From the IMG/VR virus record IMGVR_UViG_3300025162_000016, positions 1-64,000 of that record: a stretch of 64,000 nucleotides of DNA; one strand, written 5' to 3'. The notes beneath the pieces were generated by a model. The model was given only the letters and a program-made list of their open reading frames with translations, was not told the origin of the DNA and ran no database searches. Of this stretch, positions 1-64,000 are shown piece by piece. The position numbers were made by a program, and so were the translations under genes. Every line of letters starts with the position of its first letter. Positions within the stretch are counted from its first letter, which is position 1.

Positions 1-166
1 ATTCTTCACCGGAAAAATATATTAAAACAAGCGATTTATTGACAGAATTTCACTTCGGTTGCAGTTTTAATGTTGACGCAGTGGACACCACCTACTCGTC
101 AACCCACAACTGTTTATTTTATTAGAACTGAAGTTACTATAGCAGAATTTCTATAAATGTCAACAT
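1..166 (-). repeat. Inverted repeat copy 1 (may extend beyond window start); carries a leftward promoter and hairpin ncRNA candidate
   Basis: Reverse complement of 6806..6971 apart from about 3 substitutions (GATTTATT vs GATTTTTT; ACTGAAGTT vs ACTGGAATT). Confidence 0.95.
136..163 (-). promoter_or_regulatory. sigma70-type promoter pointing out of the window
   Basis: Minus strand TTGACA-N16-TATAGT with TG extended -10. Confidence 0.7.
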
Positions 167-206
167 TTTTCAATAAAATGTTTGCTCTTTTCTGATACTT
201 ATAAAC

Positions 207-707
207 ATGAAAACAAAATTTATATTTCTTATAATAAGTTTCTTACTGTTGGTAGGATGTAACACCGTTCCTAGTTTTACTTCTAATAATATTCTTAATT
301 TAAGAGTGGTAGATGCTTCTCAAAACATACTGAGAGGTGGTCAACCAGATGCGAAGGGATTTATATATTTGAAATCACTTGGTATAACTAATATTATTAA
401 ACTTAATTTAGAAGATAATGAGGATGCGGAGGCAACTGCATTAGGAATGACGGTGGTTTATATTCCTATTAACACATATGATCAGGTAATTCATTTGGAA
501 AAGTGGAAGTTCGAGGTTGCGGTAATTGCTATAACTCCGAACACTTTCATTCATTGTGCGCATGGACAAGATCGAACTGGGTTGGTTGTAGCGGGATATA
601 GGATGGCGAATGGAATGTCTAAAGCAGATGCAGAAAAAGAAATGCTGGCGAATGGATTTCACAAAGAATTGATTGGGTTATGGGGATTTTTTAAAAAAAT
701 AAATTAA
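207..707 (+). CDS. Lipoprotein, dual-specificity/tyrosine phosphatase family
   Basis: Lipobox LLVGC; catalytic loop IHCAHGQDRTG (HCxxGxDRTG). Confidence 0.8.
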   Translation: MKTKFIFLIISFLLLVGCNTVPSFTSNNILNLRVVDASQNILRGGQPDAKGFIYLKSLGITNIIKLNLEDNEDAEATALGMTVVYIPINTYDQVIHLEKWKFEVAVIAITPNTFIHCAHGQDRTGLVVAGYRMANGMSKADAEKEMLANGFHKELIGLWGFFKKIN

Positions 708-740
708 TGATTTATCTTTTTCTGTTGATATTTAAGATAT

Positions 741-2459
741 ATGACAGAAAAACAATCACTCCCATCAAGCGTTTATAATTGGAAGAGACAAAAGCCAGAT
801 TCTCGTGATTATAAATTTGCAGAAATACCTTCGGTGAAACGATTAAAAGTAACAACTCCACCACCGGTTGTTAATTTACGAAAATGGTGTTCTGAAGTAG
901 AAAATCAAAAATCTTTAGGTAGTTGTTTTACCGGCGATACTTTAATTCCTCTTTTGAATGGAAAGATAGCTACACTGAAAGAACTTACAGATGGGATGTA
1001 TGGGAAAACTTTTTGGGTATATGGAAATAAAAATGGAAGAATGGTTCCTGCGTTAGCATCCGCATCTCTTACACAGTATATCGCACCCATTTATAATGTC
1101 ACATTAGATAATGGGAGAACAATAAAATGTACTGCTGATCATCAGTTTTTGATGCGAGATGGTAATTACAAAAAAGCAATGGAATTAGTATCTGGGGATA
1201 GTTTAATGTCATTTAGAAGAAAATATAATAAATTGGGATATGAGTATGTTTTTTGCCACAGTGACCACAAATATCATCTTACACATTGGTTAGTCGGAAG
1301 TTATATACATGATTATTCTGTTAATAAAAATGGAGTAGAAGTGATACATCATAAGGATTTTATTAAAAATAATAATACTCCGGAAAATTTGGTAGGAATG
1401 ACAATACAAGAACATTCAATATATCAAAATAAAACGGCGGAATGTAAATTAAAACGTTTTATCGCAGCGAAAAATAGATGGAAAGATATAACGCCGGAAG
1501 CTATGAGTCGTGTTGTAGATTCCGCAGAAATACGTTTGGGGGCAGTGGGAACACGAAGTCAGATAGCAAAAACAGCAAACGAGGTATTTCTTAAATGTGG
1601 AAATATTTCTAAAGAACAATGGGAAACGACGGACGTAACAAAACGATTTAAGTTTGAAACGGCGATGAAATATTTTGGAAACCAAGACGAGTTATTGATT
1701 GCTGCACAAAATTATAATCATAAAGTCGTATCGGTCATTAATAGTAATACATCCGAAGATGTTTATTGTCTCACGGTACCAGATACTCAAAATTTTGCAC
1801 TTAATGATGGAGTTTATGTTCATAATTGTACCGGCCAGGCGTGGGTGGGTTTAATGGAGTGGCATGAGAATTTCATGGGAAGAGGAGGAAAGGCATTTCA
1901 AAATCTTAGTCGGTTGTTTGTTTATTATAATGAACGGGAACTTGAAGGAACCATCAATGAGGATGCCGGTGCCGAATTAAGAAGTGGAGCAAAAGCATTG
2001 GCTACGTGGGGGGTTTGTTATGAAAAAAGTTGGCCTTATAACATTGATACTTTCACACAAAAACCAAGTCCAATATGTTATCAGGATGGAGCTATTCATA
2101 AAATTAATAGTTATTATTCTATCAGTACATTTAATCATCTTAAAATGTGTTTGGCAAACAATTTGCCGGTGGTATTTGGATTTATGGTATATTCGAGTTT
2201 TGATTCCGATGTGGTTGCTAAAACCGGTATAGCTTCTATGCCAGATATTAAAAACGAGGAATTGCTGGGGGGACACGCCGCAATGATTGTGGGATATAAT
2301 AATTATGAGAAGCGATTTTTAGTAAGAAATTCGTGGGGGAAAAATTGGGGACTTAAAGGAATTAATGCCGGTTATTTTACGCTTCCCTACGATTATGTGG
2401 CTAATCCCAATCTTGCCAGTGATTTTTGGACGGTGGTTCGTATTGTCGAAGACGCATGA
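741..2459 (+). CDS. Papain-family (C1A) cysteine peptidase interrupted by an intein
   Basis: QKSLGS|CTGQAW after intein removal; GGHA (His) and VRNSWG (Asn) motifs. Confidence 0.9.
   Translation: MTEKQSLPSSVYNWKRQKPDSRDYKFAEIPSVKRLKVTTPPPVVNLRKWCSEVENQKSLGSCFTGDTLIPLLNGKIATLKELTDGMYGKTFWVYGNKNGRMVPALASASLTQYIAPIYNVTLDNGRTIKCTADHQFLMRDGNYKKAMELVSGDSLMSFRRKYNKLGYEYVFCHSDHKYHLTHWLVGSYIHDYSVNKNGVEVIHHKDFIKNNNTPENLVGMTIQEHSIYQNKTAECKLKRFIAAKNRWKDITPEAMSRVVDSAEIRLGAVGTRSQIAKTANEVFLKCGNISKEQWETTDVTKRFKFETAMKYFGNQDELLIAAQNYNHKVVSVINSNTSEDVYCLTVPDTQNFALNDGVYVHNCTGQAWVGLMEWHENFMGRGGKAFQNLSRLFVYYNERELEGTINEDAGAELRSGAKALATWGVCYEKSWPYNIDTFTQKPSPICYQDGAIHKINSYYSISTFNHLKMCLANNLPVVFGFMVYSSFDSDVVAKTGIASMPDIKNEELLGGHAAMIVGYNNYEKRFLVRNSWGKNWGLKGINAGYFTLPYDYVANPNLASDFWTVVRIVEDA
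924..1826 (+). mobile_element. Cis intein (301 aa) with HNH endonuclease
   Basis: Starts CFTGDT; block B CTADHQF; HNH motif VIHHKDFIKNNNTPENL; ends VYVHN followed by C. Confidence 0.9.
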
Positions 2460-2995
2460 AAATAGCGTTTTATAAAGGAACTAGTTGGTTTAGTAAAGCA
2501 ATCATGCGAATTTCCCGTGGGGGTTATTCTCATGCGGCGGTTCAATTAAACGACGGAACCATTGTTGAAGCGGGTGTAAAAAATGGGGTATGTCTGAGAA
2601 AAAGTTTATTGGACGACGTGGATATTAATACTACGGTCGATGTATTTGATGTTCAAACTACGCCGGAAGAAGATGAAATTATTTGTGATTTCTTGATTCG
2701 ACAAATGGGGAAGGGGTATGATTTCTGGAATATAATTGGGTTTGTATTATATTCATCTAAAGAAGGAAGAAAAGGATATGATCGGTGGTTTTGTAGTGAA
2801 TTGGTAGTGGCGGCTTTTCGACAAGCCGGAATCAATCTACTCACACGAGTTGACGCATGGAAAATATCACCCACGATTTTATCTTATAGTCCTCTCCTAA
2901 AAAGCGGACAGAGAATGCAGATTACAAAAAGTAAACGATTCGGTGGCATAAAACACTCAAATTCAATACATACGACAACTGAAAACTTAGGATAA
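2456..2995 (+). CDS. Permuted papain-like amidase (YiiX/YebB-type NlpC/P60)
   Basis: YSHAAV His precedes GYDFW and WFCSELV Cys; ATGA overlap with the upstream gene. Confidence 0.75.
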   Translation: MKIAFYKGTSWFSKAIMRISRGGYSHAAVQLNDGTIVEAGVKNGVCLRKSLLDDVDINTTVDVFDVQTTPEEDEIICDFLIRQMGKGYDFWNIIGFVLYSSKEGRKGYDRWFCSELVVAAFRQAGINLLTRVDAWKISPTILSYSPLLKSGQRMQITKSKRFGGIKHSNSIHTTTENLG

Positions 2996-3078
2996 TAGTT
3001 TATTTGCGGGCACAAGGACATCATTTTAATGGTTTTTGAATAATTTGAACTATTTATAGGATGAACTATAGATAAAAT

Positions 3079-4470
3079 ATGCATATCATTACACCGTATA
3101 ATCCGTGGGCTCCTAAAAAGAAAAAAACTTGGCAGGAAGAGTTGTGGGAACAGCAAACCATTGCGGAGGCTGAAGCAAGAATGTTAGCAGAAGCTAGTAG
3201 CAGGACATTACCCAATAATTCTCCTAATACTTCAATGGCAACGGTTGGACCAATGGCAAATACTATGGCAGGCGGTGGCGGTAAACCCGTTTATGCATTT
3301 TTTAGCGCCGGTTCAGACGTGGTAAATTTCGATCGGAGTCCTGCTAGTGGAGATGGCCCAGTCACGGTCAATTTTATAAATTTAACTACAACTCCTCAGT
3401 TCGATTCATATAAATGGAGATTTAGTGATAATACTACTAGTACGGATGTAAATCCGGTTCATATATTTCAAAGCGGAAGTACTAATTCAACCATTTATAT
3501 CGCATCGTTGGAAGTAAGTAATTCTGTAACCGGTGCGCCGGGTGGAAGAAGTCCAGATGTTTTTATTGTGGTAGGAGTTCCTAGTGTAACTGCCAGTTAT
3601 ACGTATACAACTACATCCAAGGTAGCGCCTTTCTCGGCGTCGTTTACTAATACTTCGATTAATACAAGTCAAACAAAAACGACTTCGTATGTTTGGATAA
3701 TCAAAAACGACAATAATACATACACGTCTACGGCGACCGATTTTGAGGTTAGAATTGATAGTGGAAGTGTTACCGCATCGCTCGGAATGACTGGATCGTA
3801 TGGATTAACTAGTTTGACTAATTCAATGTTTAAGGCGGCAGCACCCACATTATTAGTATCCTACACCGTGGTCACTTCGTCTAAATATGCTCCCGCTAAT
3901 GTAACGTTATCAAGTTCATATAGCTATACCGGAATCGGAACTCTTAGTGGACTCTGGCGTGAAGGAGAGTATCAGGAAAATGGCACGGAATATGTGGTTG
4001 GATATCCCGGTGCAAAAGTTATTGGGCCGGAAGTTTTCAATACGAAATCGATTTCGGGCGGTGATGGAAAATTCACCTCATCATTAGCAATTACTGAGTC
4101 TATATACGGAATTACCGCTTTCTATACTCAGAGTTTCCAGCTTAAATTGCCAACGTTGGAACTGTCATTCGTCACTCGTTCATTTGGTAACGGTGGAATA
4201 GAGAATTCTTATATGGAGCCGGTTTCAATGTCGTACACTTCGAGTATCGTTACGGAAGGTATGTATGGGGCGAATTACACATTCCTTTGGGATTTCGGTG
4301 CGGCAAGTTTCACAAACTCTCAAGGAGTTTATGCTGGGACTGCAACAACTCAAGGACCGCATTTCCGATCTGATTATGCTCCCGGTTCATACACGGCATC
4401 ACTGGAAGTTACATCGAGCATTTATGGATTGTCGGTGAGATCAACTCAAAGTTTCGTTGTCGGATCTTAA
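3079..4470 (+). CDS. PKD/Ig-like domain Ser/Thr-rich protein
   Basis: WRFSDNTTSTDVNPVHIF and FLWDFG PKD-like motifs. Confidence 0.6.
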   Translation: MHIITPYNPWAPKKKKTWQEELWEQQTIAEAEARMLAEASSRTLPNNSPNTSMATVGPMANTMAGGGGKPVYAFFSAGSDVVNFDRSPASGDGPVTVNFINLTTTPQFDSYKWRFSDNTTSTDVNPVHIFQSGSTNSTIYIASLEVSNSVTGAPGGRSPDVFIVVGVPSVTASYTYTTTSKVAPFSASFTNTSINTSQTKTTSYVWIIKNDNNTYTSTATDFEVRIDSGSVTASLGMTGSYGLTSLTNSMFKAAAPTLLVSYTVVTSSKYAPANVTLSSSYSYTGIGTLSGLWREGEYQENGTEYVVGYPGAKVIGPEVFNTKSISGGDGKFTSSLAITESIYGITAFYTQSFQLKLPTLELSFVTRSFGNGGIENSYMEPVSMSYTSSIVTEGMYGANYTFLWDFGAASFTNSQGVYAGTATTQGPHFRSDYAPGSYTASLEVTSSIYGLSVRSTQSFVVGS

Positions 4471-4499
4471 TTTAAACACTCATTATAAAATCAAAGACA

Positions 4500-4531
4500 A
4501 GGCGTTAGTAAAATAACGCCTTTTCTTTTTT
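4500..4531 (+). terminator. Rho-independent terminator
   Basis: AGGCGTTA/TAACGCCT stem followed by a T tract. Confidence 0.7.
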
Positions 4532-4552
4532 GTAACATAATCGTAACATAGA
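4531..4552 (+). promoter_or_regulatory. Pho-box-like direct repeat
   Basis: GTAACAT at 4532 and 4543 (11-bp period) upstream of the porin-pstS pair. Confidence 0.55.
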
Positions 4553-4601
4553 TTCATCAATTTCGTTTGCGGTTCTTCATAGTTATTTGCAAATTAAAAT
4601 T

Positions 4602-5288
4602 ATGATGAAAAATCTAAAAGTATATGTTTATGTCGCCGCCCTGATCATGGTCGGTGTTTTTAATGTTAATGCTCAAACTAATGTTGTATCAACGGGTTCC
4701 ACAAATAAACCTGTACATAAAACATTTAAAACCTTTGATTTGAGTAATTTCGTCTTTACAGTTGAAAACGAGTTCCGTGCTAAAGACACGGGCACCTCCT
4801 TCTTCTATGAACATAATGATATTCAAGCTAAATATCTTTTGATAGACAAATATTTTGATATCTTCACTGATTATCGACTTATTTTTAAAAACAGTGCCGA
4901 AGGTAATAATTGGAAAAATCAAAGTATGTTTCTTGAAGGCTTTAATATAAAATATCCCGAACAAACGTGGGGTAAAATTAACCTCCGTCAACGACTTGAA
5001 ATTGGACTGAACCATGCTCCTACAAAAGACACTTATCAGTGGAATGTGTTTCCCAAATATAATACCCCATGGAAACTTACTAAATATGAAATCAATCCAT
5101 TCGTAGCCGATGAATCCTTCTTTGACACCCAGCAATCTATGGGCTTTGTAAAAAATCGAGTCTATGCTGGTATAGATTATAAGTTTACTCCCAAAATCAA
5201 AGGTGGTACTTGGTACTACTATGAAACCGCTGCTCATTCATCATCAACCGCAAATGTCCTCGTTACCCAGATTAAATTCGAATTTTAA
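4602..5288 (+). CDS. Outer-membrane beta-barrel protein, DUF2490-like
   Basis: Signal peptide; RQRLE and NRVYAG motifs; C-terminal Phe (QIKFEF). Confidence 0.6.
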   Translation: MMKNLKVYVYVAALIMVGVFNVNAQTNVVSTGSTNKPVHKTFKTFDLSNFVFTVENEFRAKDTGTSFFYEHNDIQAKYLLIDKYFDIFTDYRLIFKNSAEGNNWKNQSMFLEGFNIKYPEQTWGKINLRQRLEIGLNHAPTKDTYQWNVFPKYNTPWKLTKYEINPFVADESFFDTQQSMGFVKNRVYAGIDYKFTPKIKGGTWYYYETAAHSSSTANVLVTQIKFEF

Positions 5289-5294
5289 ATTAAT

Positions 5295-6170
5295 ATGAAA
5301 TATCTTTTTATAAGTGCTATTCTCAGTCTGTTAATGGTAGGTTGTAATAAATCTAATAACATCGTGACAACCCCAACCACTACCATCCAAGTAAAAGGCT
5401 CAGATACAATGGTTAATCTGGCTCAAGCATGGGCAGAAGAATATGTAAAAACAAATCCTGCCATCAATGTGGAGGTTTGTGGCGGCGGGTCTGGTGTTGG
5501 TATTGCTGCCCTCGAAAAGGGAATCATTGATATAGCGAATAGTAGCCGTAATATGAAACCCGACGAAATTGATGCTACTAAAAAAATAACAGGTAAGTTA
5601 CCAGTGGAGTTCGTAGTCGGTTATGACGCTCTTGGTGTATATGTTCATATTGATAATCCCATTAATGAAATTACCATCGAACAACTCGCCCAAATCTATG
5701 TGGCAAATGGTAAAATTAATAAATGGTCGGATATTGGTATCAAAATTCCCAATGGAGAAGATAACATTGTCCTCGTCAATAGACAATCTAGTTCGGGAAC
5801 ATATGAGTTCTTCAGAGAACATGTTCTAAACAAAAAAGACTTCCGCCTCGGTTCGAGGGATATGAATGGTTCAAAAGAAGTGGTTGAATTAGTTTCATTT
5901 ACAAAAGCCGCTATCGGCTATAGTGGTATGGGGTATAATATACCGGGAAAAGTAAAAATGTTGAAAATAGCTAAAGCTGCCGGTATCCCATCCGTCGAAC
6001 CTACAATGATAAATGCATTAAATAAATCATACCCTCTATCTCGTTCACTATTATGTTATACTCTAGGAGAACCCGCTGGTGAACTGAAAAAATATCTTGA
6101 TTGGTGCGTATCTCCTCCCGGTCAAAAAATAGTAGAACAAACGGGATATGTTCCACTCCCAATTAAATGA
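5295..6170 (+). CDS. pstS: Phosphate ABC transporter substrate-binding lipoprotein
   Basis: KGSDTM, GGGSGVG, DIANSSR, RQSSSGTYEFF, YPLSR motifs; lipobox MVGC. Confidence 0.95.
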   Translation: MKYLFISAILSLLMVGCNKSNNIVTTPTTTIQVKGSDTMVNLAQAWAEEYVKTNPAINVEVCGGGSGVGIAALEKGIIDIANSSRNMKPDEIDATKKITGKLPVEFVVGYDALGVYVHIDNPINEITIEQLAQIYVANGKINKWSDIGIKIPNGEDNIVLVNRQSSSGTYEFFREHVLNKKDFRLGSRDMNGSKEVVELVSFTKAAIGYSGMGYNIPGKVKMLKIAKAAGIPSVEPTMINALNKSYPLSRSLLCYTLGEPAGELKKYLDWCVSPPGQKIVEQTGYVPLPIK

Positions 6171-6204
6171 GCGGCAATTATCATTTTGTTTCTATTTATT
6201 TTGA

Positions 6205-6410
6205 AGGAAGCAGAAAACCCATCTGCTTCCAGCGGATGGGATGAATGCGACCCATTGAAAAATAGTTTGATGTTTCTCATTTCTCAAAAATATATATTCT
6301 TGTAGAAAGCAATCTTCGGATTAGCATTCTCAAGGGCTGGAAGAGTCCTATAGAAACTCTAATGTTAGAGACAAGTGGAAACCCACTTGCTTTAGCGGGT
6401 GGGTACTTCA
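6205..6410 (+). mobile_element. Non-autonomous IS200/IS605 mini-element (left-end and right-end hairpins, no ORF)
   Basis: Left-end hairpin CCCATCTGCT/AGCGGATGGG plus ATGAAT (6218-6246); right-end hairpin ACCCACTTGCT/AGCGGGTGGGT plus ACTTCA (6381-6410); same layout as the two tnpB element ends; left boundary approximate. Confidence 0.65.
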
Positions 6411-6415
6411 TAAAT

Positions 6416-6790
6416 ATGATTAAACTAAAAGATATTTTGTTTGAGCTTATTGATAAGAATGCGATATTATATTTAGGATGGGTTAAACGCAATAACCATG
6501 ATGTTATGGGAATGGACATTCAGTCTGGGGAGGATGAGACGCATCATAATTATATGCTCGGATTGCCTCCGGAATGGAGAAATGAATTTGATAGTAATTT
6601 ATTGAGATGGAGATATCGAAAAGATATTAATATTGTCTATTGGTGGGAGTTTGGTAATCCAACCGATGACGAGAAAGAGGCGGTAGAACACTGGATTGAA
6701 AAAAAATTAAATCAAAAAAATCCTTCTCATAAAATTATTCCTACCGATAAAAATAATATGACTTTTTGGAAATCTCATGGAGAAGATTAA
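6416..6790 (+). CDS. Hypothetical protein with MIKLKDILFE N-terminal tag
   Basis: True start reassigned to ATG 6416; the upstream ORF extension lies within the mini-element. Confidence 0.7.
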   Translation: MIKLKDILFELIDKNAILYLGWVKRNNHDVMGMDIQSGEDETHHNYMLGLPPEWRNEFDSNLLRWRYRKDINIVYWWEFGNPTDDEKEAVEHWIEKKLNQKNPSHKIIPTDKNNMTFWKSHGED

Positions 6791-6808
6791 CAATGTCAAA
6801 TTTTGATG

Positions 6809-6836
6809 TTGACATTTATAGAAATTCTGCTATAGT
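6809..6836 (+). promoter_or_regulatory. sigma70-type promoter
   Basis: TTGACA(6809)-N16-TATAGT(6831) with TG extended -10. Confidence 0.7.
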
Positions 6837-6842
6837 AATTCC

Positions 6843-6971
6843 AGTTCTAATAAAATAAACAGTTGTGGGTTGACGAGTAGGTGGTGTCCACTGCGTCAAC
6901 ATTAAAACTGCAACCGAAGTGAAATTCTGTCAAAAAATCGCTTGTTTTAATATATTTTTCCGGTGAAGAAT
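6843..6971 (+). ncRNA. Candidate small structured RNA within the inverted repeat
   Basis: Follows the promoter; stem CAGTT..GTTGACG-AGT-GG[TGGTGT]CC-ACT-CGTCAAC..AACTG; no ORF; present in two copies. Confidence 0.4.
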
Positions 6972-7143
6972 ATTAATAAACATAGGTTAATTGACTAACA
7001 AAAAGATGAGAATAGAAATATTCCAGCACGGAGTTTATAGTCCCGAGTGTTTTAAAAACCTAAATTTAGCGAGAATAAATTTCAATAGAACAGGTAACTA
7101 TCTGTGGGTCAATATAGTGTTGACCATAAACAAAAAAAAATAT

Positions 7144-7422
7144 ATGAAAATTCAATCAATCATTTTAGCAGTTTTATTATCTACTAGCACTTTTGCTTTC
7201 GCACAAGATACACCTCAACCTCGCCGACAGGGACCGCCTCCCACCGTTCAATGTGAGGGAATGAAAAACTTAATGAAAGCAATGCAAGATCATAGAAAAA
7301 CATGTGAAGTCTGCAAGACCAATCCTCCTCCGAGAGGAATGTTTGGTCCACGAATGGGCGGTAAACAGGGTCAGGGTCAAGGTAGAGGTCAGGGTAGAGG
7401 TCCGCAGGGTCCGCCTTCTTGA
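7144..7422 (+). CDS. Small secreted protein, Gly/Gln/Pro-rich tail, CxxC
   Basis: Signal peptide MKIQSIILAVLLSTSTFAFA; the start could lie upstream (7006). Confidence 0.55.
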   Translation: MKIQSIILAVLLSTSTFAFAQDTPQPRRQGPPPTVQCEGMKNLMKAMQDHRKTCEVCKTNPPPRGMFGPRMGGKQGQGQGRGQGRGPQGPPS

Positions 7423-7499
7423 AAATAAGTTTTAATAGATATTTCGGGATCTGCTCAATTGACATGGGAGTATATTTGAATATTTTAACCTTCCTCCGA

Positions 7500-8709
7500 A
7501 AGAAATCCCTTTCCTTTAGGTGAGGGATGAATTTCGGAATATAATTAATAATTTTTTGATGTTTCGTATTTCTCAATCATATGTATAAGTAGAAAATGAA
7601 ATTTACTTATAAATATAGAATGTTTCCGACAAAAACCCAACAATCCATTCTAAATGGACAGTTGGAAACTTGTAGATTTCTTTATAATCATTTACTTGAA
7701 ATTAGGAAAAATGCATGGGAAAAAGAAAAAAAATCAATGTCCTGTTATGATACCCAAAATCTAATTCCTAAATTAAAAGAAGAATTTCCTCAACTCAAAT
7801 CTGTTTATTCACAAGTTCTCCAAAACGTAAATGTAAGAATTGATTTAGCATATCAAGGATTTTTTAGAAGATTGAAAAGTAATGAAAAATCTGGATATCC
7901 ACGCTTTAAAGGAAAAGGTAGATATAAATCCATTTGTTATTCACAATATGGAAATGGTTGTAAATTAGAAAAAAATAAATTATCTATTTCTAAAGTAGGA
8001 GATGTTTTCATTAAATTGCATAGACCAATTGAAGGTACACCGAAAACAGTTACTATAATAAAACAACCGACAGGTAAATGGTTCGTTTGTATTTCTTGTC
8101 AAGATGTTTCCAAAAAAATAAAGAATTTTCCCAAAACAAATAAAGAGTGTGGAATTGATGTTGGAATAACTTCGTTTGCTACTTTTGATAATGGTAATAA
8201 AATTGAAAATCCTCATTTTTTTGAAACCGAGGAAAAACAGTTATCAAAAGCACAAAATAAGGAAAAGTGGAAAGCGGTAAAAAGAATACATGAGAGGATT
8301 GGAAATAAGAGACATGAATTTCTTCATAAAATAACGAATGATATTCTTAAACAATATGATTTCATATCTATCGAAGATATTGATGTAAATTCTATTATAA
8401 GAAAAAGATGGAATAAGAAGCGGGTATATGATGTAGCGTGGAGTAATTTTGCAAACATACTTTCTCATAAAGCTGAAAATGCTGATAAGATTGTAGTAAA
8501 AATAAATCCGGCATATACTAGTCAGACATGTAGTGATTGCGGAACGAGAACAGTTATGGAAGAAAAGGATAGAATTTATAATTGTTCTTGTTGTGGGATG
8601 GTAAAAGATAGGGACGTGAATGCTGCAATAAACATTTTGAGATTGGGAACACAATCTCACGTTATTATATAACGAAGAAGCCCCTGCCTTTAGGCAGGGG
8701 AGTGTTCAC
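7500..8709 (+). mobile_element. IS200/IS605-family tnpB-only element
   Basis: Left-end hairpin ATCCCT..AGGGAT plus GAATT near 7505; right-end hairpin CCCCTGCCT/AGGCAGGGG (8681-8700) ending TTCAC at 8709. Confidence 0.8.
7596..8672 (+). CDS. tnpB: RNA-guided endonuclease TnpB (IS605 OrfB type)
   Basis: YKYRMFPT HTH; RuvC GIDVG, IEDI, DRDVNAA; CSDC/CSCC zinc finger. Confidence 0.92.
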   Translation: MKFTYKYRMFPTKTQQSILNGQLETCRFLYNHLLEIRKNAWEKEKKSMSCYDTQNLIPKLKEEFPQLKSVYSQVLQNVNVRIDLAYQGFFRRLKSNEKSGYPRFKGKGRYKSICYSQYGNGCKLEKNKLSISKVGDVFIKLHRPIEGTPKTVTIIKQPTGKWFVCISCQDVSKKIKNFPKTNKECGIDVGITSFATFDNGNKIENPHFFETEEKQLSKAQNKEKWKAVKRIHERIGNKRHEFLHKITNDILKQYDFISIEDIDVNSIIRKRWNKKRVYDVAWSNFANILSHKAENADKIVVKINPAYTSQTCSDCGTRTVMEEKDRIYNCSCCGMVKDRDVNAAINILRLGTQSHVII

Positions 8710-8724
8710 ATGCTATATATCATT

Positions 8725-9150
8725 ATGAAAAAGATATTCCATATACTTCTAGTCAGTTTAACCGTGTTTATATTAGCCGGTTGCACCACTGCTTTACAGT
8801 CAGATAAAATAATATCAATTAAAACTCGTTGTTTTGGGGTTATAATTGAAACCTCATCGATGTCTGCCAACAGTGTTCCAACAGTAAAGCTTGGATTCAT
8901 AAGTCAAGTAGTTCAATTAATTCCTACATCTACGAATGTTTTATATGCTCCAAATTATATGGACACTTTCGATCTAGGTCAGGGTATGAGTCCATTTAGC
9001 ACTACTATATCCGAAGATACCGGGACCGGTAATGTAATGTTAGATCCAGGTACCGCCACCATAATTACTACTAATAAAATGGGATTAGCTACCACTAATC
9101 ACGCTCCTTATAAATTAGGAGCAAGACTTCGCTCGCCTAAGCTGTTATAG
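8725..9150 (+). CDS. Lipoprotein of unknown function
   Basis: MKKIFHILLVSLTVFILAGC lipobox; stop codon lies inside the terminal CRISPR repeat. Confidence 0.65.
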   Translation: MKKIFHILLVSLTVFILAGCTTALQSDKIISIKTRCFGVIIETSSMSANSVPTVKLGFISQVVQLIPTSTNVLYAPNYMDTFDLGQGMSPFSTTISEDTGTGNVMLDPGTATIITTNKMGLATTNHAPYKLGARLRSPKLL

Positions 9151-9612
9151 TAACTGGTCTGTTCCAGCACTTCACCTACTGGTGCGGCGGTTGGGCATGC
9201 CGACAACAAGCGGAGGTGATATAGTAACTGGTCTGTTCCAGCACTTCACCCAAAGCAAGATTTTTATTCGCTAAAGAACAGTGTGGAGGTGATATAGTAA
9301 CTGGTCTGTTCCAGCACTTCACCCTAATATGGGCGGTCCCGCTGGGGTATCCTATGGGGTGATATAGTAACTGGTCTGTTCCAGCACTTCACCCTAATTG
9401 CATTTCCTTTTTCTCGGTATCGAACCTACGGTGATATAGTAACTGGTCTGTTCCAGCACTTCACCCATCTATGAAAGAACGCATAGTAATGAAGTTAGCG
9501 AAAGGTGATATAGTAACTGGTCTGTTCCAGCACTTCACCACGGCGTGCGCCATTTAAGGAATCCCTTAGTTTCGCCGGTGATATAGTAACTGGTCTGTTC
9601 CAGCACTTCACC
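9141..9612 (-). CRISPR. CRISPR array: 7 repeats of 36 bp, 6 spacers of 34-38 bp; no cas gene in window
   Basis: Repeat (minus strand) GGTGAAGTGCTGGAACAGACCAGTTACTATATCACC at 9141 (2 mismatches), 9215, 9288, 9358, 9430, 9504, 9577; spacers 38, 37, 34, 36, 38, 37 bp; degenerate repeat at left and promoter at right give minus orientation. Confidence 0.97.
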
Positions 9613-9668
9613 TGTGTCCCTCGTAACTATCGTATTATCAAAGAACTATGTATCAATTTGCGAGCGGT

Positions 9669-9697
9669 AGTGTATTCTATCGCCCTCGATTTGTCAA
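9669..9697 (-). promoter_or_regulatory. Array leader promoter
   Basis: Minus strand TTGACA-N17-TACACT; predicted +1 near 9662, about 50 nt before the first repeat. Confidence 0.8.
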
Positions 9698-9858
9698 CAT
9701 CAAATATCATATTTCGTAAGTTCCACATTATCAGCGAGTTACAAGTTGCGAGCGGCTATGGTATATTTGACACCACCTAACCGCTCGCAAATTAACATAA
9801 AAGTCTCATATGAGAAATCCAAAAATTGTAGACGTTTTATTTTAACCGGCATATATAT

Positions 9859-10320
9859 ATGCAGATGATTAAACTAAAAAAACTTATCGAGACCCGAGGT
9901 CTGGAAACGCAGAATGATTATTCTCGGCAAGAAAGCATTGAACTCACTGGACCTGAAGAAACCGATATTGATTATTATGACGATTTAAATAGAATGGAAA
10001 AAGAATCTGGAATTAATATTCTCAGTAACAAAGAATTGAATACTTTAGCGGTTCAAGACGAAAAGCTGGTCGGAGCCCTCTATGTTTCGATGCAGAATGA
10101 CGAATTTTCCTTTGATGTTATTGTCGATAAATTAGCTAGAGGACAAGGAATTGGAGCTAAACTTATTGATACCGCCCTTTCGCAATATCGAGAGATGAAA
10201 AATGATATGAGATTAACGTTGAAATTAGATGTGGTCAATCAATGGGTCGAAAAATATCTTCTAAAAAAAGGACTAAAAATTGTGGGAAAATACGGTACTC
10301 ATACAATAATGACAATTTAA
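9859..10320 (+). CDS. GNAT-family acetyltransferase with MIKLKKLIE tag
   Basis: VDKLARGQGIGAKLI acetyl-CoA binding motif; likely start 9865. Confidence 0.75.
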   Translation: MQMIKLKKLIETRGLETQNDYSRQESIELTGPEETDIDYYDDLNRMEKESGINILSNKELNTLAVQDEKLVGALYVSMQNDEFSFDVIVDKLARGQGIGAKLIDTALSQYREMKNDMRLTLKLDVVNQWVEKYLLKKGLKIVGKYGTHTIMTI

Positions 10321-10435
10321 TTTTTCTTGTTATTTGTAGTTGACAGAAACGACAATGTGTGTTATCAATAAAAAAAGTTTAATTGTTCCTCGTGGAACAT
10401 CTCCACGAGGAATCATATGATATATATTATAACAT

Positions 10436-10981
10436 ATGATTAGATTAAAAAATATAGTAAATGGAATATTAGCCGAGGAGGAAAAAAGTTCGGAGGATAC
10501 GGTTGCGAATAATAAAGGATATAATATAAAAAATATTTATCATGGTACAACCGAGAAATTTAATGTATTCAAGTTTGATACATTAAAAAATGTAAAAGCA
10601 TCCGATACAGATAAGGTTATATATGCTACAGATTCCGAGGAAGAAGCTAAAATCGCCGGTAGTCCTGATAGCAGTCGATCTAAGGTGATGAAATTATATG
10701 GGAAATTAAAAAATCCTATGGTGGTTGATGCTAAAGGTACAGAAAAAAATAAAAGTTTTGGAACAATTGGTTATAAAAAATTAATACAAATGGCTAAAAG
10801 TAGGAATCATGACGGTGCCATTATAAAAAATGTTATCGATTTTGGTAATACTCCACAGACGACATACATATTTTTTGATACAAAGGCAGTTAAACTCGCC
10901 GGAGAAACTAAAGATAATAGCGGCAATTTAATTCCTTTATCACAGCGATTTAATTCAACCGTAGATGATTTGCGGTTTTGA
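10436..10981 (+). CDS. ADP-ribosyltransferase-like protein (ART of polyvalent-protein type)
   Basis: IYHGT..FNVF, Y.T, LKNP and HDGAII motifs; paralogue of 30841..31380. Confidence 0.55.
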   Translation: MIRLKNIVNGILAEEEKSSEDTVANNKGYNIKNIYHGTTEKFNVFKFDTLKNVKASDTDKVIYATDSEEEAKIAGSPDSSRSKVMKLYGKLKNPMVVDAKGTEKNKSFGTIGYKKLIQMAKSRNHDGAIIKNVIDFGNTPQTTYIFFDTKAVKLAGETKDNSGNLIPLSQRFNSTVDDLRF

Positions 10982-10982
10982 A

Positions 10983-11010
10983 TTGACATTTAGGAAGAAT
11001 GTGATAGTCT
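10983..11010 (+). promoter_or_regulatory. sigma70-type promoter at the IS607 left junction
   Basis: TTGACA-N16-TAGTCT with TG extended -10. Confidence 0.6.
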
Positions 11011-11079
11011 ATTAAACATTTTAAGAGAAATATAGAAAAATATTGTAATTTGCGGAAAGTTGGTTATATTTATAACCAT

Positions 11080-11649
11080 ATGAAACTATCGAAATGGGCA
11101 AAATTGCAAGGAATAAGTTACAGAACAGCATGGTCTTGGTTTAAGAATAACACATTGCCTATTAAATCTTATCAAACTCCAACTGGAACTATTATAGTAG
11201 ATGACTCGTTGGATGTCAAAGAAAATAATAATGAAGTTGATATTTACTGTAGAGTTAGTTCCTCTAATAAAAAATTGGACTTAGACAATCAACTTAAATT
11301 ATGTGAAGAATATTGTATTTCTAATGGATACAAAATTAGAAAATCACTAAAAGAAATTGCATCGGGAATGAATGATAATCGACCAAGATTGAATTTAATT
11401 TTGGACAATCCATCAAATAAATTAGTAGTCCTTTATAAAGACAGATTAACAAGATTTGGATTTAATTATATAGAAAAACTATTAAAATCAAAAAAGTGTG
11501 AGTTGATAGTAATAAATCAAAACAAAACTGAGGAAGAGGACTTATTAAAAGACTTCATTGCTATTATTACATCGTTCTGTTGTAGAATGTATGGTGCGAG
11601 AAGAGGACAATCAAAAGCATTACGTATGAAACAGGAATTGAAAACATGA
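11080..11649 (+). CDS. tnpA: IS607 transposase (MerR-like HTH plus serine recombinase)
   Basis: MKLSKWAK..GISYRTAW HTH; YCRVSS; KDRLTRFGF. Confidence 0.93.
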   Translation: MKLSKWAKLQGISYRTAWSWFKNNTLPIKSYQTPTGTIIVDDSLDVKENNNEVDIYCRVSSSNKKLDLDNQLKLCEEYCISNGYKIRKSLKEIASGMNDNRPRLNLILDNPSNKLVVLYKDRLTRFGFNYIEKLLKSKKCELIVINQNKTEEEDLLKDFIAIITSFCCRMYGARRGQSKALRMKQELKT

Positions 11650-12890
11650 TTAGGAGTTCCAAACATTCTACAAAATTTACAAATCTTCGGAAAATGAAGA
11701 CATTGGCGTTGTTTATCTCGGAATATAGAAAAATAGGACAAGAAATTGTTGACATAATATGGAATAATGGATATGAAGAATTTAATATTCAGGAGGATAA
11801 ACTAAATTGTCCGAAATATCTCGATTATAAAAAATTCAACATAAATACATCCTTATCGGCTCGGGCATTAAGTTCTTTGGTTACACAGATATGTTTTAGT
11901 TTATCATCGGCAACAAAAAAACGAAAACAAATATTATATGCAAAGAATAAATTAATATCTGAAGGAAAGCCGCTTGGTAGAATTGATAAGATTCTCGATA
12001 AATATAAATTAATTAAACCAAATTTTTCAAACATCAATCCAGAATTGAGTTCAAAATGTTGCGATATTAAGGATGGAAATTCTTTTAATTATTTTTTAAG
12101 AATAAAATCAATAGGAAAAATATACGGATGTATTAAAATACCTATAAAAAATACAAAAGTATCATTAAAATGGTTAAAAAATGGAAAATTATTAAATTCA
12201 TTTTCTATTGGTCAGCAATATATTTCCCTACGATTTAATATTACAAATAAAAATGTAAATGTTGGAACTAAAATAATTGGAATTGATCAAGGACTGAAAG
12301 ATGTCGCAACATTATCAGACCATCAAATAACACCAAAATATGATATTCACGGGCATTCACTTGAATCAATTATAAATACGATATCAAAGAAGAAACGAGG
12401 TTCAGATGCATTTATTAAATCGCAGGAACATAGAAAAAATTTTATTAATTGGGCAATTAACCAATTAAATTTTAATGACGCCAAAGAAATTCGATTGGAA
12501 AAAATATGGAATATAGGATATAAACGGCGTACATCAAGAAGACTTTCACACTGGACGAATACGTTGATACGAGATAAGATTAAACGGAAATGCGAAGAGC
12601 TGGAGGTTCCAGTTATCGAGCAAGATTCCTCTTATCGCTCTCAACGATGTTCTTGTTGCGGATTAGTACGAAAGGCCAATAGAAATGGTAAAATATATAA
12701 ATGTAAAACTTGTAAATTTGAATCAGATGCTGATTATAATGCAAGTTTAAATCATATTGTAGATTTACCCGAAATCAGTTGGCAGTTTCGCAATCAACGA
12801 AATAATCTAAAATGTGGTTTTTACTGGAAGCCAAGTGGATTATTTAGTATTGATGGAGTGGAGCTTAGAGTCCCACTTTCTACCGATTAA
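11646..12890 (+). CDS. tnpB: IS607-associated TnpB nuclease, RuvC triad intact
   Basis: IGIDQG, IRLEKI, DADYNAS; CSCC/CKTC zinc finger. Confidence 0.88.
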   Translation: MIRSSKHSTKFTNLRKMKTLALFISEYRKIGQEIVDIIWNNGYEEFNIQEDKLNCPKYLDYKKFNINTSLSARALSSLVTQICFSLSSATKKRKQILYAKNKLISEGKPLGRIDKILDKYKLIKPNFSNINPELSSKCCDIKDGNSFNYFLRIKSIGKIYGCIKIPIKNTKVSLKWLKNGKLLNSFSIGQQYISLRFNITNKNVNVGTKIIGIDQGLKDVATLSDHQITPKYDIHGHSLESIINTISKKKRGSDAFIKSQEHRKNFINWAINQLNFNDAKEIRLEKIWNIGYKRRTSRRLSHWTNTLIRDKIKRKCEELEVPVIEQDSSYRSQRCSCCGLVRKANRNGKIYKCKTCKFESDADYNASLNHIVDLPEISWQFRNQRNNLKCGFYWKPSGLFSIDGVELRVPLSTD

Positions 12891-12986
12891 GATAATTTTC
12901 TATATTTTATCTAACTCTATTAAACAATGAATAAACTAACAGAAAAATCATGATATTAACAATAGTTAGACACCAACTATACACAT

Positions 12987-13022
12987 GGTGAAGTGCTGGA
13001 ACAGACCAGTCACTATATCACC
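12987..13022 (+). CRISPR. Solitary CRISPR repeat, inverted relative to the array
   Basis: GGTGAAGTGCTGGAACAGACCAGTCACTATATCACC; 35/36 identical to the array repeat. Confidence 0.95.
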
Positions 13023-13092
13023 AACGCATCCAGATTGTAAAAAAATGAGAGAATCGTTAGTAAACAAATAAACAAATAAAAAAATATAAATT

Positions 13093-13251
13093 ATGGGAAA
13101 TTCAAGAACAATAAAAAGAAGTATCGCCCGAAACCCAGAACGAGTATGGGTGGCTAAACAAACAGCAGCTAAACAAGAAGAAGATCGTCTTAATTCATTG
13201 AAGTCGAAGAATAACGTGGAATCTAAAGAAATATCCAAAGATTCTCTTTGA
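13093..13251 (+). CDS. Small basic hypothetical protein (52 aa)
   Basis: Open frame MGNSRTIKR..KDSL with AT-rich upstream region. Confidence 0.45.
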   Translation: MGNSRTIKRSIARNPERVWVAKQTAAKQEEDRLNSLKSKNNVESKEISKDSL

Positions 13252-13291
13252 TTTTTCAGAAAAATCAATATAGTTATACATGGTTAAAAGT

Positions 13292-13370
13292 GCGAACGTG
13301 GTACAGTGGCCGACTACGCCTTCTCTACACGGAGGAATCATCGCAGGTTCGAATCCTGCCGTTCGCACCA
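13292..13370 (+). tRNA. tRNA-Val(UAC) with atypical C33 and 7-nt variable region
   Basis: Acceptor GCGAACG/CGTTCGC-A-CCA; anticodon stem CCTTC/GGAGG, loop TCTACAC; T arm GCAGG-TTCGAAT-CCTGC. Confidence 0.8.
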
Positions 13371-13380
13371 GCTTAGTTGT

Positions 13381-13454
13381 CGGTTATAGGTGTTGCGGAA
13401 GCATACAAGTTTTGGGAACTTGTGGGGAGCGTTCAACTCGCTCATAGCCGACCA
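13381..13454 (+). tRNA. tRNA-Pro(UGG)
   Basis: CGGTTAT/ATAGCCG-A-CCA; CAAGT-TTTGGGA-ACTTG; GAGCG-TTCAACT-CGCTC. Confidence 0.9.
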
Positions 13455-13464
13455 AATTTTTGAT

Positions 13465-13535
13465 ATAGTTATCTTATAACGGTAATACGCTAGTTTTGCA
13501 GACTAGAAATCGGGGTTCGGCTCCACGGAATTTAA
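13465..13535 (+). pseudogene. Degenerate tRNA (anticodon TGC, Ala-like)
   Basis: Intact anticodon arm CTAGT-TTTGCAG-ACTAG and GGTTCG T loop, but no acceptor stem or CCA. Confidence 0.5.
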
Positions 13536-13537
13536 AT

Positions 13538-13609
13538 TGCAGTAAGGTGTAAGAGTGCATGTGACTCTCATAAGGTCACGGGCCGGTGCGAATCCGGAAT
13601 CTGCATCCA
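13538..13609 (+). tRNA. tRNA with CAU anticodon (Met or Ile2), partly mismatched stems
   Basis: TGACT-CTCATAA-GGTCA arm; TGCAG/CTGCA acceptor with 2 inner mismatches; T loop TGCGAAT; CCA end. Confidence 0.6.
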
Positions 13610-13655
13610 ATTTTGCTAAACAGCAAATATAAATAAAAAAATAGAAGTTAAAAAT

Positions 13656-14198
13656 ATGAAAAAAATGTTAAATTTGGTAGCGGTTATTGGACTTATTACA
13701 ATGTTGGGCACGGGTTGTTCTACTATTAAAACGTTGACACCGGCACAAGTGTCAATTGGAATTCAACAGACGGCTCAAATTGGTGCAACATATGCTATTC
13801 GACAAAATACCAACAATGTTAAATATTTTGTTTTAGCAGACGCAGCATTGAGTACATTTGTTTTAGGAACGGATCTGTCTCCCGCCTCATTTCAATCGGC
13901 ATTGGCAAATGTCGGATTACAGGATCAGTGGGCACAACTTGCGGTTAGTGCAGTCATTATTGCATATACCGCAACTTATAATCAATATGTCATAAATCAG
14001 GTCAATTCTAATGCGATGGCTAAAGAGTTTTTATTGGCGGTTGATAATGGATTTAAAGTAGCATTGGGAAAACCAGTTGTTCCGATGGTTCCCATTGCGC
14101 TAAAAGGCGAAAGAACGGGAGCAGTTCCTTACTTCCTTAAAGATGGGAAGATAGATAAGAATGCGATTTACACAAAAGTTTTAGTTACTAAAAGATAA
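13656..14198 (+). CDS. Lipoprotein of unknown function
   Basis: Lipobox LGTGC. Confidence 0.7.
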   Translation: MKKMLNLVAVIGLITMLGTGCSTIKTLTPAQVSIGIQQTAQIGATYAIRQNTNNVKYFVLADAALSTFVLGTDLSPASFQSALANVGLQDQWAQLAVSAVIIAYTATYNQYVINQVNSNAMAKEFLLAVDNGFKVALGKPVVPMVPIALKGERTGAVPYFLKDGKIDKNAIYTKVLVTKR

Positions 14199-14215
14199 TC
14201 TTTTCTTAATCTCAG

Positions 14216-14250
14216 ACCCCCGATCCGTCAAAAAGATCGGGGAGTTTTCA
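14216..14250 (+). terminator. Terminator-like hairpin
   Basis: CCCCGATC/GATCGGGG stem followed by T-rich sequence; boundaries approximate. Confidence 0.55.
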
Positions 14251-14292
14251 CTTCTTCGTTCTATTTATAAAGGAATACGGCGGTTTCATTTT

Positions 14293-14430
14293 ATGAAAAA
14301 ATTATTGAATATATTCTTTTTATTTCTATTTATAATTTTATTTGTTGGGTGTTTATCGGCGGGAAAAGGATTATCAAACACGGAGGTTGAATTGATGCGA
14401 GTCAATCCACATATACCAATCAATAATTAA
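14293..14430 (+). CDS. Small lipoprotein (45 aa)
   Basis: MKKLLNIFFLFLFIILFVGC lipobox. Confidence 0.5.
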   Translation: MKKLLNIFFLFLFIILFVGCLSAGKGLSNTEVELMRVNPHIPINN

Positions 14431-14443
14431 AATATAATATCAT

Positions 14444-14731
14444 ATGAACGCCGATTCCGTAATTGTTTATGCGAAATTATTTTGTATATTTGGTGGTACA
14501 AGTTTGTTATGTCTTCAAACTGGGCTTTCGCAATGGTCAAACGAGGCGGCAACGCCGTCTAAGGTTCAGTGGATAATGATTTTAGGAGGAAGTTTAGGAG
14601 CTGGATTAATGGCAACTGGCGGATTTTTATCTAATGATTATGGGAACTATAGAAAATCGCAGAATGACATTAATAGCAATAGAAGAATGTCTTTAGTTAT
14701 TCGGAAAAAAAGAGATATGGAAAAATCATAA
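14444..14731 (+). CDS. Small membrane protein (holin-like, two hydrophobic segments)
   Basis: Two hydrophobic stretches and a basic C-terminus; the holin role is inference. Confidence 0.45.
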   Translation: MNADSVIVYAKLFCIFGGTSLLCLQTGLSQWSNEAATPSKVQWIMILGGSLGAGLMATGGFLSNDYGNYRKSQNDINSNRRMSLVIRKKRDMEKS

Positions 14732-14772
14732 TAAGTTCATTGACTTTTCATTGGACATATGATATATATGTT

Positions 14773-14932
14773 AGAGTTAAGTGCGGACAGGTGATCCCCG
14801 CAATGATACGGGGCAGTCATAGATAATAATGTAAGTTGTTAAGTTCAACCGAAGACTATGATAGGAGTCGTCACCGTAATAATAATGGCGGCTTTGATGA
14901 TGAGACAAGATTTTCATCTTACACTTAACTTT
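14773..14932 (+). ncRNA. Unclassified structured RNA of about 160 nt
   Basis: Closing stem AGTTAAGTG(14775)/CACTTAACT(14922); internal CCCCG/CGGGG, GTCATAG/CTATGAT, GTTG/CAAC and GATGA/TCATC stems; TTGACT promoter at 14740. Confidence 0.55.
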
Positions 14933-14936
14933 TTGT

Positions 14937-15022
14937 GGATAGTAAACTGTGACGGCTCACAGGATAGTCTTGAAAACTATAATGCCGAGAGGCATCTGGA
15001 TCGACACCAGTACTATCCTCCA
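14937..15022 (+). tRNA. tRNA-Ser(UGA) with non-canonical 8/4 acceptor/T-stem architecture
   Basis: 8-bp GGATAGTA/TACTATCC; 6-bp D stem CTGTGA/TCACAG; ATAGT-CTTGAAA-ACTAT; long V arm ATGCC-GAGA-GGCAT; 4-bp T stem CTGG/CCAG; T-CCA end. Confidence 0.85.
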
Positions 15023-15062
15023 ATTTCATTTCGGTGATAGTAAATTAAAAAAAAAACTATAA

Positions 15063-15182
15063 ATGAAATATAACCGCATTGTAATTTGGTGTGATGAATG
15101 TGATACACATCTCATCGAACCGGGTAAGAAATGTCCTAAATGTGGTCATAAGAAGGGTGATCCTAAGCGATTTAAAAAATGA
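15063..15182 (+). CDS. Small zinc-ribbon protein (39 aa)
   Basis: CDEC..CPKC. Confidence 0.55.
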   Translation: MKYNRIVIWCDECDTHLIEPGKKCPKCGHKKGDPKRFKK

Positions 15183-15856
15183 GTCATATTAAATTAAAAC
15201 ATCTTATTGAAGAGGGGTGGAGAAATAAACTCGGTGCATTGGGATTAGCGGGATCGCTATTAACTTCACCTGCATCTGCATCGCCGACCACAGGAGCACA
15301 GCATACCCATAATAAACCTGCAATAAAAAAACAAATTACAAAAGCAGTTCCTAATAAATCCGGTAAACCACCTATTGGAAAATCTAAACAGAACGTTGCT
15401 ACAAAAAAGGTTTCTAACAAAACGTCTGGTAATCCGCTTGCAGGTAAGCCGAAGCACGGTTTGGGTACAAAAGGTATCCGTAATAATAATCCCGGCAATA
15501 TTAAAAAGACAACCATTCCTTGGAAAGGAGTAGTAGGAACAGATGAAGAATTTCTTAAATTCGCAACACCGGAAGATGGTATTCGGGCAATTTCACGAAT
15601 TTTAAAAGTATATGTTACTAAATATAATTTAAATACTCCCTCACAAATTATGTCTCGCTGGGCTCCTCCAATTGAAAATCCTACTAAAAATTACATTGGG
15701 TTTGTTGCAGATAAGCTCGGAAAAAAACCAAATGATAAAATTGATATAACTAATGAAAATGAGTTTTCTAAATTAATTTCGGCTATTATTTCATTTGAAT
15801 GTGGTAGTATGCCATATGATAATGATACTATTAAACGAGGAATCAAAAAAGCATAA
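15179..15856 (+). CDS. Virion protein with lysozyme-like C-terminal domain (RNNNPGN family)
   Basis: GIRNNNPGNI, F.TPEDGIRA, RWAPP.EN motifs; N-terminal IKLKHLIEE tag. Confidence 0.55.
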   Translation: MSHIKLKHLIEEGWRNKLGALGLAGSLLTSPASASPTTGAQHTHNKPAIKKQITKAVPNKSGKPPIGKSKQNVATKKVSNKTSGNPLAGKPKHGLGTKGIRNNNPGNIKKTTIPWKGVVGTDEEFLKFATPEDGIRAISRILKVYVTKYNLNTPSQIMSRWAPPIENPTKNYIGFVADKLGKKPNDKIDITNENEFSKLISAIISFECGSMPYDNDTIKRGIKKA

Positions 15857-15913
15857 TCGGCTCTTGACATTTCACCCGACATCTGATATGTTATAAACAC
15901 AATAGAAAACATT

Positions 15914-16225
15914 ATGTCACGAAAAACAAATGATACAGAAATGGCCGCACCTGTTGCTCCACAGGTGGTTACGGATAATCGTGAGCAAAGTGATACAAAA
16001 GCAATCAAGTATGTAGTTCTTCGAGATGGATATAGGGTTTCCGCAAATGAATATAATAAACCCAAAGATCCGAAAGCAATATCGGAATTGAAGTTTTGGA
16101 GTAGTGTTGAAAAGAATCATTCGTGGGGAGCCCCCGTGAAGATCGTTCAATATGATAACAAACTCCACCGAGTGTGGGGGGCTAAACCTATTGATGATAA
16201 TGTAGTAGAAACTATTAATAATTAA
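15914..16225 (+). CDS. Hypothetical protein
   Basis: ORF downstream of a TTGACA promoter-like site. Confidence 0.6.
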   Translation: MSRKTNDTEMAAPVAPQVVTDNREQSDTKAIKYVVLRDGYRVSANEYNKPKDPKAISELKFWSSVEKNHSWGAPVKIVQYDNKLHRVWGAKPIDDNVVETINN

Positions 16226-16227
16226 TT

Positions 16228-16434
16228 ATGGGATTAATTGATAATATCAGAGTGGCTTCTAAAGTGGCAGAAGTAGAAAAGCTGTTTGTAGAAGGTAAAG
16301 CATATACCAACGCCTCATTGAAGACTCAACGTCGTTGGAAATATGTAGCAGTTAAACGTCTTAAGGAACTTGACGCAGTTAAAGTGGCTCCAACGAAAGC
16401 GCCGGTCGCTGAGAAACGGAAACCGAAAACATAA
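16228..16434 (+). CDS. Hypothetical basic protein
   Basis: Coupled ORF followed by a terminator. Confidence 0.55.
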   Translation: MGLIDNIRVASKVAEVEKLFVEGKAYTNASLKTQRRWKYVAVKRLKELDAVKVAPTKAPVAEKRKPKT

Positions 16435-16450
16435 TAGTTTAGTATTCATC

Positions 16451-16485
16451 AAAAACGCAGTCCTCAAAAGGGATTGCGTTTTTTT
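16451..16485 (+). terminator. Rho-independent terminator
   Basis: AAAAACGCAGTCC/GGGATTGCGTTTTT stem plus T tract. Confidence 0.7.
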
Positions 16486-16552
16486 GTTTTTACATTTCTG
16501 TTTGAGATAGTTATTACTGTAGTATGGTAGTGCTTAGTAAAATCTAAGACAG

Positions 16553-16933
16553 ATGCCACATATGAAAAATATCGACCAAGAAAATGAAAGTTATGTTCTT
16601 CCTTCAAATAATGAAGAGTTAAAATCTTTTATCTTCAAATATAAAGTAGACATGACAGAGCAGGTAATTTCCTCAATCGAATTTGCAATAAAACATAAAC
16701 TACCCATTGCGGAAATATTTCAATTTAAGGGGTCTAAATTTGTGGTTACGGTATCCCCGAAAGAATTCGATTGTAATTTAGAAAATATTTATAAATATTA
16801 TATTAAATCTGAGCAATATGAATTGTGCGAAAGAGTAATAAAATTGCGTGAAAAACTCCGTAAAAAACCAAATGAAAAAACGAAAAATTCTGCCACTGGA
16901 ACCCATTGTACAACCACAACTCCCAATTCTTGA
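16553..16933 (+). CDS. Hypothetical protein (UVR-like C-terminal helix)
   Basis: QYELCERVIKLRE motif. Confidence 0.5.
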   Translation: MPHMKNIDQENESYVLPSNNEELKSFIFKYKVDMTEQVISSIEFAIKHKLPIAEIFQFKGSKFVVTVSPKEFDCNLENIYKYYIKSEQYELCERVIKLREKLRKKPNEKTKNSATGTHCTTTTPNS

Positions 16934-17636
16934 TACCAGTCCAATCATTCCTCAAAGAAATAAAATAAAGAATCTTTTAAATATTTATCAACGCCCCGAC
17001 TTTACCGAAAAACAAAAAGAGTTTATAGAATTGGCACTTGATAAAAAAACAAAACTACTATTTGTTAGCGGACCTGCCGGAAGCACAAAAAGTTATTTAT
17101 CGGTTTATTGTGCGTTGAAATTACTTAATGATCGACGGGTTAGCGACTTAATATATGTTAGAAGTATTGTAGAATCTGCTGAATATAAGATTGGGTATCT
17201 CCCAGGGGAAATTGATTCGAAAGTTCTTCCATATATGGAGCCCTTGTATGACAAACTATCAGAGTTATTACCCAAAAATGAAGTGGATTATTTAAAAAAA
17301 GACCACCGAATAACTACTATTCCAGTTTCTTTTCTTAGGGGTCTCAATTTCAATGCGAAATGTGTTATAGCAGATGAGATCCAAAACATGACGATGAAAG
17401 AGTTAATAACTTTAACGACTCGTGTTGGGGAACATTCAAAAATAATACTTGCGGGAGATCCAGAACAATCCGATTTAAAAAATGGCAACAGGGGTGGATT
17501 TGAGAAAATAATGGGTATATTCGATGATGATGAATCCAGACAAAATGGAATTTTTACTTTTAGATTTACTGAAGAACATGTACTGCGAAGTAAATTAGTA
17601 AAATTTATTGTAAAAAAACTTAGAGGTCATAGTTAA
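16872..17636 (+). CDS. phoH: PhoH-family ATPase
   Basis: GPAGSTKS, GYLPG, FLRG, IADEIQN, GDPEQSD motifs. Confidence 0.93.
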   Translation: MKKRKILPLEPIVQPQLPILDTSPIIPQRNKIKNLLNIYQRPDFTEKQKEFIELALDKKTKLLFVSGPAGSTKSYLSVYCALKLLNDRRVSDLIYVRSIVESAEYKIGYLPGEIDSKVLPYMEPLYDKLSELLPKNEVDYLKKDHRITTIPVSFLRGLNFNAKCVIADEIQNMTMKELITLTTRVGEHSKIILAGDPEQSDLKNGNRGGFEKIMGIFDDDESRQNGIFTFRFTEEHVLRSKLVKFIVKKLRGHS

Positions 17637-18544
17637 AATGTTAAAATTTTTGGAGATTTATCGATTCCTTTTTTAAAACTTTTCCAATCAGATTCCCAAA
17701 TATATTTTATATTATATCCCATAGATTTTAATTTTTTAAATCTATCAAATGTATGATTATACAATTCTCCAAATGTCTTTTTAGATAAATCATTTTTATT
17801 TTCCAAATTATATTTTTTAGGATTTCCATGCCAATAATCACCTAGAAATTCATATATTGTATTATCTTCAATTCCATCCACTATAAACGATTTTATAAAA
17901 ATATTTCTATTAGTGATATTTATATAATTTAAAAATTCGGTTTCTGGTTTAGAAATTCGATGACCCGTGATTTTTTTAACTCCACAATGTTTACATCCTT
18001 TTCCAGATAAATGATTTCCTGGAGTTTGCCAGAACTCCTCATGAATTGGACAAATTATTTTTAATTTAGTTATAGAATTTATATAATTTATTTTGGAATA
18101 ATTATAAAAATTATTGTGAATTTTATTTGACGAATTGACAAATTCATCTTTTGTTAATTTAAGCGTTTTTCCACATTTTTGGCATCCTCTACCCATGAGA
18201 TGTTTATGTGGAGTTTGTAAAAATTCATCGTGATTGGGACAAATTATTTTCACTCTTGTATTAATATTTTTATAATTTACTTTGGAATAATTATAAAAAT
18301 TATTGTGAATTTTATTTGACGAATTGATAAATTCATTTTTTGTTAATTTAAGCGTTTTTCCACATTGTTGACATCCTCTATTATTTAAATGACCATTTGG
18401 TCTTTGTAAAAATTCGCCATGTTTTTTACATATTATTATAACTTTTTTATTAGATTTTTCATAAATTGTTTTTGAATAGTCATATTTATCACCATGAACT
18501 TTTCTTGCTTTTTCGATGAAATCAGTTGTTGTTAATTTTTCCAT
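17633..18544 (-). CDS. Free-standing homing endonuclease-like protein (three Zn-ribbon repeats plus PD-(D/E)XK/Vsr-like domain)
   Basis: Repeated IICPxHxEFxQxPxxHLxGxGCxxC; EFLGDYWHG; YIWESDW. Confidence 0.75.
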   Translation of the reverse strand: MEKLTTTDFIEKARKVHGDKYDYSKTIYEKSNKKVIIICKKHGEFLQRPNGHLNNRGCQQCGKTLKLTKNEFINSSNKIHNNFYNYSKVNYKNINTRVKIICPNHDEFLQTPHKHLMGRGCQKCGKTLKLTKDEFVNSSNKIHNNFYNYSKINYINSITKLKIICPIHEEFWQTPGNHLSGKGCKHCGVKKITGHRISKPETEFLNYINITNRNIFIKSFIVDGIEDNTIYEFLGDYWHGNPKKYNLENKNDLSKKTFGELYNHTFDRFKKLKSMGYNIKYIWESDWKSFKKGIDKSPKILTF

Positions 18545-18665
18545 GATATCTTTCTAGGTTTTTCTTTTTAATTTTTTCGGAATTTTTCCAATAATAACGC
18601 ATTGACTTTTTTCTATTGGCGTTTTGTTTTTCGTCATCAGTAAAATATTTTGTTTTTCTTCCCAT
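18522..18665 (-). CDS. Small basic protein upstream of the endonuclease
   Basis: MGRKTKYF..; overlaps the endonuclease start. Confidence 0.45.
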   Translation of the reverse strand: MGRKTKYFTDDEKQNANRKKSMRYYWKNSEKIKKKNLERYHGKINNN

Positions 18666-18909
18666 AATTGTATATCCACAAATAGAGTTTGAAGTAAGAA
18701 AGACGTCAGAAAAATGTAAATATTCAATCATTTATTAAATGGCGTGTATGTTTTTAGATTCACCGAGGAGGATATTGTAAGAAGTCCATTAACTCGGTTT
18801 ATTGTCAATAGATTAAATAAAGTAAATTGAGTTGCCGTCATTGATCGGTTATTAAGAGATTTAACTGATAAAAACTATTCTTGAGTAATATGTATAAGGA
18901 TAGAACCAT

Positions 18910-20091
18910 ATGGCAAATAAAAGAATAGATGAGCTTAACGAACTACTACGAAATCAAGTAGACGCTAATGATTTGTTTTTGATATCCGATCTGAGTGCAT
19001 TAGAATCAAAGAAAATTCGGGCAGATGAATTACAAGCATATATCATAAATGGCGGGTCAATCACCGGATCATTTAATGGTACCGCTAGTTATGCGATACA
19101 GGCAAAAACAGCGTCGTGGGCTCCTCCTTGTATTTCTGCATCTTATGCTCTTTCAGCATCTTATGCAGATTTAGCAAATACAACATCCTACGTAGTTTCT
19201 TCATCTTATGGTCTAAGTTCTTCTTGGGCGGATAAATCTTATTATTCGGTTACTTCTTCTTATGCGTTGACATCTTCGGTTCAATTAGTTATTTCCAGTG
19301 GAATGTCCAATTTTGCCGATACTGCTTCTTTCATGTGGTATGATACCGGACGTTATAACGGAAGAATCTCCTATGCAGATGCATCAACCGCATCCACATC
19401 TTCATTTACTAGTTCTTATTTGTTATATACCGGAAGACATAATGGGAGTGCATCTTATGCTTTAACTGCATCCAGTGTTAATACATCGAGTTTTTCTAGA
19501 ACCGCTTCTTTTGCTAAAACCGCTTCTTTTGCTGAAACCGCATCTTATGCGACAACTTCTTCCTATGCCGAAACCGCATCTTATGCGGTAACATCTAGTT
19601 ATGTGATAACCTCTAGTTATTCGGAAATTTCTAATTATTCTAATTATTCTTCATTTATTAGTAGACCAATGGGGTGGACTATCATTTCTCCACAGTATTT
19701 AACTCAAACGATGGCTCGTATTAATACTATGAGTTTATTTAAGTCAAATGGAGCAATTCCGACTACTTACATAACGGTTACCGGCACGGTGGATTATAAA
19801 TATATTAATTTTATATCTGAATCTGTAGCATTGTTTGCGGTTAATCAAACAACAACTACTTCTAGTTTTTATGATATGATTCCGATATCATCGAGAATGG
19901 AAAGTACAATGGGCGATACCTTTACGGGGTCAGTTAGTCATTCATTTACCTTGCAAGGAGAGGTAGATTTACCATCTGGAAGTTATAGCGTTTATCTCAC
20001 GGCATCGTCTACTAATTTAACATTCGACGCAACCAGACGAATTAATTTTCGCATTGATAGTAATGCCGACAACTTTTTATATTCAGTATAA
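18910..20091 (+). CDS. Tail fibre-like structural protein with SASYA repeats
   Basis: Repeated TASYA/TASFA units; KRIDEL N-terminus. Confidence 0.55.
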   Translation: MANKRIDELNELLRNQVDANDLFLISDLSALESKKIRADELQAYIINGGSITGSFNGTASYAIQAKTASWAPPCISASYALSASYADLANTTSYVVSSSYGLSSSWADKSYYSVTSSYALTSSVQLVISSGMSNFADTASFMWYDTGRYNGRISYADASTASTSSFTSSYLLYTGRHNGSASYALTASSVNTSSFSRTASFAKTASFAETASYATTSSYAETASYAVTSSYVITSSYSEISNYSNYSSFISRPMGWTIISPQYLTQTMARINTMSLFKSNGAIPTTYITVTGTVDYKYINFISESVALFAVNQTTTTSSFYDMIPISSRMESTMGDTFTGSVSHSFTLQGEVDLPSGSYSVYLTASSTNLTFDATRRINFRIDSNADNFLYSV

Positions 20092-20094
20092 TAT

Positions 20095-21999
20095 ATGGCA
20101 AGCATACCCATTACTCAACTTAGCTTTATTCCGCTACCGGTAACAGGATCGGATTTATTGGCAATTGTACAAACCAGTTCGATGACAACTTATAAAGTCA
20201 ATGTGTTTGATGTCATAAGTTCTTATCCGTTTCCACAGCTTGTATCTGCTTCTTTATTTTCATCGAGGTCATTATTTGCATCGCAATCCATTTGGGCAGT
20301 ATCAGCTAGTTGGGCATCCCGCTCATTATTTTCTGAAATCTCTTCTCAATCATTATTTTCAGTATCCGCTAGTTGGGCATCTCGTTCTTTAGTTGCGAAT
20401 AGTGCCTTTTATTCTTCTGCTTCAAAAGAATCGATGTATTCAACGTATTCTTTATATGCGAATTTAACCGGCAGTGAAAATTATTTTCCATATTGGTATA
20501 CCGACAAAACATTGGATGGTGGAAATTTTCAAGTAAATGGAGGGTTACAGAAAAATTCTCTTTTATATAATTATCCTGCCGGTGCGGGTGCGGGGACCGT
20601 AATTTTTGCTCCAGATCCCACTCTTAATCCCGCATCCACGATACCGGGATTTCCCGGCTATTCACAAGCGGGATGGTGGAATCCTTCGGCGGTAGCATGG
20701 GATGGAGAAATTTGGTTTGGCGGAGCGGGGATTTTTACGGCCTTGCCAATCGTTAGTACAGTATTCAATGGGACAGATCAAAAAAAGTGGCCATTCGCCA
20801 CTGCAAGTAATGCAGTTTTCTCCAATCAATATTGGCAAGGGAATTATAATGGAGGGCCTCAAACTATAGGTAGTGCTAGCGATAGTATAGCAACTGCATT
20901 CAATGGCAAATGGGTGCGTATAGCTACTCTTGGGGTGAGAGAAGGTCCAGTAGTAGTAGCAAATGCTTCTAAAGGGGAAGTGAAGATGTTGGATACTGGA
21001 TTAAAAGGGAGAGTTCGGATTAAAATAGCAGATGGCGGGAATAAAAATTACGGAGTTGTTGGATTTTATCAAGATATTGATATGCATCTTGATGCGTCTG
21101 GAAATATTCCACTTGCAACTAATGCAACTATATTTGCGGTAGTTCAAGATGGATGGGATGTAATTCGAAAATTAAGAATATCGGTAGATGGATCTGGTAA
21201 TAATGATCCCATGTTCGCATTGGATATATTTATTAACGATATACCGGATGGAGTATATGGGTTTTATATTGAATGTCAATCATGGGGAGGAGTAAGGTTT
21301 TTGGAAACTCCAAATATTTCCCCGATTGCTTTAGTAGATGCAGATACCGACCCACTTTTTCCGAAATATTTAATTTTCCCACCGGCTCCTGGACATTATT
21401 CAAATAGACCTTTTGATACAGGACAGCCATATGTTATTGGGGGACAAAATGTCATTATTAACCCTAAAGTCAATGAAATTACTGAAAGTGCCGGTTATGG
21501 ACATACCAATTTAATAAATCCTTATTCATTAGATGTAAGTGGGTCAATCAATACTCAACAGTATTATGCCAAAGGGCAGGCAGGATTAAATGCAAATTAT
21601 GTAGCTTATCATCCTAGTGATTCGAAATGGTATAATTTAGAAATAACAGGCGGTATTCCTGTTAAAGCAACGGAGACTACTTCTCCGGTAGCTGGACCTA
21701 CAGGCCCTACTATTATTGCAGCCGGAAATGCGACCTGTCAAAGAGATATTGCTCCTACCGAAAATTATAAGTATGGGTGTAGCATAACAAGAATAGACAA
21801 TCAAAATATCGGGGTAACCGGGGGATTTCCTAGTTCATATGCGGTCACTGCTTTAGCTAGAAATTCCGCTGGAACGGCAGCTACAGGTTGTAGAATTAAT
21901 GATCAAGGGCCAACTGGGTTTACAATTAGTCTGGGAAATTCAATTGAAGACGGATTCAATCCAACGGTTATTCAATTTATTGCGGTGGGCGGCGGATAA
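20095..21999 (+). CDS. Tail fibre/receptor-binding-like protein
   Basis: SASWA repeats; Gly-rich beta-type C-terminal region. Confidence 0.5.
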   Translation: MASIPITQLSFIPLPVTGSDLLAIVQTSSMTTYKVNVFDVISSYPFPQLVSASLFSSRSLFASQSIWAVSASWASRSLFSEISSQSLFSVSASWASRSLVANSAFYSSASKESMYSTYSLYANLTGSENYFPYWYTDKTLDGGNFQVNGGLQKNSLLYNYPAGAGAGTVIFAPDPTLNPASTIPGFPGYSQAGWWNPSAVAWDGEIWFGGAGIFTALPIVSTVFNGTDQKKWPFATASNAVFSNQYWQGNYNGGPQTIGSASDSIATAFNGKWVRIATLGVREGPVVVANASKGEVKMLDTGLKGRVRIKIADGGNKNYGVVGFYQDIDMHLDASGNIPLATNATIFAVVQDGWDVIRKLRISVDGSGNNDPMFALDIFINDIPDGVYGFYIECQSWGGVRFLETPNISPIALVDADTDPLFPKYLIFPPAPGHYSNRPFDTGQPYVIGGQNVIINPKVNEITESAGYGHTNLINPYSLDVSGSINTQQYYAKGQAGLNANYVAYHPSDSKWYNLEITGGIPVKATETTSPVAGPTGPTIIAAGNATCQRDIAPTENYKYGCSITRIDNQNIGVTGGFPSSYAVTALARNSAGTAATGCRINDQGPTGFTISLGNSIEDGFNPTVIQFIAVGGG

Positions 22000-22127
22000 A
22001 AAATCACGTTTTTTCTTTTTTTCTGATATATATTCATTGGTAATATAGATATATTATCATAATAGTGCCTTTTGTTAGGGCTATTAAAATTAACAGACAA
22101 TAATTGTTGTTAAAGAAAGAAAATAAT

Positions 22128-22634
22128 ATGAATATAAATAATCTAGTACGTTATAATTCAACTTACACTCCAACATTCTTCACCGATTTTTTCGATGACG
22201 AATTTTTTGCTCCACATGATGTTTTGATGGATAGAGTTTTTACTAAACTTTTCCCGAATACATCTAAAGAATTAGGTGGACCTTTATTTGAATCCCGAGC
22301 GTATCCTAAAGTAGATATTCGAGAAACGGATAAGGAATTTATCCTTGAAGCCGAGGTATCAGGACTTACTAAAAATCAAGTTAAAGTTGAAATTAAAGAA
22401 GATTCACTTGTTATTCGTGGTGAAAAACGAGATGAAGAAAAGAAAGAAGGCAAGTATAATGTAAAAGAAATTAAACGTTCTTCTTTTATTCGGTCATTTT
22501 CACTTCCATCGGATATCGTAGATAAAAATTCTATTAAAGCAAAGTTTCAAGATGGAATTTTAGAAGTTACAATAGCAAAAACGAAACCTATTCCTCCACC
22601 AAAACCGGATGTTAAAGTGATTGACATTCAATAA
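22128..22634 (+). CDS. Small heat-shock protein (Hsp20/alpha-crystallin)
   Basis: PKVDIRETDKE, SFIRSFSLP, AKFQDGILEVTI. Confidence 0.93.
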   Translation: MNINNLVRYNSTYTPTFFTDFFDDEFFAPHDVLMDRVFTKLFPNTSKELGGPLFESRAYPKVDIRETDKEFILEAEVSGLTKNQVKVEIKEDSLVIRGEKRDEEKKEGKYNVKEIKRSSFIRSFSLPSDIVDKNSIKAKFQDGILEVTIAKTKPIPPPKPDVKVIDIQ

Positions 22635-22654
22635 AGTTATACGTAAACACGTTC

Positions 22655-22679
22655 AGCCCCCGAACATCGGGGGCTTTTT
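22655..22679 (+). terminator. Rho-independent terminator
   Basis: AGCCCCCG/CGGGGGCT plus TTTT. Confidence 0.8.
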
Positions 22680-22723
22680 CATTGCAATGATACAATAGGC
22701 GTTATTTGTTATATTTATATGGT

Positions 22724-23566
22724 ATGAAATTTGAACATCTTTTATTAATTGCCGCTCTTTTAATGGCGGTCTGTGGCGGAGCATTTTCCATTATTGGGAT
22801 ATCCACTTTATTTGGAGGAACTCCTATATTAAGCGGGACAATGGCGGGCATTATAGAATTCGCTAAAATAATAGGGACCACGTTTTTATATAGGTATTGG
22901 ACAAAAACGATGGGGTATTTGAAAACGTATTTAATTATATCAGTTTTTATATTAATGGTAATTACATCAGCCGGGATATATGGATTTTTAGGAAGTTCGT
23001 ATCAGGGATCGTCTTTAAAATATAAAGCTCAACAGGAACAAATAGTTTTAACAGAAAAGACTAAAGTATATACTCAAACTAAAATTGATCAGTCTCAAAA
23101 TAGAATGCTTATATTGAATAAAATGCGGGAATCTCAAGAATCTCGTATGTCGGAAGCAATGACAAATTCTTATATTTCAAGAAATCCTATTCAGTTGAAG
23201 CAACTACAAGATCAAACTGCTGAAATGATAAAAACAACTGAAGCGGATACTAAGATAGAACAAAATAAAATAGATACCGCCATTACGGAAATTGCGGGTA
23301 TAGATCAAAAGGTAAATCAAATGAAATATTCGGATACTAGTAAAGATATTAGGACATTTGAATTTATAGCAAAACTTTTTAATACAACTCTTGATAACGT
23401 AGCTAAATGGTTTATTTTTCTGCTTATCATCGTATTCGATCCACTTGCGGTTGCACTTATTCTTGCTTATAATGTAATGATATATAAGGAATCGCAGGAA
23501 TTAGTTCATTTGGACGAAACTCCGTCGAAAGAAATTTCGGTTATCGAACCGTTAAAAAAAGTTTAG
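22724..23566 (+). CDS. Membrane protein with coiled coil
   Basis: Three N-terminal and one C-terminal hydrophobic segments; FDPLAV motif. Confidence 0.65.
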   Translation: MKFEHLLLIAALLMAVCGGAFSIIGISTLFGGTPILSGTMAGIIEFAKIIGTTFLYRYWTKTMGYLKTYLIISVFILMVITSAGIYGFLGSSYQGSSLKYKAQQEQIVLTEKTKVYTQTKIDQSQNRMLILNKMRESQESRMSEAMTNSYISRNPIQLKQLQDQTAEMIKTTEADTKIEQNKIDTAITEIAGIDQKVNQMKYSDTSKDIRTFEFIAKLFNTTLDNVAKWFIFLLIIVFDPLAVALILAYNVMIYKESQELVHLDETPSKEISVIEPLKKV

Positions 23567-23804
23567 GAAGGAGAGGAATCACCCCCTTCTCTTTCCAAAA
23601 AATTCCCAAGGTGGAGTCAAAACCGGAACCTATTGTTCCGGTTATAGTCCCCTCTCAAGTAATATCACCGCCCATAGATGACGCCTTTTTTCGAGGATAT
23701 TTTAAATCATATTAAAATTAGTTGACATTTTTATGAATAAATGATAATATTAATTTGTATTAAAAAATGAAGAATATATCTTTTGGAAAAATTTATAACT
23801 ATAT

Positions 23805-23978
23805 ATGAGCAATTTAGTTAAATTAAAAGCAACTATGGATCAATCTGATATTTCATATGTAATTGAATTGCTCACTAATGCAATACGAGACGAGGACTGG
23901 GACAGCGCAATTGAAGCCAGAGAATTTTTAAAAGAATATATCGGCGATGATGGCGGGCCTATCGAATTAGAAGAGTAA
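23805..23978 (+). CDS. Small acidic hypothetical protein (57 aa)
   Basis: Open frame MSNLVKLK..IELEE coupled to the next gene. Confidence 0.55.
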   Translation: MSNLVKLKATMDQSDISYVIELLTNAIRDEDWDSAIEAREFLKEYIGDDGGPIELEE

Positions 23979-23980
23979 TT

Positions 23981-24250
23981 ATGTGGCCAATTTATTTGTT
24001 GATTTTCTTTATCATTTTTTTATTGATAATGGTAGGATTTTTGTCTAAAGCTCTCATCATTCAAATTAAAAAAAATGAAATTCACGAACAGTGGATCATT
24101 GGACTTCAGAACAAGGTTGAAAAAACATATCAAACCATCACCATGTTAGATGATAGGCAAATGTTTGCCAAAGATGATGAGGTGGGAACTGTATTTCAAC
24201 AAATAGTGGAGATTGTAAAATCTCTTAACGAAATCACAACCAAAGAATAA
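23981..24250 (+). CDS. Single-pass membrane protein
   Basis: N-terminal hydrophobic helix. Confidence 0.6.
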   Translation: MWPIYLLIFFIIFLLIMVGFLSKALIIQIKKNEIHEQWIIGLQNKVEKTYQTITMLDDRQMFAKDDEVGTVFQQIVEIVKSLNEITTKE

Positions 24251-24253
24251 GTT

Positions 24254-25132
24254 ATGTCTAAAAAAAAGCGTATAACGCATAAGCACTCTGTACAAAAACG
24301 GAAGAAATTAAAAAAACATATAGGCAAGTCTCGACCCAAAAAAGAATTACCGGCTCCACCGCCGATAGTGCCCGTTCCTAAAAAGAAAAGGGAAAAGAAA
24401 AGGGAAAAGAAAAAAAGCAATATTTATTTTTCACAAGAGACAGAATCTGCCATTGTATTATATAATAATACAGAAAACATGTTAGAACGAAATAAGATTT
24501 ATCATGAAAAGATAGAATATCCTCTTCAGAAATTAGTTGAAAATGTATTTAATCGGTTTGGGTTTACGTATTTTAAAACCAGTCCACATGATGTACAAAA
24601 GGAAGCATTGGCTCATTTAGTTTCTAATATGGGGAAATATGATCCTAACCGTGAAAGTAAAGCGTTTGGAAAGAAAATGAAAAGTAAAGCATTTTCTTAT
24701 TTTTCAGTCATTGCTAAAAATTGGTTTATTTTACTTAACAATAATAATTACAAAGAGTTTCGAACAAATGTAGAGATAAGCGAGGAGCGGGGAGAAAATA
24801 CGGTTCAACTTCAGCATGTGGATAAACATCACACTCAAGTTGAAATGGACGAATTCATGACGTTAACCATAGAGTTTTGGGAGACTAATGTTAGGAAAAT
24901 TTTCATGAAACAACGGGATTTAGATATTGCCAATGCCGTTATTGAACTTTTAAGAAATTCTGGTCGAATTGAGGCTTTTAATAAAAAAGCTCTTTATTTG
25001 TATATACGAGAGATTTCTGAATGTAAGACTCAACAGATCACAAAGATTATAAACAAGATGAAGCAATATCATAGAGCTAATTATAAAACATATCTTAACA
25101 CCGGGAATATAGAGCCATACTCAAAAGTGTGA
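24254..25132 (+). CDS. Phage sigma-factor-like protein (T4 gp55-like late sigma)
   Basis: KYDPN..KAFSYFSVIAKN resembles sigma region 2 of gp55-type factors. Confidence 0.5.
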   Translation: MSKKKRITHKHSVQKRKKLKKHIGKSRPKKELPAPPPIVPVPKKKREKKREKKKSNIYFSQETESAIVLYNNTENMLERNKIYHEKIEYPLQKLVENVFNRFGFTYFKTSPHDVQKEALAHLVSNMGKYDPNRESKAFGKKMKSKAFSYFSVIAKNWFILLNNNNYKEFRTNVEISEERGENTVQLQHVDKHHTQVEMDEFMTLTIEFWETNVRKIFMKQRDLDIANAVIELLRNSGRIEAFNKKALYLYIREISECKTQQITKIINKMKQYHRANYKTYLNTGNIEPYSKV

Positions 25133-25219
25133 TCCATTAGATTTTTAGTTATTATAACCGATTTTCGGTTAACCTTCGAGAAACCCTCTCAATTCCTTGG
25201 GAGGTTTCTATTTATAAAT

Positions 25220-25603
25220 ATGCCAGATAACGATTTCGAAATTTTTGAAAATAAATCCTTTACGGGGTTGTGTAAAGATATTTACGATCGGTCAGAAAAT
25301 AAAAAAGATCAATTGGATTTATTGATAAGTGAATTACGACCATATATTCGTAGTTTAGACGACGCCAGAGAAATGGTACCACTTATTCAAGGATATTTAG
25401 AAGTATCGGTTAGAAACGATGAACAGCTTGTTAAATTGGCACAAGTATCTCAAAGACTTCAAACGGCTAAAATGGATAGAGGAGGCGGCGAAGCACTATT
25501 AACGGATGCGGAAAAAGAGGCATTGTGGCAAGAAGTGAAAGAAGTCATTGAAGTAGTAAAAACCCCCGTTTCGATTATAACTAGTTCGATTACTCCAAAA
25601 TAA
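25220..25603 (+). CDS. Hypothetical protein
   Basis: ORF after the TATTTATA motif. Confidence 0.65.
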   Translation: MPDNDFEIFENKSFTGLCKDIYDRSENKKDQLDLLISELRPYIRSLDDAREMVPLIQGYLEVSVRNDEQLVKLAQVSQRLQTAKMDRGGGEALLTDAEKEALWQEVKEVIEVVKTPVSIITSSITPK

Positions 25604-25604
25604 T

Positions 25605-27098
25605 ATGTCATACTGGAATGCGCAAGGAAACAATGGTAGGTCCACTGAAAGCTTTGGACTGGGTGGTTCTACTTCAACGGGTGGCAGTGGGGAGTTTTAT
25701 GAGTTGGAACCTGCGGTAGTTTTAGATATTGTTCTAGATAAGGATCATCCGATTTTTAAAAAAGATTCTAATGTAAAAACCACCATTGATATAGAACATT
25801 GGCCTTCTGATTATACCGGGAAAGCAAAACCAGTCAAAGGAGATATTAACTATACGTGGGTAGGAAGAGCATTGGTTCGGCTTCAATATTCAACCCCATC
25901 TGCTAAAAAAGATGATTTGGTTTGGGCATTTCCTTTGGAAGCAGGAATATCTGAATATCCTCTTATTAACGAAATAGTGATGATACTCAAATATCGCAAT
26001 AAATATTTTTATAGCCGCCGAGTCAATATTGATAATTTTCCAAACGAAGCAGTGGATTTTGGAATTAATCCCATTGTTAGTGGTCAACCTAATACCGAGT
26101 TATATTCCAATGCAGATTATGCAGGGAGAAGCTCAAAAACAAATCACGATGGAACGGCAGGGTATAAGGGAGTTGCCGGAAAATATTATAAAATAAATAA
26201 TCGTATACGTGCGATTAAACGATACGAAGGAGATACTGTTTTAGAAAGCAGATTTGGTCAATCGATTAGATTTTCGGCATATGACGCTATCCGAGCGAAT
26301 GATATAGGAGATAAGAAAAACACGGATTATGACGATTACGGGGGGAATCCAATGATTCTCATTAGAAACCGACAACGGAAATTACTTAAAAAGGGAGAAA
26401 CCCTAAAACTTAAAGATAGCCCTAATCCTGCTATAATTACCGGAACGGAAGAAGAAAAAAATGCGGGGGGATTTATTAAAGAGGATATTAATCATGATGG
26501 GTCTTCAATTCATATTACCACCGGACAAACTGAATCCAATTGGAAACCTACTTGTTACAAAAAGATGTGGGGGAACGGAGAAGAACAACCTCTTTACAAT
26601 GGGATAAGTGATTTTAAATATCCCGCTCCTTTAAATGGCGATCAAATTATCATTCAATCGGATAGATTAATTTTCTCATCTAGATATGGCGAAACGTTTC
26701 ATTATTCCAAAAAAAGATATGCAGTAGTAACCGACAATGAATATACGGTAGATGCTCATCAACAAATTGTTTTAACTACTAATTCAAAAACAGTGCTTAA
26801 TGCCCCGGTTATTTATCTTGGAGCGTATGATGAAACTGCCGAACCAGTATTACTTGGGCAATCAACTGTGACTTTATTAACAAGTCTATGTGATTGGTTA
26901 TTGCGGCATATTCATAAACATGAACATAGCCATGTTAATGCCGGTGCGCCGTCTCCTAAAACCACGCAGGAACCTACAAATCCCATGCTTGAAGATCTAA
27001 AGACTATTAAATCAAATCTTCAAGCATGTTTAAGTCGCAGAGTATTTGTTGTAGGAGGAGGATTGTCTCCCGGTGCCGACGGAGGAAAATTAGGATAA
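25605..27098 (+). CDS. Baseplate hub/spike protein (gp5-like)
   Basis: OB-fold-like PLINEIV; GDT..ESRFGQSIRF; C-terminal HIHKHEHSH. Confidence 0.65.
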   Translation: MSYWNAQGNNGRSTESFGLGGSTSTGGSGEFYELEPAVVLDIVLDKDHPIFKKDSNVKTTIDIEHWPSDYTGKAKPVKGDINYTWVGRALVRLQYSTPSAKKDDLVWAFPLEAGISEYPLINEIVMILKYRNKYFYSRRVNIDNFPNEAVDFGINPIVSGQPNTELYSNADYAGRSSKTNHDGTAGYKGVAGKYYKINNRIRAIKRYEGDTVLESRFGQSIRFSAYDAIRANDIGDKKNTDYDDYGGNPMILIRNRQRKLLKKGETLKLKDSPNPAIITGTEEEKNAGGFIKEDINHDGSSIHITTGQTESNWKPTCYKKMWGNGEEQPLYNGISDFKYPAPLNGDQIIIQSDRLIFSSRYGETFHYSKKRYAVVTDNEYTVDAHQQIVLTTNSKTVLNAPVIYLGAYDETAEPVLLGQSTVTLLTSLCDWLLRHIHKHEHSHVNAGAPSPKTTQEPTNPMLEDLKTIKSNLQACLSRRVFVVGGGLSPGADGGKLG

Positions 27099-27102
27099 AA
27101 CT

Positions 27103-27606
27103 ATGGCATTTACATTACCATCGCCATCATTACCCGTGCCACAAGCGCCACCGCTACCTGCTGTTCCTAAAATATCGCTTCCAAAAGGACCGGCACCTTT
27201 AAAAATAAATACTATAACAGGAAAGGGAGTTCCTGGTGGATTTACGGGCACCAATAAATTAATACCGAAGGTAGCAGCCGCAGGAGTTGCATCTAATATA
27301 GCCGCAATTGCAGCTAAGGTATCTTCTATAAAAGCATCAATACCCGGTGCAACAGCGGCTCAAGCTAAGTTAGCGGGATTAAAAGCAAAGGCGTTATCTA
27401 AAATAAAATCATTAGCTAAAGCTCCGGATTTAAGCAGTAAATTGAAATTACCGGCTCCCCCTAAAATACCGTCGCCACCTGATTTTTCTAGTTTGAATCT
27501 TCCTTCGGTTCCTGCTTTGCCGTCAGTGCCGTCAGTGCCGTCAGTGCCTTCGGTTCCTGCTTTGCCGTCATTACCGTCAGTGCCGAAATTACCAACTATT
27601 GGGTAA
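27103..27606 (+). CDS. Pro/Ala/Lys-rich low-complexity protein
   Basis: PSV/PAL repeats. Confidence 0.55.
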   Translation: MAFTLPSPSLPVPQAPPLPAVPKISLPKGPAPLKINTITGKGVPGGFTGTNKLIPKVAAAGVASNIAAIAAKVSSIKASIPGATAAQAKLAGLKAKALSKIKSLAKAPDLSSKLKLPAPPKIPSPPDFSSLNLPSVPALPSVPSVPSVPSVPALPSLPSVPKLPTIG

Positions 27607-27633
27607 AAAAACTATATTTATAGATACACACAT

Positions 27634-28365
27634 ATGAAAAAAGACGATTTAGTAAAAATAATTCGAGCGATTGTTCAACAGGAACTCAAAAGAGAACTGC
27701 CCAAGGCGCTTGCAAATGTATTTTCCAATTTAATGGGAACTCCACCGTCAGAAGTTCGTAATATGAAGACGGCAACTCCTATTTATAAGGGACAATCATT
27801 ACCACATAAACCATCGGCGGAAGAAATGCCGGACGAAATTGATGAAACCATTCAATTAAAACAGCAACTTCGAGAAATGTTTACAGATGGGGAACCGGCG
27901 AGACGAACTGCTCCTTTGCAAACAGTTCAACCACCGAAGGTTTATACAAAAAATCCAATTTTTAATGAAATTCTAAACCAAACTCGTCCGTTTAATGGAC
28001 AAGAGAGAATGGCGATGGGAGTTGGTGGCTCGGGAATGTCGCCATCAGTTATGATGGCAGCAGAGGGATTTCAATCGTCTACCGCAGCTATGACCGGGGT
28101 CGGAGAACTCATGGATGGTAATGAATTGGGATTTTTAAATAAAGTTCCGACAATGCCAGGAGCTGGTGGTCCGGTTTTAACGGAACTTCCGATGAATGTT
28201 AATACTATACGAGAAGGACAAGTAGGCGGAGCGGCTCCACTGGACGGAGTGTTTGTTGATTCGGCATTGGATTTGAAAAATCATCCTGCGCTTCCCGATA
28301 GCATTAAAGGAATTTTAAATCGTGATTATAGATCGTTAGTTAAAGCAATGAATAAGAAGAAATAA
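27634..28365 (+). CDS. Hypothetical protein
   Basis: ORF within the baseplate cluster. Confidence 0.65.
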   Translation: MKKDDLVKIIRAIVQQELKRELPKALANVFSNLMGTPPSEVRNMKTATPIYKGQSLPHKPSAEEMPDEIDETIQLKQQLREMFTDGEPARRTAPLQTVQPPKVYTKNPIFNEILNQTRPFNGQERMAMGVGGSGMSPSVMMAAEGFQSSTAAMTGVGELMDGNELGFLNKVPTMPGAGGPVLTELPMNVNTIREGQVGGAAPLDGVFVDSALDLKNHPALPDSIKGILNRDYRSLVKAMNKKK

Positions 28366-28366
28366 T

Positions 28367-28783
28367 ATGGCAACTAGAAAAATACCACTTGGATTGATGC
28401 TCCCGATTCGAGATGGGAACAGCGGGTATTTTGATCAGGCATACGATACTTTTACACAAAAACGTATGAATATTATCAATTTACTTCGCACAAAAACGGG
28501 TGAAAGAAGATTTCAACCTACATTTGGTTCAAGGTTGTGGACTGTATTATTTGAACAGAACATGGATATCTTACCAGATATTATAACAAATATCGTGAAA
28601 GAGGATATATCTAGATGGATAGATGGAGTAATTGTAAGAAAAGTAGATATTCAAGTGCCACAAATTAGCGAAACAACTGACTATCGAGATATTTATAGTT
28701 TGTTAGTTTCAGTAATTTTTGAGGATACCGCCACTCAACAACAAGGAACCGTTGAAATTTACATTAATAGCGGCAAAATATAA
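28367..28783 (+). CDS. Baseplate wedge protein, gp25-like
   Basis: NLLRTKTGER.FQPTFGSRL..LFE. Confidence 0.85.
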   Translation: MATRKIPLGLMLPIRDGNSGYFDQAYDTFTQKRMNIINLLRTKTGERRFQPTFGSRLWTVLFEQNMDILPDIITNIVKEDISRWIDGVIVRKVDIQVPQISETTDYRDIYSLLVSVIFEDTATQQQGTVEIYINSGKI

Positions 28784-28864
28784 CTTATGGAAAAACATAC
28801 AAAAAATCGTGTCGAGTTCGGGGGTGCGGTCGAACTGATAAACAATGTATTAGGAGATTAAATT

Positions 28865-30844
28865 GTGCCGACTACCACTTCTAAAAATTTCACTCCAAAT
28901 TCTAAAGATATTCGATATCTTAATCGGGACTTTACTCAGTTAAGACAATCTCTTATGGATTTCGCCAAAACGTATTTTCCAAATACGTATAACGATTTTT
29001 CCACGGCATCTCCCGGCACGATGTTTATTGAAATGGCAGCATATGTCGGAGATGTACTTAGCTATTATACGGATTATGCATTTAAAGAAAGCATGATCCA
29101 AAACTCGACTGAGCGTAGAAATATTATATCTCTTGCGAACTATCTGGGATATAAAGTGAAACCAATTCAAGGCGCTATCGGAACCATTGAGCTTTTTCAA
29201 TTATGTCCAGCCAAAGAAAATGCGGTGGGAGTTTATGTTCCGGATACCGATTATGCACTTAGAATAAAAGAAGACATGCAAGTGTCGAATAATGCGGGGT
29301 CGTATTATGTTCTTAATGATTCGGTAGATTTTGCCGTAAGCACTTCATTATCTCCTCGAACGGATGCAGTATATTCCAGAAATCAAGATGGCACCCCACA
29401 ATTCTTTTTGCTTCAGAAAACCGGCAAGATAGCTGCGGGAAAAGTATCTACAAAAACAATTACAGTGAATTCTCCTACCCCGTTTTTTCAAATATATTTA
29501 AATGAAACTAATGTATTGGGAATAATTGATGTGGTAGACTCTAACAACAATGAATGGCATGAAGTCGATTTTCTAGCACAAGAATTAGTTCCGATTGCGA
29601 TTCCTAATGATTCGGAACATGAAGGCACATTGTCTACCTATAAAGATTCGGTTCCATATATTTTGAAGTTTTTGAGAACCCCTAATCGGTTCACTGTAAA
29701 CGTAGATTCAAATAACTTTACTTATTTAGAATTTGGAGCAGGAACAGAAGGATTTTCTGAAGAATTCGTGACATTTGATTCCAAATTAATTGGTATCGGA
29801 TTAAGAAATATTAGTAATTATAATATTCCATTTGATCCTGCTAATTTTCTTAAAAATAAAACCTATGGGGTTGCTCCATCTAACACAACATTGACGATTC
29901 GTTATTTAACGGGCGGCGGAATTAACTCAAATTCCCCCTCAAACGCAATTAGAAATGTAGTGTCAGTAGAGTTTGATAATCCAACAGATGGACTTCCTCC
30001 GGAAAAAAATAATTTATTAAATACCGTAAAAAATTCGTTGCAAGTTAATAATTCAATTGCTACAGTAGGGGGGAAAGAAGGAGAAACTGATAATGAAGTG
30101 AAAATGAATGCAACTGCTAATTTTGCCACTCAAAATCGAGCCGTAACCAAAGATGATTATTTGGTACGTATTTATTCTCTTCCTCCGAAATTCGGTTCTA
30201 TAGCAAAAGCTCAAGTAATTACTGATACCAGTTTAAACGTGGGAGTAAATAGGGTATTATCGGGAACTATAAATTCAGAAAATATTGCAACAGTAACCGA
30301 TAATGCAACTGCTAATTATTTCCGAAAAATATCATATGATTCCTCAAATCCATTTTCCATCAACATTTATTTGTTGGGATATGACGAAAATAAAAACTTA
30401 ACTCCCGTGAATTCGGCTTTGTTAACTAATCTGATTACGTATATGAAACGTTATCGGATTATGACGGATGGAGTAAATCTTATCGATGGTTATATTATTA
30501 ATATTGGAGTGAATTTTGCAATCACCGTATATAAAGGATATACGAAAAAAGATGTTTTATCGGAATGCATTCAAACTATTCAAAACTTTTTTAATATTGA
30601 TAATTGGAATTTTTCTCAACCAATCAATCTTAGTCAATTAGAATTAGAAATCGCCAAAGTCGAAGGGGTTCAATCTATAGTTAATTTAGAGATTATTAAT
30701 AAAACAACGTTAGATGGAAACTATTCTGCGGTGGAATACGATATTTCATCGGCCACCAAAAATAATATTATATATCCATCAACAGATCCTAGTTGCTGGG
30801 AAATAAAATATCCTAATAGTGATATTATAGGGAGATGTTCATGA
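28865..30844 (+). CDS. Baseplate wedge subunit (gp6/baseplate J-like)
   Basis: RDFTQLRQSL..YFP..YNDF; GGKEGET; QNRAVTKDDY. Confidence 0.85.
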   Translation: MPTTTSKNFTPNSKDIRYLNRDFTQLRQSLMDFAKTYFPNTYNDFSTASPGTMFIEMAAYVGDVLSYYTDYAFKESMIQNSTERRNIISLANYLGYKVKPIQGAIGTIELFQLCPAKENAVGVYVPDTDYALRIKEDMQVSNNAGSYYVLNDSVDFAVSTSLSPRTDAVYSRNQDGTPQFFLLQKTGKIAAGKVSTKTITVNSPTPFFQIYLNETNVLGIIDVVDSNNNEWHEVDFLAQELVPIAIPNDSEHEGTLSTYKDSVPYILKFLRTPNRFTVNVDSNNFTYLEFGAGTEGFSEEFVTFDSKLIGIGLRNISNYNIPFDPANFLKNKTYGVAPSNTTLTIRYLTGGGINSNSPSNAIRNVVSVEFDNPTDGLPPEKNNLLNTVKNSLQVNNSIATVGGKEGETDNEVKMNATANFATQNRAVTKDDYLVRIYSLPPKFGSIAKAQVITDTSLNVGVNRVLSGTINSENIATVTDNATANYFRKISYDSSNPFSINIYLLGYDENKNLTPVNSALLTNLITYMKRYRIMTDGVNLIDGYIINIGVNFAITVYKGYTKKDVLSECIQTIQNFFNIDNWNFSQPINLSQLELEIAKVEGVQSIVNLEIINKTTLDGNYSAVEYDISSATKNNIIYPSTDPSCWEIKYPNSDIIGRCS

Positions 30845-31380
30845 TTAAATTGAAAGTATTATTATTTGAAGGTATGACTGATACTCCTGAATTCAAGCAA
30901 TGGTTTGGACAGAGTAAAGTTGTGGATGAACATGGACAACCAAAAGTAGTGTATCACGGAACATCAAAAAGTAGAGATTTTTCAAAATTCAATAAAAAAG
31001 GAGGGGGCTCTTGGTTTACTTCTAGCAAAGAAGAAGCTTCTAAGTATGCAGAACGTAACGATTTTAGCGATATCAGGGGGCACGATGAACATGGAGTTCC
31101 ATATGGGAGTAATGTAAGCAGTAGAATATATCCGGTTTACCTTAAAATAGAAAATCCCAAATTACTTACATCAAAGGAAATTGAATGGTGGAGACATCAA
31201 AAGGATTATCGTAGCGCCAACAAAGAACTTTTAGCTAGAGCATTTGCCGCAGGACACGATGGTATTGATATGGGTAATGGTAATTACGTTGTTCACAAGC
31301 CGGAACAAATCAAATCAGCAATAGGCAATAAAGGAATGTTTGATCCTAAACATCCAGATATAACCAAAGAAACTATTTAA
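30841..31380 (+). CDS. ADP-ribosyltransferase-like protein with MIKLKVLLFE tag
   Basis: VVYHGT..FSKF, WFTS, YLKIENP, GHDGI motifs. Confidence 0.6.
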   Translation: MIKLKVLLFEGMTDTPEFKQWFGQSKVVDEHGQPKVVYHGTSKSRDFSKFNKKGGGSWFTSSKEEASKYAERNDFSDIRGHDEHGVPYGSNVSSRIYPVYLKIENPKLLTSKEIEWWRHQKDYRSANKELLARAFAAGHDGIDMGNGNYVVHKPEQIKSAIGNKGMFDPKHPDITKETI

Positions 31381-31381
31381 A

Positions 31382-34051
31382 ATGCATCACCACCTATTTC
31401 CAGAATCGGATACATATGTAACGAATGAATCCGGATTCGAAGATAAAAATTTCGGTATAAATGAAATTCTTCGAATTGGAACTTCTACTTCTCCCATGCG
31501 AGTTTTAGAAGACACGAAAGATTATCCTTATTCAAATGTGATATGGACGAATCATTGTATCACAAATTTTACGGGAATCTTAACTGGTTCTTTTTCCGGT
31601 GCAGCGGAGTCTGTATACGGAACAATTATAGCCTCCGCTTCATTTAGTTCTTCTTATTTCAATGGATATTTCGATGGGGTTTTAGTAGAATCCAGCGGAG
31701 GGTTTTCGGGAAGTGTGGATGGAATTGTTTCCGGTTCTTTAACTGCATCCGTGTTTCCAAATTTCGATGGACAATTAACAAGTTCTTATGGAAAAATTAC
31801 AGGAACGGTAACCGGAATAGATACTAGAAATGAAAATCATTGGGTAACTACTGCAACTAAATTAGTTGATAGAACTATAATTAAATTCGATTTAAATACT
31901 ATTTCCGCTTCGGTTGCCAATGGAGAAATTACAAATCCGGAATTTAAATTAAATTTAAAAGTGTGTAATGAATATGAATTACCGATTTCATATGCTATTT
32001 ATGCGTTTCCAGTAAGTCAAAGTTGGGTGATGGGAAATGGTTATTTTTCTGATGGAGGATCTTATACCGGAGCCAGTTGGTATTATCGAGATTACGTTGC
32101 AGGGACGGCATGGTATGCTCCTATTACTACTAGTTTAAGACCAGTCGTTGATTTTTTTAACACCGAAAGTAACGCAACTGCATCTTTTGCATATGGCGGA
32201 GGAACTTGGTATTACGATTCAGCGTCAAAACAAGATTTCTCATATGAATCCGCCGATATTTCGATGGATGTTACAGATATTGTAATGACATGGATAAACG
32301 GAACACTTCCAAATAATGGATTCATTTTGATGTCATCGGATGAAATAGTGGCCAGTGGTTCCGGATTCGCTTTAACGTTTTATAGTAAAGACACCAATTC
32401 CATAAATTCACCATACCTCGATGTAATGTGGAGTGATTGGATAGGAGAATCTGGAAGTGTTGATATATCTAGCGCAAATATAATAACGCCCTATCTCGGC
32501 CTTTCGGGAGAGGTGCAAAATGGGTCGTCGTTATCCGGAAATTCGATTTTATCAGGAGGTTCAACAAATGCAAGTCAACTTAGTGGGAGTTTTTCCGGCA
32601 GTTCATTGGTTAATTTTACTTTGAATTATATTACGGCTAGTAATGCACCGGTAAATAACTTATGTGTATTTCAATTTACGGGAAGTTTAACGGGGTCTTT
32701 TTTAGGAACAGCTTCTTATGCTTTAGGAATAATTTCCGGAGGTATCGTGGATTTTTATACAGATTATTTTACCGGAAATATTGATGGCACTCCTTCCACA
32801 ATAACAAGCGGAAAAGTATTAAGTAATTCTTCTGTTTTAGGATCAATTACGGGCTCGGTAATTACTAGCACATATCTCGGGGATTTTTCCGGATCAATAA
32901 CGAGTTCAAATCTGTATATATCGGGGGGTGTATCTGGCACATACTTAGATACTATATTCCATAATTTCAATGGATTTTTTGCATGTAACGGGTTTACCGG
33001 AAATATAAGCGGAGTTCCAGTTATAGGCAACGTTCAGGGATTGATTACTATAGATCCAGCTTCGGTATATACCCCAACGGACATGACAACGCTGTATCCG
33101 AGCATGCCGTATAATCAATCTCCCTACTCCACGGGATATCAAAATCTTTATTCGGATTCACCTTATAATGGACTTATAAATGTCTGGTATACATGGATGG
33201 GAGACACTTGGACGTCGAATGTGCCGGCATATCCAACCTATCCAATAACCACTTCCTGTGGGAATATTCCTCATCAAGCGCAAACTATGATGGGCACTCT
33301 TACTAGTGGCGTTTTTAGTGGAAGTCATTTTGTAGCATATTATTCAAACTATTCAATTCTTATTGGATCTTTACAAGGATTTTATACAACAGAGGCATTA
33401 CTTAATTCAACCGTAACTATTCCTCTCCCATCCGGTATAGATCCATATGCATATGCATACTTCACCGGAACATATGTCAATGGGACGGCAATGGGACTTT
33501 ATAATTTATATCCCAACAGTCATGATAGCTCTAGTTTTACTGGTCAATTTATAAATGGAGAACTTTTGGGTAGCTATGTTACTATACAATTAAGCGGAAG
33601 TATGTATACTTCAAGTTATTCTTATACGGGAAGTGTAAATTATACCTCCAACACATTTAAGCAACTTGATACTAATAGTCCATTTACGGTGATTGTAAAG
33701 AATCTCAAACCTACTATTAAAAGCGGAGATTTAATTCAAGTAAATGTATTTGGAAGACAAGAATTTCCTCTTAAAACATTTGAAAAGACATCACAACAAT
33801 CAGAATATGTTATTCCTAAATTGTTGCCATCGGCATCATATTATGCAATTAAAGATAATATGAGTGAGGAAATGATTATTGATTTCGATCGGTTTACGCA
33901 AATTAGTTCAAAGTATCCAAACGGAAACTTTTTCGTATTAGATACCACTGGATTAGCGCAAGAAAGATCGTATCGGGTGTTAATACGAATACATAACAGT
34001 TCCTCTATTTATACATTTGATGATAACAATGTATTTAAAATAACAAGATAA
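31382..34051 (+). CDS. Large structural protein (Ser/Gly-rich insert)
   Basis: Located in the structural module; YSKDT..SPYL motif. Confidence 0.55.
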   Translation: MHHHLFPESDTYVTNESGFEDKNFGINEILRIGTSTSPMRVLEDTKDYPYSNVIWTNHCITNFTGILTGSFSGAAESVYGTIIASASFSSSYFNGYFDGVLVESSGGFSGSVDGIVSGSLTASVFPNFDGQLTSSYGKITGTVTGIDTRNENHWVTTATKLVDRTIIKFDLNTISASVANGEITNPEFKLNLKVCNEYELPISYAIYAFPVSQSWVMGNGYFSDGGSYTGASWYYRDYVAGTAWYAPITTSLRPVVDFFNTESNATASFAYGGGTWYYDSASKQDFSYESADISMDVTDIVMTWINGTLPNNGFILMSSDEIVASGSGFALTFYSKDTNSINSPYLDVMWSDWIGESGSVDISSANIITPYLGLSGEVQNGSSLSGNSILSGGSTNASQLSGSFSGSSLVNFTLNYITASNAPVNNLCVFQFTGSLTGSFLGTASYALGIISGGIVDFYTDYFTGNIDGTPSTITSGKVLSNSSVLGSITGSVITSTYLGDFSGSITSSNLYISGGVSGTYLDTIFHNFNGFFACNGFTGNISGVPVIGNVQGLITIDPASVYTPTDMTTLYPSMPYNQSPYSTGYQNLYSDSPYNGLINVWYTWMGDTWTSNVPAYPTYPITTSCGNIPHQAQTMMGTLTSGVFSGSHFVAYYSNYSILIGSLQGFYTTEALLNSTVTIPLPSGIDPYAYAYFTGTYVNGTAMGLYNLYPNSHDSSSFTGQFINGELLGSYVTIQLSGSMYTSSYSYTGSVNYTSNTFKQLDTNSPFTVIVKNLKPTIKSGDLIQVNVFGRQEFPLKTFEKTSQQSEYVIPKLLPSASYYAIKDNMSEEMIIDFDRFTQISSKYPNGNFFVLDTTGLAQERSYRVLIRIHNSSSIYTFDDNNVFKITR

Positions 34052-34054
34052 CCT

Positions 34055-34360
34055 ATGATTTATTTAAAAAATTTAATTTCGAAAGTTCTAAATGAAGGAG
34101 TGTTATCTAAATTGGTAAGTATACCAGACCCTCTTAAACAAAAACTAGGAACTGTTATTGCCAAATGGTATTCTGATAAACGTTCACAAGAACAATCGGG
34201 AAAATTGTTGCCGAGTCTGGGAGTTCGGCTGGAAAAAATAAAAGTCACTGTCGAGAAACTTGGATTTACTAAACATCGAGACATGACTGGCGCAACTGAA
34301 ATTGAATTAGCTATAGATATGTTATATCGTTTTCATATGAGGCAATCAAAAAATGTATGA
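34055..34360 (+). CDS. Hypothetical protein with MIYLKNL..NE tag
   Basis: ORF track; N-terminal motif. Confidence 0.55.
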   Translation: MIYLKNLISKVLNEGVLSKLVSIPDPLKQKLGTVIAKWYSDKRSQEQSGKLLPSLGVRLEKIKVTVEKLGFTKHRDMTGATEIELAIDMLYRFHMRQSKNV

Positions 34361-34836
34361 CAGATTTTAATAAACAAATTCTGGAATTCGAGCAGTATGG
34401 GACGTTTACGTATAAATATGACGAAGTTGGTAATGTCGTCATGAACTCATCTTCGGTGGACTTTGCCCAGAATTATTTAGCATTTCCGTTGGATAATTTT
34501 GTTTATAATAATTCTAAAATACTGGGATTTTATGATCCGGTTTTTTCTGAATTTATTCCAACATCGCAAACGGAGGAACAGCAGGTGACTATTGATGTTA
34601 CCGCATTGCAAGACGAATTGGATGTTGAAAAAGCTAAAAATGCAGCATTAACAGACCAATTGAATTCGATTATAGCCGAGTCTGGTAATACATCTGGTCC
34701 CGATCCATCAGCTACACAACAAGTGGTGTTGGAATTGCGCAAACAGCTTGGACAGGGACGAGTCGATTCGGACTTTTCCGTTGATTTTCCGTATTCTCCG
34801 GTGATAAAACAAACAAATCTGGCAACCGGTACATAA
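34357..34836 (+). CDS. Hypothetical structural protein
   Basis: Coupled ORF. Confidence 0.6.
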   Translation: MTDFNKQILEFEQYGTFTYKYDEVGNVVMNSSSVDFAQNYLAFPLDNFVYNNSKILGFYDPVFSEFIPTSQTEEQQVTIDVTALQDELDVEKAKNAALTDQLNSIIAESGNTSGPDPSATQQVVLELRKQLGQGRVDSDFSVDFPYSPVIKQTNLATGT

Positions 34837-34839
34837 TTT

Positions 34840-37800
34840 ATGGCAATTCCATTTCCATTCGTCACATCTAATCCTGAAAATATTAACACTGGTTCGTATT
34901 TGAACCAGAAGGAAACAACTAATTTTGTTTCTAATTTCTTACCGGACTTATGGTATGGTTTTTCAGAGGAGGATGTAATTGAGGTTTCTGTGTTTGATCT
35001 TGATCAGAATCCAATTGGATGGAAGACCATAAACACGGATAAGAATTATCGAACAGTTACGTTATCTTATCTTAATACGCTAGATCAAACCATTACTTAT
35101 TCCTATAAAGAACTTTTAACAGATTTTACTTTATATAAAACCGAGGAAATTCTTGTTAATCCAATCGAACAATTTTCTTCGTCTTTTGGTATTATATCTG
35201 GTAGTTATTTGGCAACTTATAATTTTGTTCGGGAAATGGCGGGGAATTCCTTAACGCCGCTTGTCGTAAAAGACATTTCTCCATCAAGAAAAGAAGTTAA
35301 ACTGGTTCCTCTTTTTAATAATACGGCGAGATACCAAGCATTTTGCACCAAAAAACTTCAAGTTAAAGAGGTTGCACCTTTATTATTAAGATTAACTAAT
35401 CAATGTCCATATGATCAGATATATTCGAGAATTAAAGATAAATATACCAGCCAGATAATATTTCTAAAAAATTTATTATATCTTCAGACCGACGGAGAGT
35501 TCGTGTCGTTTTTAAAAACAATATATGAAGATGTGATAATTTATACATCACCTTCTGATATAACTCAACCACAAGAACGACTCAAAAGAACACAAGGAAT
35601 TCGAAATTACTATCAGAATTATCTTCTATCTAATTATGAAACTATTACGGATTTTATTGAAATAGACAATTCTTATGATTCTTTTGCAACTCATAGAATA
35701 GAGCAACAATTTAAACCTTATGGTTTACAACTTGGTAAAGATTTTATAGATGCAAAACAATTTTTGATCGATTTCTTTACTACCGAATTTTATCATCCTA
35801 TTACGGTAAGCACCAAAGCATCATTTGATGACAAGTACTATTCGCTTTTCAAAAATGCTTTAAATCTAGGTAATAATACCACGTTCATTATTCTTGATCA
35901 TGCATACATGGATGAACGAATTACGCTTTCCGATCCACTTACACTTTTAGTTAAACTCAAAGAAGAACTGCCCGATGATGTTAAAATTCAAAGCCAGTGC
36001 TGGGTTAGTAATATTAGTCTTGCTCCTTTTGTTGTCAATATCATCTTCAAGCAGATGGGGTCTACAAAAACGATTAAAATATCGTCACCTAATTTTACAT
36101 TGGAGTCGGATACAATAAGTTTATACAACGTCAATACTTCATATACGGCGAATGAACTTGTTACTCAACCGGCAGGACAACAAAATATCGATATTAGTAA
36201 AAAAATAAACGAACTTTCCGTTGATTATTCAGATTTCTCAAATTTCGTGATATTTTCATCTGCCAATCAACGGACAGCCAATTTCAAAACAAAAGTAATA
36301 TCGTGGTATCAGTTAAGTTCTTCTTTGATGAGTCTCAACACAATTGCGGCTCAATCAACGCTATCAGGGTCGGCATATCCATATTATTCTACAGAGCGAG
36401 ATACCGTTGAAGGTCAAATGAATGAAATTGTTAATTCATTTGATGGATATGAATCCTATTTGTTTAGAAGTGGTTCATATGAATACAATCCAATTACACG
36501 CAAATTTGTAAATGCCTCTTATGTTTCCGATAAAGATACAGATGCGGCATATTATGATAAATCGAATCGAGATAGTCTGATAAGTAATACTCCGGACCAT
36601 ATTGTTTTAGATAGTGATAATGATGAATATTTAATTTTCTTAAATATGATAGGTCATTTCTTTGATAATATCTATTTGTATATTACCAATCTTCCATCTG
36701 AAAAATTTGTCGTTAATGATCCTACCAAAACATTTTCTAAAAAAGTTATAGATTATATGTTGGATTCGTTCGGATGGAAATTGGGATCTACTTATGAAGA
36801 TTTATCGACGATAGATACTTATACAACGTCAGCGATATCATTGATATCCGCCGAAGATAGAACCAAAGCAATTCGGACCCGAATTCTTACTACCCTTCCT
36901 CAAATATATAAAACGACGGGAACAGAAGAAGCCATAAAATTGTTATTAGCATGTCATGGTATTCCTTCAGATTTATTACAGATTCGAGAATATGGGGGAT
37001 ATGATTATTATACGGGATCAATGGTCACCTACACCAAACGGGAACGGGCATGTATGTTTGGGATTTCGGGGTCCGGCGCAACCATAAATCAGGTATATGA
37101 GCCAAGACCAAATGTTCGAACGGCAGAATTTAAACTAACAATTAATTCTCCGGAGATTTATCCCGAAACAAAAAGATATAGAATTGTTGATTCTAAAGTT
37201 ATTTATTCGGTTAATTGGGGTGGATATCCTGATTCGTTTTTCCCAAATTGGGAAATAGGATTTTGGCGGGAATATGGAAAAATGGGGCGTATTTATGCTT
37301 CTCTTCCAACTCGTTTAAGTTCTTATTCCGGAAAAGATGTTATAGGGTATGGCAATCCAAGGATTTTTTTAACTAGTAGTTTGTTTCCGCTCTTCGATGG
37401 CGACATTTTTAATATCCGACTTCGAAGAAATAATCCAGATCCATATTTTCAATATACGGCAGATGAAGAACTGGTAACAACTCAATATGATTTAACCGTT
37501 CAAAGAAATGAATCGGGAAGAGTTGTTTTCAGAAGTATTGATTCCAAATTGGGATTATTCGAAGATAATATGATTTGGGATGGTATTTCTACTTTTGATC
37601 CTCCATCAACCGTCGGAAGTTTAGGAACTACTAATACGGCTTCAATCAATTGGGGAATACAAGGTAGCAAGGTTGATTTCGCATTCGGAAATGCAATGAT
37701 ATGGGATGTTCCTATCTCCGATACCGATTTTGACATTCATTGTAATGATTATAGCTCGTTTGCATATAGTGGATCAGAGGGAATGATACATCTAATTGCC

Positions 37801-39657
37801 CGAATGGATGCCGATGAAGCAACAAATTTTCTTACTATTTCTTCATCTTATCTTTATCAGACTCCTACGGGAAGTTCAACTTATGGATTTGGTATTGGAA
37901 CTATTTCAAACAAATCAGAATATTATCCCACTTTTATAGATAAGTACGGGGCGTATGTGTTATCATCAAGTTATATGGGGAGTAACATGTCTCTTTATAA
38001 TAAACCCATTATCCCAATTGGATTTTATTATAGTTCTCAAAACTATTTTCCTTTAAATCCAAATATAGTACAGACAACATATTGCCCTAACTTAACGACA
38101 TCGCTCGTTGCTCCTAAATATCCATACGAATACGTGGTAAAAGATATTGAGAAAATATATACAACTCCTTTCTATGGTCCTAATCGGTTTAAAAATGAAA
38201 AAGTAAACAAAAAAGAGCAAGAAATATCTGCCCGGCTGGATGATAAAGATCGTTCAACCTTTGACTCGGGAATGGGAAGTCAAACGGATTCTAATTTACT
38301 CGGATTATATCTCGATCCTCAAGATGCTAAAAATCGAGATATAATTAAATATCTCGGAAATCAAAACCTAATGGAATTGATTGCGGACCCTTCGGATATG
38401 TATTCGTCCTCCTATTCTAACTTAACTGCTCTAAATCGGGAGTATAATTCATTCGGGGATAGGCGGGTATTATATAATGAACTTATTACGCTTTATAAAA
38501 TCTATTTTAATCGATCGATATTCGATACCGTAAAAAATATTGTTCCCGCCCGATCTGCGGTTAGAACGGGTATTTTAATTGAGCCAACCGTATTAGAACG
38601 TTCAAAATATCAATATCAACCTATTTTTTCTGAATCCAATACAGGGTCGGTTGCTTATTTTGATGTTACCGCCAGCCATTATTGGAGAGATCCTATTACT
38701 AAACTATTAAAATTTTCGGGGTCGGTTGGAAATACCAGTAACGGAAAATTAGAAATTCTATATGGGGAATTTAATATTGCGGGCGTTAGTTCTTCAAGTT
38801 TAGATATGTCCACTCTCCCGGTTAATCCGCATTTCGATGTTGATATATCATATATTAACGAAGCTAATTTTAATTATCCTATTAATTATGGCGGAGGATA
38901 TATTACCGATTTAGCGGACGAATTTCAAATGGGAAATTATGGAAGTCTTGGGAATGAATGGGGATATTCCGATGCTATAGGAGTCACTCCTCAAGGAAAA
39001 TTAGAAACACATACACATCCATCTGGCAGTGAAAGAACGTTCATAGTAAAAAAATGGGATAAATACACCATTTATGCTAAAACGGGTCCATATGTCAAAA
39101 CTTCCAACAAATTTGCAGATTTATATACGTCTAGCTCTATTTGGCTGTATTCGCTAGTAGGTATGACTCCCACCGGATATAATAATTTATTCTATACTTC
39201 TAGTAAGAATGAATTATCAGGGTCAGTGTGGGATTTAACTCCTACCAGAAATTGTGATGACGATGGATACTGTTATTATCAACACTATGCAAATACGGCA
39301 AAAAAGACCCCAAATCAACGAATAAATACCATCAAAGCCACGGATATGCATATAGGACCAATAGTATATGCGATAACACCGTATTATGATATAGCGCAAG
39401 ATACATATTTTGAAGTTTTTGGAGGATATCCTAGAAATCACTATACTCATAAGAGAATGCAATTCTCCCCATTGAAAATGCAAACAATTAGCGGCAAAGC
39501 AACCGACCAAACTTATCAGATTTATGTTCGGTCGAGACAGACGGTAGAAACAACAATAGACGATAAATCAGGAATTGGGGATGCTTCGCTCCCAGTTCAG
39601 ACAATTCAAACCAGCAATATTAATTTGATTAAGAGTAACAACGTCATTAATATGTGA
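34840..39657 (+). CDS. Very large baseplate/tail structural protein (1605 aa)
   Basis: FLNMIGHFFDNI, KTTGT..AIK.LL.C.GIP, IREYGG motifs typical of large-phage baseplate proteins. Confidence 0.6.
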   Translation: MAIPFPFVTSNPENINTGSYLNQKETTNFVSNFLPDLWYGFSEEDVIEVSVFDLDQNPIGWKTINTDKNYRTVTLSYLNTLDQTITYSYKELLTDFTLYKTEEILVNPIEQFSSSFGIISGSYLATYNFVREMAGNSLTPLVVKDISPSRKEVKLVPLFNNTARYQAFCTKKLQVKEVAPLLLRLTNQCPYDQIYSRIKDKYTSQIIFLKNLLYLQTDGEFVSFLKTIYEDVIIYTSPSDITQPQERLKRTQGIRNYYQNYLLSNYETITDFIEIDNSYDSFATHRIEQQFKPYGLQLGKDFIDAKQFLIDFFTTEFYHPITVSTKASFDDKYYSLFKNALNLGNNTTFIILDHAYMDERITLSDPLTLLVKLKEELPDDVKIQSQCWVSNISLAPFVVNIIFKQMGSTKTIKISSPNFTLESDTISLYNVNTSYTANELVTQPAGQQNIDISKKINELSVDYSDFSNFVIFSSANQRTANFKTKVISWYQLSSSLMSLNTIAAQSTLSGSAYPYYSTERDTVEGQMNEIVNSFDGYESYLFRSGSYEYNPITRKFVNASYVSDKDTDAAYYDKSNRDSLISNTPDHIVLDSDNDEYLIFLNMIGHFFDNIYLYITNLPSEKFVVNDPTKTFSKKVIDYMLDSFGWKLGSTYEDLSTIDTYTTSAISLISAEDRTKAIRTRILTTLPQIYKTTGTEEAIKLLLACHGIPSDLLQIREYGGYDYYTGSMVTYTKRERACMFGISGSGATINQVYEPRPNVRTAEFKLTINSPEIYPETKRYRIVDSKVIYSVNWGGYPDSFFPNWEIGFWREYGKMGRIYASLPTRLSSYSGKDVIGYGNPRIFLTSSLFPLFDGDIFNIRLRRNNPDPYFQYTADEELVTTQYDLTVQRNESGRVVFRSIDSKLGLFEDNMIWDGISTFDPPSTVGSLGTTNTASINWGIQGSKVDFAFGNAMIWDVPISDTDFDIHCNDYSSFAYSGSEGMIHLIARMDADEATNFLTISSSYLYQTPTGSSTYGFGIGTISNKSEYYPTFIDKYGAYVLSSSYMGSNMSLYNKPIIPIGFYYSSQNYFPLNPNIVQTTYCPNLTTSLVAPKYPYEYVVKDIEKIYTTPFYGPNRFKNEKVNKKEQEISARLDDKDRSTFDSGMGSQTDSNLLGLYLDPQDAKNRDIIKYLGNQNLMELIADPSDMYSSSYSNLTALNREYNSFGDRRVLYNELITLYKIYFNRSIFDTVKNIVPARSAVRTGILIEPTVLERSKYQYQPIFSESNTGSVAYFDVTASHYWRDPITKLLKFSGSVGNTSNGKLEILYGEFNIAGVSSSSLDMSTLPVNPHFDVDISYINEANFNYPINYGGGYITDLADEFQMGNYGSLGNEWGYSDAIGVTPQGKLETHTHPSGSERTFIVKKWDKYTIYAKTGPYVKTSNKFADLYTSSSIWLYSLVGMTPTGYNNLFYTSSKNELSGSVWDLTPTRNCDDDGYCYYQHYANTAKKTPNQRINTIKATDMHIGPIVYAITPYYDIAQDTYFEVFGGYPRNHYTHKRMQFSPLKMQTISGKATDQTYQIYVRSRQTVETTIDDKSGIGDASLPVQTIQTSNINLIKSNNVINM

Positions 39658-39717
39658 AAAAAGAGGTTCCGAGTAATACTTATAACAAGAGACTAATAAA
39701 GAATAGGAATATAATAT

Positions 39718-40359
39718 ATGGGATATAACGATAATCAAACGGTGACAATAGATGCAATTCTAACTAAAAAAGGGAGAGAATTATTGGCAAAAAATGGAAA
39801 CCTTAACATAACTAGTTTTGCGTTGGCAGATGATGAAATTGATTACTCCCTTTATCAGCCAAATCATCCAAATGGGAGTGCATTTTATGATATTGCACTG
39901 AGAAATATTCCAATATTTGAGCCGTTTACGGATGAAACACAAGTTATGAAATACAAATTAGTTACATTAAATCAAGGAGTGACGTCTATTCCTGTTATTA
40001 CGATTGCCCAAGACAAAATTAGTGTCAATCGAGATTTTACTGGTCAGATTCTTATTTCTCCTTCTACTAATCCCGCCTATAATTTAACCGCCGGATATAC
40101 CGCTATTTTGGGAAATAAAAACGTAGGAATTATTGTAGTTCAAACAAATAATTCTCTTAATTCGGTCTCAAATACAGTGCCAACATTTGCAGGCGATATT
40201 AATACCGCAAGTTCTCAGGTGGTTGTGGGAATGACATTTTTATTCGTTCCTAATTCTCAATTAGGAAGAACAACCACAACGGATTTAACGATTGTTGGAA
40301 ATGAATCGGGGGGAAGCACAAGCATCGAAGTAACTGTTATTGTTCCTACTACAAGTTAA
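39718..40359 (+). CDS. Virion structural protein
   Basis: DAILTKKGRELLA..FALADDEIDY motif. Confidence 0.6.
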   Translation: MGYNDNQTVTIDAILTKKGRELLAKNGNLNITSFALADDEIDYSLYQPNHPNGSAFYDIALRNIPIFEPFTDETQVMKYKLVTLNQGVTSIPVITIAQDKISVNRDFTGQILISPSTNPAYNLTAGYTAILGNKNVGIIVVQTNNSLNSVSNTVPTFAGDINTASSQVVVGMTFLFVPNSQLGRTTTTDLTIVGNESGGSTSIEVTVIVPTTS

Positions 40360-40368
40360 AATTGATTT

Positions 40369-41508
40369 ATGATATTCAACACTTTTCAAGATACGGATAT
40401 TGTCACCGGACGAACAACTCGGGTAGCCAGCGGATTTTGGCCAGGCGGCGTGACTAATTGGAGCCAAAGTTTATTTGTGGACGATTTATGGGACTTAACC
40501 GGATCAATTGCTACACCCTCGCCTGCGTACGGGACGTCTCTTTATGATGTTCGGCGAACCATGTATTATGTGAATGTGTTTCCAAATGCGACATATCATG
40601 AACAACACGATCCTTATTTTTCTGCTACATATGGACATATTGCTGGGAGCGGTTCATTTAATATTGAAACTTCGAGTATTTTAGTAAATCCGACTAAAGC
40701 AATTTATACACAATATAAAAATCTGCTTTTGGGAACCGGAGACGTAGATGGAAAATTTAGTTTTAAAATCGGAAGTGCGGGAGGAACTACTAATGCAAAT
40801 GATATATTTGTTTTAACTTTTTCAACCTATAAAATGAAAGATCGGTTAGACGAAGGGATTTTTCAAATTTCATTTTCCGGCTCATATGGATGTAAAACTT
40901 ATATAGATGATTCTATAACTGACACTCAAGTAAAAACGGTATATAATTTAATCTCAGGATCATTAGAATCAGGTGTTGCTCCAAATGCAACATATGATGG
41001 AGTTGGATTATTTTATCCGAATAATGGTATGTTAGTTATTAATGCTCAAAAGTTAGATGATATAATTGGAATGCAGGCGTCAACTACTGTAAATTATAAT
41101 TCCGATGGTGGTGGAAAATATTATTATTCCAGTGCGTCTTTTTCAACCGATTATAGTCAAAATTCTAAAGTTATCGTGGAGGCGATTAAAGCGGCAGGAT
41201 CGAATACCTCGATTCAAATGAAAATACGAAAATCCGAATATGTTCCGGCAAGACATTATTTTATTCGCATTAAAAATAGAGACTTTAATTATAGCAACAA
41301 TCCGACATATGTTTACGATGGGACCGATGGAAACCATGCCAATGGAACTATTCGTAATAGCGATTTTGTAGACAATCCAAGAACTTATCTGACGACAATC
41401 GGATTATATAATAGTGATAATGAATTAGTAGCTGTTGCAAAATTAAGTCGCCCCGCCGTAAAAACTTTCGATAATGAAATCTTGTGCAAAGTTCGAATTG
41501 ATACGTGA
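40369..41508 (+). CDS. Virion structural protein (paralogue family with 41593 and 47854)
   Basis: GLFYPNNG, FNYSNNPT, TTIGLYN..ELVAVAKLSRP. Confidence 0.6.
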   Translation: MIFNTFQDTDIVTGRTTRVASGFWPGGVTNWSQSLFVDDLWDLTGSIATPSPAYGTSLYDVRRTMYYVNVFPNATYHEQHDPYFSATYGHIAGSGSFNIETSSILVNPTKAIYTQYKNLLLGTGDVDGKFSFKIGSAGGTTNANDIFVLTFSTYKMKDRLDEGIFQISFSGSYGCKTYIDDSITDTQVKTVYNLISGSLESGVAPNATYDGVGLFYPNNGMLVINAQKLDDIIGMQASTTVNYNSDGGGKYYYSSASFSTDYSQNSKVIVEAIKAAGSNTSIQMKIRKSEYVPARHYFIRIKNRDFNYSNNPTYVYDGTDGNHANGTIRNSDFVDNPRTYLTTIGLYNSDNELVAVAKLSRPAVKTFDNEILCKVRIDT

Positions 41509-41592
41509 CAATGAGCCATTAATTAAACTGAGAGCCGATAGTGTTTTGGAAAATGTCATTGATCAATTTTAGATTGATACTTATATTTAACA

Positions 41593-42912
41593 ATGTTAAA
41601 GCAAATTCAACGCAATAATTTTCTTACGGTGCCATTTGTTGCTTCTAAAAAATGGAATTTACGTAATATTGATAATGAGGCTTTAGCTGTTATTGATGAT
41701 GAATACATTGCATTAGAATATGTAGATTATTATGGCAATCCTCTTCTTAATCGTGATTGTAACATAACGCTTGAACAGCAACGTAATAATAATGTTATTT
41801 TTGAAATAGGTAGAAAATCTACCGGAATTTTTTATCCAGATCAGGAAGAAAAAAATGATACTGGAACTTATATTCGACTGGTATATGATCAGACAAAATT
41901 AGCTTTTTATAATGAATATAAGAATCCTTTGAAAATTTTTGGGGTGGAGAATATTGATTTTGGTAATAGTAGAATGTTTCGATATATTGCAGATGAGTTT
42001 CGAATGTTTACTCTTCCAAAAGCATTTTTTGGAGATTCTATTAAAAAGAAAAGCGTATCCTTTATGGATAATGCATTGGATGATTATGTTCAAATAAATG
42101 ATGATGGATATGGAAATTTGATAGCTACAAAAAATCTTTTTTCTAAAATTCAAGAGGTTAGAAAGTTTTCAAATGCTTATAAAGAAGGAGATGCCGCAAA
42201 TGAATGTCCCCCAGTTGTGATTCCTACAACCACTACGACTACATCTACCACGTCTACTACATCTACGACTACTGCACCGACAACAACTACTACGACTACT
42301 ACAACTACTGAAGCTCCTCCACCAACAACTACTACAACAACCAGCACAACTAGCACTACCAGTACTACAAGCACAACATCAACAACCAGTACAACTACTG
42401 AAGCTCCTCCTCCACCAACAACAACAACTACTACGACTACTACAACTACTGAAGCTCCTCCTCCTCCAACAACAACAACTACTACGACTACTACAACTAC
42501 TGAAGCTCCTCCACCAACAACTACTACTACGACTACTACAACTACCGAAGCTCCTCCACCAACAACTACCACTACCACTACGACAACTAGTACCACATCA
42601 ACGACAACAGCGCCTCCTACATGTCCTGAATGTTCCACTTACTCCGCTACAACAGTATATTGTCCGAATACTGTTTTGTTATTCTCAACACAGGCTCAGT
42701 TCTGTCAAGATTTAAAAGATGCTTGGGGATTCGGAAGCGGTCATTCTGTTTTTATTTGGAAACCAATATATGATGGTATTAATGGAGCAACGGTTATTTC
42801 TAATCTTGCTACATTATGTGGAATGACGTTTACCCAAACATCCACTACATTGGGGAATACAACTTGTGAAATAACTCCTCCCGAAACAGAGTTTCGGTTT
42901 ACTGTGCCGTAA
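41593..42912 (+). CDS. Structural protein N-half fused to a mucin-like Thr/Pro repeat
   Basis: FGDSIKK..DDGYGNL then T-rich repeats and a Cys-containing tail. Confidence 0.65.
   Translation: MLKQIQRNNFLTVPFVASKKWNLRNIDNEALAVIDDEYIALEYVDYYGNPLLNRDCNITLEQQRNNNVIFEIGRKSTGIFYPDQEEKNDTGTYIRLVYDQTKLAFYNEYKNPLKIFGVENIDFGNSRMFRYIADEFRMFTLPKAFFGDSIKKKSVSFMDNALDDYVQINDDGYGNLIATKNLFSKIQEVRKFSNAYKEGDAANECPPVVIPTTTTTTSTTSTTSTTTAPTTTTTTTTTTEAPPPTTTTTTSTTSTTSTTSTTSTTSTTTEAPPPPTTTTTTTTTTTEAPPPPTTTTTTTTTTTEAPPPTTTTTTTTTTEAPPPTTTTTTTTTSTTSTTTAPPTCPECSTYSATTVYCPNTVLLFSTQAQFCQDLKDAWGFGSGHSVFIWKPIYDGINGATVISNLATLCGMTFTQTSTTLGNTTCEITPPETEFRFTVP
42226..42621 (+). repeat. Coding tandem repeat, (T)n-EAPPP x5 plus STT runs
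   Basis: ACN codon runs with five GAAGCTCCTCC units. Confidence 0.95.
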
Positions 42913-42921
42913 TAAAATAAT

Positions 42922-45165
42922 ATGTTATCTGTTATAATTCCCTGTTGGAGAGATAATTCCAATTTAATTAATACTTTACAATCGATGTATTCAACTTCCA
43001 CATCGGAATTTGAATGTATTATTGTGGACGATGCCTCTCCTATTCCTGTCATTATTCCAAATGAGTATAAAAATAAATTACGACTGATAAGAAATAATAA
43101 ACAACTTGGTTGTGGTAGATCCAGAACATTAGCCGCTAAATTAGCTACTCAGAAATATTTATTTACCATTGACAGTCATACAGACTTCGAACAGGGGTGG
43201 GATGATGTTATAAAAAAGAACTTAAAATTTGTAGATAATAATACTATTATTTATTTTCCTCTTAAAATTAGTAATACTTGGGATCGTAATTTATACGATT
43301 TTTGCGATATACGTTATGGAAGTTTAGCTTATCTATATAATCCCCGAAATAAAAACTTTTTAGGCGTAGAACAAATAGTCAATACAAAAATTGAACCTAA
43401 TTGTTTACATGCATCATATGTTATTAAACGAGATTATTTTTTATATTTAAAGGGTTTACTTGATGTAAAATATTGGGGTTCCGATGAATTAATATTAACT
43501 ATTAAAATATTAATGACAGGAGGAAACATAAAACTAATTCAAGATGTTATATTAACACACGTTGATTTACGGAGTGGAATGCACATTAGAAACTTGTATT
43601 ATATCTATTATAATATTCTACGAATTGCAAAAACACTAATGAGCGTAGAAGAGTATAATGAGTTTTTGAGTTTCATAGATAAAACTCAAATACCCGTTCA
43701 ATCATTTAAATTCTTAGATGATGATGTAGAAGAAATAGAAGAATTTAAAAAGTATTATAAAGAGATTTTTATTCACGATTTTTCTTGGTTAAAAGAAAAA
43801 TTAAATTTTGATTTATCCGACAAAAATAATCCTTTACATTACAATGCATTATTAAATCGAGATACTATAAATAAACGATTAGAAAATCAAAAATTAATAC
43901 ACAAAGAATGGCCTGTAGTCAAAAATACATGGGAAAAGGCAGACGCATTTATAAACTCGGTAGCAAGCCGAGGAATTTTATCGACAACGATGAATTTAAT
44001 TGGGATAGATAATAATTCCGGAGAAAAAGTATCGGAAGAAATTTATACTATAAGGCATAATTCTTGTTTTGGAATAACCGGTTCTAACCAATGTTCTCAA
44101 CTTAAATATGCGGAGAACTTTGGTCATTATTGCGGAGCGTGTGGATGTGGGCAAACAAAATTAGCTAAATTGGATGGAGATGGATATAGATATACAAAAC
44201 TTCATTATCCGTATCTTGAATGTCCATTAAAAAAACATGGATTTTCTAATTATATTGAAAAAAAATCAATTCTTTCAATTATTATAACTTGTTGTAATGA
44301 AAAAAAAGAGTATCTTAATAGAACAATTGATTCTATAAGAAAAACCGCTGGGAATGAACCAGAAATAATTATCATTGACGATGCTTCTATTATTCCTATT
44401 GAAAGCAATGAAAGAGTAATACGAAACGATGTTAGAATTGGGGTAGGAAGATCGAGACATAAAGGGGCTATAGCGGCTTCCAATCAATATTTACTCATTA
44501 CAGATGGTCATATGATTTTCGATAATGGGTGGTATGAAAATTTCATTGAACGGGCAAAGACAGCCAAACTAAATGACATGTTCTGTGGAACCTGTTTGGG
44601 ATTAGACGAAAAAGACAAAGATTTATCCGCCCATAAAGGAGCATACCACGGAGCAAGAATAGAGCTTTACAACGAAAAAGAAAATCAAATATTAGAAGGA
44701 AAATGGATACCCGAAAAAAGTGAAATGGAATATGAAATATCTTGCTTAATGGGAGCGTTATATTTTGTCAGGAAAGACTGGTTTTTAAAGATTCGTGGAT
44801 TATCCGATATTAAAATGTGGGGATCGGATGAGCCGTTTCTAAGTCTGAAAACACTATTATGCGGCGGACATATTTTTTTGCTAAAAAATGTGAGAGCGGG
44901 ACATGTTTTTAGAGATAGTGCGCCATACACTACAGGAGTAGAATATTTGGTCTATAATAAAATTAGAATGGCAAAAACATTATTACCGGATGAATTGGCT
45001 AATAAACTTATAGATAAATTACCGAAGGATGGTAATTTTAATGCAGCAATGAAAATGTGCGAATTGGAGAAAACTGAAATTGAAGAATATAAAACATATT
45101 ATAAATCTATTTTTATAAAAGATTTTTATGAATTTTGTAAAGAATACGATATAAAATTATTATGA
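42922..45165 (+). CDS. Tandem GT2 glycosyltransferase (two domains) with central Cys-rich module
   Basis: Two S.II...IIVDDAS..G.GRSR..D.H..F..WGSDE units; CGACGC..CP linker. Confidence 0.85.
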   Translation: MLSVIIPCWRDNSNLINTLQSMYSTSTSEFECIIVDDASPIPVIIPNEYKNKLRLIRNNKQLGCGRSRTLAAKLATQKYLFTIDSHTDFEQGWDDVIKKNLKFVDNNTIIYFPLKISNTWDRNLYDFCDIRYGSLAYLYNPRNKNFLGVEQIVNTKIEPNCLHASYVIKRDYFLYLKGLLDVKYWGSDELILTIKILMTGGNIKLIQDVILTHVDLRSGMHIRNLYYIYYNILRIAKTLMSVEEYNEFLSFIDKTQIPVQSFKFLDDDVEEIEEFKKYYKEIFIHDFSWLKEKLNFDLSDKNNPLHYNALLNRDTINKRLENQKLIHKEWPVVKNTWEKADAFINSVASRGILSTTMNLIGIDNNSGEKVSEEIYTIRHNSCFGITGSNQCSQLKYAENFGHYCGACGCGQTKLAKLDGDGYRYTKLHYPYLECPLKKHGFSNYIEKKSILSIIITCCNEKKEYLNRTIDSIRKTAGNEPEIIIIDDASIIPIESNERVIRNDVRIGVGRSRHKGAIAASNQYLLITDGHMIFDNGWYENFIERAKTAKLNDMFCGTCLGLDEKDKDLSAHKGAYHGARIELYNEKENQILEGKWIPEKSEMEYEISCLMGALYFVRKDWFLKIRGLSDIKMWGSDEPFLSLKTLLCGGHIFLLKNVRAGHVFRDSAPYTTGVEYLVYNKIRMAKTLLPDELANKLIDKLPKDGNFNAAMKMCELEKTEIEEYKTYYKSIFIKDFYEFCKEYDIKLL

Positions 45166-45752
45166 ATGATATAGTAGAAAATATAATTAAAGAAAAACCA
45201 GAATCAATTCACAAATTAATACCATCTGAATTTTTTACGAAGTATGATTCGTATGACTATGTGTGGAGTGGAAATTGTTTTGAATGGTATTATGCCATTA
45301 GCAAAGTGATACAACCAAAAACATTTATGGAAATCGGGGTCAGATTCGCATTTAGTTTTTTACCATCTATGATTGGCGGAGATAAACTTGAATATGCTCT
45401 TGGTTGGGATTTAGAAACGTATGGAAACAATACAATAGCAATTGACAATCTTACAAAATATTATCACGGATCATCTAAATGGGAAATATTACATGTAGAT
45501 TCACAACTACAATCGGAACTTCCTCAATTTTTTGATTTAGTAAGTATTGATGGTTGTCATGAATATGATGGAAAAATTCACGATTTAAAAATGGCAATGA
45601 ATAATTCTAGATATGTTATATTAGATGATTATGATTATCATTCCGATGTTCGTAGAGCAACAGACTTCTTCTTAAAAGAATATAGAGATAGAATTGAATG
45701 GAATGAATATATAAAAACATTTAGAGGAAGTCAACTTATAAAATTTAAATGA
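45162..45752 (+). CDS. Class I SAM-dependent methyltransferase (Methyltransf_24-like)
   Basis: FMEIGV, IDGCHEY, ILDDY. Confidence 0.75.
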   Translation: MNDIVENIIKEKPESIHKLIPSEFFTKYDSYDYVWSGNCFEWYYAISKVIQPKTFMEIGVRFAFSFLPSMIGGDKLEYALGWDLETYGNNTIAIDNLTKYYHGSSKWEILHVDSQLQSELPQFFDLVSIDGCHEYDGKIHDLKMAMNNSRYVILDDYDYHSDVRRATDFFLKEYRDRIEWNEYIKTFRGSQLIKFK

Positions 45753-46417
45753 AATATTTAGACTTTTTTGAAGATGTATATTATATCAATTTAGATTATA
45801 GAATTGATAGGAAAATACTATTTGAAAAAAGAGCATCTGATGTAGGAATTATTCCTAATAGATTTTCAGCAATACAACCAACTGAAATAGAATGTCAATC
45901 GATTACTCCTTTTAAAGAAATAAGAAGATTTAAAGTTGGATGTACAATGTCTCATCAGGCAGTAGTTAAAATAGCTAAAGAAAAAAATTTTTCAAATGTT
46001 TTAATATTTGAAGATGATTGTCTATTTTTGGAAGGATTTCAATCAAAAGCTCAATTATGTGTTAATGAATTAAAAAATTTACATTGGGATATTATATATT
46101 TTGGTGGAGAACCTAATAATCAATGTGTAGATATATCAGATAATTTGGTAAAAATAGAAAATGGCGGAGTTTATTGTTGTCATGCTTATGCTGTTAATAA
46201 TACATTTTATGATAAAATACTAAATGTAAATCCTCATCAGATAGATGTTATAGATATATTTATTTTAAACTATGAATGTTCACGAAGAATATATCTTTTA
46301 AGTAGAGATTTACTAGCTGTTCAAGATGGAATTTTTTCAGATTTAAAACAAGGATTAAATGAAGCTGCAGCTTCTTATATGAAAAAAGGGTGGGATAAAT
46401 ACGTTAATAAAAAATAA
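45749..46417 (+). CDS. Glycosyltransferase family 25
   Basis: YYINLDYRIDRK, GCTMSH, LIFEDD, CHAY. Confidence 0.85.
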   Translation: MKYLDFFEDVYYINLDYRIDRKILFEKRASDVGIIPNRFSAIQPTEIECQSITPFKEIRRFKVGCTMSHQAVVKIAKEKNFSNVLIFEDDCLFLEGFQSKAQLCVNELKNLHWDIIYFGGEPNNQCVDISDNLVKIENGGVYCCHAYAVNNTFYDKILNVNPHQIDVIDIFILNYECSRRIYLLSRDLLAVQDGIFSDLKQGLNEAAASYMKKGWDKYVNKK

Positions 46418-47070
46418 TGGAAAAAATTATACATCAAATTTGGGTTGGTAAATATAAAATGCCAAAAAGAGAAAAATCATTTGTTGAATTAATGAAACAA
46501 AAAAATTCCACATGGGAACATATGTTGTGGACAGATTTAGAAGTATTACAATTAAATATGCCCCCAAATATAAAAAATGCTTATAATTATTTCTTAAAAG
46601 ACGATGATTATGTTGCTCAAGCAGATATTTTAAGATTATTTTTAGTTTATGAATTTGGAGGTATATATCTAGATGTAGATTTTGAAACCAGAAAGGGATT
46701 TGATGAATTAAATCTTTTATCATATGATGGATTCATATGTTATCATGATACAGATATTAGAGTTGATACCATTCCTAATGGTATATTTGGTAGTAAAAAA
46801 GGTAATAAATTATTTGAATTTTTAAATAAAAATATATCATCTAATTATCATACTCCTTATGTTGTAGGAAAATTTATTAAACAATATTACAATTTAAATC
46901 TAGAAAAAACAGAACATCTTGGTGAAAATGGATTGTTAAATTATTTTAAAAGAGATAATATATTTTATATGCCATTTAATGACTTTCATAACAATTATTA
47001 TTTTCATCATGCGTTATATTCTCATTCACCAGAAATGAAACGAAAATTTAAAGAAGGAAAAATAGAATGA
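46417..47070 (+). CDS. Glycosyltransferase family 32 (DXD sugar-binding)
   Basis: KIIHQIWVG, ADILRL, GGIYLDVD. Confidence 0.85.
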   Translation: MEKIIHQIWVGKYKMPKREKSFVELMKQKNSTWEHMLWTDLEVLQLNMPPNIKNAYNYFLKDDDYVAQADILRLFLVYEFGGIYLDVDFETRKGFDELNLLSYDGFICYHDTDIRVDTIPNGIFGSKKGNKLFEFLNKNISSNYHTPYVVGKFIKQYYNLNLEKTEHLGENGLLNYFKRDNIFYMPFNDFHNNYYFHHALYSHSPEMKRKFKEGKIE

Positions 47071-47798
47071 CAAATCCAAAAATTACATGCCTCACGTCTA
47101 CTTATGGTAGATTATCAAAATTAAATGAAGCAGTTTCCTGCTTTTTAGATCAAGATTATGAAAATAAAAAATTAATAATTCTCAACAATCATCCAACACC
47201 TTTAATTTGTGATTTACCACAAATTATTGTATATAATGAACCAATATATCCTACTCTAGGAGATTGTAGAAATAGATTAATAGAATTAGCAGACGGTGAT
47301 TTTATCAGGACGTGGGATGACGATGATCTTTATATGCCTTGGACACTTTCTCAAGGAATAAAATATATAAAAGATAGTCCTGCATGGAAACCAAAAAAAT
47401 CTTGGTTTTGGTTAAAAGAAAAAAATCCTGAATTGGCTGAAAACGTATTTGAAGCTGCAATATTAATTAGAATTGACATTGCTAAAAAATATGGATATTT
47501 AAAATCTTCTGGAGGAAATGAACATGAAACTTTATGTAAAGGCATAGAAAAGGAGGGCGGTTGTAGTAACGACGACCTTGGTGATTTAGCATCTTATGTA
47601 TATCGGTGGGGATGGGGAAGTTGGCATATTTCAGGAAGTTTAGGTAGCAATACCATTGAAAATAGAACAAAAACGTGGTGTGAACATAATAATGATGTAC
47701 AAAACGGAATTATAAGAAAAGTAGATTTATCCGAATATTGGAGTCATTTCCCAACGTGGAATCCAAATTTACGAGCTTTCAACAAACAACTAGTTTAA
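47067..47798 (+). CDS. Glycosyltransferase family 2
   Basis: ITCLTSTYGR, FLDQDYEN, RTWDDDD. Confidence 0.8.
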   Translation: MTNPKITCLTSTYGRLSKLNEAVSCFLDQDYENKKLIILNNHPTPLICDLPQIIVYNEPIYPTLGDCRNRLIELADGDFIRTWDDDDLYMPWTLSQGIKYIKDSPAWKPKKSWFWLKEKNPELAENVFEAAILIRIDIAKKYGYLKSSGGNEHETLCKGIEKEGGCSNDDLGDLASYVYRWGWGSWHISGSLGSNTIENRTKTWCEHNNDVQNGIIRKVDLSEYWSHFPTWNPNLRAFNKQLV

Positions 47799-47853
47799 TT
47801 GGCTCGGTTCTTTTCAAATTAAATAAGCGTCAAGCTGATATGTATTAAGTAGA

Positions 47854-50214
47854 ATGTATATTGAAGTCCACAATGCAAATTACGGATATGCCACTGCCAC
47901 GTATGGGGATTACGTTGCCATCGGTAATCCAGTTTTCCTACGATATACCGGGAGCACTCCTGATGTATACTATACCGGATCGGTAGATGTTTTCCGATAT
48001 AATAAAACAACCGATCAACACGATTTAATTAACACTCTTTTTGTTCACGGGGCGGGATTAGAAACCCTATTAGCCACCGAACTAATTGATCCGTTATTAC
48101 ATACAGAATATGGATCTTACTGGTCGGCAGACTTGGACATCTGGATCGACAGAGAGAAATATTATTCTTCTATAGAAGATGGGACAGGTGTTTCTCTGGA
48201 TATGTATGCCAAAACACTGGTAGCGGGAGTTCCATATTATAGAGTAAGATTTAAGACCGATTATGTTGAATTATTTGCTTCGGGATCCGCCGTCGATATT
48301 TATGATTTCACACGAAAAGAGACAATTCCCGGCACAGACCCTTATGTTGGTTCTTTGATGAATCCACATAGTTATATAACTGAATCATTTGGAATAGGAG
48401 TGGGAATAAATAGCGAATGGATAGCAGTAGGATCTCCACTAGTAAGTTCTTCCTGCGGAATGGTATATGTTTATCAAAATATCTCAACTGGAAGTAATAA
48501 TTTTAGTTGGTCTCTTTTTCAAACAATAACTTCTCCAAATCCCATGCCAGAGCAGCAGTTTGGACGAAGTGTAAAATTAAATAAACAAAGTGGATATTAC
48601 AGTTCTAGTATGGTGGTTGGATGTGGACTATCTTCTTCAAATGAAGCTTATTATTTTGAGTTTATTAGCGGAAGTTGGATTTCCAGTTATACTTTTAAAC
48701 CAACCACCGATATTTACCCTTTAACATTCGGCAATTATCCTCCGTATGCTCCGACGATGAGTCTAAATAGTGGGTTTGGATACGATGTCTCTTTATTTAA
48801 TAATTCGGTTATTATTGGGGCGTATGCAGATAGATTGGTATACGAGTATACCGGCTCCTCTCAATTTCAACAGGGTGCCGTGTATATATTTGAAAAATGT
48901 CATGACGTGCCGTTATCCAAGTTTCGATTGGCGTTAAAAACATATGGAACCCCCCTCACATTAAGAAACAATAGAATGGGATTTTCGGTTGATATGTTTG
49001 ATAAATATGCCGTTGCCGGTATACCCAAAATAGATTCATTAGATATGACGCCTTGTTTCGTTCAAGGTACATTAGGGCAACTTCACTATTGCGATCAAGC
49101 ATTGGAAGACATGTTGCAAGGTCAAGCTATGTTACTTGAAAAGAACACTTCTTCTTTAGATTGGGAAATTATAAATGTTTATCAAAAGAAAAAACGCTTT
49201 TTAAGTCCGCATCGACACTTCGGATGGGATGTTTCCGTTGACGGAAGGTCTATGGTCGTGGGTGCCCCCATGTATTATAGCGGTTCCAGATTTATTAATA
49301 TTGAGACAACTGCCAGCAGTGGAGTTACCATTGATGATATCGCAGGTAAAGCATATATTTATAATTTTCCTAATCTCCGACCCGAATTTCATGTTGGAAA
49401 CGTATTTTACCGAAATGGAAAAATTGTTATAATGACGTCCGGATCGGCATTCAATGGACTGTTTTTAAATCCCGTAAGCAATATAAATTATGAATATGAT
49501 TTAACTTACAACAGTCAAAGAACAATTCATGAACAACAGATTTTATGTAATGTGGAACCGGGAGAATTTAATGTTAGTACAAATCCATCCGCAATAATGT
49601 TACCTTCTTCGACATTAGATCTAAATAAAAATGGGAAATTTGATTTTCAAGATGTAGACGTTCTTTTAAGATATTTACAATATAAACAAGATTCAACCAC
49701 CGACTGGAGTTCTTCTATCTTGTCCGCCGATGATGAAATAAGTTTTTATAACTATAACGCATCACAGTGGAATAACACCGATTCAGTATGGAGTTCGAGT
49801 TTTTATAGATTTGAAAACGTCGATACCACTTTTATAGATTCTTTGGATATCAATTTCGATAATAAAATTAATGGCTCAGATATGATCGTATTGTGGAAAT
49901 ATTTTTCAAATAGATTGGAAGAAAAGAATTACAATACCTGTGTTAATATTAACTGTAAAAGAAAATTGGTAAGTGAAGCGATTAGTTATCTAAATTCAAT
50001 TTCAAAAAGACATTATCTTCCACAAATTTCTCCGGAGTTTTTTAACTATGATACTTTAAGCGCAGGGGATAAAACCGGATCATTTCTTGCACCGATGGTA
50101 TCTACAATTGGGCTATTTGACGGGCTAGATCTAGTTGCAGTGGCCAAATTAGGATCGCCGGTCAAACTCCCTAAAACATTATCAACAAATTTTTGCATCA
50201 AAATGGATTATTGA
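47854..50214 (+). CDS. Structural protein: FG-GAP-like repeats, EF-hand/dockerin-like loops, conserved C-half
   Basis: FGIGV..IAVGSP repeats; DLNKNGKFDFQD; HVGNVFYRNG..EFNVSTNPS..TIGLFD..LVAVAKL. Confidence 0.6.
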   Translation: MYIEVHNANYGYATATYGDYVAIGNPVFLRYTGSTPDVYYTGSVDVFRYNKTTDQHDLINTLFVHGAGLETLLATELIDPLLHTEYGSYWSADLDIWIDREKYYSSIEDGTGVSLDMYAKTLVAGVPYYRVRFKTDYVELFASGSAVDIYDFTRKETIPGTDPYVGSLMNPHSYITESFGIGVGINSEWIAVGSPLVSSSCGMVYVYQNISTGSNNFSWSLFQTITSPNPMPEQQFGRSVKLNKQSGYYSSSMVVGCGLSSSNEAYYFEFISGSWISSYTFKPTTDIYPLTFGNYPPYAPTMSLNSGFGYDVSLFNNSVIIGAYADRLVYEYTGSSQFQQGAVYIFEKCHDVPLSKFRLALKTYGTPLTLRNNRMGFSVDMFDKYAVAGIPKIDSLDMTPCFVQGTLGQLHYCDQALEDMLQGQAMLLEKNTSSLDWEIINVYQKKKRFLSPHRHFGWDVSVDGRSMVVGAPMYYSGSRFINIETTASSGVTIDDIAGKAYIYNFPNLRPEFHVGNVFYRNGKIVIMTSGSAFNGLFLNPVSNINYEYDLTYNSQRTIHEQQILCNVEPGEFNVSTNPSAIMLPSSTLDLNKNGKFDFQDVDVLLRYLQYKQDSTTDWSSSILSADDEISFYNYNASQWNNTDSVWSSSFYRFENVDTTFIDSLDINFDNKINGSDMIVLWKYFSNRLEEKNYNTCVNINCKRKLVSEAISYLNSISKRHYLPQISPEFFNYDTLSAGDKTGSFLAPMVSTIGLFDGLDLVAVAKLGSPVKLPKTLSTNFCIKMDY

Positions 50215-50243
50215 TGATATTTATAGTTAGGAAATAACAACAT

Positions 50244-50576
50244 ATGCCAACACTTAATATTAAAACGGAAAATGCGAGACCCGCATTGACTCAAAATCTT
50301 AAAGACTTATATGCCGCAATGCATGTAGGGGGGACGTATGATGCTAAAGCTCAAGTCATTACAGATGGGACTCATAATGAATTGTTAGATGTGTTTGGAA
50401 CGGGAGAAGCCAGTAAAACCGTTAAAGGATTCAAAACTAAAATGCAAGAATGGGCAACTGAATTCATAATGGCAAAAGACGCACCGAATGAAGGGAAAGA
50501 AACAACTGGATTGTTAACTAGCGTGTTTGGACACCATTCCACTACTCGTTATAGTAATGGCCGAATTCAAGATTAA
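50244..50576 (+). CDS. Hypothetical protein
   Basis: ORF after the ATATTTATA motif. Confidence 0.6.
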   Translation: MPTLNIKTENARPALTQNLKDLYAAMHVGGTYDAKAQVITDGTHNELLDVFGTGEASKTVKGFKTKMQEWATEFIMAKDAPNEGKETTGLLTSVFGHHSTTRYSNGRIQD

Positions 50577-50590
50577 AAAACTAAAAAGTT

Positions 50591-51004
50591 ATGTCGGATT
50601 TAGGACATTGGATGCTTCCTGCTGATGCATTACAGGATATTCCTGTAGATTCCATTGGATTTGTTTATTGTATTACTAATAAAACTACTAATAAAAAATA
50701 CATTGGCAAAAAACTATTAGAAAATAAAAAGAAAAGAAAGCCATTGAAAGGTAGGGTTAATTCTAGAAGATATAAAGTAGAATCTAATTGGAAAGAATAT
50801 ACCGGATCATCTCCTATATTAAATGCAGATATAGAAAAATGCGGCAAAGAAAACTTTATATTTGATATTTTATCTTTTCAACCATCTAAACTTCTGTTAG
50901 CATATTGGGAAACTAAAACTATTATAGATCGAAATGCTATTTTTAGTAATGAATACTATAATGAAGTTTGTAACTTACGAATACGCAATAGAAAATCACA
51001 ATGA
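50591..51004 (+). CDS. GIY-YIG nuclease family protein
   Basis: GFVYCITN..KKYIGKK; YTGSS; YYNE. Confidence 0.75.
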   Translation: MSDLGHWMLPADALQDIPVDSIGFVYCITNKTTNKKYIGKKLLENKKKRKPLKGRVNSRRYKVESNWKEYTGSSPILNADIEKCGKENFIFDILSFQPSKLLLAYWETKTIIDRNAIFSNEYYNEVCNLRIRNRKSQ

Positions 51005-51303
51005 AATCCGGTTATTTATATATTGTTATAAATCCTGCCTTTCCGTTATGGTGCAAAATAGGCATCACTACCAATCTTAAAGAACGAATTTATTTGTACC
51101 AAACTTGTGATCCCCACCGAGGATACAAACTGGTGTATTCCCTTTATCATCCGGATTACAAAGAAGCTGAGAAAAAAATAAAAAAAGCTATAAAACCATT
51201 CGCAAAATCAATTAAAAACGAATGGGCCGAAATTGATTTGGAAATGTGTAAAAGTCGCCTTCAAGAGTCGCTCGAATCCTATCAATCTGGCGAGTGGATG
51301 TGA
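51001..51303 (+). CDS. T5orf172-like (GIY-YIG superfamily) protein; stop codon supplied by the IS end
   Basis: GYLYIV..KIGITTNLKER..Q..DP; AE..I; NEW. Confidence 0.65.
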   Translation: MKSGYLYIVINPAFPLWCKIGITTNLKERIYLYQTCDPHRGYKLVYSLYHPDYKEAEKKIKKAIKPFAKSIKNEWAEIDLEMCKSRLQESLESYQSGEWM

Positions 51304-52525
51304 AAACTCCCCTACCCTAAAGGGATAGGGGCTTCTATGCTGTTCACAGCAAGAGATTGTCTTCCCAATCTCAAAATGTTTCTTGCCGCATTTATGTCTC
51401 TATCCATAGATAGACCACACGAACAATTGAAAACTCGATCTTTCAACTCCATTATCGTTCTCGTTCCACATTGGCTGCAAGTTTGACTAGTATAGGCAGG
51501 GTTGATTTTTATCAATATCTTATCAGCATATGCTGCTTTATAAGATATTATGTTTCCAAACATACTCCACGCTACATCATTTATCTGTTTACTACACCAT
51601 CTTTTCTTTAACAATTTATTTGTTTCAATATCTTCTATAAATATAAAATCATATCTGTTTAATATACCATTTGTTGTTTTGTGAAGAAAATCATTTCTCT
51701 TATTTACAATTCTCTCATGAATTCTTCTAGCAACTTTCCATTTTTTCTGTCTCTGTTTTTTTGCTAATTGCTTTTGCTCTTTCTCAAAAAATCGTGGATT
51801 GTTTATTTTAGTTCCATCATCAAAAGTGGCAAAAGATAGAATCCCAACATCTATTCCAGTTTCTTTACCTGTTCTTCTAAATTGTTTTTTATTATTTGGA
51901 ATATCGCAACAAGATATAGAAACGAACCATTTATTTGTTGGGGTTTTGGCTATGGTTATAGTTTTTGGAGTTCCAAATAATTTTCTATGTAATACAATAT
52001 CAACTTCTCCTACTTTTGATAATAATAATTTATTTTCTTTTATTTCGCACCCATTATTATATTGCGGGTAACAAATAGAAAAATATCTACCTTTTCCACG
52101 AAATCTAGGATATCCCGGAGTATCTCCATTTTTCAATCTTCTAAAAAATCCTTGGTATGCTAAATCAACTCTTATTGCTACATTTTGTAAACATTGAGAA
52201 TATACAGAAGTTAGTTGGGGATATGTTTCTTTTAAAATTGGTATTTGTTTGATTGAATCATAACAAGACACAGACTTCTTTTCTTTTTCCCAACTATTCT
52301 TTCTAATTTCAAGTAAATGATTATAGAGAAACCTACAAGTTTCCAACTGGTTATTCAGGATTGTCTCCTGTTTCTTTGTTGGATATATTCTGTATTTATA
52401 TGTAAGTTTCATTTTCTACATATATGTATATCAAAGAATGTGAAAACGTTGATTTATTTTGAATTATTTTTCTCTTGGTCGAATTCATCCCCAAGGCTAA
52501 AGCCGTTGGGGTTTTCTTCTCCCAA
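51300..52525 (-). mobile_element. IS200/IS605-family tnpB-only element
   Basis: Left-end hairpin 52489-52511 plus ATGAATT; right-end hairpin CCCCTATCCCT/AGGGTAGGGG ending TTCAC at 51300. Confidence 0.8.
51312..52412 (-). CDS. tnpB: RNA-guided endonuclease TnpB, close paralogue of 7596..8672
   Basis: GIDVG, FIEDI, DRDINAA; CSQC/CSC zinc finger. Confidence 0.92.
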   Translation of the reverse strand: MKLTYKYRIYPTKKQETILNNQLETCRFLYNHLLEIRKNSWEKEKKSVSCYDSIKQIPILKETYPQLTSVYSQCLQNVAIRVDLAYQGFFRRLKNGDTPGYPRFRGKGRYFSICYPQYNNGCEIKENKLLLSKVGEVDIVLHRKLFGTPKTITIAKTPTNKWFVSISCCDIPNNKKQFRRTGKETGIDVGILSFATFDDGTKINNPRFFEKEQKQLAKKQRQKKWKVARRIHERIVNKRNDFLHKTTNGILNRYDFIFIEDIETNKLLKKRWCSKQINDVAWSMFGNIISYKAAYADKILIKINPAYTSQTCSQCGTRTIMELKDRVFNCSCGLSMDRDINAARNILRLGRQSLAVNSIEAPIPLG

Positions 52526-52572
52526 GATTATAAAAAGTTGTGTTTTCTTGAGTTTCTGATAGTGTTTACCTC

Positions 52573-53538
52573 ATGATTTTACAGTCGAATCTCCTTTCTC
52601 TTCTTAATGAATTGATTGGTCAGAATGCCAAACTTCGAAAAGGAGGCACTCAGGCAGTTTATTTTTGTAAATGTGGGCATTACAAGCGAAAACTTGAAGT
52701 TTTATTAGACCCGCCGTTTTATTTTAATTGTTGGGTGTGTCATTTTTCCGGAAATATTTACACGCTGTTCAGAGAATACAATGCCCAACCATCTCATTAT
52801 AATCGGCTACAAGATATCGTCGGAGATTCGGGCGGTTTCCATTTAAAAGGAGACGAAAATAAAAAAACAGACTTGTCTTTACCCGAGGATTTTATATCTT
52901 TGGCCACTCCCCCAAAGCCCGATGCGCTTTATTCAGAACACATGCAGGAGTATCGTAGAGCAATGGCATATTTGAAAGGCCGTGACATAACGATAGAGGA
53001 TATTTGTCGGTATAATATGGGTTACTGTGAAGCCGGAATTTATAGGGATTGTATTATTGTCCCATCTTACGACGATGAAGGAAAACTTAACTATTTCTCG
53101 TCTCGTTATTATTATCCGCATCCGTGGCTGAAATACAAGAATGCCCCGTTTTCAAAGAACATTGTCGGGTTCGAATGCTTCATCAATTATGATGCCGACA
53201 TTGGAGTTACAATAACGGAAGGAGTATTTGACGCAATATCCGTTCGAAACAATGCCATCCCAATGTTTGGAACATTCCCATCAAGAAAACTATTGGATTG
53301 TCTTGGATTACATAGAGTTAAACGTGTTAATATATGTCTAGATTCAGATGCTATTAAAGAAGCATTAAAAATATATGAAAAACTTGTTCTAGACGGGACT
53401 GCATCCGAAAATATTCACCTTCTGGTTCTACCTGAAAAAGATCCATCCGAAATGGGATTTGATTGGATTCATCGTATTATAACTCAATCCAAACCAATTT
53501 CTATGAAAGAGGTTGTGGAATTAAAATCAAAATATTGA
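52573..53538 (+). CDS. DNA primase (zinc finger plus TOPRIM)
   Basis: CKC..H..NCWVC; ITEGVFDA; CLDSDA. Confidence 0.85.
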   Translation: MILQSNLLSLLNELIGQNAKLRKGGTQAVYFCKCGHYKRKLEVLLDPPFYFNCWVCHFSGNIYTLFREYNAQPSHYNRLQDIVGDSGGFHLKGDENKKTDLSLPEDFISLATPPKPDALYSEHMQEYRRAMAYLKGRDITIEDICRYNMGYCEAGIYRDCIIVPSYDDEGKLNYFSSRYYYPHPWLKYKNAPFSKNIVGFECFINYDADIGVTITEGVFDAISVRNNAIPMFGTFPSRKLLDCLGLHRVKRVNICLDSDAIKEALKIYEKLVLDGTASENIHLLVLPEKDPSEMGFDWIHRIITQSKPISMKEVVELKSKY

Positions 53539-53698
53539 TGTAAACGGAAATCTAAGACCCAAAGATGCATTAAGAGAAAAAGAAATAAGAGATCATTTGA
53601 AATGTACATTTGTAAGAATAAAAGAAACCAATTTCAATGAAGAAGACGCAATAAAAATTATTTATGAAAGTATTACAAGTTCGGAATCAAAACTTTAA
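53525..53698 (+). pseudogene. Start-less C-terminal remnant of a homing-endonuclease-like gene
   Basis: Frame IDVNGNLRPKDALREKEIRDHLKCTFVRIKE; no start codon; overlaps both neighbours. Confidence 0.45.
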
Positions 53699-56600
53699 AA
53701 GAATAATCCATCTGGCAGATGTTCATATTCGTCTTTTAAAACGACATATAGAATATAAAGAAGTATTCGATAAATTTTTTGAAGAGATATCCATATTATC
53801 GAAAGAAGAAACTTGTATCTGTATTCTCGGAGATGTTTTTCATTCAAAAACCGATCTTCAACCGGAATCTATAGAACTATGTAATTATTTTCTGTCGGGG
53901 TGTGCTAATAGGTTTCCAACTATTTTAATAGCGGGAAATCACGACGCTATTTTATCTAATAAAACAAGATTGGATTCGTTATCTCCAATCGTCAAGGCGT
54001 TAAATAATCCTAATTTGTATTATCTTAACAAAACCGATTTATATGGATTTGGAAATATCCTATTTAACAACATGTGTATTTTCGATGATCCAGAGAAATA
54101 CATGAAGGGATATGATATTCCAGAGGTATATCGAAATCAATATTCTCATATTATAGCACTTTTCCATGGAGCAGTGGATGGGTCAGTTACAGATACCGGA
54201 TTTCGAATGAATAATCCCGCTATCATGCCCCCGTTATTTGATTGGCATCATATCGCATTATTAGGAGATATACACAAAAGACAGAATATACAGGAAGCAA
54301 TACCAGAAGAACATAAACCGTGCATTCATTTTTGCGGCTCATTATTGCAACAAAATCATGGAGAATCTTTACACGGTCATGGATATACATTATGGGATTT
54401 AAAAGATTATTCTTATAAACACGTTGAAGTTCTCAATGATTATGGACATTTTACATTAGAATTAAATGGCGGGCAAATATTAACTAATTTAGACGATTTG
54501 CCGAAAAAAACATATCTTCGAATAAAATGTTTAGATACTATACCTTCAGAGGTCAAAGCTACCGAAGCAAAACTTTCATTGCTTACAGAAATAGTTGAAA
54601 CTGCCAGAATTCGTATTGAGTCTGAAACAGATAAACAGGCAAAAAAAGAACGAGTTTGTAAAGATGTGAAATTGGCAGAAATTGCAGATGTCGATTATCA
54701 AAATAAACTTATTACTGAATTTCTAGAAGTTAAAGAGAATCTTCGAGACAAATCTAAGGTTGATAAAATTCTTCTTATTAATAGAGAAGTTAATACCGAA
54801 ATTAAAAAAGATGAGTTTGCTCGTAATATTAAATGGATTCCTATTAAATTCGAATGGTCGAATATGTTTGTTTATGGAGAAAATAACGTTATAGATTTCA
54901 CTCAAATGCGTGGAACCTATGGCGTATTTGGACCAAATACATGTGGCAAATCCAGTATATTTTCCGCATTGTGTTTCTGTATGTTTGATAAATGGGATAG
55001 AGGATATAAATCTATCGTGGCTCGTAATGTTTCTACACAGGGATTTCACTGTAAGTTTGAATTTGAAATTAGTGGTATACGTTACTTTATAGAAAAAACC
55101 GGAGAAACCACTAAGGGTGGGAACGTTCGTGTCGAAGTTAATTTTTGGAGAATAGTGGACAGGGTTGTGCAAGATCTGACAGATGTGATGCGCCGTAAAA
55201 CCAATGATGTTATTCGTGATTATGTTGGAACATTTGAGGATTTTATTGTTACCACGTTGTCAGTTCAAACTGTAACTAAAAACACGATTTCATTTATTGA
55301 TTTAGGAAATACTGAACGAAAAGATCTTTTAGTTCAGTTTATGGGGCTTAATGTTTTTGATAAATTGTATGATGCGGCTTATGCTAAAGGAAAAGAGTTA
55401 ACTATTGAACTTAAACCACATAAAGATAAAAATTATATAAAGGACTTGGATGATACCGAGGCAACATTAAAATACACGCAGTTAGCGATTGGGGAATGTC
55501 AACATGTTGCGGAGGACGTATCTCGACAGGTCAAAGAAGTCAATGATAATATTGTGATTGAAACCACAAAATTAATAAAATTGGATAACGAAGTGCCTAC
55601 TGATATTCTTTTTCTGGAAAAGAAACGTTTATCTTCCATCGCAGAGACGGAAAAACTAATAAAACAGATTGGCATTGATAAACCGAAATTAGAAATTTAT
55701 CGCAAAAAAATGCTGGAGTTGAACGAACAACTTTCAGAAATCATTGCGGCAGATTTGGTTAAAGAACATAAAAAATATAATGAAATTTGTAAGCAATTGA
55801 ATGATGAAACTCGTAAATATGAACTTAAAAAAGTTGAGATTAAAAATAAACTAGATAAATTAAAAAAACTGGAGGAATATAAATACGATCCGAACTGTGT
55901 TTTTTGTGTCGAAAATGTGTTCGTAAAAGATGCCCGACAAACGAAATCCGTTCTAAAAACGGATCAGGAAGAGATGAACATAGCATTTGCCTCTATCACA
56001 AAACTCAAAGAACAACAGAAGGAATGTGATTGGGTAGATGCCGCATATCAGCATTATACTAAATTATTAAATGATCATAGTAAAGCTAAAGATGATTTTA
56101 CTACATTAAATACCAAAATCCTTTTAACCGAGAAAGATGTCGAAAAGGGAACCCAATCACTGTTAGAAACCGAACGTAAAATCGAACTTTATCATCGAAA
56201 TCAAATTGCATTGGAAAATAACCAAAAGATCAACCTAATCATTTTAACATATAAAAATACTCTAAATAAACTTGAATCTACATTTAATTCTAATAATAAA
56301 AAACTACTTGAATTGGTAGGGAAAGAACAAGTTCTAAAGGGAACGGTTCAAACTGTAACGGAAACCATTCAAAAAATGATTGATACTGAGGAAAAAAGGG
56401 AATTATATGAGTATTATTGTAGGGCGGTCGGACGCAATGGCATTCCTTACGTGGTTATTTGTAATACTATACCAGAGATTACTCGGGAAATTAATGCTAT
56501 TTTAACACAAACTACTGATTTTACGGTGGATATAGAATACGATGAGAAAAATATTACCCCTTATGTTAATTATGAAACAAAAGGACGCTGGGTAGTTGAG

Positions 56601-56876
56601 TCTTTAAGTGGGTTTGAACGGGTTATAACTTCAATTGCAATCCGAGTTGCTTTATGTAATATATCTAATCTACCCAGAAATAACTTCCTAATCGTGGATG
56701 AAGGCTGGGGGGCTCTTGATGCTCATAATTTATCATCTGTCCCGGTTTTACTATCGGTGTTAAAAAGTCATTTTGATTTTATAATAATCATTTCACACTT
56801 AAATGTATTGAGAGATTATACGGATAATCAAATAGAAATAAAACAAATAGGAAATTTTAGTAAAGTTACATTTTAG
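53664..56876 (+). CDS. Fused SbcD/Mre11 phosphoesterase and SbcC/Rad50 ATPase (gp47-gp46-like)
   Basis: HLADVH, GDVFH, AGNHD, GDIH; Walker A GPNTCGKS; CVFC hook; LSGFE; LIVDEG. Confidence 0.9.
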   Translation: MKVLQVRNQNFKRIIHLADVHIRLLKRHIEYKEVFDKFFEEISILSKEETCICILGDVFHSKTDLQPESIELCNYFLSGCANRFPTILIAGNHDAILSNKTRLDSLSPIVKALNNPNLYYLNKTDLYGFGNILFNNMCIFDDPEKYMKGYDIPEVYRNQYSHIIALFHGAVDGSVTDTGFRMNNPAIMPPLFDWHHIALLGDIHKRQNIQEAIPEEHKPCIHFCGSLLQQNHGESLHGHGYTLWDLKDYSYKHVEVLNDYGHFTLELNGGQILTNLDDLPKKTYLRIKCLDTIPSEVKATEAKLSLLTEIVETARIRIESETDKQAKKERVCKDVKLAEIADVDYQNKLITEFLEVKENLRDKSKVDKILLINREVNTEIKKDEFARNIKWIPIKFEWSNMFVYGENNVIDFTQMRGTYGVFGPNTCGKSSIFSALCFCMFDKWDRGYKSIVARNVSTQGFHCKFEFEISGIRYFIEKTGETTKGGNVRVEVNFWRIVDRVVQDLTDVMRRKTNDVIRDYVGTFEDFIVTTLSVQTVTKNTISFIDLGNTERKDLLVQFMGLNVFDKLYDAAYAKGKELTIELKPHKDKNYIKDLDDTEATLKYTQLAIGECQHVAEDVSRQVKEVNDNIVIETTKLIKLDNEVPTDILFLEKKRLSSIAETEKLIKQIGIDKPKLEIYRKKMLELNEQLSEIIAADLVKEHKKYNEICKQLNDETRKYELKKVEIKNKLDKLKKLEEYKYDPNCVFCVENVFVKDARQTKSVLKTDQEEMNIAFASITKLKEQQKECDWVDAAYQHYTKLLNDHSKAKDDFTTLNTKILLTEKDVEKGTQSLLETERKIELYHRNQIALENNQKINLIILTYKNTLNKLESTFNSNNKKLLELVGKEQVLKGTVQTVTETIQKMIDTEEKRELYEYYCRAVGRNGIPYVVICNTIPEITREINAILTQTTDFTVDIEYDEKNITPYVNYETKGRWVVESLSGFERVITSIAIRVALCNISNLPRNNFLIVDEGWGALDAHNLSSVPVLLSVLKSHFDFIIIISHLNVLRDYTDNQIEIKQIGNFSKVTF

Positions 56877-56908
56877 CGAAAACGTCGGTTGGAGATATAT
56901 GTATATGA

Positions 56909-59650
56909 ATGAGTTTGTTATCATCATTTGGGAAGCAAGGCGAGACGCTCGGGTTGCTTACCCTTAAAGCGGACATCGAAGATACAGCACAGCTATCTAA
57001 ATATTTCGCATTGACGGAGTTTGACCCTGTTTTTACCGCAGGGAAAAACTCCGTTGCTTTTAATGGATCTAATCTGTTAAAGGATAAATCCGAGGTTAAA
57101 GTCGAATGTATAGATTCTCATGGCAATTCCTTATATATGGAAAATGCCAGAGCAATCAATTCACAGTTCACGGATGCGTCCAAATTTGTTTTAGCGGTTC
57201 ATATCTATGAGGAAGTTTATAATGGACCAGGAAAATTAATCCTTGTAGGAACTACCGTTCGAGGAGAAATCGTCAGATGGATAGGAAACATCACTATAGA
57301 TAAAACCCTCGATAATAGTTCTAAAGTCAGATTTTATTATAAACCCACACTGGAAATCCGTCCTTTATTATATCCACTTATAGATACAGGAGTGGCTCAA
57401 ACAATTTATCCTCCCCTTCCGGCCACAAGAGGCGCAACTGCAATTGCAACTATAACAGGCAAAATCGAGCATATAGAAATTACTATCGGAGGAAGGGACT
57501 ATACATATGCGCAGGTTGGACTTAAGCGTGGTCCATTCTATACACAGTGGGTCAGTGCAGATGTGGTGGTAGATATACATGGAAGTATTATATCCCTTGT
57601 TATAACCGGACAGATGCCACCATGGGAAGGTGTGGTGGAAAGAATAGAAATAAAAGGAGATGGATATGGTGCATTTGGAACTCCAGTCAAGTTAAATCAA
57701 GTTGCGTCTATTATTTTGCAAGATGGCGGAATAGGATATACGTATAACCCTGTAGTTACAATTACCGGAGTTGCTGGAACTGGAGCAACAGCAACCGCAA
57801 CTGTATTTAACAGCGTCGTAACTTCTGTTGAACTCACAAATTCAGGGTCTGGATATACCGCCATTCCTACTGTTAATTTTGAGGTTCCTCCTTATGTTCC
57901 CCCGGCGATATTAAATGTTCCAGTATCTTTTACTGGAAGTTTTTATACGTATGCAACTAATCCGCTTAGAGATGCGGATAAGTTCACACTTAATGCTAAA
58001 CAAACGGAGGTTGATTATCGTCTAATATTATCTGGATCAACCGATGATTTTAAATTAGATTCGCCGACATTTCCTTCTAATTCATTTAATAGTCAAATGG
58101 AAGGACAGACTATTAATTTAAATATAAGTGAAATTTTACTTCCCTTTTCTTATCAAACAGTATCCTCAAGTATAACCCAATCTTTTACAATTAAAAAAGT
58201 AAAGGACAATAAAACCATTCAATTATCGGAACCCTTTTATTATGCGGATGGAAAAAATGAATTTGTTGCTCATATTACTAAAGGAACATTCAATTGTTTA
58301 TATGACTATGTTTTATATAACACAAACCCAGATTCTGTAAAAAAAATAAAAACATCTCCAACTGAAACAGTAAATGTTGAAGAATCTCACGCCGAAATTA
58401 CGTATAGAAATCTCCGAACTTATTCGGGATTTGTAGCTCGACATAAATTATATCGAAAAAGCGCATTTGCTCCGGGCGATTTTCAATTAATTTCAGATGA
58501 ATTATTAGGATCATTAGAGTTATTACAAGACACGGTGACTTTTAATAAATTTTATGATAGAATGGGAGTATTTTATAATCAACTTCATGTTGACAAATAT
58601 TGGTTTACCAGTTCAAACGCTATAAGTGTTCAAGCACAATCTTCTCCTCTTAATTCAATGAAGATTTCGGGAAGTACTCCAACCACGTTTGATGGTCATC
58701 AATATGTTATCATAAAAAATGATTCTACCGGTGGTATTAATGATAATATATATTATCCTTACAACGAAATAGAATTTAATCGACAATCGGGATCATCCTA
58801 CAATGCTAATTTTGTACCTCTTAAGAAAGACGCACTATATGCACTTTCTTTTAATGTGACAATGGAAAAAGAGGCATTGGATACAACTGCCAATGTTGCA
58901 TTCTATTTTACTAGTTCCATTCCCAGTATAAAGTTAGAAAAATCATATGAATCCCCACACGGATTGAAATTAGGAGCGGTATCTACAACAGATAAAACTG
59001 CCATAAAATATTTTACGGATAAACAAGTATTATATTTTACTCCAACTAATGATTATTATGGAACTTTAGTAGTAATACCATATCATTGCAATGTTATATT
59101 ATCGGATATTTCTTTAAAATTGTATGGAGATCATGGGTTTTCTCCGGATATTCTTTTTATTAGAATACCGTTTCCGTTAAAAGTCGCAAATGAAGCATTT
59201 AACTTGAAAGCGGAGTTATTAGATATTAATTCTAATGTGGTTTTTTCTAACATTACATCAACCCAAACGTTTGATACAATTGGCGCTAGTTTGAATGGGG
59301 CTGGAGTTAGTAATTTAAACGCCGTCATTTCAGTTGTACCAACGGACGGCACAACGCCCCCCACGGTTGTAGTTACAGGAACCCCATATCTCCCAGATTT
59401 AGCCGCTGCTACGGATCTTATTAGATTTGTTGGATGGCACATTCCAACCGATGTAGGAGAAAAAGGAAAACTGTGCTATACCAATGTATCTCAATTATTT
59501 ATTGATTCAGACGAATATATTGTATTAAATTCGTATGAAAGTGGAATAGAACATATTGCGAAATCCGTGGCAGTTAGATATGACTTTTCTGTCGGCCAAG
59601 GTCGCAAAATCGTGGTTAATACTCTTGGAGTTAAAGAATCGTTCCCGTAA
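56909..59650 (+). CDS. Structural/tail-associated protein with Gly-rich repeats
   Basis: GGIGYTYNP.V.I and GSGYT..PTV.F repeats. Confidence 0.55.
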   Translation: MSLLSSFGKQGETLGLLTLKADIEDTAQLSKYFALTEFDPVFTAGKNSVAFNGSNLLKDKSEVKVECIDSHGNSLYMENARAINSQFTDASKFVLAVHIYEEVYNGPGKLILVGTTVRGEIVRWIGNITIDKTLDNSSKVRFYYKPTLEIRPLLYPLIDTGVAQTIYPPLPATRGATAIATITGKIEHIEITIGGRDYTYAQVGLKRGPFYTQWVSADVVVDIHGSIISLVITGQMPPWEGVVERIEIKGDGYGAFGTPVKLNQVASIILQDGGIGYTYNPVVTITGVAGTGATATATVFNSVVTSVELTNSGSGYTAIPTVNFEVPPYVPPAILNVPVSFTGSFYTYATNPLRDADKFTLNAKQTEVDYRLILSGSTDDFKLDSPTFPSNSFNSQMEGQTINLNISEILLPFSYQTVSSSITQSFTIKKVKDNKTIQLSEPFYYADGKNEFVAHITKGTFNCLYDYVLYNTNPDSVKKIKTSPTETVNVEESHAEITYRNLRTYSGFVARHKLYRKSAFAPGDFQLISDELLGSLELLQDTVTFNKFYDRMGVFYNQLHVDKYWFTSSNAISVQAQSSPLNSMKISGSTPTTFDGHQYVIIKNDSTGGINDNIYYPYNEIEFNRQSGSSYNANFVPLKKDALYALSFNVTMEKEALDTTANVAFYFTSSIPSIKLEKSYESPHGLKLGAVSTTDKTAIKYFTDKQVLYFTPTNDYYGTLVVIPYHCNVILSDISLKLYGDHGFSPDILFIRIPFPLKVANEAFNLKAELLDINSNVVFSNITSTQTFDTIGASLNGAGVSNLNAVISVVPTDGTTPPTVVVTGTPYLPDLAAATDLIRFVGWHIPTDVGEKGKLCYTNVSQLFIDSDEYIVLNSYESGIEHIAKSVAVRYDFSVGQGRKIVVNTLGVKESFP

Positions 59651-59711
59651 ATATTTATAGAAAAATATAGAAAAATATACTTTTTGAATAAGAATGTTCA
59701 TATATACTAAT

Positions 59712-59876
59712 ATGAAACTATCTCATTGGGCAAAAACTCAAGGCATTACTTACCGGACCGCATGGAATTGGTTTAAAGCAGGGAAAATGCCGGTGAAGAC
59801 TATTCAAACTAAAACCGGAACAATATTGGTTGAAATCTCATCTCCAATTAATTGTATAAAAAAGTCAAAGCCATGA
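59712..59876 (+). pseudogene. tnpA: IS607 TnpA HTH-only derivative (54 aa)
   Basis: MKLSHWAKTQGITYRTAWNWFK closely matches the N-terminus of 11080; TATAGAAAAA repeats upstream (59656-59679). Confidence 0.75.
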
Positions 59877-59921
59877 AATCTGAGTTTTGATGATGTAAAA
59901 TAAGCATATTAAAAAGTAATT

Positions 59922-60569
59922 ATGTATAAGAATAAATCGAATATTTCCATAGTAAAATCTTATTTGGCAGGGGAACGTCCATTTGTGAAGGTAGGATATT
60001 CCGTACCCGAAATTAAACGAGAAATCGGTTCTACCTGGGTTGATAATCAGGATGTAAAATGGGAACAAAAAGATGGATATAAAACCCGAATCAATGAACA
60101 AGCTAATATGATTAAAGCGGCAATGAAACGAAAATGCAAATGTGGACAGGAAATTCAATATGGAAGTAGATTGGATGAAGTATTCTTTTCTAAAACAGGT
60201 AAATGCTTTGATTGTATTATTAAAGAAGAAACCGAATACCGAGTTTTAGGAGTCTATCCTCAATACGAAGCTTTCAAACTTCTATCGAATTATTTAGGAT
60301 TTTTAGAAGATATGAAACAGAAAATTGAAGATAGTATAAAATATTTTCAAACAGAAGATGGAACTTTGCAAATCTTATGTAATAGTGAAGGATTTTTGGA
60401 AAAATTCAAAGGAATAAATACCGAAGAATTATTGGTTTCTGCTAAAAATGATTTGTCCGAAATTACAAAGTTAATTTCAAAAACGTCCAAAGATAAAAAG
60501 AAAGCCAAAAAGACATTTAATGAGGATTTAAAAAAGACCCGAAAGAATTTAACTTCTAGCATAAAATGA
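59922..60569 (+). CDS. Hypothetical protein with Zn-binding CxC..CxxC
   Basis: CKCG..KCFDC. Confidence 0.65.
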   Translation: MYKNKSNISIVKSYLAGERPFVKVGYSVPEIKREIGSTWVDNQDVKWEQKDGYKTRINEQANMIKAAMKRKCKCGQEIQYGSRLDEVFFSKTGKCFDCIIKEETEYRVLGVYPQYEAFKLLSNYLGFLEDMKQKIEDSIKYFQTEDGTLQILCNSEGFLEKFKGINTEELLVSAKNDLSEITKLISKTSKDKKKAKKTFNEDLKKTRKNLTSSIK

Positions 60570-61159
60570 GCGATAATACAGTAAAAAGATCTCTTCAAGA
60601 GATCATTAAAGAAGAATATAAAAAATGCTTAATAGATCCGGTATATTTCATGCGGAAATATGTCAAAATTCAGCATCCTATTCGTGGAACTATAGCGTTC
60701 GATCTTTATCCGTTTCAAGCATCTACGCTGAAAGATTTTGCCGATAATGATTTCAGCATCGTATTGAAATCTCGCCAAATGGGAATATCCACACTAGTAG
60801 CGGCATATTCTCTGTGGCTTATGATTTTTCATAAAGATAAAAATGTACTTATCATTTCTATTAAACAAGACGTATCTAAAGAAATTGTATCAAAAATTCG
60901 ATTTGCAAATGATAATCTTCCGTCTTGGATGAGGGTAGAATGCAAAGAAGATAATCGACTATCACTTAAATTAGCCAATGGATCACAAGTATCAGCGGTC
61001 TCATCTGCTACAACCGCAGGGAGATCCGCAGCACTTAGTCTTTTAGTTTTAGATGAATGTTGCGAAAAATCTACAGTGGTGTATATTCGAAACAAGAAAA
61101 CCGGCGAAACAAAACCGGTAAAAATTGGTGAATTATATGAATCAAATATATACGTGTAA
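60566..61159 (+). CDS. terL: Terminase large subunit N-fragment plus split-intein IntN (33 aa, 61058-61156)
   Basis: LYPFQ, KSRQMGIST, GRS, Walker B LLVLDE then CCEKSTVV..IGELY. Confidence 0.9.
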   Translation: MSDNTVKRSLQEIIKEEYKKCLIDPVYFMRKYVKIQHPIRGTIAFDLYPFQASTLKDFADNDFSIVLKSRQMGISTLVAAYSLWLMIFHKDKNVLIISIKQDVSKEIVSKIRFANDNLPSWMRVECKEDNRLSLKLANGSQVSAVSSATTAGRSAALSLLVLDECCEKSTVVYIRNKKTGETKPVKIGELYESNIYV

Positions 61160-62573
61160 ACTGGATAATAAAGAATGCAAATCGCAGTCAGAATTTGTGG
61201 TTCATTTGAAAAAATGTCATGGATTTAATACGAAAAGTTATTATGATTCGGTGATTAAACCCGGATTAAATGGGAAATGTTTAAATTGTACAAAAGATAC
61301 GATTTTTTTAGGATTGCGGGAGGGATATCAAAAATTTTGTTCTAATAAATGCCGCAGTGAATATTTTAAAAATCACAAGGAGTTGCAAGAGTTACGAACA
61401 CAAAAAATAAAAAAAACTAAGTTAGAAAAATATGGAGACGAAAATTATAATAATGTAGATAAAATGCAGAAAACATGTTTGAAAAAATATGGGAAAATAA
61501 CAGCTACTGGCACCGAAGAATATAATAAAAAACATCGTGAAACTTGTTTAAAGAGATATGGAGTGGAACATCATGCTCAATCCGACGAAGTAAAAAATAA
61601 GTCTAAACAGACATGTTTAAATCATTATGGAGTGGAATATACGTTACAATCAAAGGAAATAAGAGATAGGATAGATAATACTGTTAATGAAAAATATGGC
61701 GGATATACATTGGCATCGAAGACATTATCGGAGAAAATGAAAAATACAATGATAGAGAAGTATGGCGTGGAAAATGCGCTACAAAGTGATGTCATAAAAG
61801 AAAAGCAACGGGCAACCAATCGGGAGAGATATGGAGCATCTGTGCCAACTCAAAATAAAGATGTTATTTTAAAAATGAAGAAAAGTAACATAAAAAAATA
61901 TGGAATTGAGAATACTTTTAATCTTATACAGACAAAAAACACTTTTCTGGAAAAATATAACGTTATAAACCCATCTCAAATACCGGCAGTTCAAGAAAAA
62001 ATTAAGGAAACGTGTCTGGAGAAATATGGTAGTAATACTTTTTTTGCCTCGGATTATGCAAAGGAAAAAATTAAAAATACATGCATGGAACGATATGGAG
62101 TGTCCTGTGTTTTATTGCTCCCCGAAATAAAAGAAAAATCGAAGCAAACCAACATTTTAAAGTATGGAGTTGCACACCCAATGCAAAATTCAATAATTAG
62201 AAACAAAGTAATGTCGGCTATAAATAGAAAGTCGTATAAATTACAACAATATATGACCATTTTTAACGATAATATTGTATATCAATCTCTTCCGGAACTT
62301 GCATTTATTAAGCTGTGCGAATCGAGGGGACTTCGAATTTTAAATGGACCGGTTTTACCGTATATTTTAGATGAAAAAAACAGAATGTATTATTCAGACT
62401 TTTTAATTTCCGACACGAAAAGTCAGCGAATAGTAGAAATTAAAAGAAAGCATGAATGGTGGTTTTCCGGATTAAAATCGGGAGAAATTAAAGCAAAAAC
62501 GAAATGCGCAATAAAATTCAGTAAAGAAAATGGATATTTGCCGTATAAAATCATTTTCGAAAATAAGATATGA
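61137..62573 (+). CDS. Free-standing endonuclease (KTCLEKYG repeats plus PD-(D/E)XK domain) between the intein halves
   Basis: Many xTCLxKYG repeats; YQS..E, Y.SDF, IVEIK. Confidence 0.75.
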   Translation: MNQIYTCKLDNKECKSQSEFVVHLKKCHGFNTKSYYDSVIKPGLNGKCLNCTKDTIFLGLREGYQKFCSNKCRSEYFKNHKELQELRTQKIKKTKLEKYGDENYNNVDKMQKTCLKKYGKITATGTEEYNKKHRETCLKRYGVEHHAQSDEVKNKSKQTCLNHYGVEYTLQSKEIRDRIDNTVNEKYGGYTLASKTLSEKMKNTMIEKYGVENALQSDVIKEKQRATNRERYGASVPTQNKDVILKMKKSNIKKYGIENTFNLIQTKNTFLEKYNVINPSQIPAVQEKIKETCLEKYGSNTFFASDYAKEKIKNTCMERYGVSCVLLLPEIKEKSKQTNILKYGVAHPMQNSIIRNKVMSAINRKSYKLQQYMTIFNDNIVYQSLPELAFIKLCESRGLRILNGPVLPYILDEKNRMYYSDFLISDTKSQRIVEIKRKHEWWFSGLKSGEIKAKTKCAIKFSKENGYLPYKIIFENKI

Positions 62574-64000
62574 GCAATTTTAAAAAAATATCGGATTGGG
62601 AAGTATTAACTCCAAATGGGTGGAGCGAGTTTAAAGGGGTTCAGGTTCGTCAAAAAGATTGTTATATTAAAATGGTATTTGATGATGGAACAATTTTAGA
62701 ATGTTCGGAAAATCATAAAATTAAATTATTAAATGGTAAATTTGAATATGTTAAAAACATTGAACTTGGCACTTCGATTTTAGCATTAAATGGAAATAAA
62801 ATTTTAGTATCTAAAGAGAAGATTGATGGGGAAATTGATTTATATGATTTGATAGAAGTGAAGAAAAACCGGGAATTTTATTCCAACGATATTTTATCAA
62901 GTAATTGTGCATTTATTGAAAAGGCGGAAGAGATTTGGGCGGCAGCCCAGCCCACACTATCTTGTTTAGATAAAAATACACTTATTTTATCCGACATGGG
63001 TTTAATTCGTTTGGAAACTTTTATTAATAGCTCAACTAAACTGGAATTTAATCCTGTAAATATAAAAACACATGATGGCGATAATATGGTTGATGTTTCT
63101 TCTTTTTATAAATCCGAAAAATCGGATTTATATGAAGTGGAATTTGAAAGTGGTGGCAAGATTGTTGGAACCGAGAATCATCCATTAATGACAAAAAGCG
63201 GGTGGAAAACTATTGGGGATTTAAACGAAAATGAGGATGCTGTTTTATGTAAATATTCTCAAAATGTTTTTGGTTCATCTATAGATTATACTAAATTCAA
63301 TCCCAATATTAGGAAGGATGCTATTGTTTATAAATTCTCCAATGAAGAAATTGCTTATTTGTGCGGGATTTGGACCGCTGAAGGTCACATTTGTAAAAAA
63401 ACAGTTGGGATTACTAACACAGATAAAGAAATAACCGATTGGTTAAAAGAAAAAGGATTTAAATGTTATGATGATAGACATTATTATTTAAGTTCGGGTT
63501 GGGTGGTTAATCTTTTAAAATGGATAGGATGTGAAGGAACGGCTCATACAAAACGAATTCCGGAACGAATTCTTGCGGCATCCCAAGAAGAACAAATTGC
63601 GTTTCTTCAAGGATTGTTTGATGGAGATGGTTGTTCATTAGGTTCCAAAGGAATTAAACTTACATCGGGTTCATATGAACTGCTTTCTAATGTGAGAGTT
63701 GTTCTATTGAATATGGGAATAAATTCTTATATACGAAATGCAGTATGGAAATCAACAAAATCCACGGTTATTAAAGATAAAACTAGAATTTTCAGTGGGT
63801 ATGAATTACATATTGGAGGTTTTGACGCCCATTCATTTTATTCTACAATTGGGTTTAGAATTAAAAGAAAACAACTTGGCTGGCAAAAGTTATCAAGAAA
63901 ATCTATTAAACGGATTTTTCCAGATAAGACAATCGTTAAAAACTTAATTCTTGAAAGTGGGATGTCGGTTAGAAAATTTTCAAAAAAACACAAGTGTTAT
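62570..64000 (+). CDS. terL: Split-intein IntC (112 aa) plus 19-aa TerL extein plus second LAGLIDADG intein; runs off the window
   Basis: Open frame to the window end (absent from the ORF track); VLTPNGW, CSENH, ILSSN|CAFIEKAEEIWAAAQPTLS|CLDKNT; YLCGIWTAEG and FLQGLFDGDG. Confidence 0.9.
   Translation, partial: MSNFKKISDWEVLTPNGWSEFKGVQVRQKDCYIKMVFDDGTILECSENHKIKLLNGKFEYVKNIELGTSILALNGNKILVSKEKIDGEIDLYDLIEVKKNREFYSNDILSSNCAFIEKAEEIWAAAQPTLSCLDKNTLILSDMGLIRLETFINSSTKLEFNPVNIKTHDGDNMVDVSSFYKSEKSDLYEVEFESGGKIVGTENHPLMTKSGWKTIGDLNENEDAVLCKYSQNVFGSSIDYTKFNPNIRKDAIVYKFSNEEIAYLCGIWTAEGHICKKTVGITNTDKEITDWLKEKGFKCYDDRHYYLSSGWVVNLLKWIGCEGTAHTKRIPERILAASQEEQIAFLQGLFDGDGCSLGSKGIKLTSGSYELLSNVRVVLLNMGINSYIRNAVWKSTKSTVIKDKTRIFSGYELHIGGFDAHSFYSTIGFRIKRKQLGWQKLSRKSIKRIFPDKTIVKNLILESGMSVRKFSKKHKCY

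What the first reader, a model, noticed from the sequence alone, without database searches (positions are those of the whole stretch)
1..6971. 166-bp inverted repeat carrying a promoter and hairpin RNA brackets a 6.6-kb accessory cassette
Seen: 1..166 and 6806..6971 are near-identical inverted copies. Each has TTGACA-N16-TATAGT followed by an ORF-free segment that folds into a long hairpin (GTTGACG-AGT-GG[TGGTGT]CC-ACT-CGTCAAC), and the two promoters fire outward. Inference: either a duplicated small regulatory RNA, or recombination arms that invert or exchange the phosphatase/protease/PstS cassette.
Basis: partly seen in the sequence, partly recalled or inferred. Interest (0 to 1): 0.6.

Follow-up and report, generated by a model that had tools for sequence, protein, structure and literature searches.

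The report
Repeated promoter-RNA module from a transposon end
The two inverted arms are two of at least five copies of a ~300-bp non-coding module in a 362-kb CRISPR-bearing phage, made of a promoter, a structured RNA and the relic right end of an IS607/TnpB insertion sequence, and exchange between copies inverts the cassette in some wild variants.

Summary
The repeat unit is 297-330 bp, not 166. The genome holds three full and two partial copies, and related strains hold more. The record's 7.1-kb 'terminal repeat' (1-7102) is an assembly overshoot bounded by these repeats.

The promoter (TTGACA-N16-TATAGT) and the hairpin survive in copies diverged by 13-20%. The promoter spacer varies, and six stem pairs show compensatory changes. 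Many G-U pairs place the fold on the promoter's strand. No ORF is conserved.

The last ~85 nt are a relic of an IS607-type tnpB 3' end:
- its last 12 codons;
- a hairpin shared by the 3' ends of all four IS607-type tnpB genes here, where TnpB guide RNAs (ωRNAs) are usually encoded;
- the insertion-sequence terminus ...GTAACTAT, where all nine copies stop, next to nine different flanks.

I read it as an ORF-less IS607/TnpB right-end derivative with its own promoter, that is, a PATE-like orphan ωRNA module.

Contigs from other metagenomes show both junctions of the inverted cassette (about 10% of spanning contigs) and c2 x c3 exchanges. The arms therefore do recombine. The inversion looks like a by-product rather than a switch. 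Reads could not be examined.

The parts
1..198 (-). Copy c1, cut by the window and contig start. It holds the 33-nt proximal extension and the 166-nt core. Its distal 131 nt lie at genome 361526-361656.
136..163 (-). c1 promoter TTGACA-16-TATAGT, firing leftward out of the window
   Evidence: The -35 and -10 boxes are kept and the spacer varies in L017, L038 and c4p.
72..103 (-). c1 hairpin H1
207..6790 (+). Cassette. It encodes a DSP/Tyr-phosphatase lipoprotein (207-707), a papain C1 protease split by an intein with HNH (741-2459), a C92 amidase (2456-2995), a PKD-domain protein (3079-4470), DUF2490 (4602-5288), a PstS-like binding protein (5295-6170) and an unknown ORF (6362-6790).
6194..6411 (+). 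Solo relic of another (T2-type) tnpB 3' end, ...GGAAACCCACTTGCTTTAGCGGGTGGGTACTTCAT. In strain L025 it sits elsewhere.
6806..7102 (+). Copy c2, full length apart from the 33-nt proximal extension
6809..6836 (+). c2 promoter TTGACA-16-TATAGT, firing rightward
6869..6900 (+). c2 hairpin H1. One compensatory and three G-U changes keep it paired in L038.
6930..7015 (+). Central long stem (H2) and small GNRA-type hairpin (H3), with four compensatory pairs
7016..7102 (+). IS607/tnpB right-end relic. Positions 7016-7063 read KYSSTEFIVPSVLKT*, which resembles a TnpB C-terminus. It also holds the hairpin GGAG(Y)TTATAGTCCC and the terminus ...GGTAACTAT at 7102.
7144..7422 (+). First gene downstream of c2. 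It encodes a 92-aa protein with a signal peptide. Gene callers extend it to 138 aa from 7006, inside the element.
7596..8672 (+). tnpB (T1 subfamily)
11027..12919 (+). IS607-type unit. It holds a serine-recombinase tnpA (11080-11649) and a tnpB (11646-12890) of the subfamily whose 3' end resembles the element. It is absent from strain L024.

Best explanation
The arms are copies of a dispersed, non-coding module of 300-330 bp.

Shown:
- Each copy carries a sigma70-type promoter of the kind this phage uses in its intergenic regions.
- The ~265 nt downstream form a conserved multi-hairpin fold on the promoter's strand.
- The last ~85 nt are homologous to the right end of IS607-family insertion sequences in the same genome (serine-recombinase tnpA plus tnpB).
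- Every copy ends at the insertion-sequence terminus and is followed by unrelated DNA.
- Copy number and position differ between strains that are 98-99% identical.
- Contigs from other samples contain exchanges between copies, including both junctions of an inverted 6.6-kb cassette.

Inferred:
- The module is an ORF-less IS607/TnpB right-end derivative that acquired its own promoter and a new 5' RNA domain. It would be a PATE-like 'orphan ωRNA' gene.
- Its RNA is most likely bound in trans by one of the phage's IS607-type TnpB proteins, with the 3' flank in the guide position.
- It also acts as a portable outward promoter and leader for whatever lies downstream: small genes, solitary CRISPR repeats, or tRNAs in a relative.
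- Inversion of the cassette is a by-product of recombination between inverted copies, not a switch.
For: Copies and boundaries. Nine contexts all end at ...GGTAACTAT.

Promoter:
- Best match in the region.
- 24 of 56 near-consensus sites in the genome lie in the 8% that is non-coding.
- The -35 and -10 boxes are kept while the spacer changes in L017, L038 and c4p.

RNA fold:
- Folding z-score -3.3.
- 68 pairs are 99.3% paired, with six compensatory pairs against 0-2 in slid controls.
- 44 of 450 pair cells are G-U, which would be C-A mismatches on the other strand.
- The small ORF is broken in c1, L017, L038 and L041.

IS607 link:
- nhmmer hit at 77889-77969, E 0.0024.
- A covariance model built only from element copies hits the tnpB 3' end at 77869-77969 (29.8 bits, E 0.002). 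It also hits 182279-182370 weakly, E 3.1.
- Both hits end at the model's last position. 77969 is the IS terminus by its 24/28 terminal inverted repeat, and 182370 by the break in strain L025.
- The hairpin GGAGCTTAnAGTCCC, with covarying flanking pairs, is shared by all four tnpB genes of this subfamily.
- The coding relic KYSSTEFIVPSVLKT* resembles ...VVSKEPIVPSVRKTRVLS*.
- tnpA-S and tnpB identities.

Polymorphism and recombination:
- An extra copy at 14247/14248 in strains L024-L026.
- L017 has the element where L038 lacks it, with an exact junction.
- Inverted left junction in L045, found in two samples plus one similar place.
- Reciprocal junction in two contigs.
- c3 x c2 exchanges in L049 and L044.
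- Mosaic SNP haplotypes among copies.

ORF-less IS derivatives that encode ωRNAs used in trans are described for IS200/IS605 (PMC10055086).
Against:
- Only ~85 nt are IS-derived. This is shorter than characterised ωRNA scaffolds, and identity to the nearest tnpB 3' end is only ~60%, so TnpB binding is not assured.
- No cognate tnpB lies beside any copy.
- The 5' boundary shows no insertion-sequence left end and no common adjacent motif.
- The 3' flanks have no second match that would mark a target.
- No Rfam family matches, including the RAGATH motifs.
- The recombinant junctions come from short-read assemblies. Chimeric joins across a 300-bp repeat cannot be excluded, and two of the contigs have no DNA on hand.
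Confidence: 0.6

Rival explanations
1. Portable promoter/leader cassette only, like the PeSLs of T4-type phages. The module exists to start early transcription. Its structured leader acts in cis on RNA stability, processing or antitermination for the downstream unit. The IS607 relic is an incidental fossil, and copies spread and reshuffle by homologous recombination.
For: - It has a sigma70-type promoter with an AT-rich upstream block and lies in intergenic, hyperplastic regions.
- In six of nine contexts a co-oriented unit follows. These are the 92-aa gene after c2, the solitary repeat plus gene after c4p and c5p, the 103-aa gene in L017, the tRNA-Val/Pro/Leu cluster in L038, and a tnpB-fragment ωRNA relic in L024.
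- Indels between close strains sit at its borders.
- PeSL definition: PMC2839356.
Against: - c1 and c3 face the 3' ends of convergent genes, so they drive nothing.
- The strongest conservation (95-100% in copies that are 80% identical overall) is in the IS-derived distal 95 nt, not at the promoter.
- The razor-sharp common 3' end at an IS terminus is not expected from plain homologous recombination.
- PeSL stem-loops are short terminators at the promoter, whereas this hairpin has no U-tract.
Confidence: 0.25
2. Dedicated invertible segment. An IS607 serine recombinase acts on the two inverted IS termini (361526 and 7102), as Gin or Hin act on their sites, and flips the cassette as a programmed switch.
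For: - Three serine-recombinase tnpA genes are in the genome.
- In L045 and L049 the whole SNP haplotype of one partner is joined to the other partner's distal flank. The exchange therefore lies in the last ~67 nt or at the terminus itself.
- Both orientations are seen.
Against: - L044 exchanged internally, between offsets 128 and 166.
- The last 67 nt are also the longest identical stretch, so homologous recombination explains the exchange points equally well.
- No recombinase gene is adjacent.
- Exchange also occurs with c3.
- Inversion changes neither the outward transcripts nor, predictably, expression of the cassette.
- Only ~10% of spanning contigs are inverted.
Confidence: 0.08
3. CRISPR accessory RNA: a leader or tracrRNA for the phage's Cas12j-like system.
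For: - c4p and c5p abut a perfect solitary CRISPR repeat 2 nt after the element's end.
- The element's tail, GAACAGGTAACTAT, resembles the repeat's GAACAGACCAGTTACTAT.
Against: - All four real arrays use a different conserved leader.
- The RNA's complementarity to the repeat is no better than to shuffled repeats, z -0.8.
- Cas12j effectors need no tracrRNA (general knowledge).
- Three full copies have no repeat nearby.
Confidence: 0.04
4. Assembly artefact: the repeat or its inverted arrangement does not exist in the phage.
For: - The record's 7.1-kb terminal repeat is assembler-made.
- Many assemblies break at the element.
Against: More than 30 contigs from JGI and ENA assemblies, made with different assemblers, span c1 or c2 with both flanks. 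Diverged copies also exist in other phages.
Confidence: 0.03

Closest known systems
TnpB guide RNAs (ωRNA/reRNA) of IS200/IS605-IS607 elements, and ORF-less derivatives (PATEs) that encode them
   Same: - The 3' domain is homologous to the 3' ends of IS607-type tnpB genes in the same genome.
- It ends exactly at the IS right terminus.
- The DNA beyond differs in every copy, which is the guide position.
- The RNA is structured and no ORF is conserved.
- Candidate trans partners are present: 15 tnpB genes.
   Different: - It has its own strong sigma70 promoter.
- A 170-nt 5' domain is unrelated to tnpB.
- Only ~85 nt are IS-derived.
- There is no recognisable left end or target-adjacent motif.
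- It lives in a huge phage.
- It does not match RAGATH-18, the IS607 guide-RNA motif described in PMC11061315.
PeSL promoter/stem-loop cassettes of T4-type phages (PMC2839356, PMC4122927)
   Same: - A sigma70-like early promoter with an AT-rich upstream block.
- Repeated in intergenic, plastic regions.
- Recombination between copies produces indels and shuffling between close strains.
   Different: - PeSLs are short, number ~50 per genome, and their stem-loop is a terminator at the promoter.
- This module is 300-330 bp with five copies.
- It has a long transcribed fold supported by covariation, and an IS terminus.
Invertible segments of phages (Mu G/Gin, P1 C/Cin) and composite transposons flanked by inverted IS copies
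   Same: - Cargo lies between inverted repeats.
- Both orientations occur in nature.
- Serine recombinases are encoded in the genome.
   Different: - The repeats are 300 bp and have other copies elsewhere.
- No dedicated invertase or enhancer is adjacent.
- The cargo is metabolic or secreted-enzyme genes, not alternative tail fibres.
- No expression switch is predicted.
- Both outer ends are right ends, which is not a substrate expected for IS607 excision.

Membership tests
TnpB ωRNA / IS607 right end | Sequence and structure homology to the 3' region of a bona fide tnpB gene | tested here: met
   - nhmmer E 0.0024.
- Covariance model built from element copies only: 29.8 bits, E 0.002, full-length and ending at the same base.
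- Shared hairpin with covarying pairs in four tnpB 3' ends.
- C-terminal coding relic.
TnpB ωRNA / IS607 right end | Ends at the transposon right terminus, followed by locus-specific DNA | tested here: met
   Nine copies end at ...GGTAACTAT with nine different flanks. The homologous position in IS76k is its terminus, shown by its terminal inverted repeat. In IS180k it is the terminus by the strain break in L025.
TnpB ωRNA / IS607 right end | Encoded in or just after its own tnpB gene | tested here: not met
   No tnpB lies upstream of any copy. The 5' 215 nt show no tnpB homology.
TnpB ωRNA / IS607 right end | RNA binds TnpB and guides DNA cleavage next to a target-adjacent motif | not testable with these tools
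   Needs co-expression, pull-down and a motif-library assay.
TnpB ωRNA / IS607 right end | Match to a curated ωRNA family such as RAGATH-18 | tested here: not met
   Rfam scans at gathering and E-value thresholds gave no relevant hit.
Non-autonomous IS (MITE/PATE) | Both transposon ends present | tested here: inconclusive
   - The right end is present.
- The 5' border (GTAT...) shows no left-end homology.
- A 20/23 inverted match between the -10/TSS region and the terminus is at noise level, and only AGTTCTA is kept in L017 and L038.
PeSL | Sigma70-like promoter with an AT-rich upstream region in intergenic, plastic DNA | tested here: met
PeSL | Stem-loop at or overlapping the promoter that acts as a terminator | tested here: not met
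   The hairpin starts ~26 nt after the likely start site, has no U-tract on the transcribed strand, and was not reported by the terminator scan.
PeSL | Recombination between copies creates indels or rearrangements between close relatives | tested here: met
Gin/Hin-type invertible segment | Short inverted crossover sites with an adjacent invertase | tested here: not met
   The arms are 297-330 bp. The nearest serine recombinase is the IS607 tnpA at 11080-11649.
Gin/Hin-type invertible segment | Both orientations present in the population | tested here: inconclusive
   Both junction types occur in contigs from about four samples, against ~31 canonical spanning contigs. No reads were available.
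CRISPR tracrRNA / leader | Anti-repeat complementarity, or position directly upstream of the arrays | tested here: not met
   Duplex energy against the repeat is no better than against shuffled repeats. The arrays have another leader.

The most novel reading that the evidence does not exclude
The cassette is an RNA-guided homing unit. Two outward-facing orphan ωRNA genes would flank the cargo, each carrying the neighbouring phage DNA in the guide position. During co-infection an IS607-type TnpB would then cut genomes that lack the unit, and repair from the carrier would copy the whole metabolic-gene cassette across. This would be a TnpB-based gene drive for cargo among huge phages. More broadly, this phage may run promoter-equipped ωRNA modules and solitary CRISPR repeats as a shared RNA toolkit.
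Probability: 0.1. Interest if true: 0.85.

Novelty: new variant of a known kind. Interest (0 to 1): 0.62.

Why it matters
TnpB nucleases and their guide RNAs are the ancestors of Cas12 and are treated mainly as bacterial transposon parts. Four things make this case useful:
- A huge phage with its own Cas12j-like CRISPR system also carries 15 tnpB genes and three IS607 units.
- It carries a conserved, promoter-driven RNA module built on an IS607 right end, which is multiplied and kept under selection.
- If TnpB uses the RNA in trans, it would be a natural example of a guide RNA uncoupled from its nuclease gene in a virus, with its own promoter.
- The module is a concrete recombination substrate that reshuffles accessory genes, through inversions and insertions between strains 98-99% identical, much as PeSLs do in T4-type phages.

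There is also a practical point. The 'direct terminal repeat' annotation of this IMG/VR record, and contig breaks in many lake metagenomes, are caused by this repeat.

Tried and rejected
- Rfam: nothing for the element or for the IS607 3' ends.
- GenBank phages: no DNA match to the element and no protein match to the Cas12-like effector.
- IMG/VR pattern scans found only fragments of the same phage.
- The search for related loci with the neighbouring AAA protein found no relative.
- Bacterial genomes: no exact match to the element's conserved block or to the CRISPR repeat.
- tracrRNA idea rejected.
- Coding idea rejected. The ORF MRIEIFQHG... is frameshifted or stopped in four copies. It was still a useful handle, because a called 71-aa 'protein' led to the strain variants.
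- Guide-target search: the 3' flanks of six copies have no second site in the genome. The exception is a 23/26 match between the c1 flank and IS607 tnpA codons at 11175-11200, which I read as an adjacent tnpA relic.
- Left-end or terminal-inverted-repeat search for the element: inconclusive.
- Real terminal redundancy for 1-7102 rejected on boundary logic and on other assemblies, though it was not tested by read depth.
- The genome search could not open the ENA record behind L038, and one script call was lost.


Full report
**Where the window lies.** The window is bases 1-64000 of a 368,758-bp IMG/VR virus record (Ga0209083_1000006, about 34% G+C) flagged as having direct terminal repeats. Bases 1-7102 are identical to 361657-368758, so the unique genome is 361,656 bp.

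**The observation.** Arms 1-166 and 6806-6971 are inverted copies with 163/166 matches. Each carries TTGACA-16-TATAGT with an extended TG. This is the best sigma70-type match in the first 9.9 kb, and the two promoters point outward. The description is therefore correct, but the window edge cuts it short.

**True extent and copy number.** I call the direction of the promoter 'F'.
- Homology continues 131 nt beyond the 166 on the distal side, and 33 nt on the proximal side in most copies.
- Three full copies exist: c1 (361526-361854, equal to window 1-198, minus strand), c2 (6806-7102, plus strand) and c3 (237040-237371, minus strand).
- c4p (330239-330451, plus strand) has lost ~150 internal nt, including the hairpin.
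- c5p (350397-350537, plus strand) keeps only the distal 141 nt.
- An HMM search and a covariance-model search found no further full copy.

**The 'terminal repeat' is an assembly product.**
- The contig starts at the first base of a 171-nt stretch identical in c1 and c3.
- It ends at the last base of a 123-nt stretch identical in c2 and c3.
- Another assembly (Ga0212088_10000258) starts at the very same base.
- Sample 3300009502 yields the phage in pieces that begin or end inside c1, c2 and c3.
- At least ten contigs of ~7.0 kb consist of the cassette plus its two arms alone.

**Diverged copies and what they show.** A metagenome scan and look-ups through neighbouring or spurious ORFs brought in related copies:
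- L017/L039, 87% identical;
- L041, 82%, partial;
- L038:393-711, 80%, on a 97-kb contig of a more distant relative;
- 98-99% strain variants L024-L026.

The alignment gives four results.
- *Promoter.* The -35 TTGACA and the -10 TATnnT are kept while the 16-nt spacer changes. Genome-wide, 24 of 56 near-consensus sigma70 sites fall in the 8% that is non-coding, mostly just upstream of plus-strand genes at 250-336 kb. This is therefore the phage's usual promoter type.
- *RNA fold.* RNAalifold predicts 68 pairs in 11 helices, and 99.3% of cells are paired. Six pairs show compensatory changes, against 0-2 when partners are slid. Covariation is above all 500 shuffles. In L038 the hairpin H1 keeps pairing through one U-A to C-G change and three changes to G-U. 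In all, 44 of 450 cells are G-U, which would be C-A mismatches on the other strand, so the fold belongs to the promoter's strand. The power is limited, because the seven sequences amount to about three independent lineages and the structure was derived from them.
- *No coding.* The ORF MRIEIFQHG... is frameshifted or stopped in c1, L017, L038 and L041.
- *Conservation.* The distal ~95 nt are 95-100% identical even in L038, and every copy stops at ...GGTAACTAT. The nine flanks that follow are unrelated.

**Origin of the distal domain.**
- The HMM of the element hit 77889-77969 (E 0.0024). This is the 3' end of a 404-aa tnpB plus 23 nt, and the match ends at ...GTAACTAT.
- A covariance model built only from element copies hit the same place full-length (29.8 bits, E 0.002). 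It also hit the 3' end of a second tnpB weakly, ending at 182370.
- 77969 is the terminus of that insertion sequence, shown by its 24/28 terminal inverted repeat with 76100-76127.
- 182370 is where a strain variant's homology breaks.
- The genome has 15 tnpB genes in four subfamilies. The subfamily concerned has four members: 76732-77946, 11646-12890, 181044-182345 and 353001-354251.
- Three of these four are preceded by a serine-recombinase tnpA, which is the IS607 arrangement.
- All four share the hairpin GGAGCTTAnAGTCCC, with covarying closing pairs, at their 3' ends.
- In the matching frame the element reads KYSSTEFIVPSVLKT*, against the TnpB C-terminus ...VVSKEPIVPSVRKTRVLS*.
- Upstream of about 7016 there is no tnpB homology.

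The module is thus a fusion of a promoter and a 170-nt RNA domain of unknown origin with the last ~85 nt of an IS607-type element. The fusion multiplied afterwards, always keeping the IS terminus as its end. ORF-less IS derivatives that encode ωRNAs for use in trans are known as PATEs in IS200/IS605 (PMC10055086). One IS607 guide-RNA class is the RAGATH-18 motif (PMC11061315), and neither the element nor the local IS607 ends match it.

**What lies downstream of each copy.**
- c2 is followed after 42 nt by a 92-aa secreted protein, then a tnpB.
- c4p and c5p are followed after 2 nt by a perfect solitary CRISPR repeat, and 8 or 3 nt later by an ATG.
- In L017 a 103-aa gene follows.
- In L038 the cluster tRNA-Val/Pro/Leu follows. 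Our genome has a solitary CRISPR repeat at that place.
- In L024-L026 the 3' third of another tnpB follows, together with its own guide-RNA region.
- c1 and c3 face the ends of convergent genes.

The module can therefore serve as a portable promoter and leader, but two full copies drive no gene. This argues that the RNA, or the DNA end, is itself the selected part.

**Recombination.**
- Strains 98-99% identical carry an extra copy at our coordinate 14247/14248.
- L017 has the element where L038 does not, with an exact junction.
- SNP haplotypes are mosaic: the c1 core equals the c3 core, and the c2 distal part equals the c3 distal part.
- *Left junction.* Look-ups of the 157-aa neighbour gave ~21 contigs with the orientation seen here. 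They also gave L045 (5.1 kb, two samples plus one similar place), in which the c1 outer flank runs through an element into the c2 inner flank, that is ORF142 reversed.
- *Right junction.* About 10 contigs are canonical. In two contigs from other samples (ERZ1426628 and ERZ1426631) a minus-strand gene starts 241 nt upstream of the 138-aa ORF and tnpB, which is exactly the spacing expected for the reciprocal junction. In the first it is the full phosphatase by Pfam. In the second it is a cut 104-aa product, assigned by the spacing alone. No DNA was available for either contig.
- L049 (4 kb) and L044 (1 kb) join the c3 inner flank to the c2 outer flank.
- In L045 and L049 the exchange lies in the last ~67 nt or at the terminus. 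In L044 it lies between offsets 128 and 166.

These are short-read assemblies and chimeras are possible. Even so, both reciprocal junctions recur in separate samples. I put the chance that the inverted form is real at about 0.75.

Whether exchange happens within the arms or at their outer ends, the outward promoters stay outward. Nothing suggests that cassette expression depends on orientation. I therefore read the inversion as a by-product of dispersed inverted repeats in a recombination-prone phage.

**The cassette.** It encodes a DSP/Tyr-phosphatase lipoprotein, a papain-like protease interrupted by an intein with HNH, a C92 amidase, a PKD-domain protein, DUF2490, a PstS-like binding protein and an unknown ORF. 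It also holds a solo relic of another tnpB 3' end at 6194-6411, which sits elsewhere in strain L025. G+C is slightly raised, 0.38-0.39 against ~0.34. In the L038 relative, a tRNA like the one at 360.65 kb here lies ~3 kb from phoH, against ~18 kb here. The whole stretch from the cassette to array 1 is therefore plastic.

**Alternatives tested.**
- tracrRNA or leader: the four arrays share a different leader, and the RNA pairs with the repeat no better than with shuffled repeats. The effector is Cas12j-like.
- PeSL: the promoter and the recombination role fit, but the terminator stem-loop and the size do not.
- Artefact: rejected for the repeat itself.

**Verdict.** The best description is a promoter-equipped, ORF-less derivative of an IS607/TnpB right end that makes a conserved structured RNA and acts as a dispersed recombination substrate. 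Transcription, TnpB binding and guide use are inferred, not shown.

Noticed in passing
window 9141-9612 (minus strand); genome 297365-298344 (minus strand), 331573-332059, 333064-333910: Four CRISPR arrays with a 36-nt repeat, GGTGAAGTGCTGGAACAGACCAGTTACTATATCACC, and 36 spacers, none matching the phage itself. They share a conserved leader with a TTGACA-17-TACACT promoter. The degenerate repeat at the far end of each array sets the direction of transcription.
   Followed up: partly
genome 300917-303928 (plus strand) and 298524-300800 (minus strand); loci L007:6918-9929 and L007:4525-6801: A 1003-aa RuvC/TNB protein lies divergently beside a Cas3 HD-helicase and an array. Its best solved relatives are Cas12j19 and Cas12X (E 3e-7). 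It has no Pfam hit and no match in GenBank phages. A Cas12j-like effector next to Cas3 is an unusual pairing.
   Followed up: partly
window 12987-13022; genome 229885, 279857, 282075, 282812, 304154-314804 (10 sites), 330454, 350540: About 16 solitary copies of the CRISPR repeat lie in sense orientation between plus-strand genes. Several end 3-40 nt before a start codon, and one lies upstream of the tRNA cluster. The variants AGTGA...TCACT and GGTGA...TCACC differ by a compensatory change of the terminal pair. They may be RNA-processing or regulatory sites for the Cas12j-like enzyme.
   Followed up: partly
whole genome; in the window 7596-8672, 11646-12890, 51312-52412 (minus strand): The genome has 15 tnpB genes in four subfamilies, three IS607 units with a serine-recombinase tnpA (76100-77969, ~11027-12919, ~180.5-182.37 kb) and one Y1 tnpA (321910-322194, minus strand). 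Positions differ between strains 98-99% identical, so these insertion sequences are active in a phage lineage.
   Followed up: partly
genome 361500-361525 (the c1 outer flank) and window 11175-11200: A 23/26 match links the DNA next to c1's terminus to IS607 tnpA codons (TPTGTII). This looks like a tnpA relic abutting c1.
   Followed up: partly
window 741-2459: A papain-family protease gene is interrupted by an intein that carries an HNH endonuclease.
   Followed up: no
window 13292-13609: A cluster of tRNA-Val(tac), tRNA-Pro(tgg) and tRNA-Met. In the relative L038 the equivalent Val/Pro/Leu cluster lies directly downstream of an element copy.
   Followed up: partly
window 1-7102 and genome 361657-368758: The 'direct terminal repeat' that makes IMG/VR class the record as complete is an assembler overshoot that ends at repeat edges. 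The unique length is 361,656 bp.
   Followed up: yes

Follow-up and report, generated by a model that had tools for sequence, protein, structure and literature searches.

Proteins that a phage injects with its DNA act ahead of any phage gene expression, which makes them prime candidates for a part in counter-defence and host takeover. Sequence alone makes them difficult to identify. To our knowledge, the capsid targeting sequence (CTS) is the sole common mark of injected proteins in T-even phages. In T4 this is the N-terminal MKTYQEFIAE of IPIII and IPII. Residues 4 and 7 matter most for targeting, and residues 8 and 10 for processing; the ten residues suffice for head targeting, and the S77 protease works inside proheads (PMC9026906). 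The first-pass annotation of the DNA studied here had stated that the CTS is cleaved after Glu by the prohead protease and that T4 injects the ADP-ribosyltransferase (ART) Alt, and both statements agree with the literature. Genes for Alt-type ARTs are found in association with those of the baseplate (Iyer et al. 2017, PMC5512222). The phiKZ-like giants (SPN3US, phiKZ and 201phi2-1) also make ejection proteins with N-terminal propeptides, which a T4-related prohead protease removes at x-x-Glu motifs, and the mature form of the SPN3US ejection protein gp47 begins with a transmembrane segment (PMC5694885).

Results

A common leader on unrelated proteins

We have analysed a stretch of 64,000 nucleotides (the window) from an IMG/VR phage record that comprises 361,656 unique bp and a 7,102-bp terminal repeat. 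On the evidence of its genes the phage is T4-like, a member of the T4 superfamily; outside the window it encodes a gp21-type prohead protease and a Gp23 capsid protein, each scoring above the cut-off (Table 1), and its genome also contains a gp20 portal gene.

Within the whole record 14 otherwise unrelated small proteins open with the ten-residue leader MIKLKxhhxE, with the consensus M-I-K-L-K-x-(I/L)-(L/I)-x-E. A six-frame search of the unique genome finds the strict pattern MIKLK.[IL][IL] at 11 sites, and 30 genomes simulated with an order-3 Markov model have none. A position-weight scan gives 14 matches scoring at least 17.4, all immediately behind the start Met (MSH in one case); below these the best score is 15.5, at internal or non-ORF sites. 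The first-pass annotation had noted six of these ORFs, and their N-termini and positions are all as it gave them, on the plus strand. The remaining eight lie outside the window (97475+, 99538−, 100430−, 247438+, 281546+, 281880+, which is 35 aa, 295022− and 295768−), making 14 of about 490 crudely called ORFs. The tagged proteins are 90–296 aa in length, with at most one Pfam domain each. The sequence [LIV]-x-E, of the type cut by the prohead protease (aliphatic P3, Glu P1), falls within residues 8–15 in 12 of the 14, and a nearby Glu is absent from 247438 and 281880.

There is no conservation in the DNA upstream of the tagged starts, and synonymous variation is seen in the codons for Ile, Leu, Lys and Asp; what is conserved is therefore the protein. 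The tag is strictly N-terminal and selected as a peptide. We have rejected a Sec or lipoprotein signal peptide, as this needs a positive n-region and an uncharged hydrophobic core of about 7–15 residues, and the tag has no such core. True lipoprotein signals in the window, for example at 207, 5295 and 13656, differ from it.

Table 1. Tagged ORFs and structural genes of the phage. The arrow marks the predicted cut; PSSM is the position-weight score of the leader.
Feature	Coordinates	Strand	Length (aa)	N-terminus	Assignment	PSSM
Tagged ORF	6416–6790	+	124	MIKLKDILFE↓L...		26.6
Tagged ORF	9865–10320	+	151	MIKLKKLIE↓T...	GNAT acetyltransferase	20.2
Tagged ORF	10436–10981	+	181	MIRLKNIVNGILAEE	ART-PolyVal ADP-ribosyltransferase	17.4
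Tagged ORF	15179–15856	+	225	MSHIKLKHLIEE	transglycosylase/lysozyme-type	25.0
gp25-like gene	28367–28783	+			baseplate wedge subunit (phrog_261/43)
gp6-like gene	28865–30844	+			baseplate wedge subunit (phrog_10646/219)
Tagged ORF	30841–31380	+	179	MIKLKVLLFE↓GMTDTPEFKQWFG...	ART-PolyVal ADP-ribosyltransferase	23.9
Tagged ORF	34055–34360	+	101	MIYLKNLISKVLNE↓G...	divergent leader	17.9
Prohead protease	71400–72503				Peptidase_S77 (PF03420), gp21-type
Capsid protein	91282–93000				Gp23 (PF07068)

The six tagged genes of the window

Profile searches uphold the domain assignments proposed for four of the six. The cargo of 9865 matches PF00583 (3.5e-7), PF13673 and PF13508, together with the acetyltransferase family phrog_1249. 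That of 10436 matches PF18760 (8e-10) and phrog_21376, and follows a divergent leader, MIRLKNIVNGILAE↓EE..., that is longer than the others. In 15179 the leader MSHIKLKHLIE↓EGWRNKLGALGLAGSLLTSPASA... precedes a hydrophobic segment, behind which lies the transglycosylase/lysozyme-type domain (residues 84–225), with matches to phrog_873 (6.6e-44), the head protein phrog_992 and the tail injection transglycosylase phrog_7182. The ART-PolyVal match of 30841 (PF18760, 4e-20) is the stronger of the two. The 6416 cargo matched no Pfam or PHROG family, and in the Pfam profile search 34055 gave a sub-threshold NYN match only.

The 6416 ORF lies inside the terminal repeat and so is present twice in the record, with its second copy at 368072. 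An alternative start listed at 6362 would cross a hairpin repeat, so that 6416 is the likelier start codon. The gp25-like and gp6-like genes form a late structural operon leading into 30841, which is translationally coupled to the gp6-like gene, its start overlapping the stop codon of that gene, and 34055 also sits within the baseplate/tail operon. TnpB/IS607 elements flank tagged genes in the window.

The leader in relatives

A scan of relatives shows the leader to be a more extensive feature than was first noted. Searching IMG/VR with MIKLKDIL gave more than 118 loci, with nearly all matches at ORF starts. The leader continues with x-Glu in 111 of 128 matches (87%), Glu10 lying outside the query, as against 11 of 120 matches to the same pattern in bacterial and archaeal genomes (596 Gb; Fisher p = 3e-38). 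Several of those 11 are in binned phage contigs. At least 180 proteins of uncultured relatives carry the leader, and in 168 of 180 there is no in-frame ATG upstream of it.

Peptidase_S77 is present in all four large tag-bearing contigs, which have 1–10 tags apiece. All seven tag contigs that hold a capsid gene belong to the clade of the window phage, their capsid proteins being 48–59% identical to its own. The Microcystis phage Mel-JY01 also bears the tag. We found no tag in the genomes of T4, nt-1, HTVC008M, Melnitz, RM378 or immuto. The tag is therefore confined to one T4-like clade possessing the protease. In the relative G001, MIKLKDILLE and MANIKLKDLLNE open two genes of the head module, the second and third after the protease gene and 1–1.3 kb downstream of it, from which a 285-aa basic ORF separates them; the MANIKLKDLLNE gene product is an acidic protein that looks scaffold-like by composition.

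The capsid proteins of the window phage, Mel-JY01 and immuto keep the sequence NQAKQ(L/I)(I/V)xE↓(S/A) near the aligned N-terminus of T4 gp23*, 12–13 residues downstream of a gap-free projection. The maturation site of the clade's capsid proteins is therefore probably hydrophobic-x-Glu, like the ending of the tag.

Diverse cargo and exchange of leaders

The 160 complete tagged ORFs of the combined sample fall into 85 unrelated BLASTP clusters, and when they are aligned conservation is limited to residues 1–8. Pfam domains among them include lysozymes, M23 peptidase, cell-wall hydrolase, NUDIX, RNase T, ATP-grasp, 2H/Acb1-like and Zeta-toxin-like kinase. The tagged proteins had been labelled host-takeover or anti-defence enzymes. 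Such roles are plausible in the case of the ARTs, the GNAT and the transglycosylase, but for about half of the cargo no function can be recognised, and some cargo types of relatives (NUDIX, nucleotidase and ATP-grasp) do not have the obvious look of injected effectors. Tagged genes are commonly found in accessory-gene clusters.

Homologues of ART-PolyVal bear lineage-specific leaders, among them MIKLKSILLE, MKTFKQYLQE, MRYSEIVTE, MRYHEILYE and MKINEIFE, all ending in hydrophobic-x-E a few residues ahead of the conserved core. In homologues of 30841 the conserved TPEFKQWFG core is directly preceded by other leaders, and the nt-1 homologue of the phage's own gene 100430(−) begins MTIIFE.

Comparison with known systems

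Like the T4 CTS, the tag is a ten-residue N-terminal leader on otherwise unrelated small proteins, hydrophobic at positions 4 and 7, aliphatic at 8 and Glu at 10. Its Leu4, Ile7, Leu8 and Glu10 thus correspond to the functional positions of the CTS, and an acidic residue 6 is common to both. Identity is limited to 2 of 10 residues (M1 and E10), with positions 4, 6, 7 and 8 alike in kind; MKTYQEFIAE and MIKLKDILxE are not alignable, and we have rejected the tag as a sequence homologue of the CTS. By analogy we nevertheless infer that it acts like one. T4 and the window phage each have a gene for a gp21-type S77 prohead protease, and in both the cargo is diverse with fast turnover. The window phage has 14 carriers whereas T4 has three IPs, and its cargo consists in the main of recognisable enzymes, not of small basic proteins. 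Its leader is kept clade-wide down to 48% capsid-protein identity.

The window ARTs resemble Alt in being ADP-ribosyltransferases with a short N-terminal putative propeptide, encoded next to baseplate genes and presumably entering the cell along with the DNA. Alt, however, is of the R-S-E Alt/VIP2 clade and about 75 kDa, with a leader unlike the IP CTS, whereas the window ARTs are 179–181-aa proteins of the ART-PolyVal family (PF18760). This family is a signature domain of the polyvalent proteins, and is present in 10436 and 30841. Polyvalent proteins share the repertoire (ART-PolyVal, acetyltransferase, peptidoglycan hydrolases, and nucleotide- and nucleic-acid-acting enzymes) and the same proposed role as effectors injected with DNA, but carry 2–15 domains in each giant polypeptide (PMC5512222). 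The tagged proteins, with no more than one domain in each small protein, are not polyvalent proteins; the set appears 'unbundled'.

In the phiKZ-like giants paralogues have identical N-termini, akin to the common leader here, and the mature ejection protein may open with a transmembrane segment, as we predict for 15179 (PMC5694885). Their propeptides are mostly longer than 100 residues with the motif (A/S/G)-x-E (PMC5694885), in contrast to a leader of ten residues with an aliphatic P3 as in T4.

Discussion

We consider it likely that MIKLKxhhxE, a leader specific to this clade, is a capsid targeting sequence that is cut after Glu10 and loads enzymes for injection. The modular tag of T4 CTS type proposed in the first-pass annotation agrees with every comparative test that we ran, while for virion presence, cleavage and injection we continue to reason from the sequences. 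The tagged proteins would be made late, alongside the structural proteins. The leader would bind the scaffolding core as the prohead assembles, and the protein would thereby be enclosed when the gp23-type shell forms. The gp21-type S77 prohead protease would then cut after Glu10 (P3 aliphatic, P1 Glu), so that the leader is released and the mature enzyme stays behind amid the packaged DNA. At infection the enzymes would exit with the DNA and be the first to act on the cell, through ADP-ribosylation and acetylation of host proteins as their putative targets and by local cleavage of peptidoglycan. In the open literature that we searched we found no virion proteome of a tag-bearing phage, no paper on Mel-JY01 and none containing the string MIKLKD.

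The leader might instead work on mRNA, an A/U-rich unstructured start (AUG AUU AAA UUA AAA GAU AUA ...) boosting the initiation of translation where the host relies little on Shine-Dalgarno pairing. Flavobacterium and Microcystis are the hosts of the nearest cultured relatives, and the codons of the leader are rich in A/T: among 128 relatives' leaders Ile7 is ATA in 120 and Lys5 is AAA in 118, so that some nucleotide-level constraint or recent common descent may lie behind them. Yet Ile2 is ATT in 61, ATA in 56 and ATC in 11, Asp6 is GAC in 82 and GAT in 46, Leu4 and Leu8 each use six codons, and the sequence 5′ of the leaders carries at most 0.5 bit per position. Glu10 is retained at 87% behind a variable residue 9, the same cargo has very different leaders in other lineages with only the hydrophobic-x-Glu ending in common, and merely 14 ORFs of the phage have the leader. 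An action on mRNA is thus very improbable. We give equally little credence to the common N-terminus as a passive by-product of recombination, a crossover point for the shuffling of accessory genes with a peptide devoid of function. The location of many tagged genes in accessory clusters, the neighbouring TnpB/IS607 elements and the hyperplastic nature of the IP loci of T-even phages would fit such an origin. However, 24–30 nt with freely varying synonymous sites make a poor recombination substrate, and the amino acids, including Glu10 behind a free residue 9, stay conserved between phages whose capsid proteins are as little as 48% identical.

A propeptide removed by the prohead protease, or by some other protease, could have a role other than head targeting, as a zymogen lock or as an address for the baseplate or tail lumen. 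This would suit the position of 30841 and 34055 within the baseplate operon, and enzymes (the ARTs and the transglycosylase) that would harm the producing cell if active. But ten residues a few positions before the catalytic core are unlikely to block an active site, the T4 protease acts in proheads and the CTS suffices for head targeting (PMC9026906), the G001 tagged genes lie in the head module, and T4 alt-type genes adjoin baseplate genes too, yet Alt is a head protein. We regard such a role as unlikely. Export or targeting to the membrane, by which the proteins would reach the infected cell's envelope, is suggested by the hydrophobic stretch and ASA motif behind the tag of 15179, and by the several cell-wall hydrolases among relatives' cargo. 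The tag itself is charged (K3, K5, D6 and E10), however, without a hydrophobic core, and most cargos (ART, GNAT, NUDIX and nucleases) are cytoplasmic in action. The hydrophobic segment of 15179 is separate, beyond the predicted cut, an arrangement resembling that of SPN3US gp47 (PMC5694885). We find export extremely hard to credit.

Capsid targeting of the tagged proteins, as a second leader unrelated in appearance to the CTS but matching it in function, would provide a sequence handle for candidate injected effectors in metagenomes. The leader, kept throughout this clade of uncultured large phages, occurs on dozens of families of enzyme, among them ADP-ribosyltransferases, an acetyltransferase, wall hydrolases, nucleotide-acting enzymes and an Acb1-like phosphoesterase. 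Such targeting would also be evidence that the CTS principle reaches well beyond the T-even phages. The leader is also a candidate tag with which to load foreign proteins into the capsids of phages of Bacteroidota or cyanobacteria.

We put at about evens the broader proposition that MIKLKxhhxE is a portable, clade-wide packaging address, used by aquatic T4-like phages that form a large group, uncultured for the most part, with genomes of 145 to 362 kb. If this is true, a search with a ten-residue string would read out the entire injected-effector repertoire of the clade, comprising at least 85 unrelated protein families, most without assigned function. That repertoire would approximate to the polyvalent protein domain set, divided among small proteins that each have their own address. 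Such a repertoire would amount to a ready list of the host-takeover and anti-defence factors of the first minute, and the leader would be a natural protein-delivery tag for non-model phages.

A common N-terminal leader in the phage genome

The window covers the initial 64 kb of an IMG/VR record of 368,758 bp that has an exact 7,102-bp direct terminal repeat, and the unique genome is 361,656 bp with a G+C content of 35.8%. The first-pass annotation had listed six ORFs in the window, on the + strand and starting at 6416, 9865, 10436, 15179, 30841 and 34055, whose products share the N-terminal leader MIKLKxhhxE (x any residue, h hydrophobic). All six N-termini are present as it gave them, and a six-frame scan of the whole genome finds eight more tagged ORFs beyond the window, giving 14. 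The repeat copy of 6416 is an additional occurrence, since this gene lies within the terminal repeat and is therefore present twice per record.

There are 11 occurrences of the strict pattern MIKLK.[IL][IL] in the genome, compared with 0 in 30 genomes simulated with an order-3 Markov model. Position-weight scores of the 14 members range from 17.4 to 26.6, and each motif directly follows the initiator Met (MSH in 15179); the next best site (15.5) lies away from any ORF start. Two of the 14 have no nearby Glu. The DNA 5' of the tagged starts is dissimilar and the leader codons differ synonymously, and thus the constraint acts on the peptide. A search of the upstream regions for a late-promoter motif shared by the tagged genes found none, because these regions are unconserved.

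Three possible divergent leaders have scores beneath a clear gap in the motif scan. The 354529 protein, of 699 aa with a DUF4476 domain, has sub-threshold similarity to ankyrin repeats (18.9 bits, cut-off 27.3). The other recurrent N-termini checked in the genome, MNNKLIND, MNDII and MNWGRM, occur on repeat-protein paralogues only; these were rejected as tags, belonging to a tandem paralogue array (more than 20 small ORFs with xQVxSQV repeats) in which the cargo is not unrelated. A hairpin repeat, GGAAACCCAC..CTTTAG..GGGTGGGTAGTTCAT, has four copies in the genome, two of them directly 5' of tagged 6416 and 295768(-), and may serve in termination or RNA processing.

The T4-type core genes

The phage is a distant member of the T4 superfamily, with the portal, prohead protease, major capsid protein and baseplate wedge genes tabulated below. 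By capsid protein the cultured phages closest to it are Microcystis phage Mel-JY01 (52.5% identity) and Flavobacterium phage immuto (52%); Rhodothermus phage RM378 is more distant (38%), with T4, cyanomyophages and HTVC008M at ~28-30%.

The portal is 1019 aa long, compared with 617-621 aa in relatives, and contains three stretches that match Intein_splicing. The prohead protease has 367 aa, compared with 193-221 aa in relatives, with an insertion (CLTQSGQILT...) immediately after ELDHPDS that matches Intein_splicing at 25 bits, under the cut-off; the proteases of G003 and G004, among the relatives, lack the intein. Both insertions, in essential genes, are predicted to be of the intein type. 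A papain-like protease in the window has an intein with an HNH endonuclease, and an HNH homing endonuclease gene interrupts the head module. At least seven paralogous ORFs starting MKTRNGFVSNSSSSSF lie between the protease and capsid genes. In relatives, a gene for ribosomal protein S21 is found in the head-gene module, soon after the prohead protease.

Coordinates of features in the window, the whole record (G000) and relatives
Feature	Position	Strand	Remarks
Terminal repeat	window 1-7102 = G000 361657-368758		direct, exact; lipoprotein-like genes and tagged 6416
Portal	G000 66664-69723		T4-type
Prohead protease	G000 71400-72503		Peptidase_S77, gp21-type
Major capsid protein	G000 91282-93000		Gp23-type
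Baseplate wedge, gp25-like	window 28367-28783		
Baseplate wedge, gp6-like	window 28865-30844		
Start of similar build	G000 70691		MDKIKFQSLVRE; head module
Start of similar build	G000 74309		MKKQYLKQLIQE; head module
Start of similar build	G000 98025		MKKSQLKELVRE; head module
Possible divergent leader	G000 265338	-	MQLTLKNILLE
Possible divergent leader	G000 155963	+	MIIKESQFKELLGHLVKE
Possible divergent leader	G000 354529	+	MIIKLNEIKSVIRELLLE
Hairpin repeat	window 6381-6404		
Hairpin repeat	G000 140547-140593		
Hairpin repeat	G000 190443-190466	-	
Hairpin repeat	G000 295782-295805	-	
TnpB / IS607-type	window 7596-8672		
TnpB / IS607-type	window 11050-12890		
TnpB / IS607-type	window 59694-59876		
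TnpB / IS607-type	G000 76127-77946		
TnpB / IS607-type	G000 82378-83514	-	
Papain-like protease	window 741-2459		
HNH homing endonuclease	G000 72598-74292		
Paralogous ORFs	G000 79177-85127	+	
812-aa ORF	G000 95044-97482	+	
Tandem array	G000 337100-349400	+	
Ribosomal protein S21	L138 2533-2760		relative G001
Ribosomal protein S21	L158 9182-9409		Mel-JY01

The leader in related phages

IMG/VR was scanned with back-translated MIKLKDIL alone, leaving out residues 9-10. This gave at least 118 loci, and nearly all the matches listed are the first codons of an ORF. Although it was not part of the query, the continuation x-Glu (MIKLKDILxE) is found in 111 of the 128 matches listed. In a control scan of 596 Gb of bacterial and archaeal genomes Glu10 was present in 11 of the 120 matches listed (Fisher p = 3e-38). 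The control matches were mostly internal or short frames, and among the 11 several clearly come from phage contigs that had been assigned to MAGs or single-cell genomes. A second scan with position 6 free gave the preference D > N > K, S, E, H, T, Q. Together the two scans provide at least 180 distinct tagged ORFs, 160 of them complete, and after removal of the leader these 160 fall into at least 85 BLASTP clusters. In an alignment of 63 cluster representatives conservation is limited to residues 1-8.

Four large contigs with the tag, 145-166 kb in size, each encode a Peptidase_S77, and have 1, 10 (as MIKFK), 3 and 4 tags. In the 10-tag contig the protease shares 62% identity with that of immuto, 60% with that of Mel-JY01 and 42% with those of cyanomyophages. 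A capsid gene is present in seven tag-bearing contigs, in every case at 48-59% identity to that of the window phage; three without one are fragments, 24-41% complete. Among the named phages pattern-tested only Mel-JY01 carries the tag, with three matches, two of them on ART-like paralogues (MIKLKSLLQE and MIKLKSLLKE). There were 0 matches in T4, Vibrio phage nt-1, Pelagibacter phage HTVC008M, Methylophilales phage Melnitz, RM378, immuto and the 484-kb uncultured LR756508. A tblastn search of cultured phages with one cargo from relative G002 matched only an unrelated Mycobacterium phage.

The nature of the cargo

The domain calls of the first-pass annotation are borne out by profile matches, with 9865 a GNAT and both 10436 and 30841 ART-PolyVal ADP-ribosyltransferases (ARTs); 15179, called lysozyme-like, has a transglycosylase/lysozyme-type domain of a sort seen in proteins of the head and of tail injection. 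Of the tagged ORFs beyond the window, 99538(-) matches an ART at a sub-threshold score and 100430(-) is a member of phrog_16075; the others fall into no family. Pfam and PHROGs gave no usable match for 6416, 34055, 97475, 247438, 281546, 295022 and 295768. In relatives the cargo includes phage lysozymes, M23 peptidase and cell-wall hydrolase, together with NUDIX, RNase T, RimK-type ATP-grasp, 2H/Acb1-like phosphoesterase, Zeta-toxin-like kinase and 5'-nucleotidase domains (Pfam). Because about half of the cargo has no recognisable function, a role in host takeover or anti-defence is one that we infer from the ARTs, GNAT, wall hydrolases and Acb1-like match. In relatives the mature parts have a median pI of 9.0, and in the window phage's 14 proteins one of 7.65, with 7.1 for the genome; the tendency towards a basic charge, as in the T4 internal proteins, is thus weak, and we exclude it from the evidence.

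The genome contains several TnpB (IS605 OrfB / Cas12f-like) genes and IS607-type resolvase and TnpB pairs, and two such loci flank tagged 9865 and 10436. The 812-aa ORF has NUDIX and thymidylate-kinase-like regions, and its stop overlaps the start of tagged 97475.

Relationship to capsid targeting in T4

The T4 internal proteins IPIII and IPII begin MKTYQEFIAE. According to a review of the mutagenesis of Mullaney and Black, residues 4 and 7 of the T4 capsid targeting sequence (CTS) are the main determinants of targeting and residues 8 and 10 those of processing, with cleavage after Glu10 (PMC9026906). At these positions the leader has Leu4, Ile7, Leu8 and Glu10; like the T4 sequence it is acidic at residue 6. 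Motifs in the capsid proteins of the window phage (...NQAKQLIE-E|SSVTG), Mel-JY01 (...KQLISE|AN) and immuto (...KQIVSE|AN) lie near the aligned N-terminus of mature T4 gp23*, 12-13 residues downstream of the gap-free projection, and therefore the maturation site of the clade probably has the same aliphatic-x-Glu form.

The gene context fits late synthesis and head assembly. The gp6-like gene ends in an overlap with the start of 30841, with 34055 in the same operon, and 97475, 99538(-) and 100430(-) lie 4.5 kb past the capsid gene. In G001 the protease gene is followed by a 285-aa basic ORF, a MIKLKDILLE gene and then a MANIKLKDLLNE gene, the acidic product of which looks scaffold-like by composition. 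Alt-type ART genes adjoin baseplate genes, consistent with late synthesis and packaging, and ART-PolyVal was defined as a domain whose parent proteins are presumed to be injected along with the DNA (Iyer et al. 2017, PMC5512222). A predicted complex of the G004 S77 protease with the first 40 residues of one tagged protein of that relative scored 0.00, which counts neither way.

Leaders of the same build but different sequence are repeated in immuto, MKKSQL(R/K)xII(K/R)E / MKKSQLRQIIKE, MENFDLKKFLVE and MKLDLLKKLIKE, one of them on a small gene between portal and protease; three such starts are found in the head module of the window phage. Homologues of ART 30841 in other metagenomic phages have a common core, TPEFKQWFGNSKVVD...YHGT, preceded by differing leaders: MIKLKSILLE, MKTFKQYLQE (close to that of T4), MRYSEIVTE, MRYHEILYE, MKINEIFE and MKSILLE. 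Each ends in hydrophobic-x-Glu a few residues ahead of the core. A leader of this kind is missing from many of the high-GC homologues. The nt-1 homologue of 100430(-) begins MTIIFE and its neighbour MIEFLTE. Since homologous cargo carries differing leaders, the leader is a swappable, lineage-specific module.

These observations bear on what the leader might otherwise be. In the relatives' leaders the codon for Ile7 is almost invariably ATA and that for Lys5 AAA, leaving room for a minor contribution at the RNA level. The codons for Ile2, Leu4, Asp6 and Leu8 vary synonymously, and upstream positions carry no more than 0.5 bit each. Synonymous variation, the retention of Glu10 after a free residue 9 and the exchange of leaders on homologous cargo contradict an mRNA-level initiation element, a passive recombination scar and an export signal. 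A zymogen or non-head propeptide fits less well, being a poorer match to the head-module context and the T4 precedent than a CTS.

We therefore regard a CTS mechanism as the probable function of the leader, on comparative grounds. The first-pass annotation had proposed a modular capsid-targeting tag, which is partly supported, the comparative support being strong; the tagged proteins would be present in virions, cleaved after Glu10 by the S77 protease and ejected.

A short CTS shared by diverse internal proteins and removed by gp21 has been established in T-even phages since 1996, and has been put forward as probably general among T4-like phages (PMC9026906). No paper containing the motif turned up in a full-text literature search, in which the sole matches to MIKLKD/MIKLK were vaccine-design papers giving the signal peptide of cholera toxin B; neither the T4 CTS spelled out in full nor 'Mel-JY01' gave a paper. 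Given this and the T-even precedent, we rate the leader as new and the principle as known. What is new is that the leader sequence differs from the T-even CTS, that it is conserved throughout a separate and mostly uncultured clade (genomes of 145-362 kb), and the number of its carriers, 14 in the window phage and at least 85 cargo families overall. The cargo mirrors the domain set of polyvalent proteins, here as single-domain proteins, which is also new.

Follow-up and report, generated by a model that had tools for sequence, protein, structure and literature searches.

A CRISPR array in a large phage genome, probably a satellite of a distant cas3-cas12 module

Array A1, its repeat hairpin and its leader

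A CRISPR array, designated A1, lies on the minus strand of the 64,000-nucleotide stretch of DNA analysed here (the window), with a leader, a predicted promoter and a terminator-like hairpin at its ends. The window also holds a solitary copy of the array repeat and three of the 15 TnpB genes of the genome (Table 1). It comprises bases 1-64000 of a 368,758-bp virus record that has direct terminal repeats and is estimated to be 100% complete; baseplate and virion proteins confirmed that this is a phage. Genetic code 11 fits its stop-free frame totals, and an alternative code was dropped when these totals gave no sign of recoding. The same phage, with identical flanks, was found in lake-water and freshwater metagenomes from 2017 and 2020, and all the sequencing runs in which it was found were DNA runs (lake water, 2017 and 2020). 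Metagenome assembly contigs end at repeats in those runs.

Table 1. Features of the window and of the distant arrays and cas genes (numbering of the virus record)
Feature	Position	Strand	Remarks
CRISPR array A1	9141-9612	-	7 repeats (36 nt) and 6 unique spacers (34-38 nt); in window
Degenerate terminal (trailer-end) repeat of A1	9141-9176	-	2 mismatches
Conserved leader of A1	9613-9805	-	193 nt; 93% identical to the cas3-side leader
Predicted sigma-70-type promoter in leader	9669-9697	-	TTGACA at 9697, 17 nt, TACACT ending at 9669
Motif TTGCGAGC(GG)/(CC)GCTCGCAA, 3 copies	9658-9667, 9746-9755, 9781-9790	.	invariant across leaders
Terminator-like hairpin and T-run	9112-9137	-	directly past the last A1 repeat
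Solitary repeat	12987-13022	+	1 mismatch; 97 nt past IS607-type TnpB, upstream of tRNA cluster
Array A2 (largest, cas-adjacent)	297365-298344		14 copies, identical repeat
cas3	298524-300800	-	758 aa; directly adjoins A2
cas12	300917-303928	divergent from cas3	1003 aa
Array A3	331573-332059		7 copies
Array A4	333064-333910		12 copies

The repeats of A1, which read GGTGATATAGTAACTGGTCTGTTCCAGCACTTCACC on the plus strand, start at positions 9141, 9215, 9288, 9358, 9430, 9504 and 9577. Six of the seven are identical, and the exception is the terminal copy that begins with GCTGTT. The spacers are 38, 37, 34, 36, 38 and 37 nt long, and no two of them are alike. A1 thus has the identical direct repeats of 23-55 nt and the unique spacers of similar length by which CRISPR arrays are generally recognised. 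Each of the four arrays of the genome, like that of the metagenomic relative L017, has its degenerate copy at the leader-distal end.

The minus-strand repeat RNA, GGUGAAGUGCUGGAACAGACCAGUUACUAUAUCACC, was predicted to fold at minimum free energy into a hairpin that runs from end to end (-13.0 kcal/mol, z = -2.9), in which the pairings GGUGA/UCACC, AGUG/UACU and CUGG/CCAG enclose the loop AACAGA. Covariation was assessed in an alignment of 16 distinct repeat variants taken from the phage genome and three related metagenomic loci. In this alignment 89% of the cells pair, and 8 of the 13 pairs have changed on both sides. The compensatory changes include CUGG/CCAG, UUAG/CUAA and ACCG/CGGU, as well as G1-C36 to A1-U36 and G2-C35 to U2-A35. 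Since the covariation score was reached by none of 500 shuffles and slid registers all collapsed, we regard the hairpin as a selected feature. The repeat has no GAAAC-type end, and it matched no Rfam family, CRISPR direct-repeat families included.

The leader is common to all four arrays of the genome, in each case on the side opposite the degenerate repeat. That of A1 matches the leader that separates cas3 from A2, the main array, at 179 of 193 positions (93%). Relatives L015 and L017, in which Cas12 is only about 57% identical, have leaders that are 60-66% identical to that of A1. A1 therefore shows the generic layout of an array, in which an AT-rich, promoter-bearing leader and a degenerate repeat occupy opposite ends. 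The -35 hexamer of the predicted promoter is invariant across all five leaders compared. One of the TTGCGAGC/GCTCGCAA motifs directly follows the -10 hexamer on its 3' side, near where transcription would be expected to start, and these motifs may serve as operator sites for a regulator. Because the leader is conserved and bears a promoter, we infer transcription of the minus strand, and A1 is predicted to be a self-contained transcription unit made up of promoter, seven repeats and terminator-like hairpin. The minus strand is probably also the crRNA sense, as judged from the leader, the promoter and the relatives in which the array follows cas12 on the same strand. A preliminary description of the window had proposed a genuine phage array with its own promoter and a 36-nt repeat that folds end to end and lacks a GAAAC-type end; our results agree with all of these points, the promoter still being a prediction.

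Arrays, cas3 and cas12 in the complete phage genome

With up to seven mismatches allowed, the repeat occurs 56 times in the phage genome, in four arrays and in about 16 solitary copies elsewhere. The arrays hold 36 spacers, which measure 34-41 nt except for a single spacer of 50 nt. This variability in spacer length is unusual, and we counted it against the explanation favoured below. Some spacers are duplicated internally: spacer 8 of A2 equals spacer 9, and spacers 3-4 of A4 equal spacers 10-11. All six spacers of A1, in contrast, differ from those of the other arrays, and A1 therefore adds guides instead of duplicating them.

The module of cas3 and cas12 lies about 290 kb from A1. Each gene is present as a single copy in the genome and neither has a copy in the window, so that the cognate cas genes are found in the same genome, beside an array with the identical repeat. 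The preliminary description was correct in seeing no cas gene within the 64 kb, but its term "Cas-less" does not apply to the phage as a whole. It had also named, as evidence against its own reading, a match to a well-known subtype with cas genes elsewhere in the phage or host; such genes do lie elsewhere in the phage, but the subtype is not a well-known one.

The cas3 product matched the NCBIfam model cas3_core (1e-29), with an HD domain, and the PADLOC model Cas3c (1e-88), and the PADLOC models closest to it are those of I-C and I-B Cas3. Its HD, GSGKT and DEYH motifs are intact and invariant across seven homologues, with the invariant residues H67/D68, H123/H124, D214/H215, G285/K288/T289 and D399/E400.

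The neighbouring 1003-aa protein gave a weak TnpB-type RuvC match to family models, no Pfam hit, and no hit among the PADLOC models, those for Cas12h included, at E <= 0.01. We built a profile from this protein and six homologues (a seven-sequence alignment), in which the RuvC triad D550/E796/D873 is invariant. The profile matched the RuvC regions of Cas12X2 (5e-24), Cas12o1/CasJ19 (1e-22), Cas12f (6e-6) and Cas12h1 (0.011); the sequence alignment to Cas12o1 and Cas12X covers residues 742-889, that is the RuvC region only, at 13-15% identity. An AlphaFold model made from a seven-sequence alignment, of moderate confidence (mean pLDDT 68), matched full-length Cas12X, Cas12X2 and Cas12o1 (Foldseek E 1e-22 to 1e-21, TM about 0.5). 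Further full-length fold matches were to Cas12h1 (4e-18), Cas12b (7e-17) and Cas12i (1e-11), whereas the matches to CasPhi and CasLambda were at 5e-7 to 6e-6 with TM of 0.18-0.24. The fold alignments with the Cas12o1/Cas12X group extend over the full length, yet with 12-15% identity. The protein thus has the features of type V, being a single large effector whose RuvC domain is split and retains its D-E-D triad. On the strength of the profile matches, the full-length matches of the modelled fold and the invariant triad, we take it to be a genuine Cas12 that belongs to the Cas12b/h/o lineage. The effector is an uncharacterised protein derived from TnpB, in line with the earlier suggestion of an uncharacterised effector.

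Profile searches of the complete phage genome for Cas1, Cas2 and Cas4 found nothing, and the module shares with type V-H this absence of an adaptation module. Nor did profiles for Cas5d and for the I-C-type Cas7 (Pfam Cas_Cas7) find anything in the whole genome.

The repeat family has a very narrow distribution in the collections searched. A degenerate pattern of the family, which was matched exactly and therefore misses diverged repeats, had no match in 185,579 species genomes. In IMG/VR the family was seen solely in fragments of this phage, and among metagenome contigs in this phage and three further small contigs only, two of them from a sample that also yielded relative L015 and one from another sample. 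BLAST searches gave no match for the region or for arrays A1 and A2 in 50,697 phage records, or for A1 in 72,556 plasmids. For the spacers, none of the 36 matches the phage genome outside the arrays, which leaves no sign of self-targeting there. No protospacer was found for the A1 and A2 spacers in the 50,697 cultured-phage records or for the A1 spacers in the 72,556 plasmids; four window spacers retrieved only the array itself from IMG/VR, and one GC-rich window spacer retrieved nothing beyond the array itself from the GTDB genomes. The spacer search that the preliminary description had proposed, run here against phage, plasmid and genome sets, thus recovered A1 itself but no protospacer.

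Relatives, solitary repeats and known systems

Close homologues of the phage Cas12 numbered seven among 5.8 billion proteins, all of them metagenomic. The Cas12 profile identified 355 relatives among 1.84 billion cluster representatives, 33 of them at E <= 1e-30, and in IMG/VR only the phage's own fragment. Gene neighbourhoods were examined for 12 families, down to a profile E of 3e-46. In 11 of the 12, cas3 immediately adjoins cas12, either divergently or co-directionally, and it is on this adjacency that we propose a functional or physical link between Cas12 and Cas3. The exception, P0029, is a more distant relative without Cas3; it is recognised by a Cas12h model (1.6e-18), and an array of its own, with a hairpinned 36-nt repeat, accompanies it. 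P0017 and P0029, which are intermediate relatives, both match Cas12h models. The modules of the relatives are mostly surrounded by many short genes without family matches, a phage-like context.

Related loci carry fully hairpinned 36-nt repeats that covary with the phage repeat. The repeat ends are GTTGAAG...ATCAAC in close relatives, GTGGTAGT...GCCAC in a further subclade and GTCTAA...TTAGAC in P0029. In two relatives, L023 and L041, the array lies directly 3' of cas12, in the same sense as we assign to A1.

The solitary copies of the phage repeat all lie in the sense of the flanking plus-strand genes, and most of them are found between genes, ahead of an ORF. Several stand behind a predicted promoter of their own or behind a full array leader. 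The latter is true of the repeats at 229885 and 282075, whose sequence context fits either a collapsed array or a single-guide unit; in relative L016, a leader-plus-single-repeat arrangement follows cas12. A subfamily of solitary copies at 307-315 kb has A1...U36 ends, a compensatory change from G1-C36 that preserves the pairing. Of the pseudo-spacers that follow solitary repeats, only two recur elsewhere in the genome, and a base-by-base check of the pseudo-spacer at 304154 revealed mismatches at the repeat-proximal end, which does not support a targeting role for it. A Pfam scan of the genes located after solitary repeats or between arrays yielded nothing informative (DUF932, GP88 and DUF6927).

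A repeat-spacer-repeat unit is present in the 5' leader of cas12 in L017. Its spacer is identical at 30 of 37 positions to cas12 codons about 230 nt past the start codon, the latter as placed by homologue alignment. RNAs that regulate cas genes have been described for other CRISPR types, and the L017 unit resembles such autoregulation. In view of their uniform sense, their mostly intergenic location, their promoters and leaders, and the compensatory change in one subfamily, we put forward, as a tentative and somewhat doubtful idea, that the solitary repeats are working RNA elements, either Cas12 binding or processing sites in the 5' leaders of phage transcripts or single-repeat guide units. 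If so, the phage Cas12(-Cas3) system would also regulate phage genes.

We compared the phage system with described type V systems. Cas12h1 (type V-H) is likewise a single RuvC effector of about 870-1000 aa without an adaptation module, and it is a full-length fold match to the phage protein; it is not known to need a tracrRNA. Its mature crRNA, which was obtained from a co-expressed array, retains all 36 nt of the repeat, folded into a single elongated stem-loop, and lacks any 5' flank, and the enzyme preferentially nicks the non-target strand (PMC11830025). The length and the covarying hairpin of the phage repeat agree with this crRNA. The phage Cas12 differs in that Cas12h HMMs do not match it and its identity to Cas12h1 in structural alignments is about 12%, and also in being paired with Cas3, encoded by a phage and served by four arrays.

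The best matches in both sequence and fold were Cas12o1 (CasJ19/Cas12-2; PDB 8xca, 8wru) and Cas12X/Cas12X2 (PDB 8zqb, 8zqc), although their sequence similarity is confined to the RuvC region and does not extend over the full length. The Cas12o1 crRNA has a 36-nt repeat (PMC13717751), and Cas12o has been grouped with tracrRNA-independent effectors in another paper. We found no report of a Cas3 partner for Cas12o1 or Cas12X.

A precedent is a Cas12h-like effector, predicted to be active, that is associated with a Cas3 with an active HD domain and complete helicase and has lost its adaptation module (Altae-Tran et al. 2023, PNAS, PMC10691335). Its gene content is exactly as here, with an effector of the Cas12h lineage adjoining an intact HD/helicase Cas3. 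That report, however, devotes two sentences to the variant, with no experiments, phage context, satellite arrays or solitary repeats. In the literature that we searched, the Cas12-Cas3 pairing was noted this once, computationally, and no experimental study was found. The phage system appears to be a further case of this kind, its membership of the same clade being a presumption.

CasPhi (Cas12j) and CasLambda effectors are reported to process their own crRNAs. As here, they belong to jumbo-phage type V systems without Cas1, Cas2 and Cas4 (for the phage context, PMC7162821). They are smaller, however, their fold similarity to the phage Cas12 is much weaker, and no Cas3 partner was mentioned for them in the literature examined.

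The preliminary description had compared the repeat with those of type VI-B (Cas13b), which are also 36 nt long with paired GTTG...CAAC-like ends, much as in the GTTGAAG...ATCAAC repeats of the close relatives. The cognate effector here is instead a RuvC-containing Cas12, and the spacers are 34-41 nt long. The crRNAs of Cas12h1 (as one long stem-loop) and Cas12o1 carry a 36-nt repeat part, which explains the repeat that the preliminary description called unusual: it marks this Cas12 lineage instead of type VI-B. The resemblance to type VI-B is convergent, in form only.

Interpretation of array A1

The identical repeat and the nearly identical leader at the cas-adjacent array A2 are the grounds on which we assign A1 to Cas12-Cas3. 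We consider it likely that A1 acts in trans, as a satellite array of the type V system that the phage itself encodes and that consists of cas3 and a Cas12 of the Cas12h/o/b lineage. Having its own promoter, leader and terminator-like hairpin, A1 would be able to feed the distant effector in trans.

We propose the following mechanism for this system. Cas12 itself would cut the pre-crRNA, without a tracrRNA, into crRNAs in which the spacer is preceded, on the 5' side, by the complete 36-nt repeat folded into a stem-loop; a crRNA of this form has been reported for Cas12h1. The loaded Cas12 would then find PAM-flanked competitor DNA, which may be another phage, a plasmid or a host locus, open an R-loop, and nick or cut the target. 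Cas3 would load onto the displaced or nicked strand and degrade the target processively. Since Cas12h1 is reported to prefer nicking the non-target strand, which yields a Cas3-type substrate, the pair could be a natural "nick then shred" device. With Cas1 and Cas2 absent, and internal duplications seen instead, the phage alone can probably not gain spacers.

A1 could instead be an orphan remnant, left behind when the main array was duplicated or rearranged, and no longer expressed or used. The missing adaptation genes would suit such a remnant, as would the failure to find protospacers in the sets searched, and a genome rich in TnpB and IS elements, with leader-plus-single-repeat units that look collapsed, suggests that arrays rearrange and decay. 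A decaying array, however, would hardly be expected to keep six perfect repeats out of seven, or a leader with a promoter and three operator-like motifs that do not vary even where the Cas12 of a relative is only 57% identical. The six spacers found in no other array also speak for guides added and against a mere duplicate. We therefore judge the remnant explanation unlikely.

A second alternative is that A1 and the solitary repeats act as guide-RNA scaffolds for neighbouring TnpB nucleases, the partner suggested in the preliminary description. TnpB genes do lie within 0.5-1.5 kb of A1, A2 and A3, and the solitary repeat at 12987 follows an IS607 TnpB. As a rule, the guide RNA of a TnpB nuclease is specified by the 3' end of the tnpB gene, on the strand of that gene. 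The orientation seen here is inconsistent, being convergent at A1 and co-directional downstream at A2, and the 15 TnpB copies are dispersed over the genome. The relatives keep their repeats, covarying with the phage repeat, at cas12-cas3 loci that have no adjacent TnpB. Finally, the array of relative L014 is interrupted by IS607, which for this reason looks like an invader. Taken together, a TnpB scaffold is very improbable.

We hold it to be just as improbable that A1 and the solitary repeats exploit or jam a CRISPR effector of the host, either as a mini-array that hijacks it or as an RNA anti-CRISPR decoy. Such action is known from phage arrays and single repeat units that have no cas genes beside them (reviewed in PMC11656645); the viral orphan mini-arrays resemble A1 in lying in a phage, far from any cas gene, and this phage has many solitary units. 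Those elements copy a host CRISPR, however, whereas the repeats here copy the phage's own system, and the phage has its own matching effector module. No species genome matched the repeat-family pattern (diverged host repeats being missed by this exact search), the metagenome contigs with the repeat are those of this phage and three others, and the close homologues of the effector are all metagenomic, so that these searches lend no support to hijacking of a host effector.

Least credible of all is a type I system, with Cas3 and the arrays served by a host-supplied Cascade and the Cas12-like gene an unrelated neighbour: a Cas3 helicase-nuclease closest to I-C and I-B models is present, and phage variants with missing components are documented (PMC7162821), but the two Cascade profiles searched, Cas5d and Cas7, found nothing, a 3' handle like that of type I is missing from the repeat, which corresponds in length to the 36-nt repeat part reported in Cas12h1 and Cas12o1 crRNAs, and cas3 adjoins cas12 in 11 of 12 diverged families, in both layouts.

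If A1 is a satellite array of the Cas12-Cas3 system, as we consider likely, an array that appeared to be an orphan provides a handle on a compact and rare system of one Cas12, one Cas3, four arrays and no adaptation genes, in which a jumbo phage distributes its guides over several trans-acting arrays. The pairing would join a class 2 RNA-guided effector to the shredding enzyme of class 1, and it is of interest for long-deletion genome editing. With the locus, its relatives, the probable crRNA sense and the leader now defined, hybrid class 2/class 1 interference becomes directly testable.

Motifs in the leader and beside cas12

The motif TTGCGAGC(GG)/(CC)GCTCGCAA occurs three times in the leader of the window array (A1), and all three copies are unchanged among leaders from relatives that share 57% Cas12 identity with the phage. 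The motif is probably an operator for a regulator. Directly after the cas12 stop codon, the phage genome carries a half-repeat, CATATCAGTTATTATATCACC, followed by two repeat units whose starts lie 201 nt apart and which are each preceded by an identical 24 nt. Near-palindromic sites, ATATCGGTA(T/A)CATACCAATAT, are present in the same stretch, and after them come about five tandem units of ~49 nt each that contain GGTATTTCACCAATTT. In the related metagenomic locus L017, the region upstream of cas12 holds a second, diverged copy of the gene's N-terminus together with a repeat-spacer-repeat unit, whose spacer is identical at 30 of 37 positions to cas12 codons further downstream. This unit could be a cas-regulating RNA.

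Solitary repeats, TnpB genes and neighbouring features

About 16 solitary copies of the 36-nt repeat were found in the phage genome, one of them inside the window, and every copy has the sense of the + strand genes. Most are intergenic, 2 of the ~16 are preceded by a full array leader, and a subfamily at 307-315 kb ends in A...T in place of G...C, a compensatory change. Three clustered tRNA genes (Val-TAC, Pro-TGG, Met-CAT) lie shortly past the window copy.

Full-length TnpB genes number 15 in the genome (3 in the window and 12 beyond). An IS605-type copy stands 469 nt off the trailer end of A1, the end far from the leader, and TnpB copies were found close to arrays A2, which adjoins cas3 and cas12, and A3 as well. 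At metagenomic locus L014, whose Cas12 is the same as that of L015, an IS607 element (resolvase and broken TnpB) is located directly past the first repeat beside cas3, and seems to have disrupted the CRISPR array or taken its place.

Immediately past the outer end of the A1 leader lie genes for an acetyltransferase (GNAT) and an ADP-ribosyltransferase (ART-PolyVal); a weak ART-PolyVal match was seen upstream of cas3 in a further related locus, L021. Elsewhere, the window holds an AT-rich stretch with a 189-nt tandem duplication, as well as a long array of 9/45-nt period (ACTACAACT...) within a 439-aa ORF, where it probably encodes a Thr/Pro-rich linker.

Table. Positions of features in the window, the phage genome and related loci
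Feature	Sequence	Position
TnpB gene	window	7596-8672
IS607-type resolvase and TnpB pair	window	11050-12890
TnpB gene	window	51312-52412 (-)
A1 leader motifs	window	9658-9667, 9746-9755, 9781-9790
A1 trailer-most spacer	window	9177-9214
GNAT and ART-PolyVal genes	window	9859-10981
Solitary repeat	window	12987-13022
tRNA cluster	window	13292-13609
AT-rich duplication and 9/45-nt-period array	window	18020-18380, 42224-42589
Solitary repeats	genome	229885, 279857, 282075, 282812, 304154, 304355, 307083, 307172, 309895, 310032, 311268, 311735, 314770, 330454, 350540
A2 trailer-most spacer	genome	297401-297439
A2 duplication	genome	297910-298019
Stretch after cas12	genome (L010)	303946-305000 (7946-9000)
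A3 spacer	genome	331901-331950
A4 duplication	genome	333100-333729
N-terminus duplicate and repeat-spacer-repeat unit	L017	4871-5180, 5400-5436
IS607	L014	3340-5116

Spacer content and array growth

The spacers at the trailer ends of A1 and A2, the oldest ones, contain 63-67% G+C, against 36% for the phage, and so may have originated in a high-GC target. They gave no match when A1 and A2 were compared with 50,697 phage records, A1 with 72,556 plasmids, and one spacer with GTDB. In X3, a lake-water DNA sequencing run, two contigs that align at window position 9540 run on past a repeat into TATAGATACCTGGTCTATAACTATTGTTAA, which is not present in the phage genome and may be a different spacer from a co-occurring strain. 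Internal duplications were evident in A2, where spacer 8 equals spacer 9, and in a fourth array, A4, where spacers 3-4 equal spacers 10-11; A3 has a single spacer of 50 nt. These duplications and the 50-nt spacer suggest that the phage arrays grew by recombination rather than by spacer acquisition.
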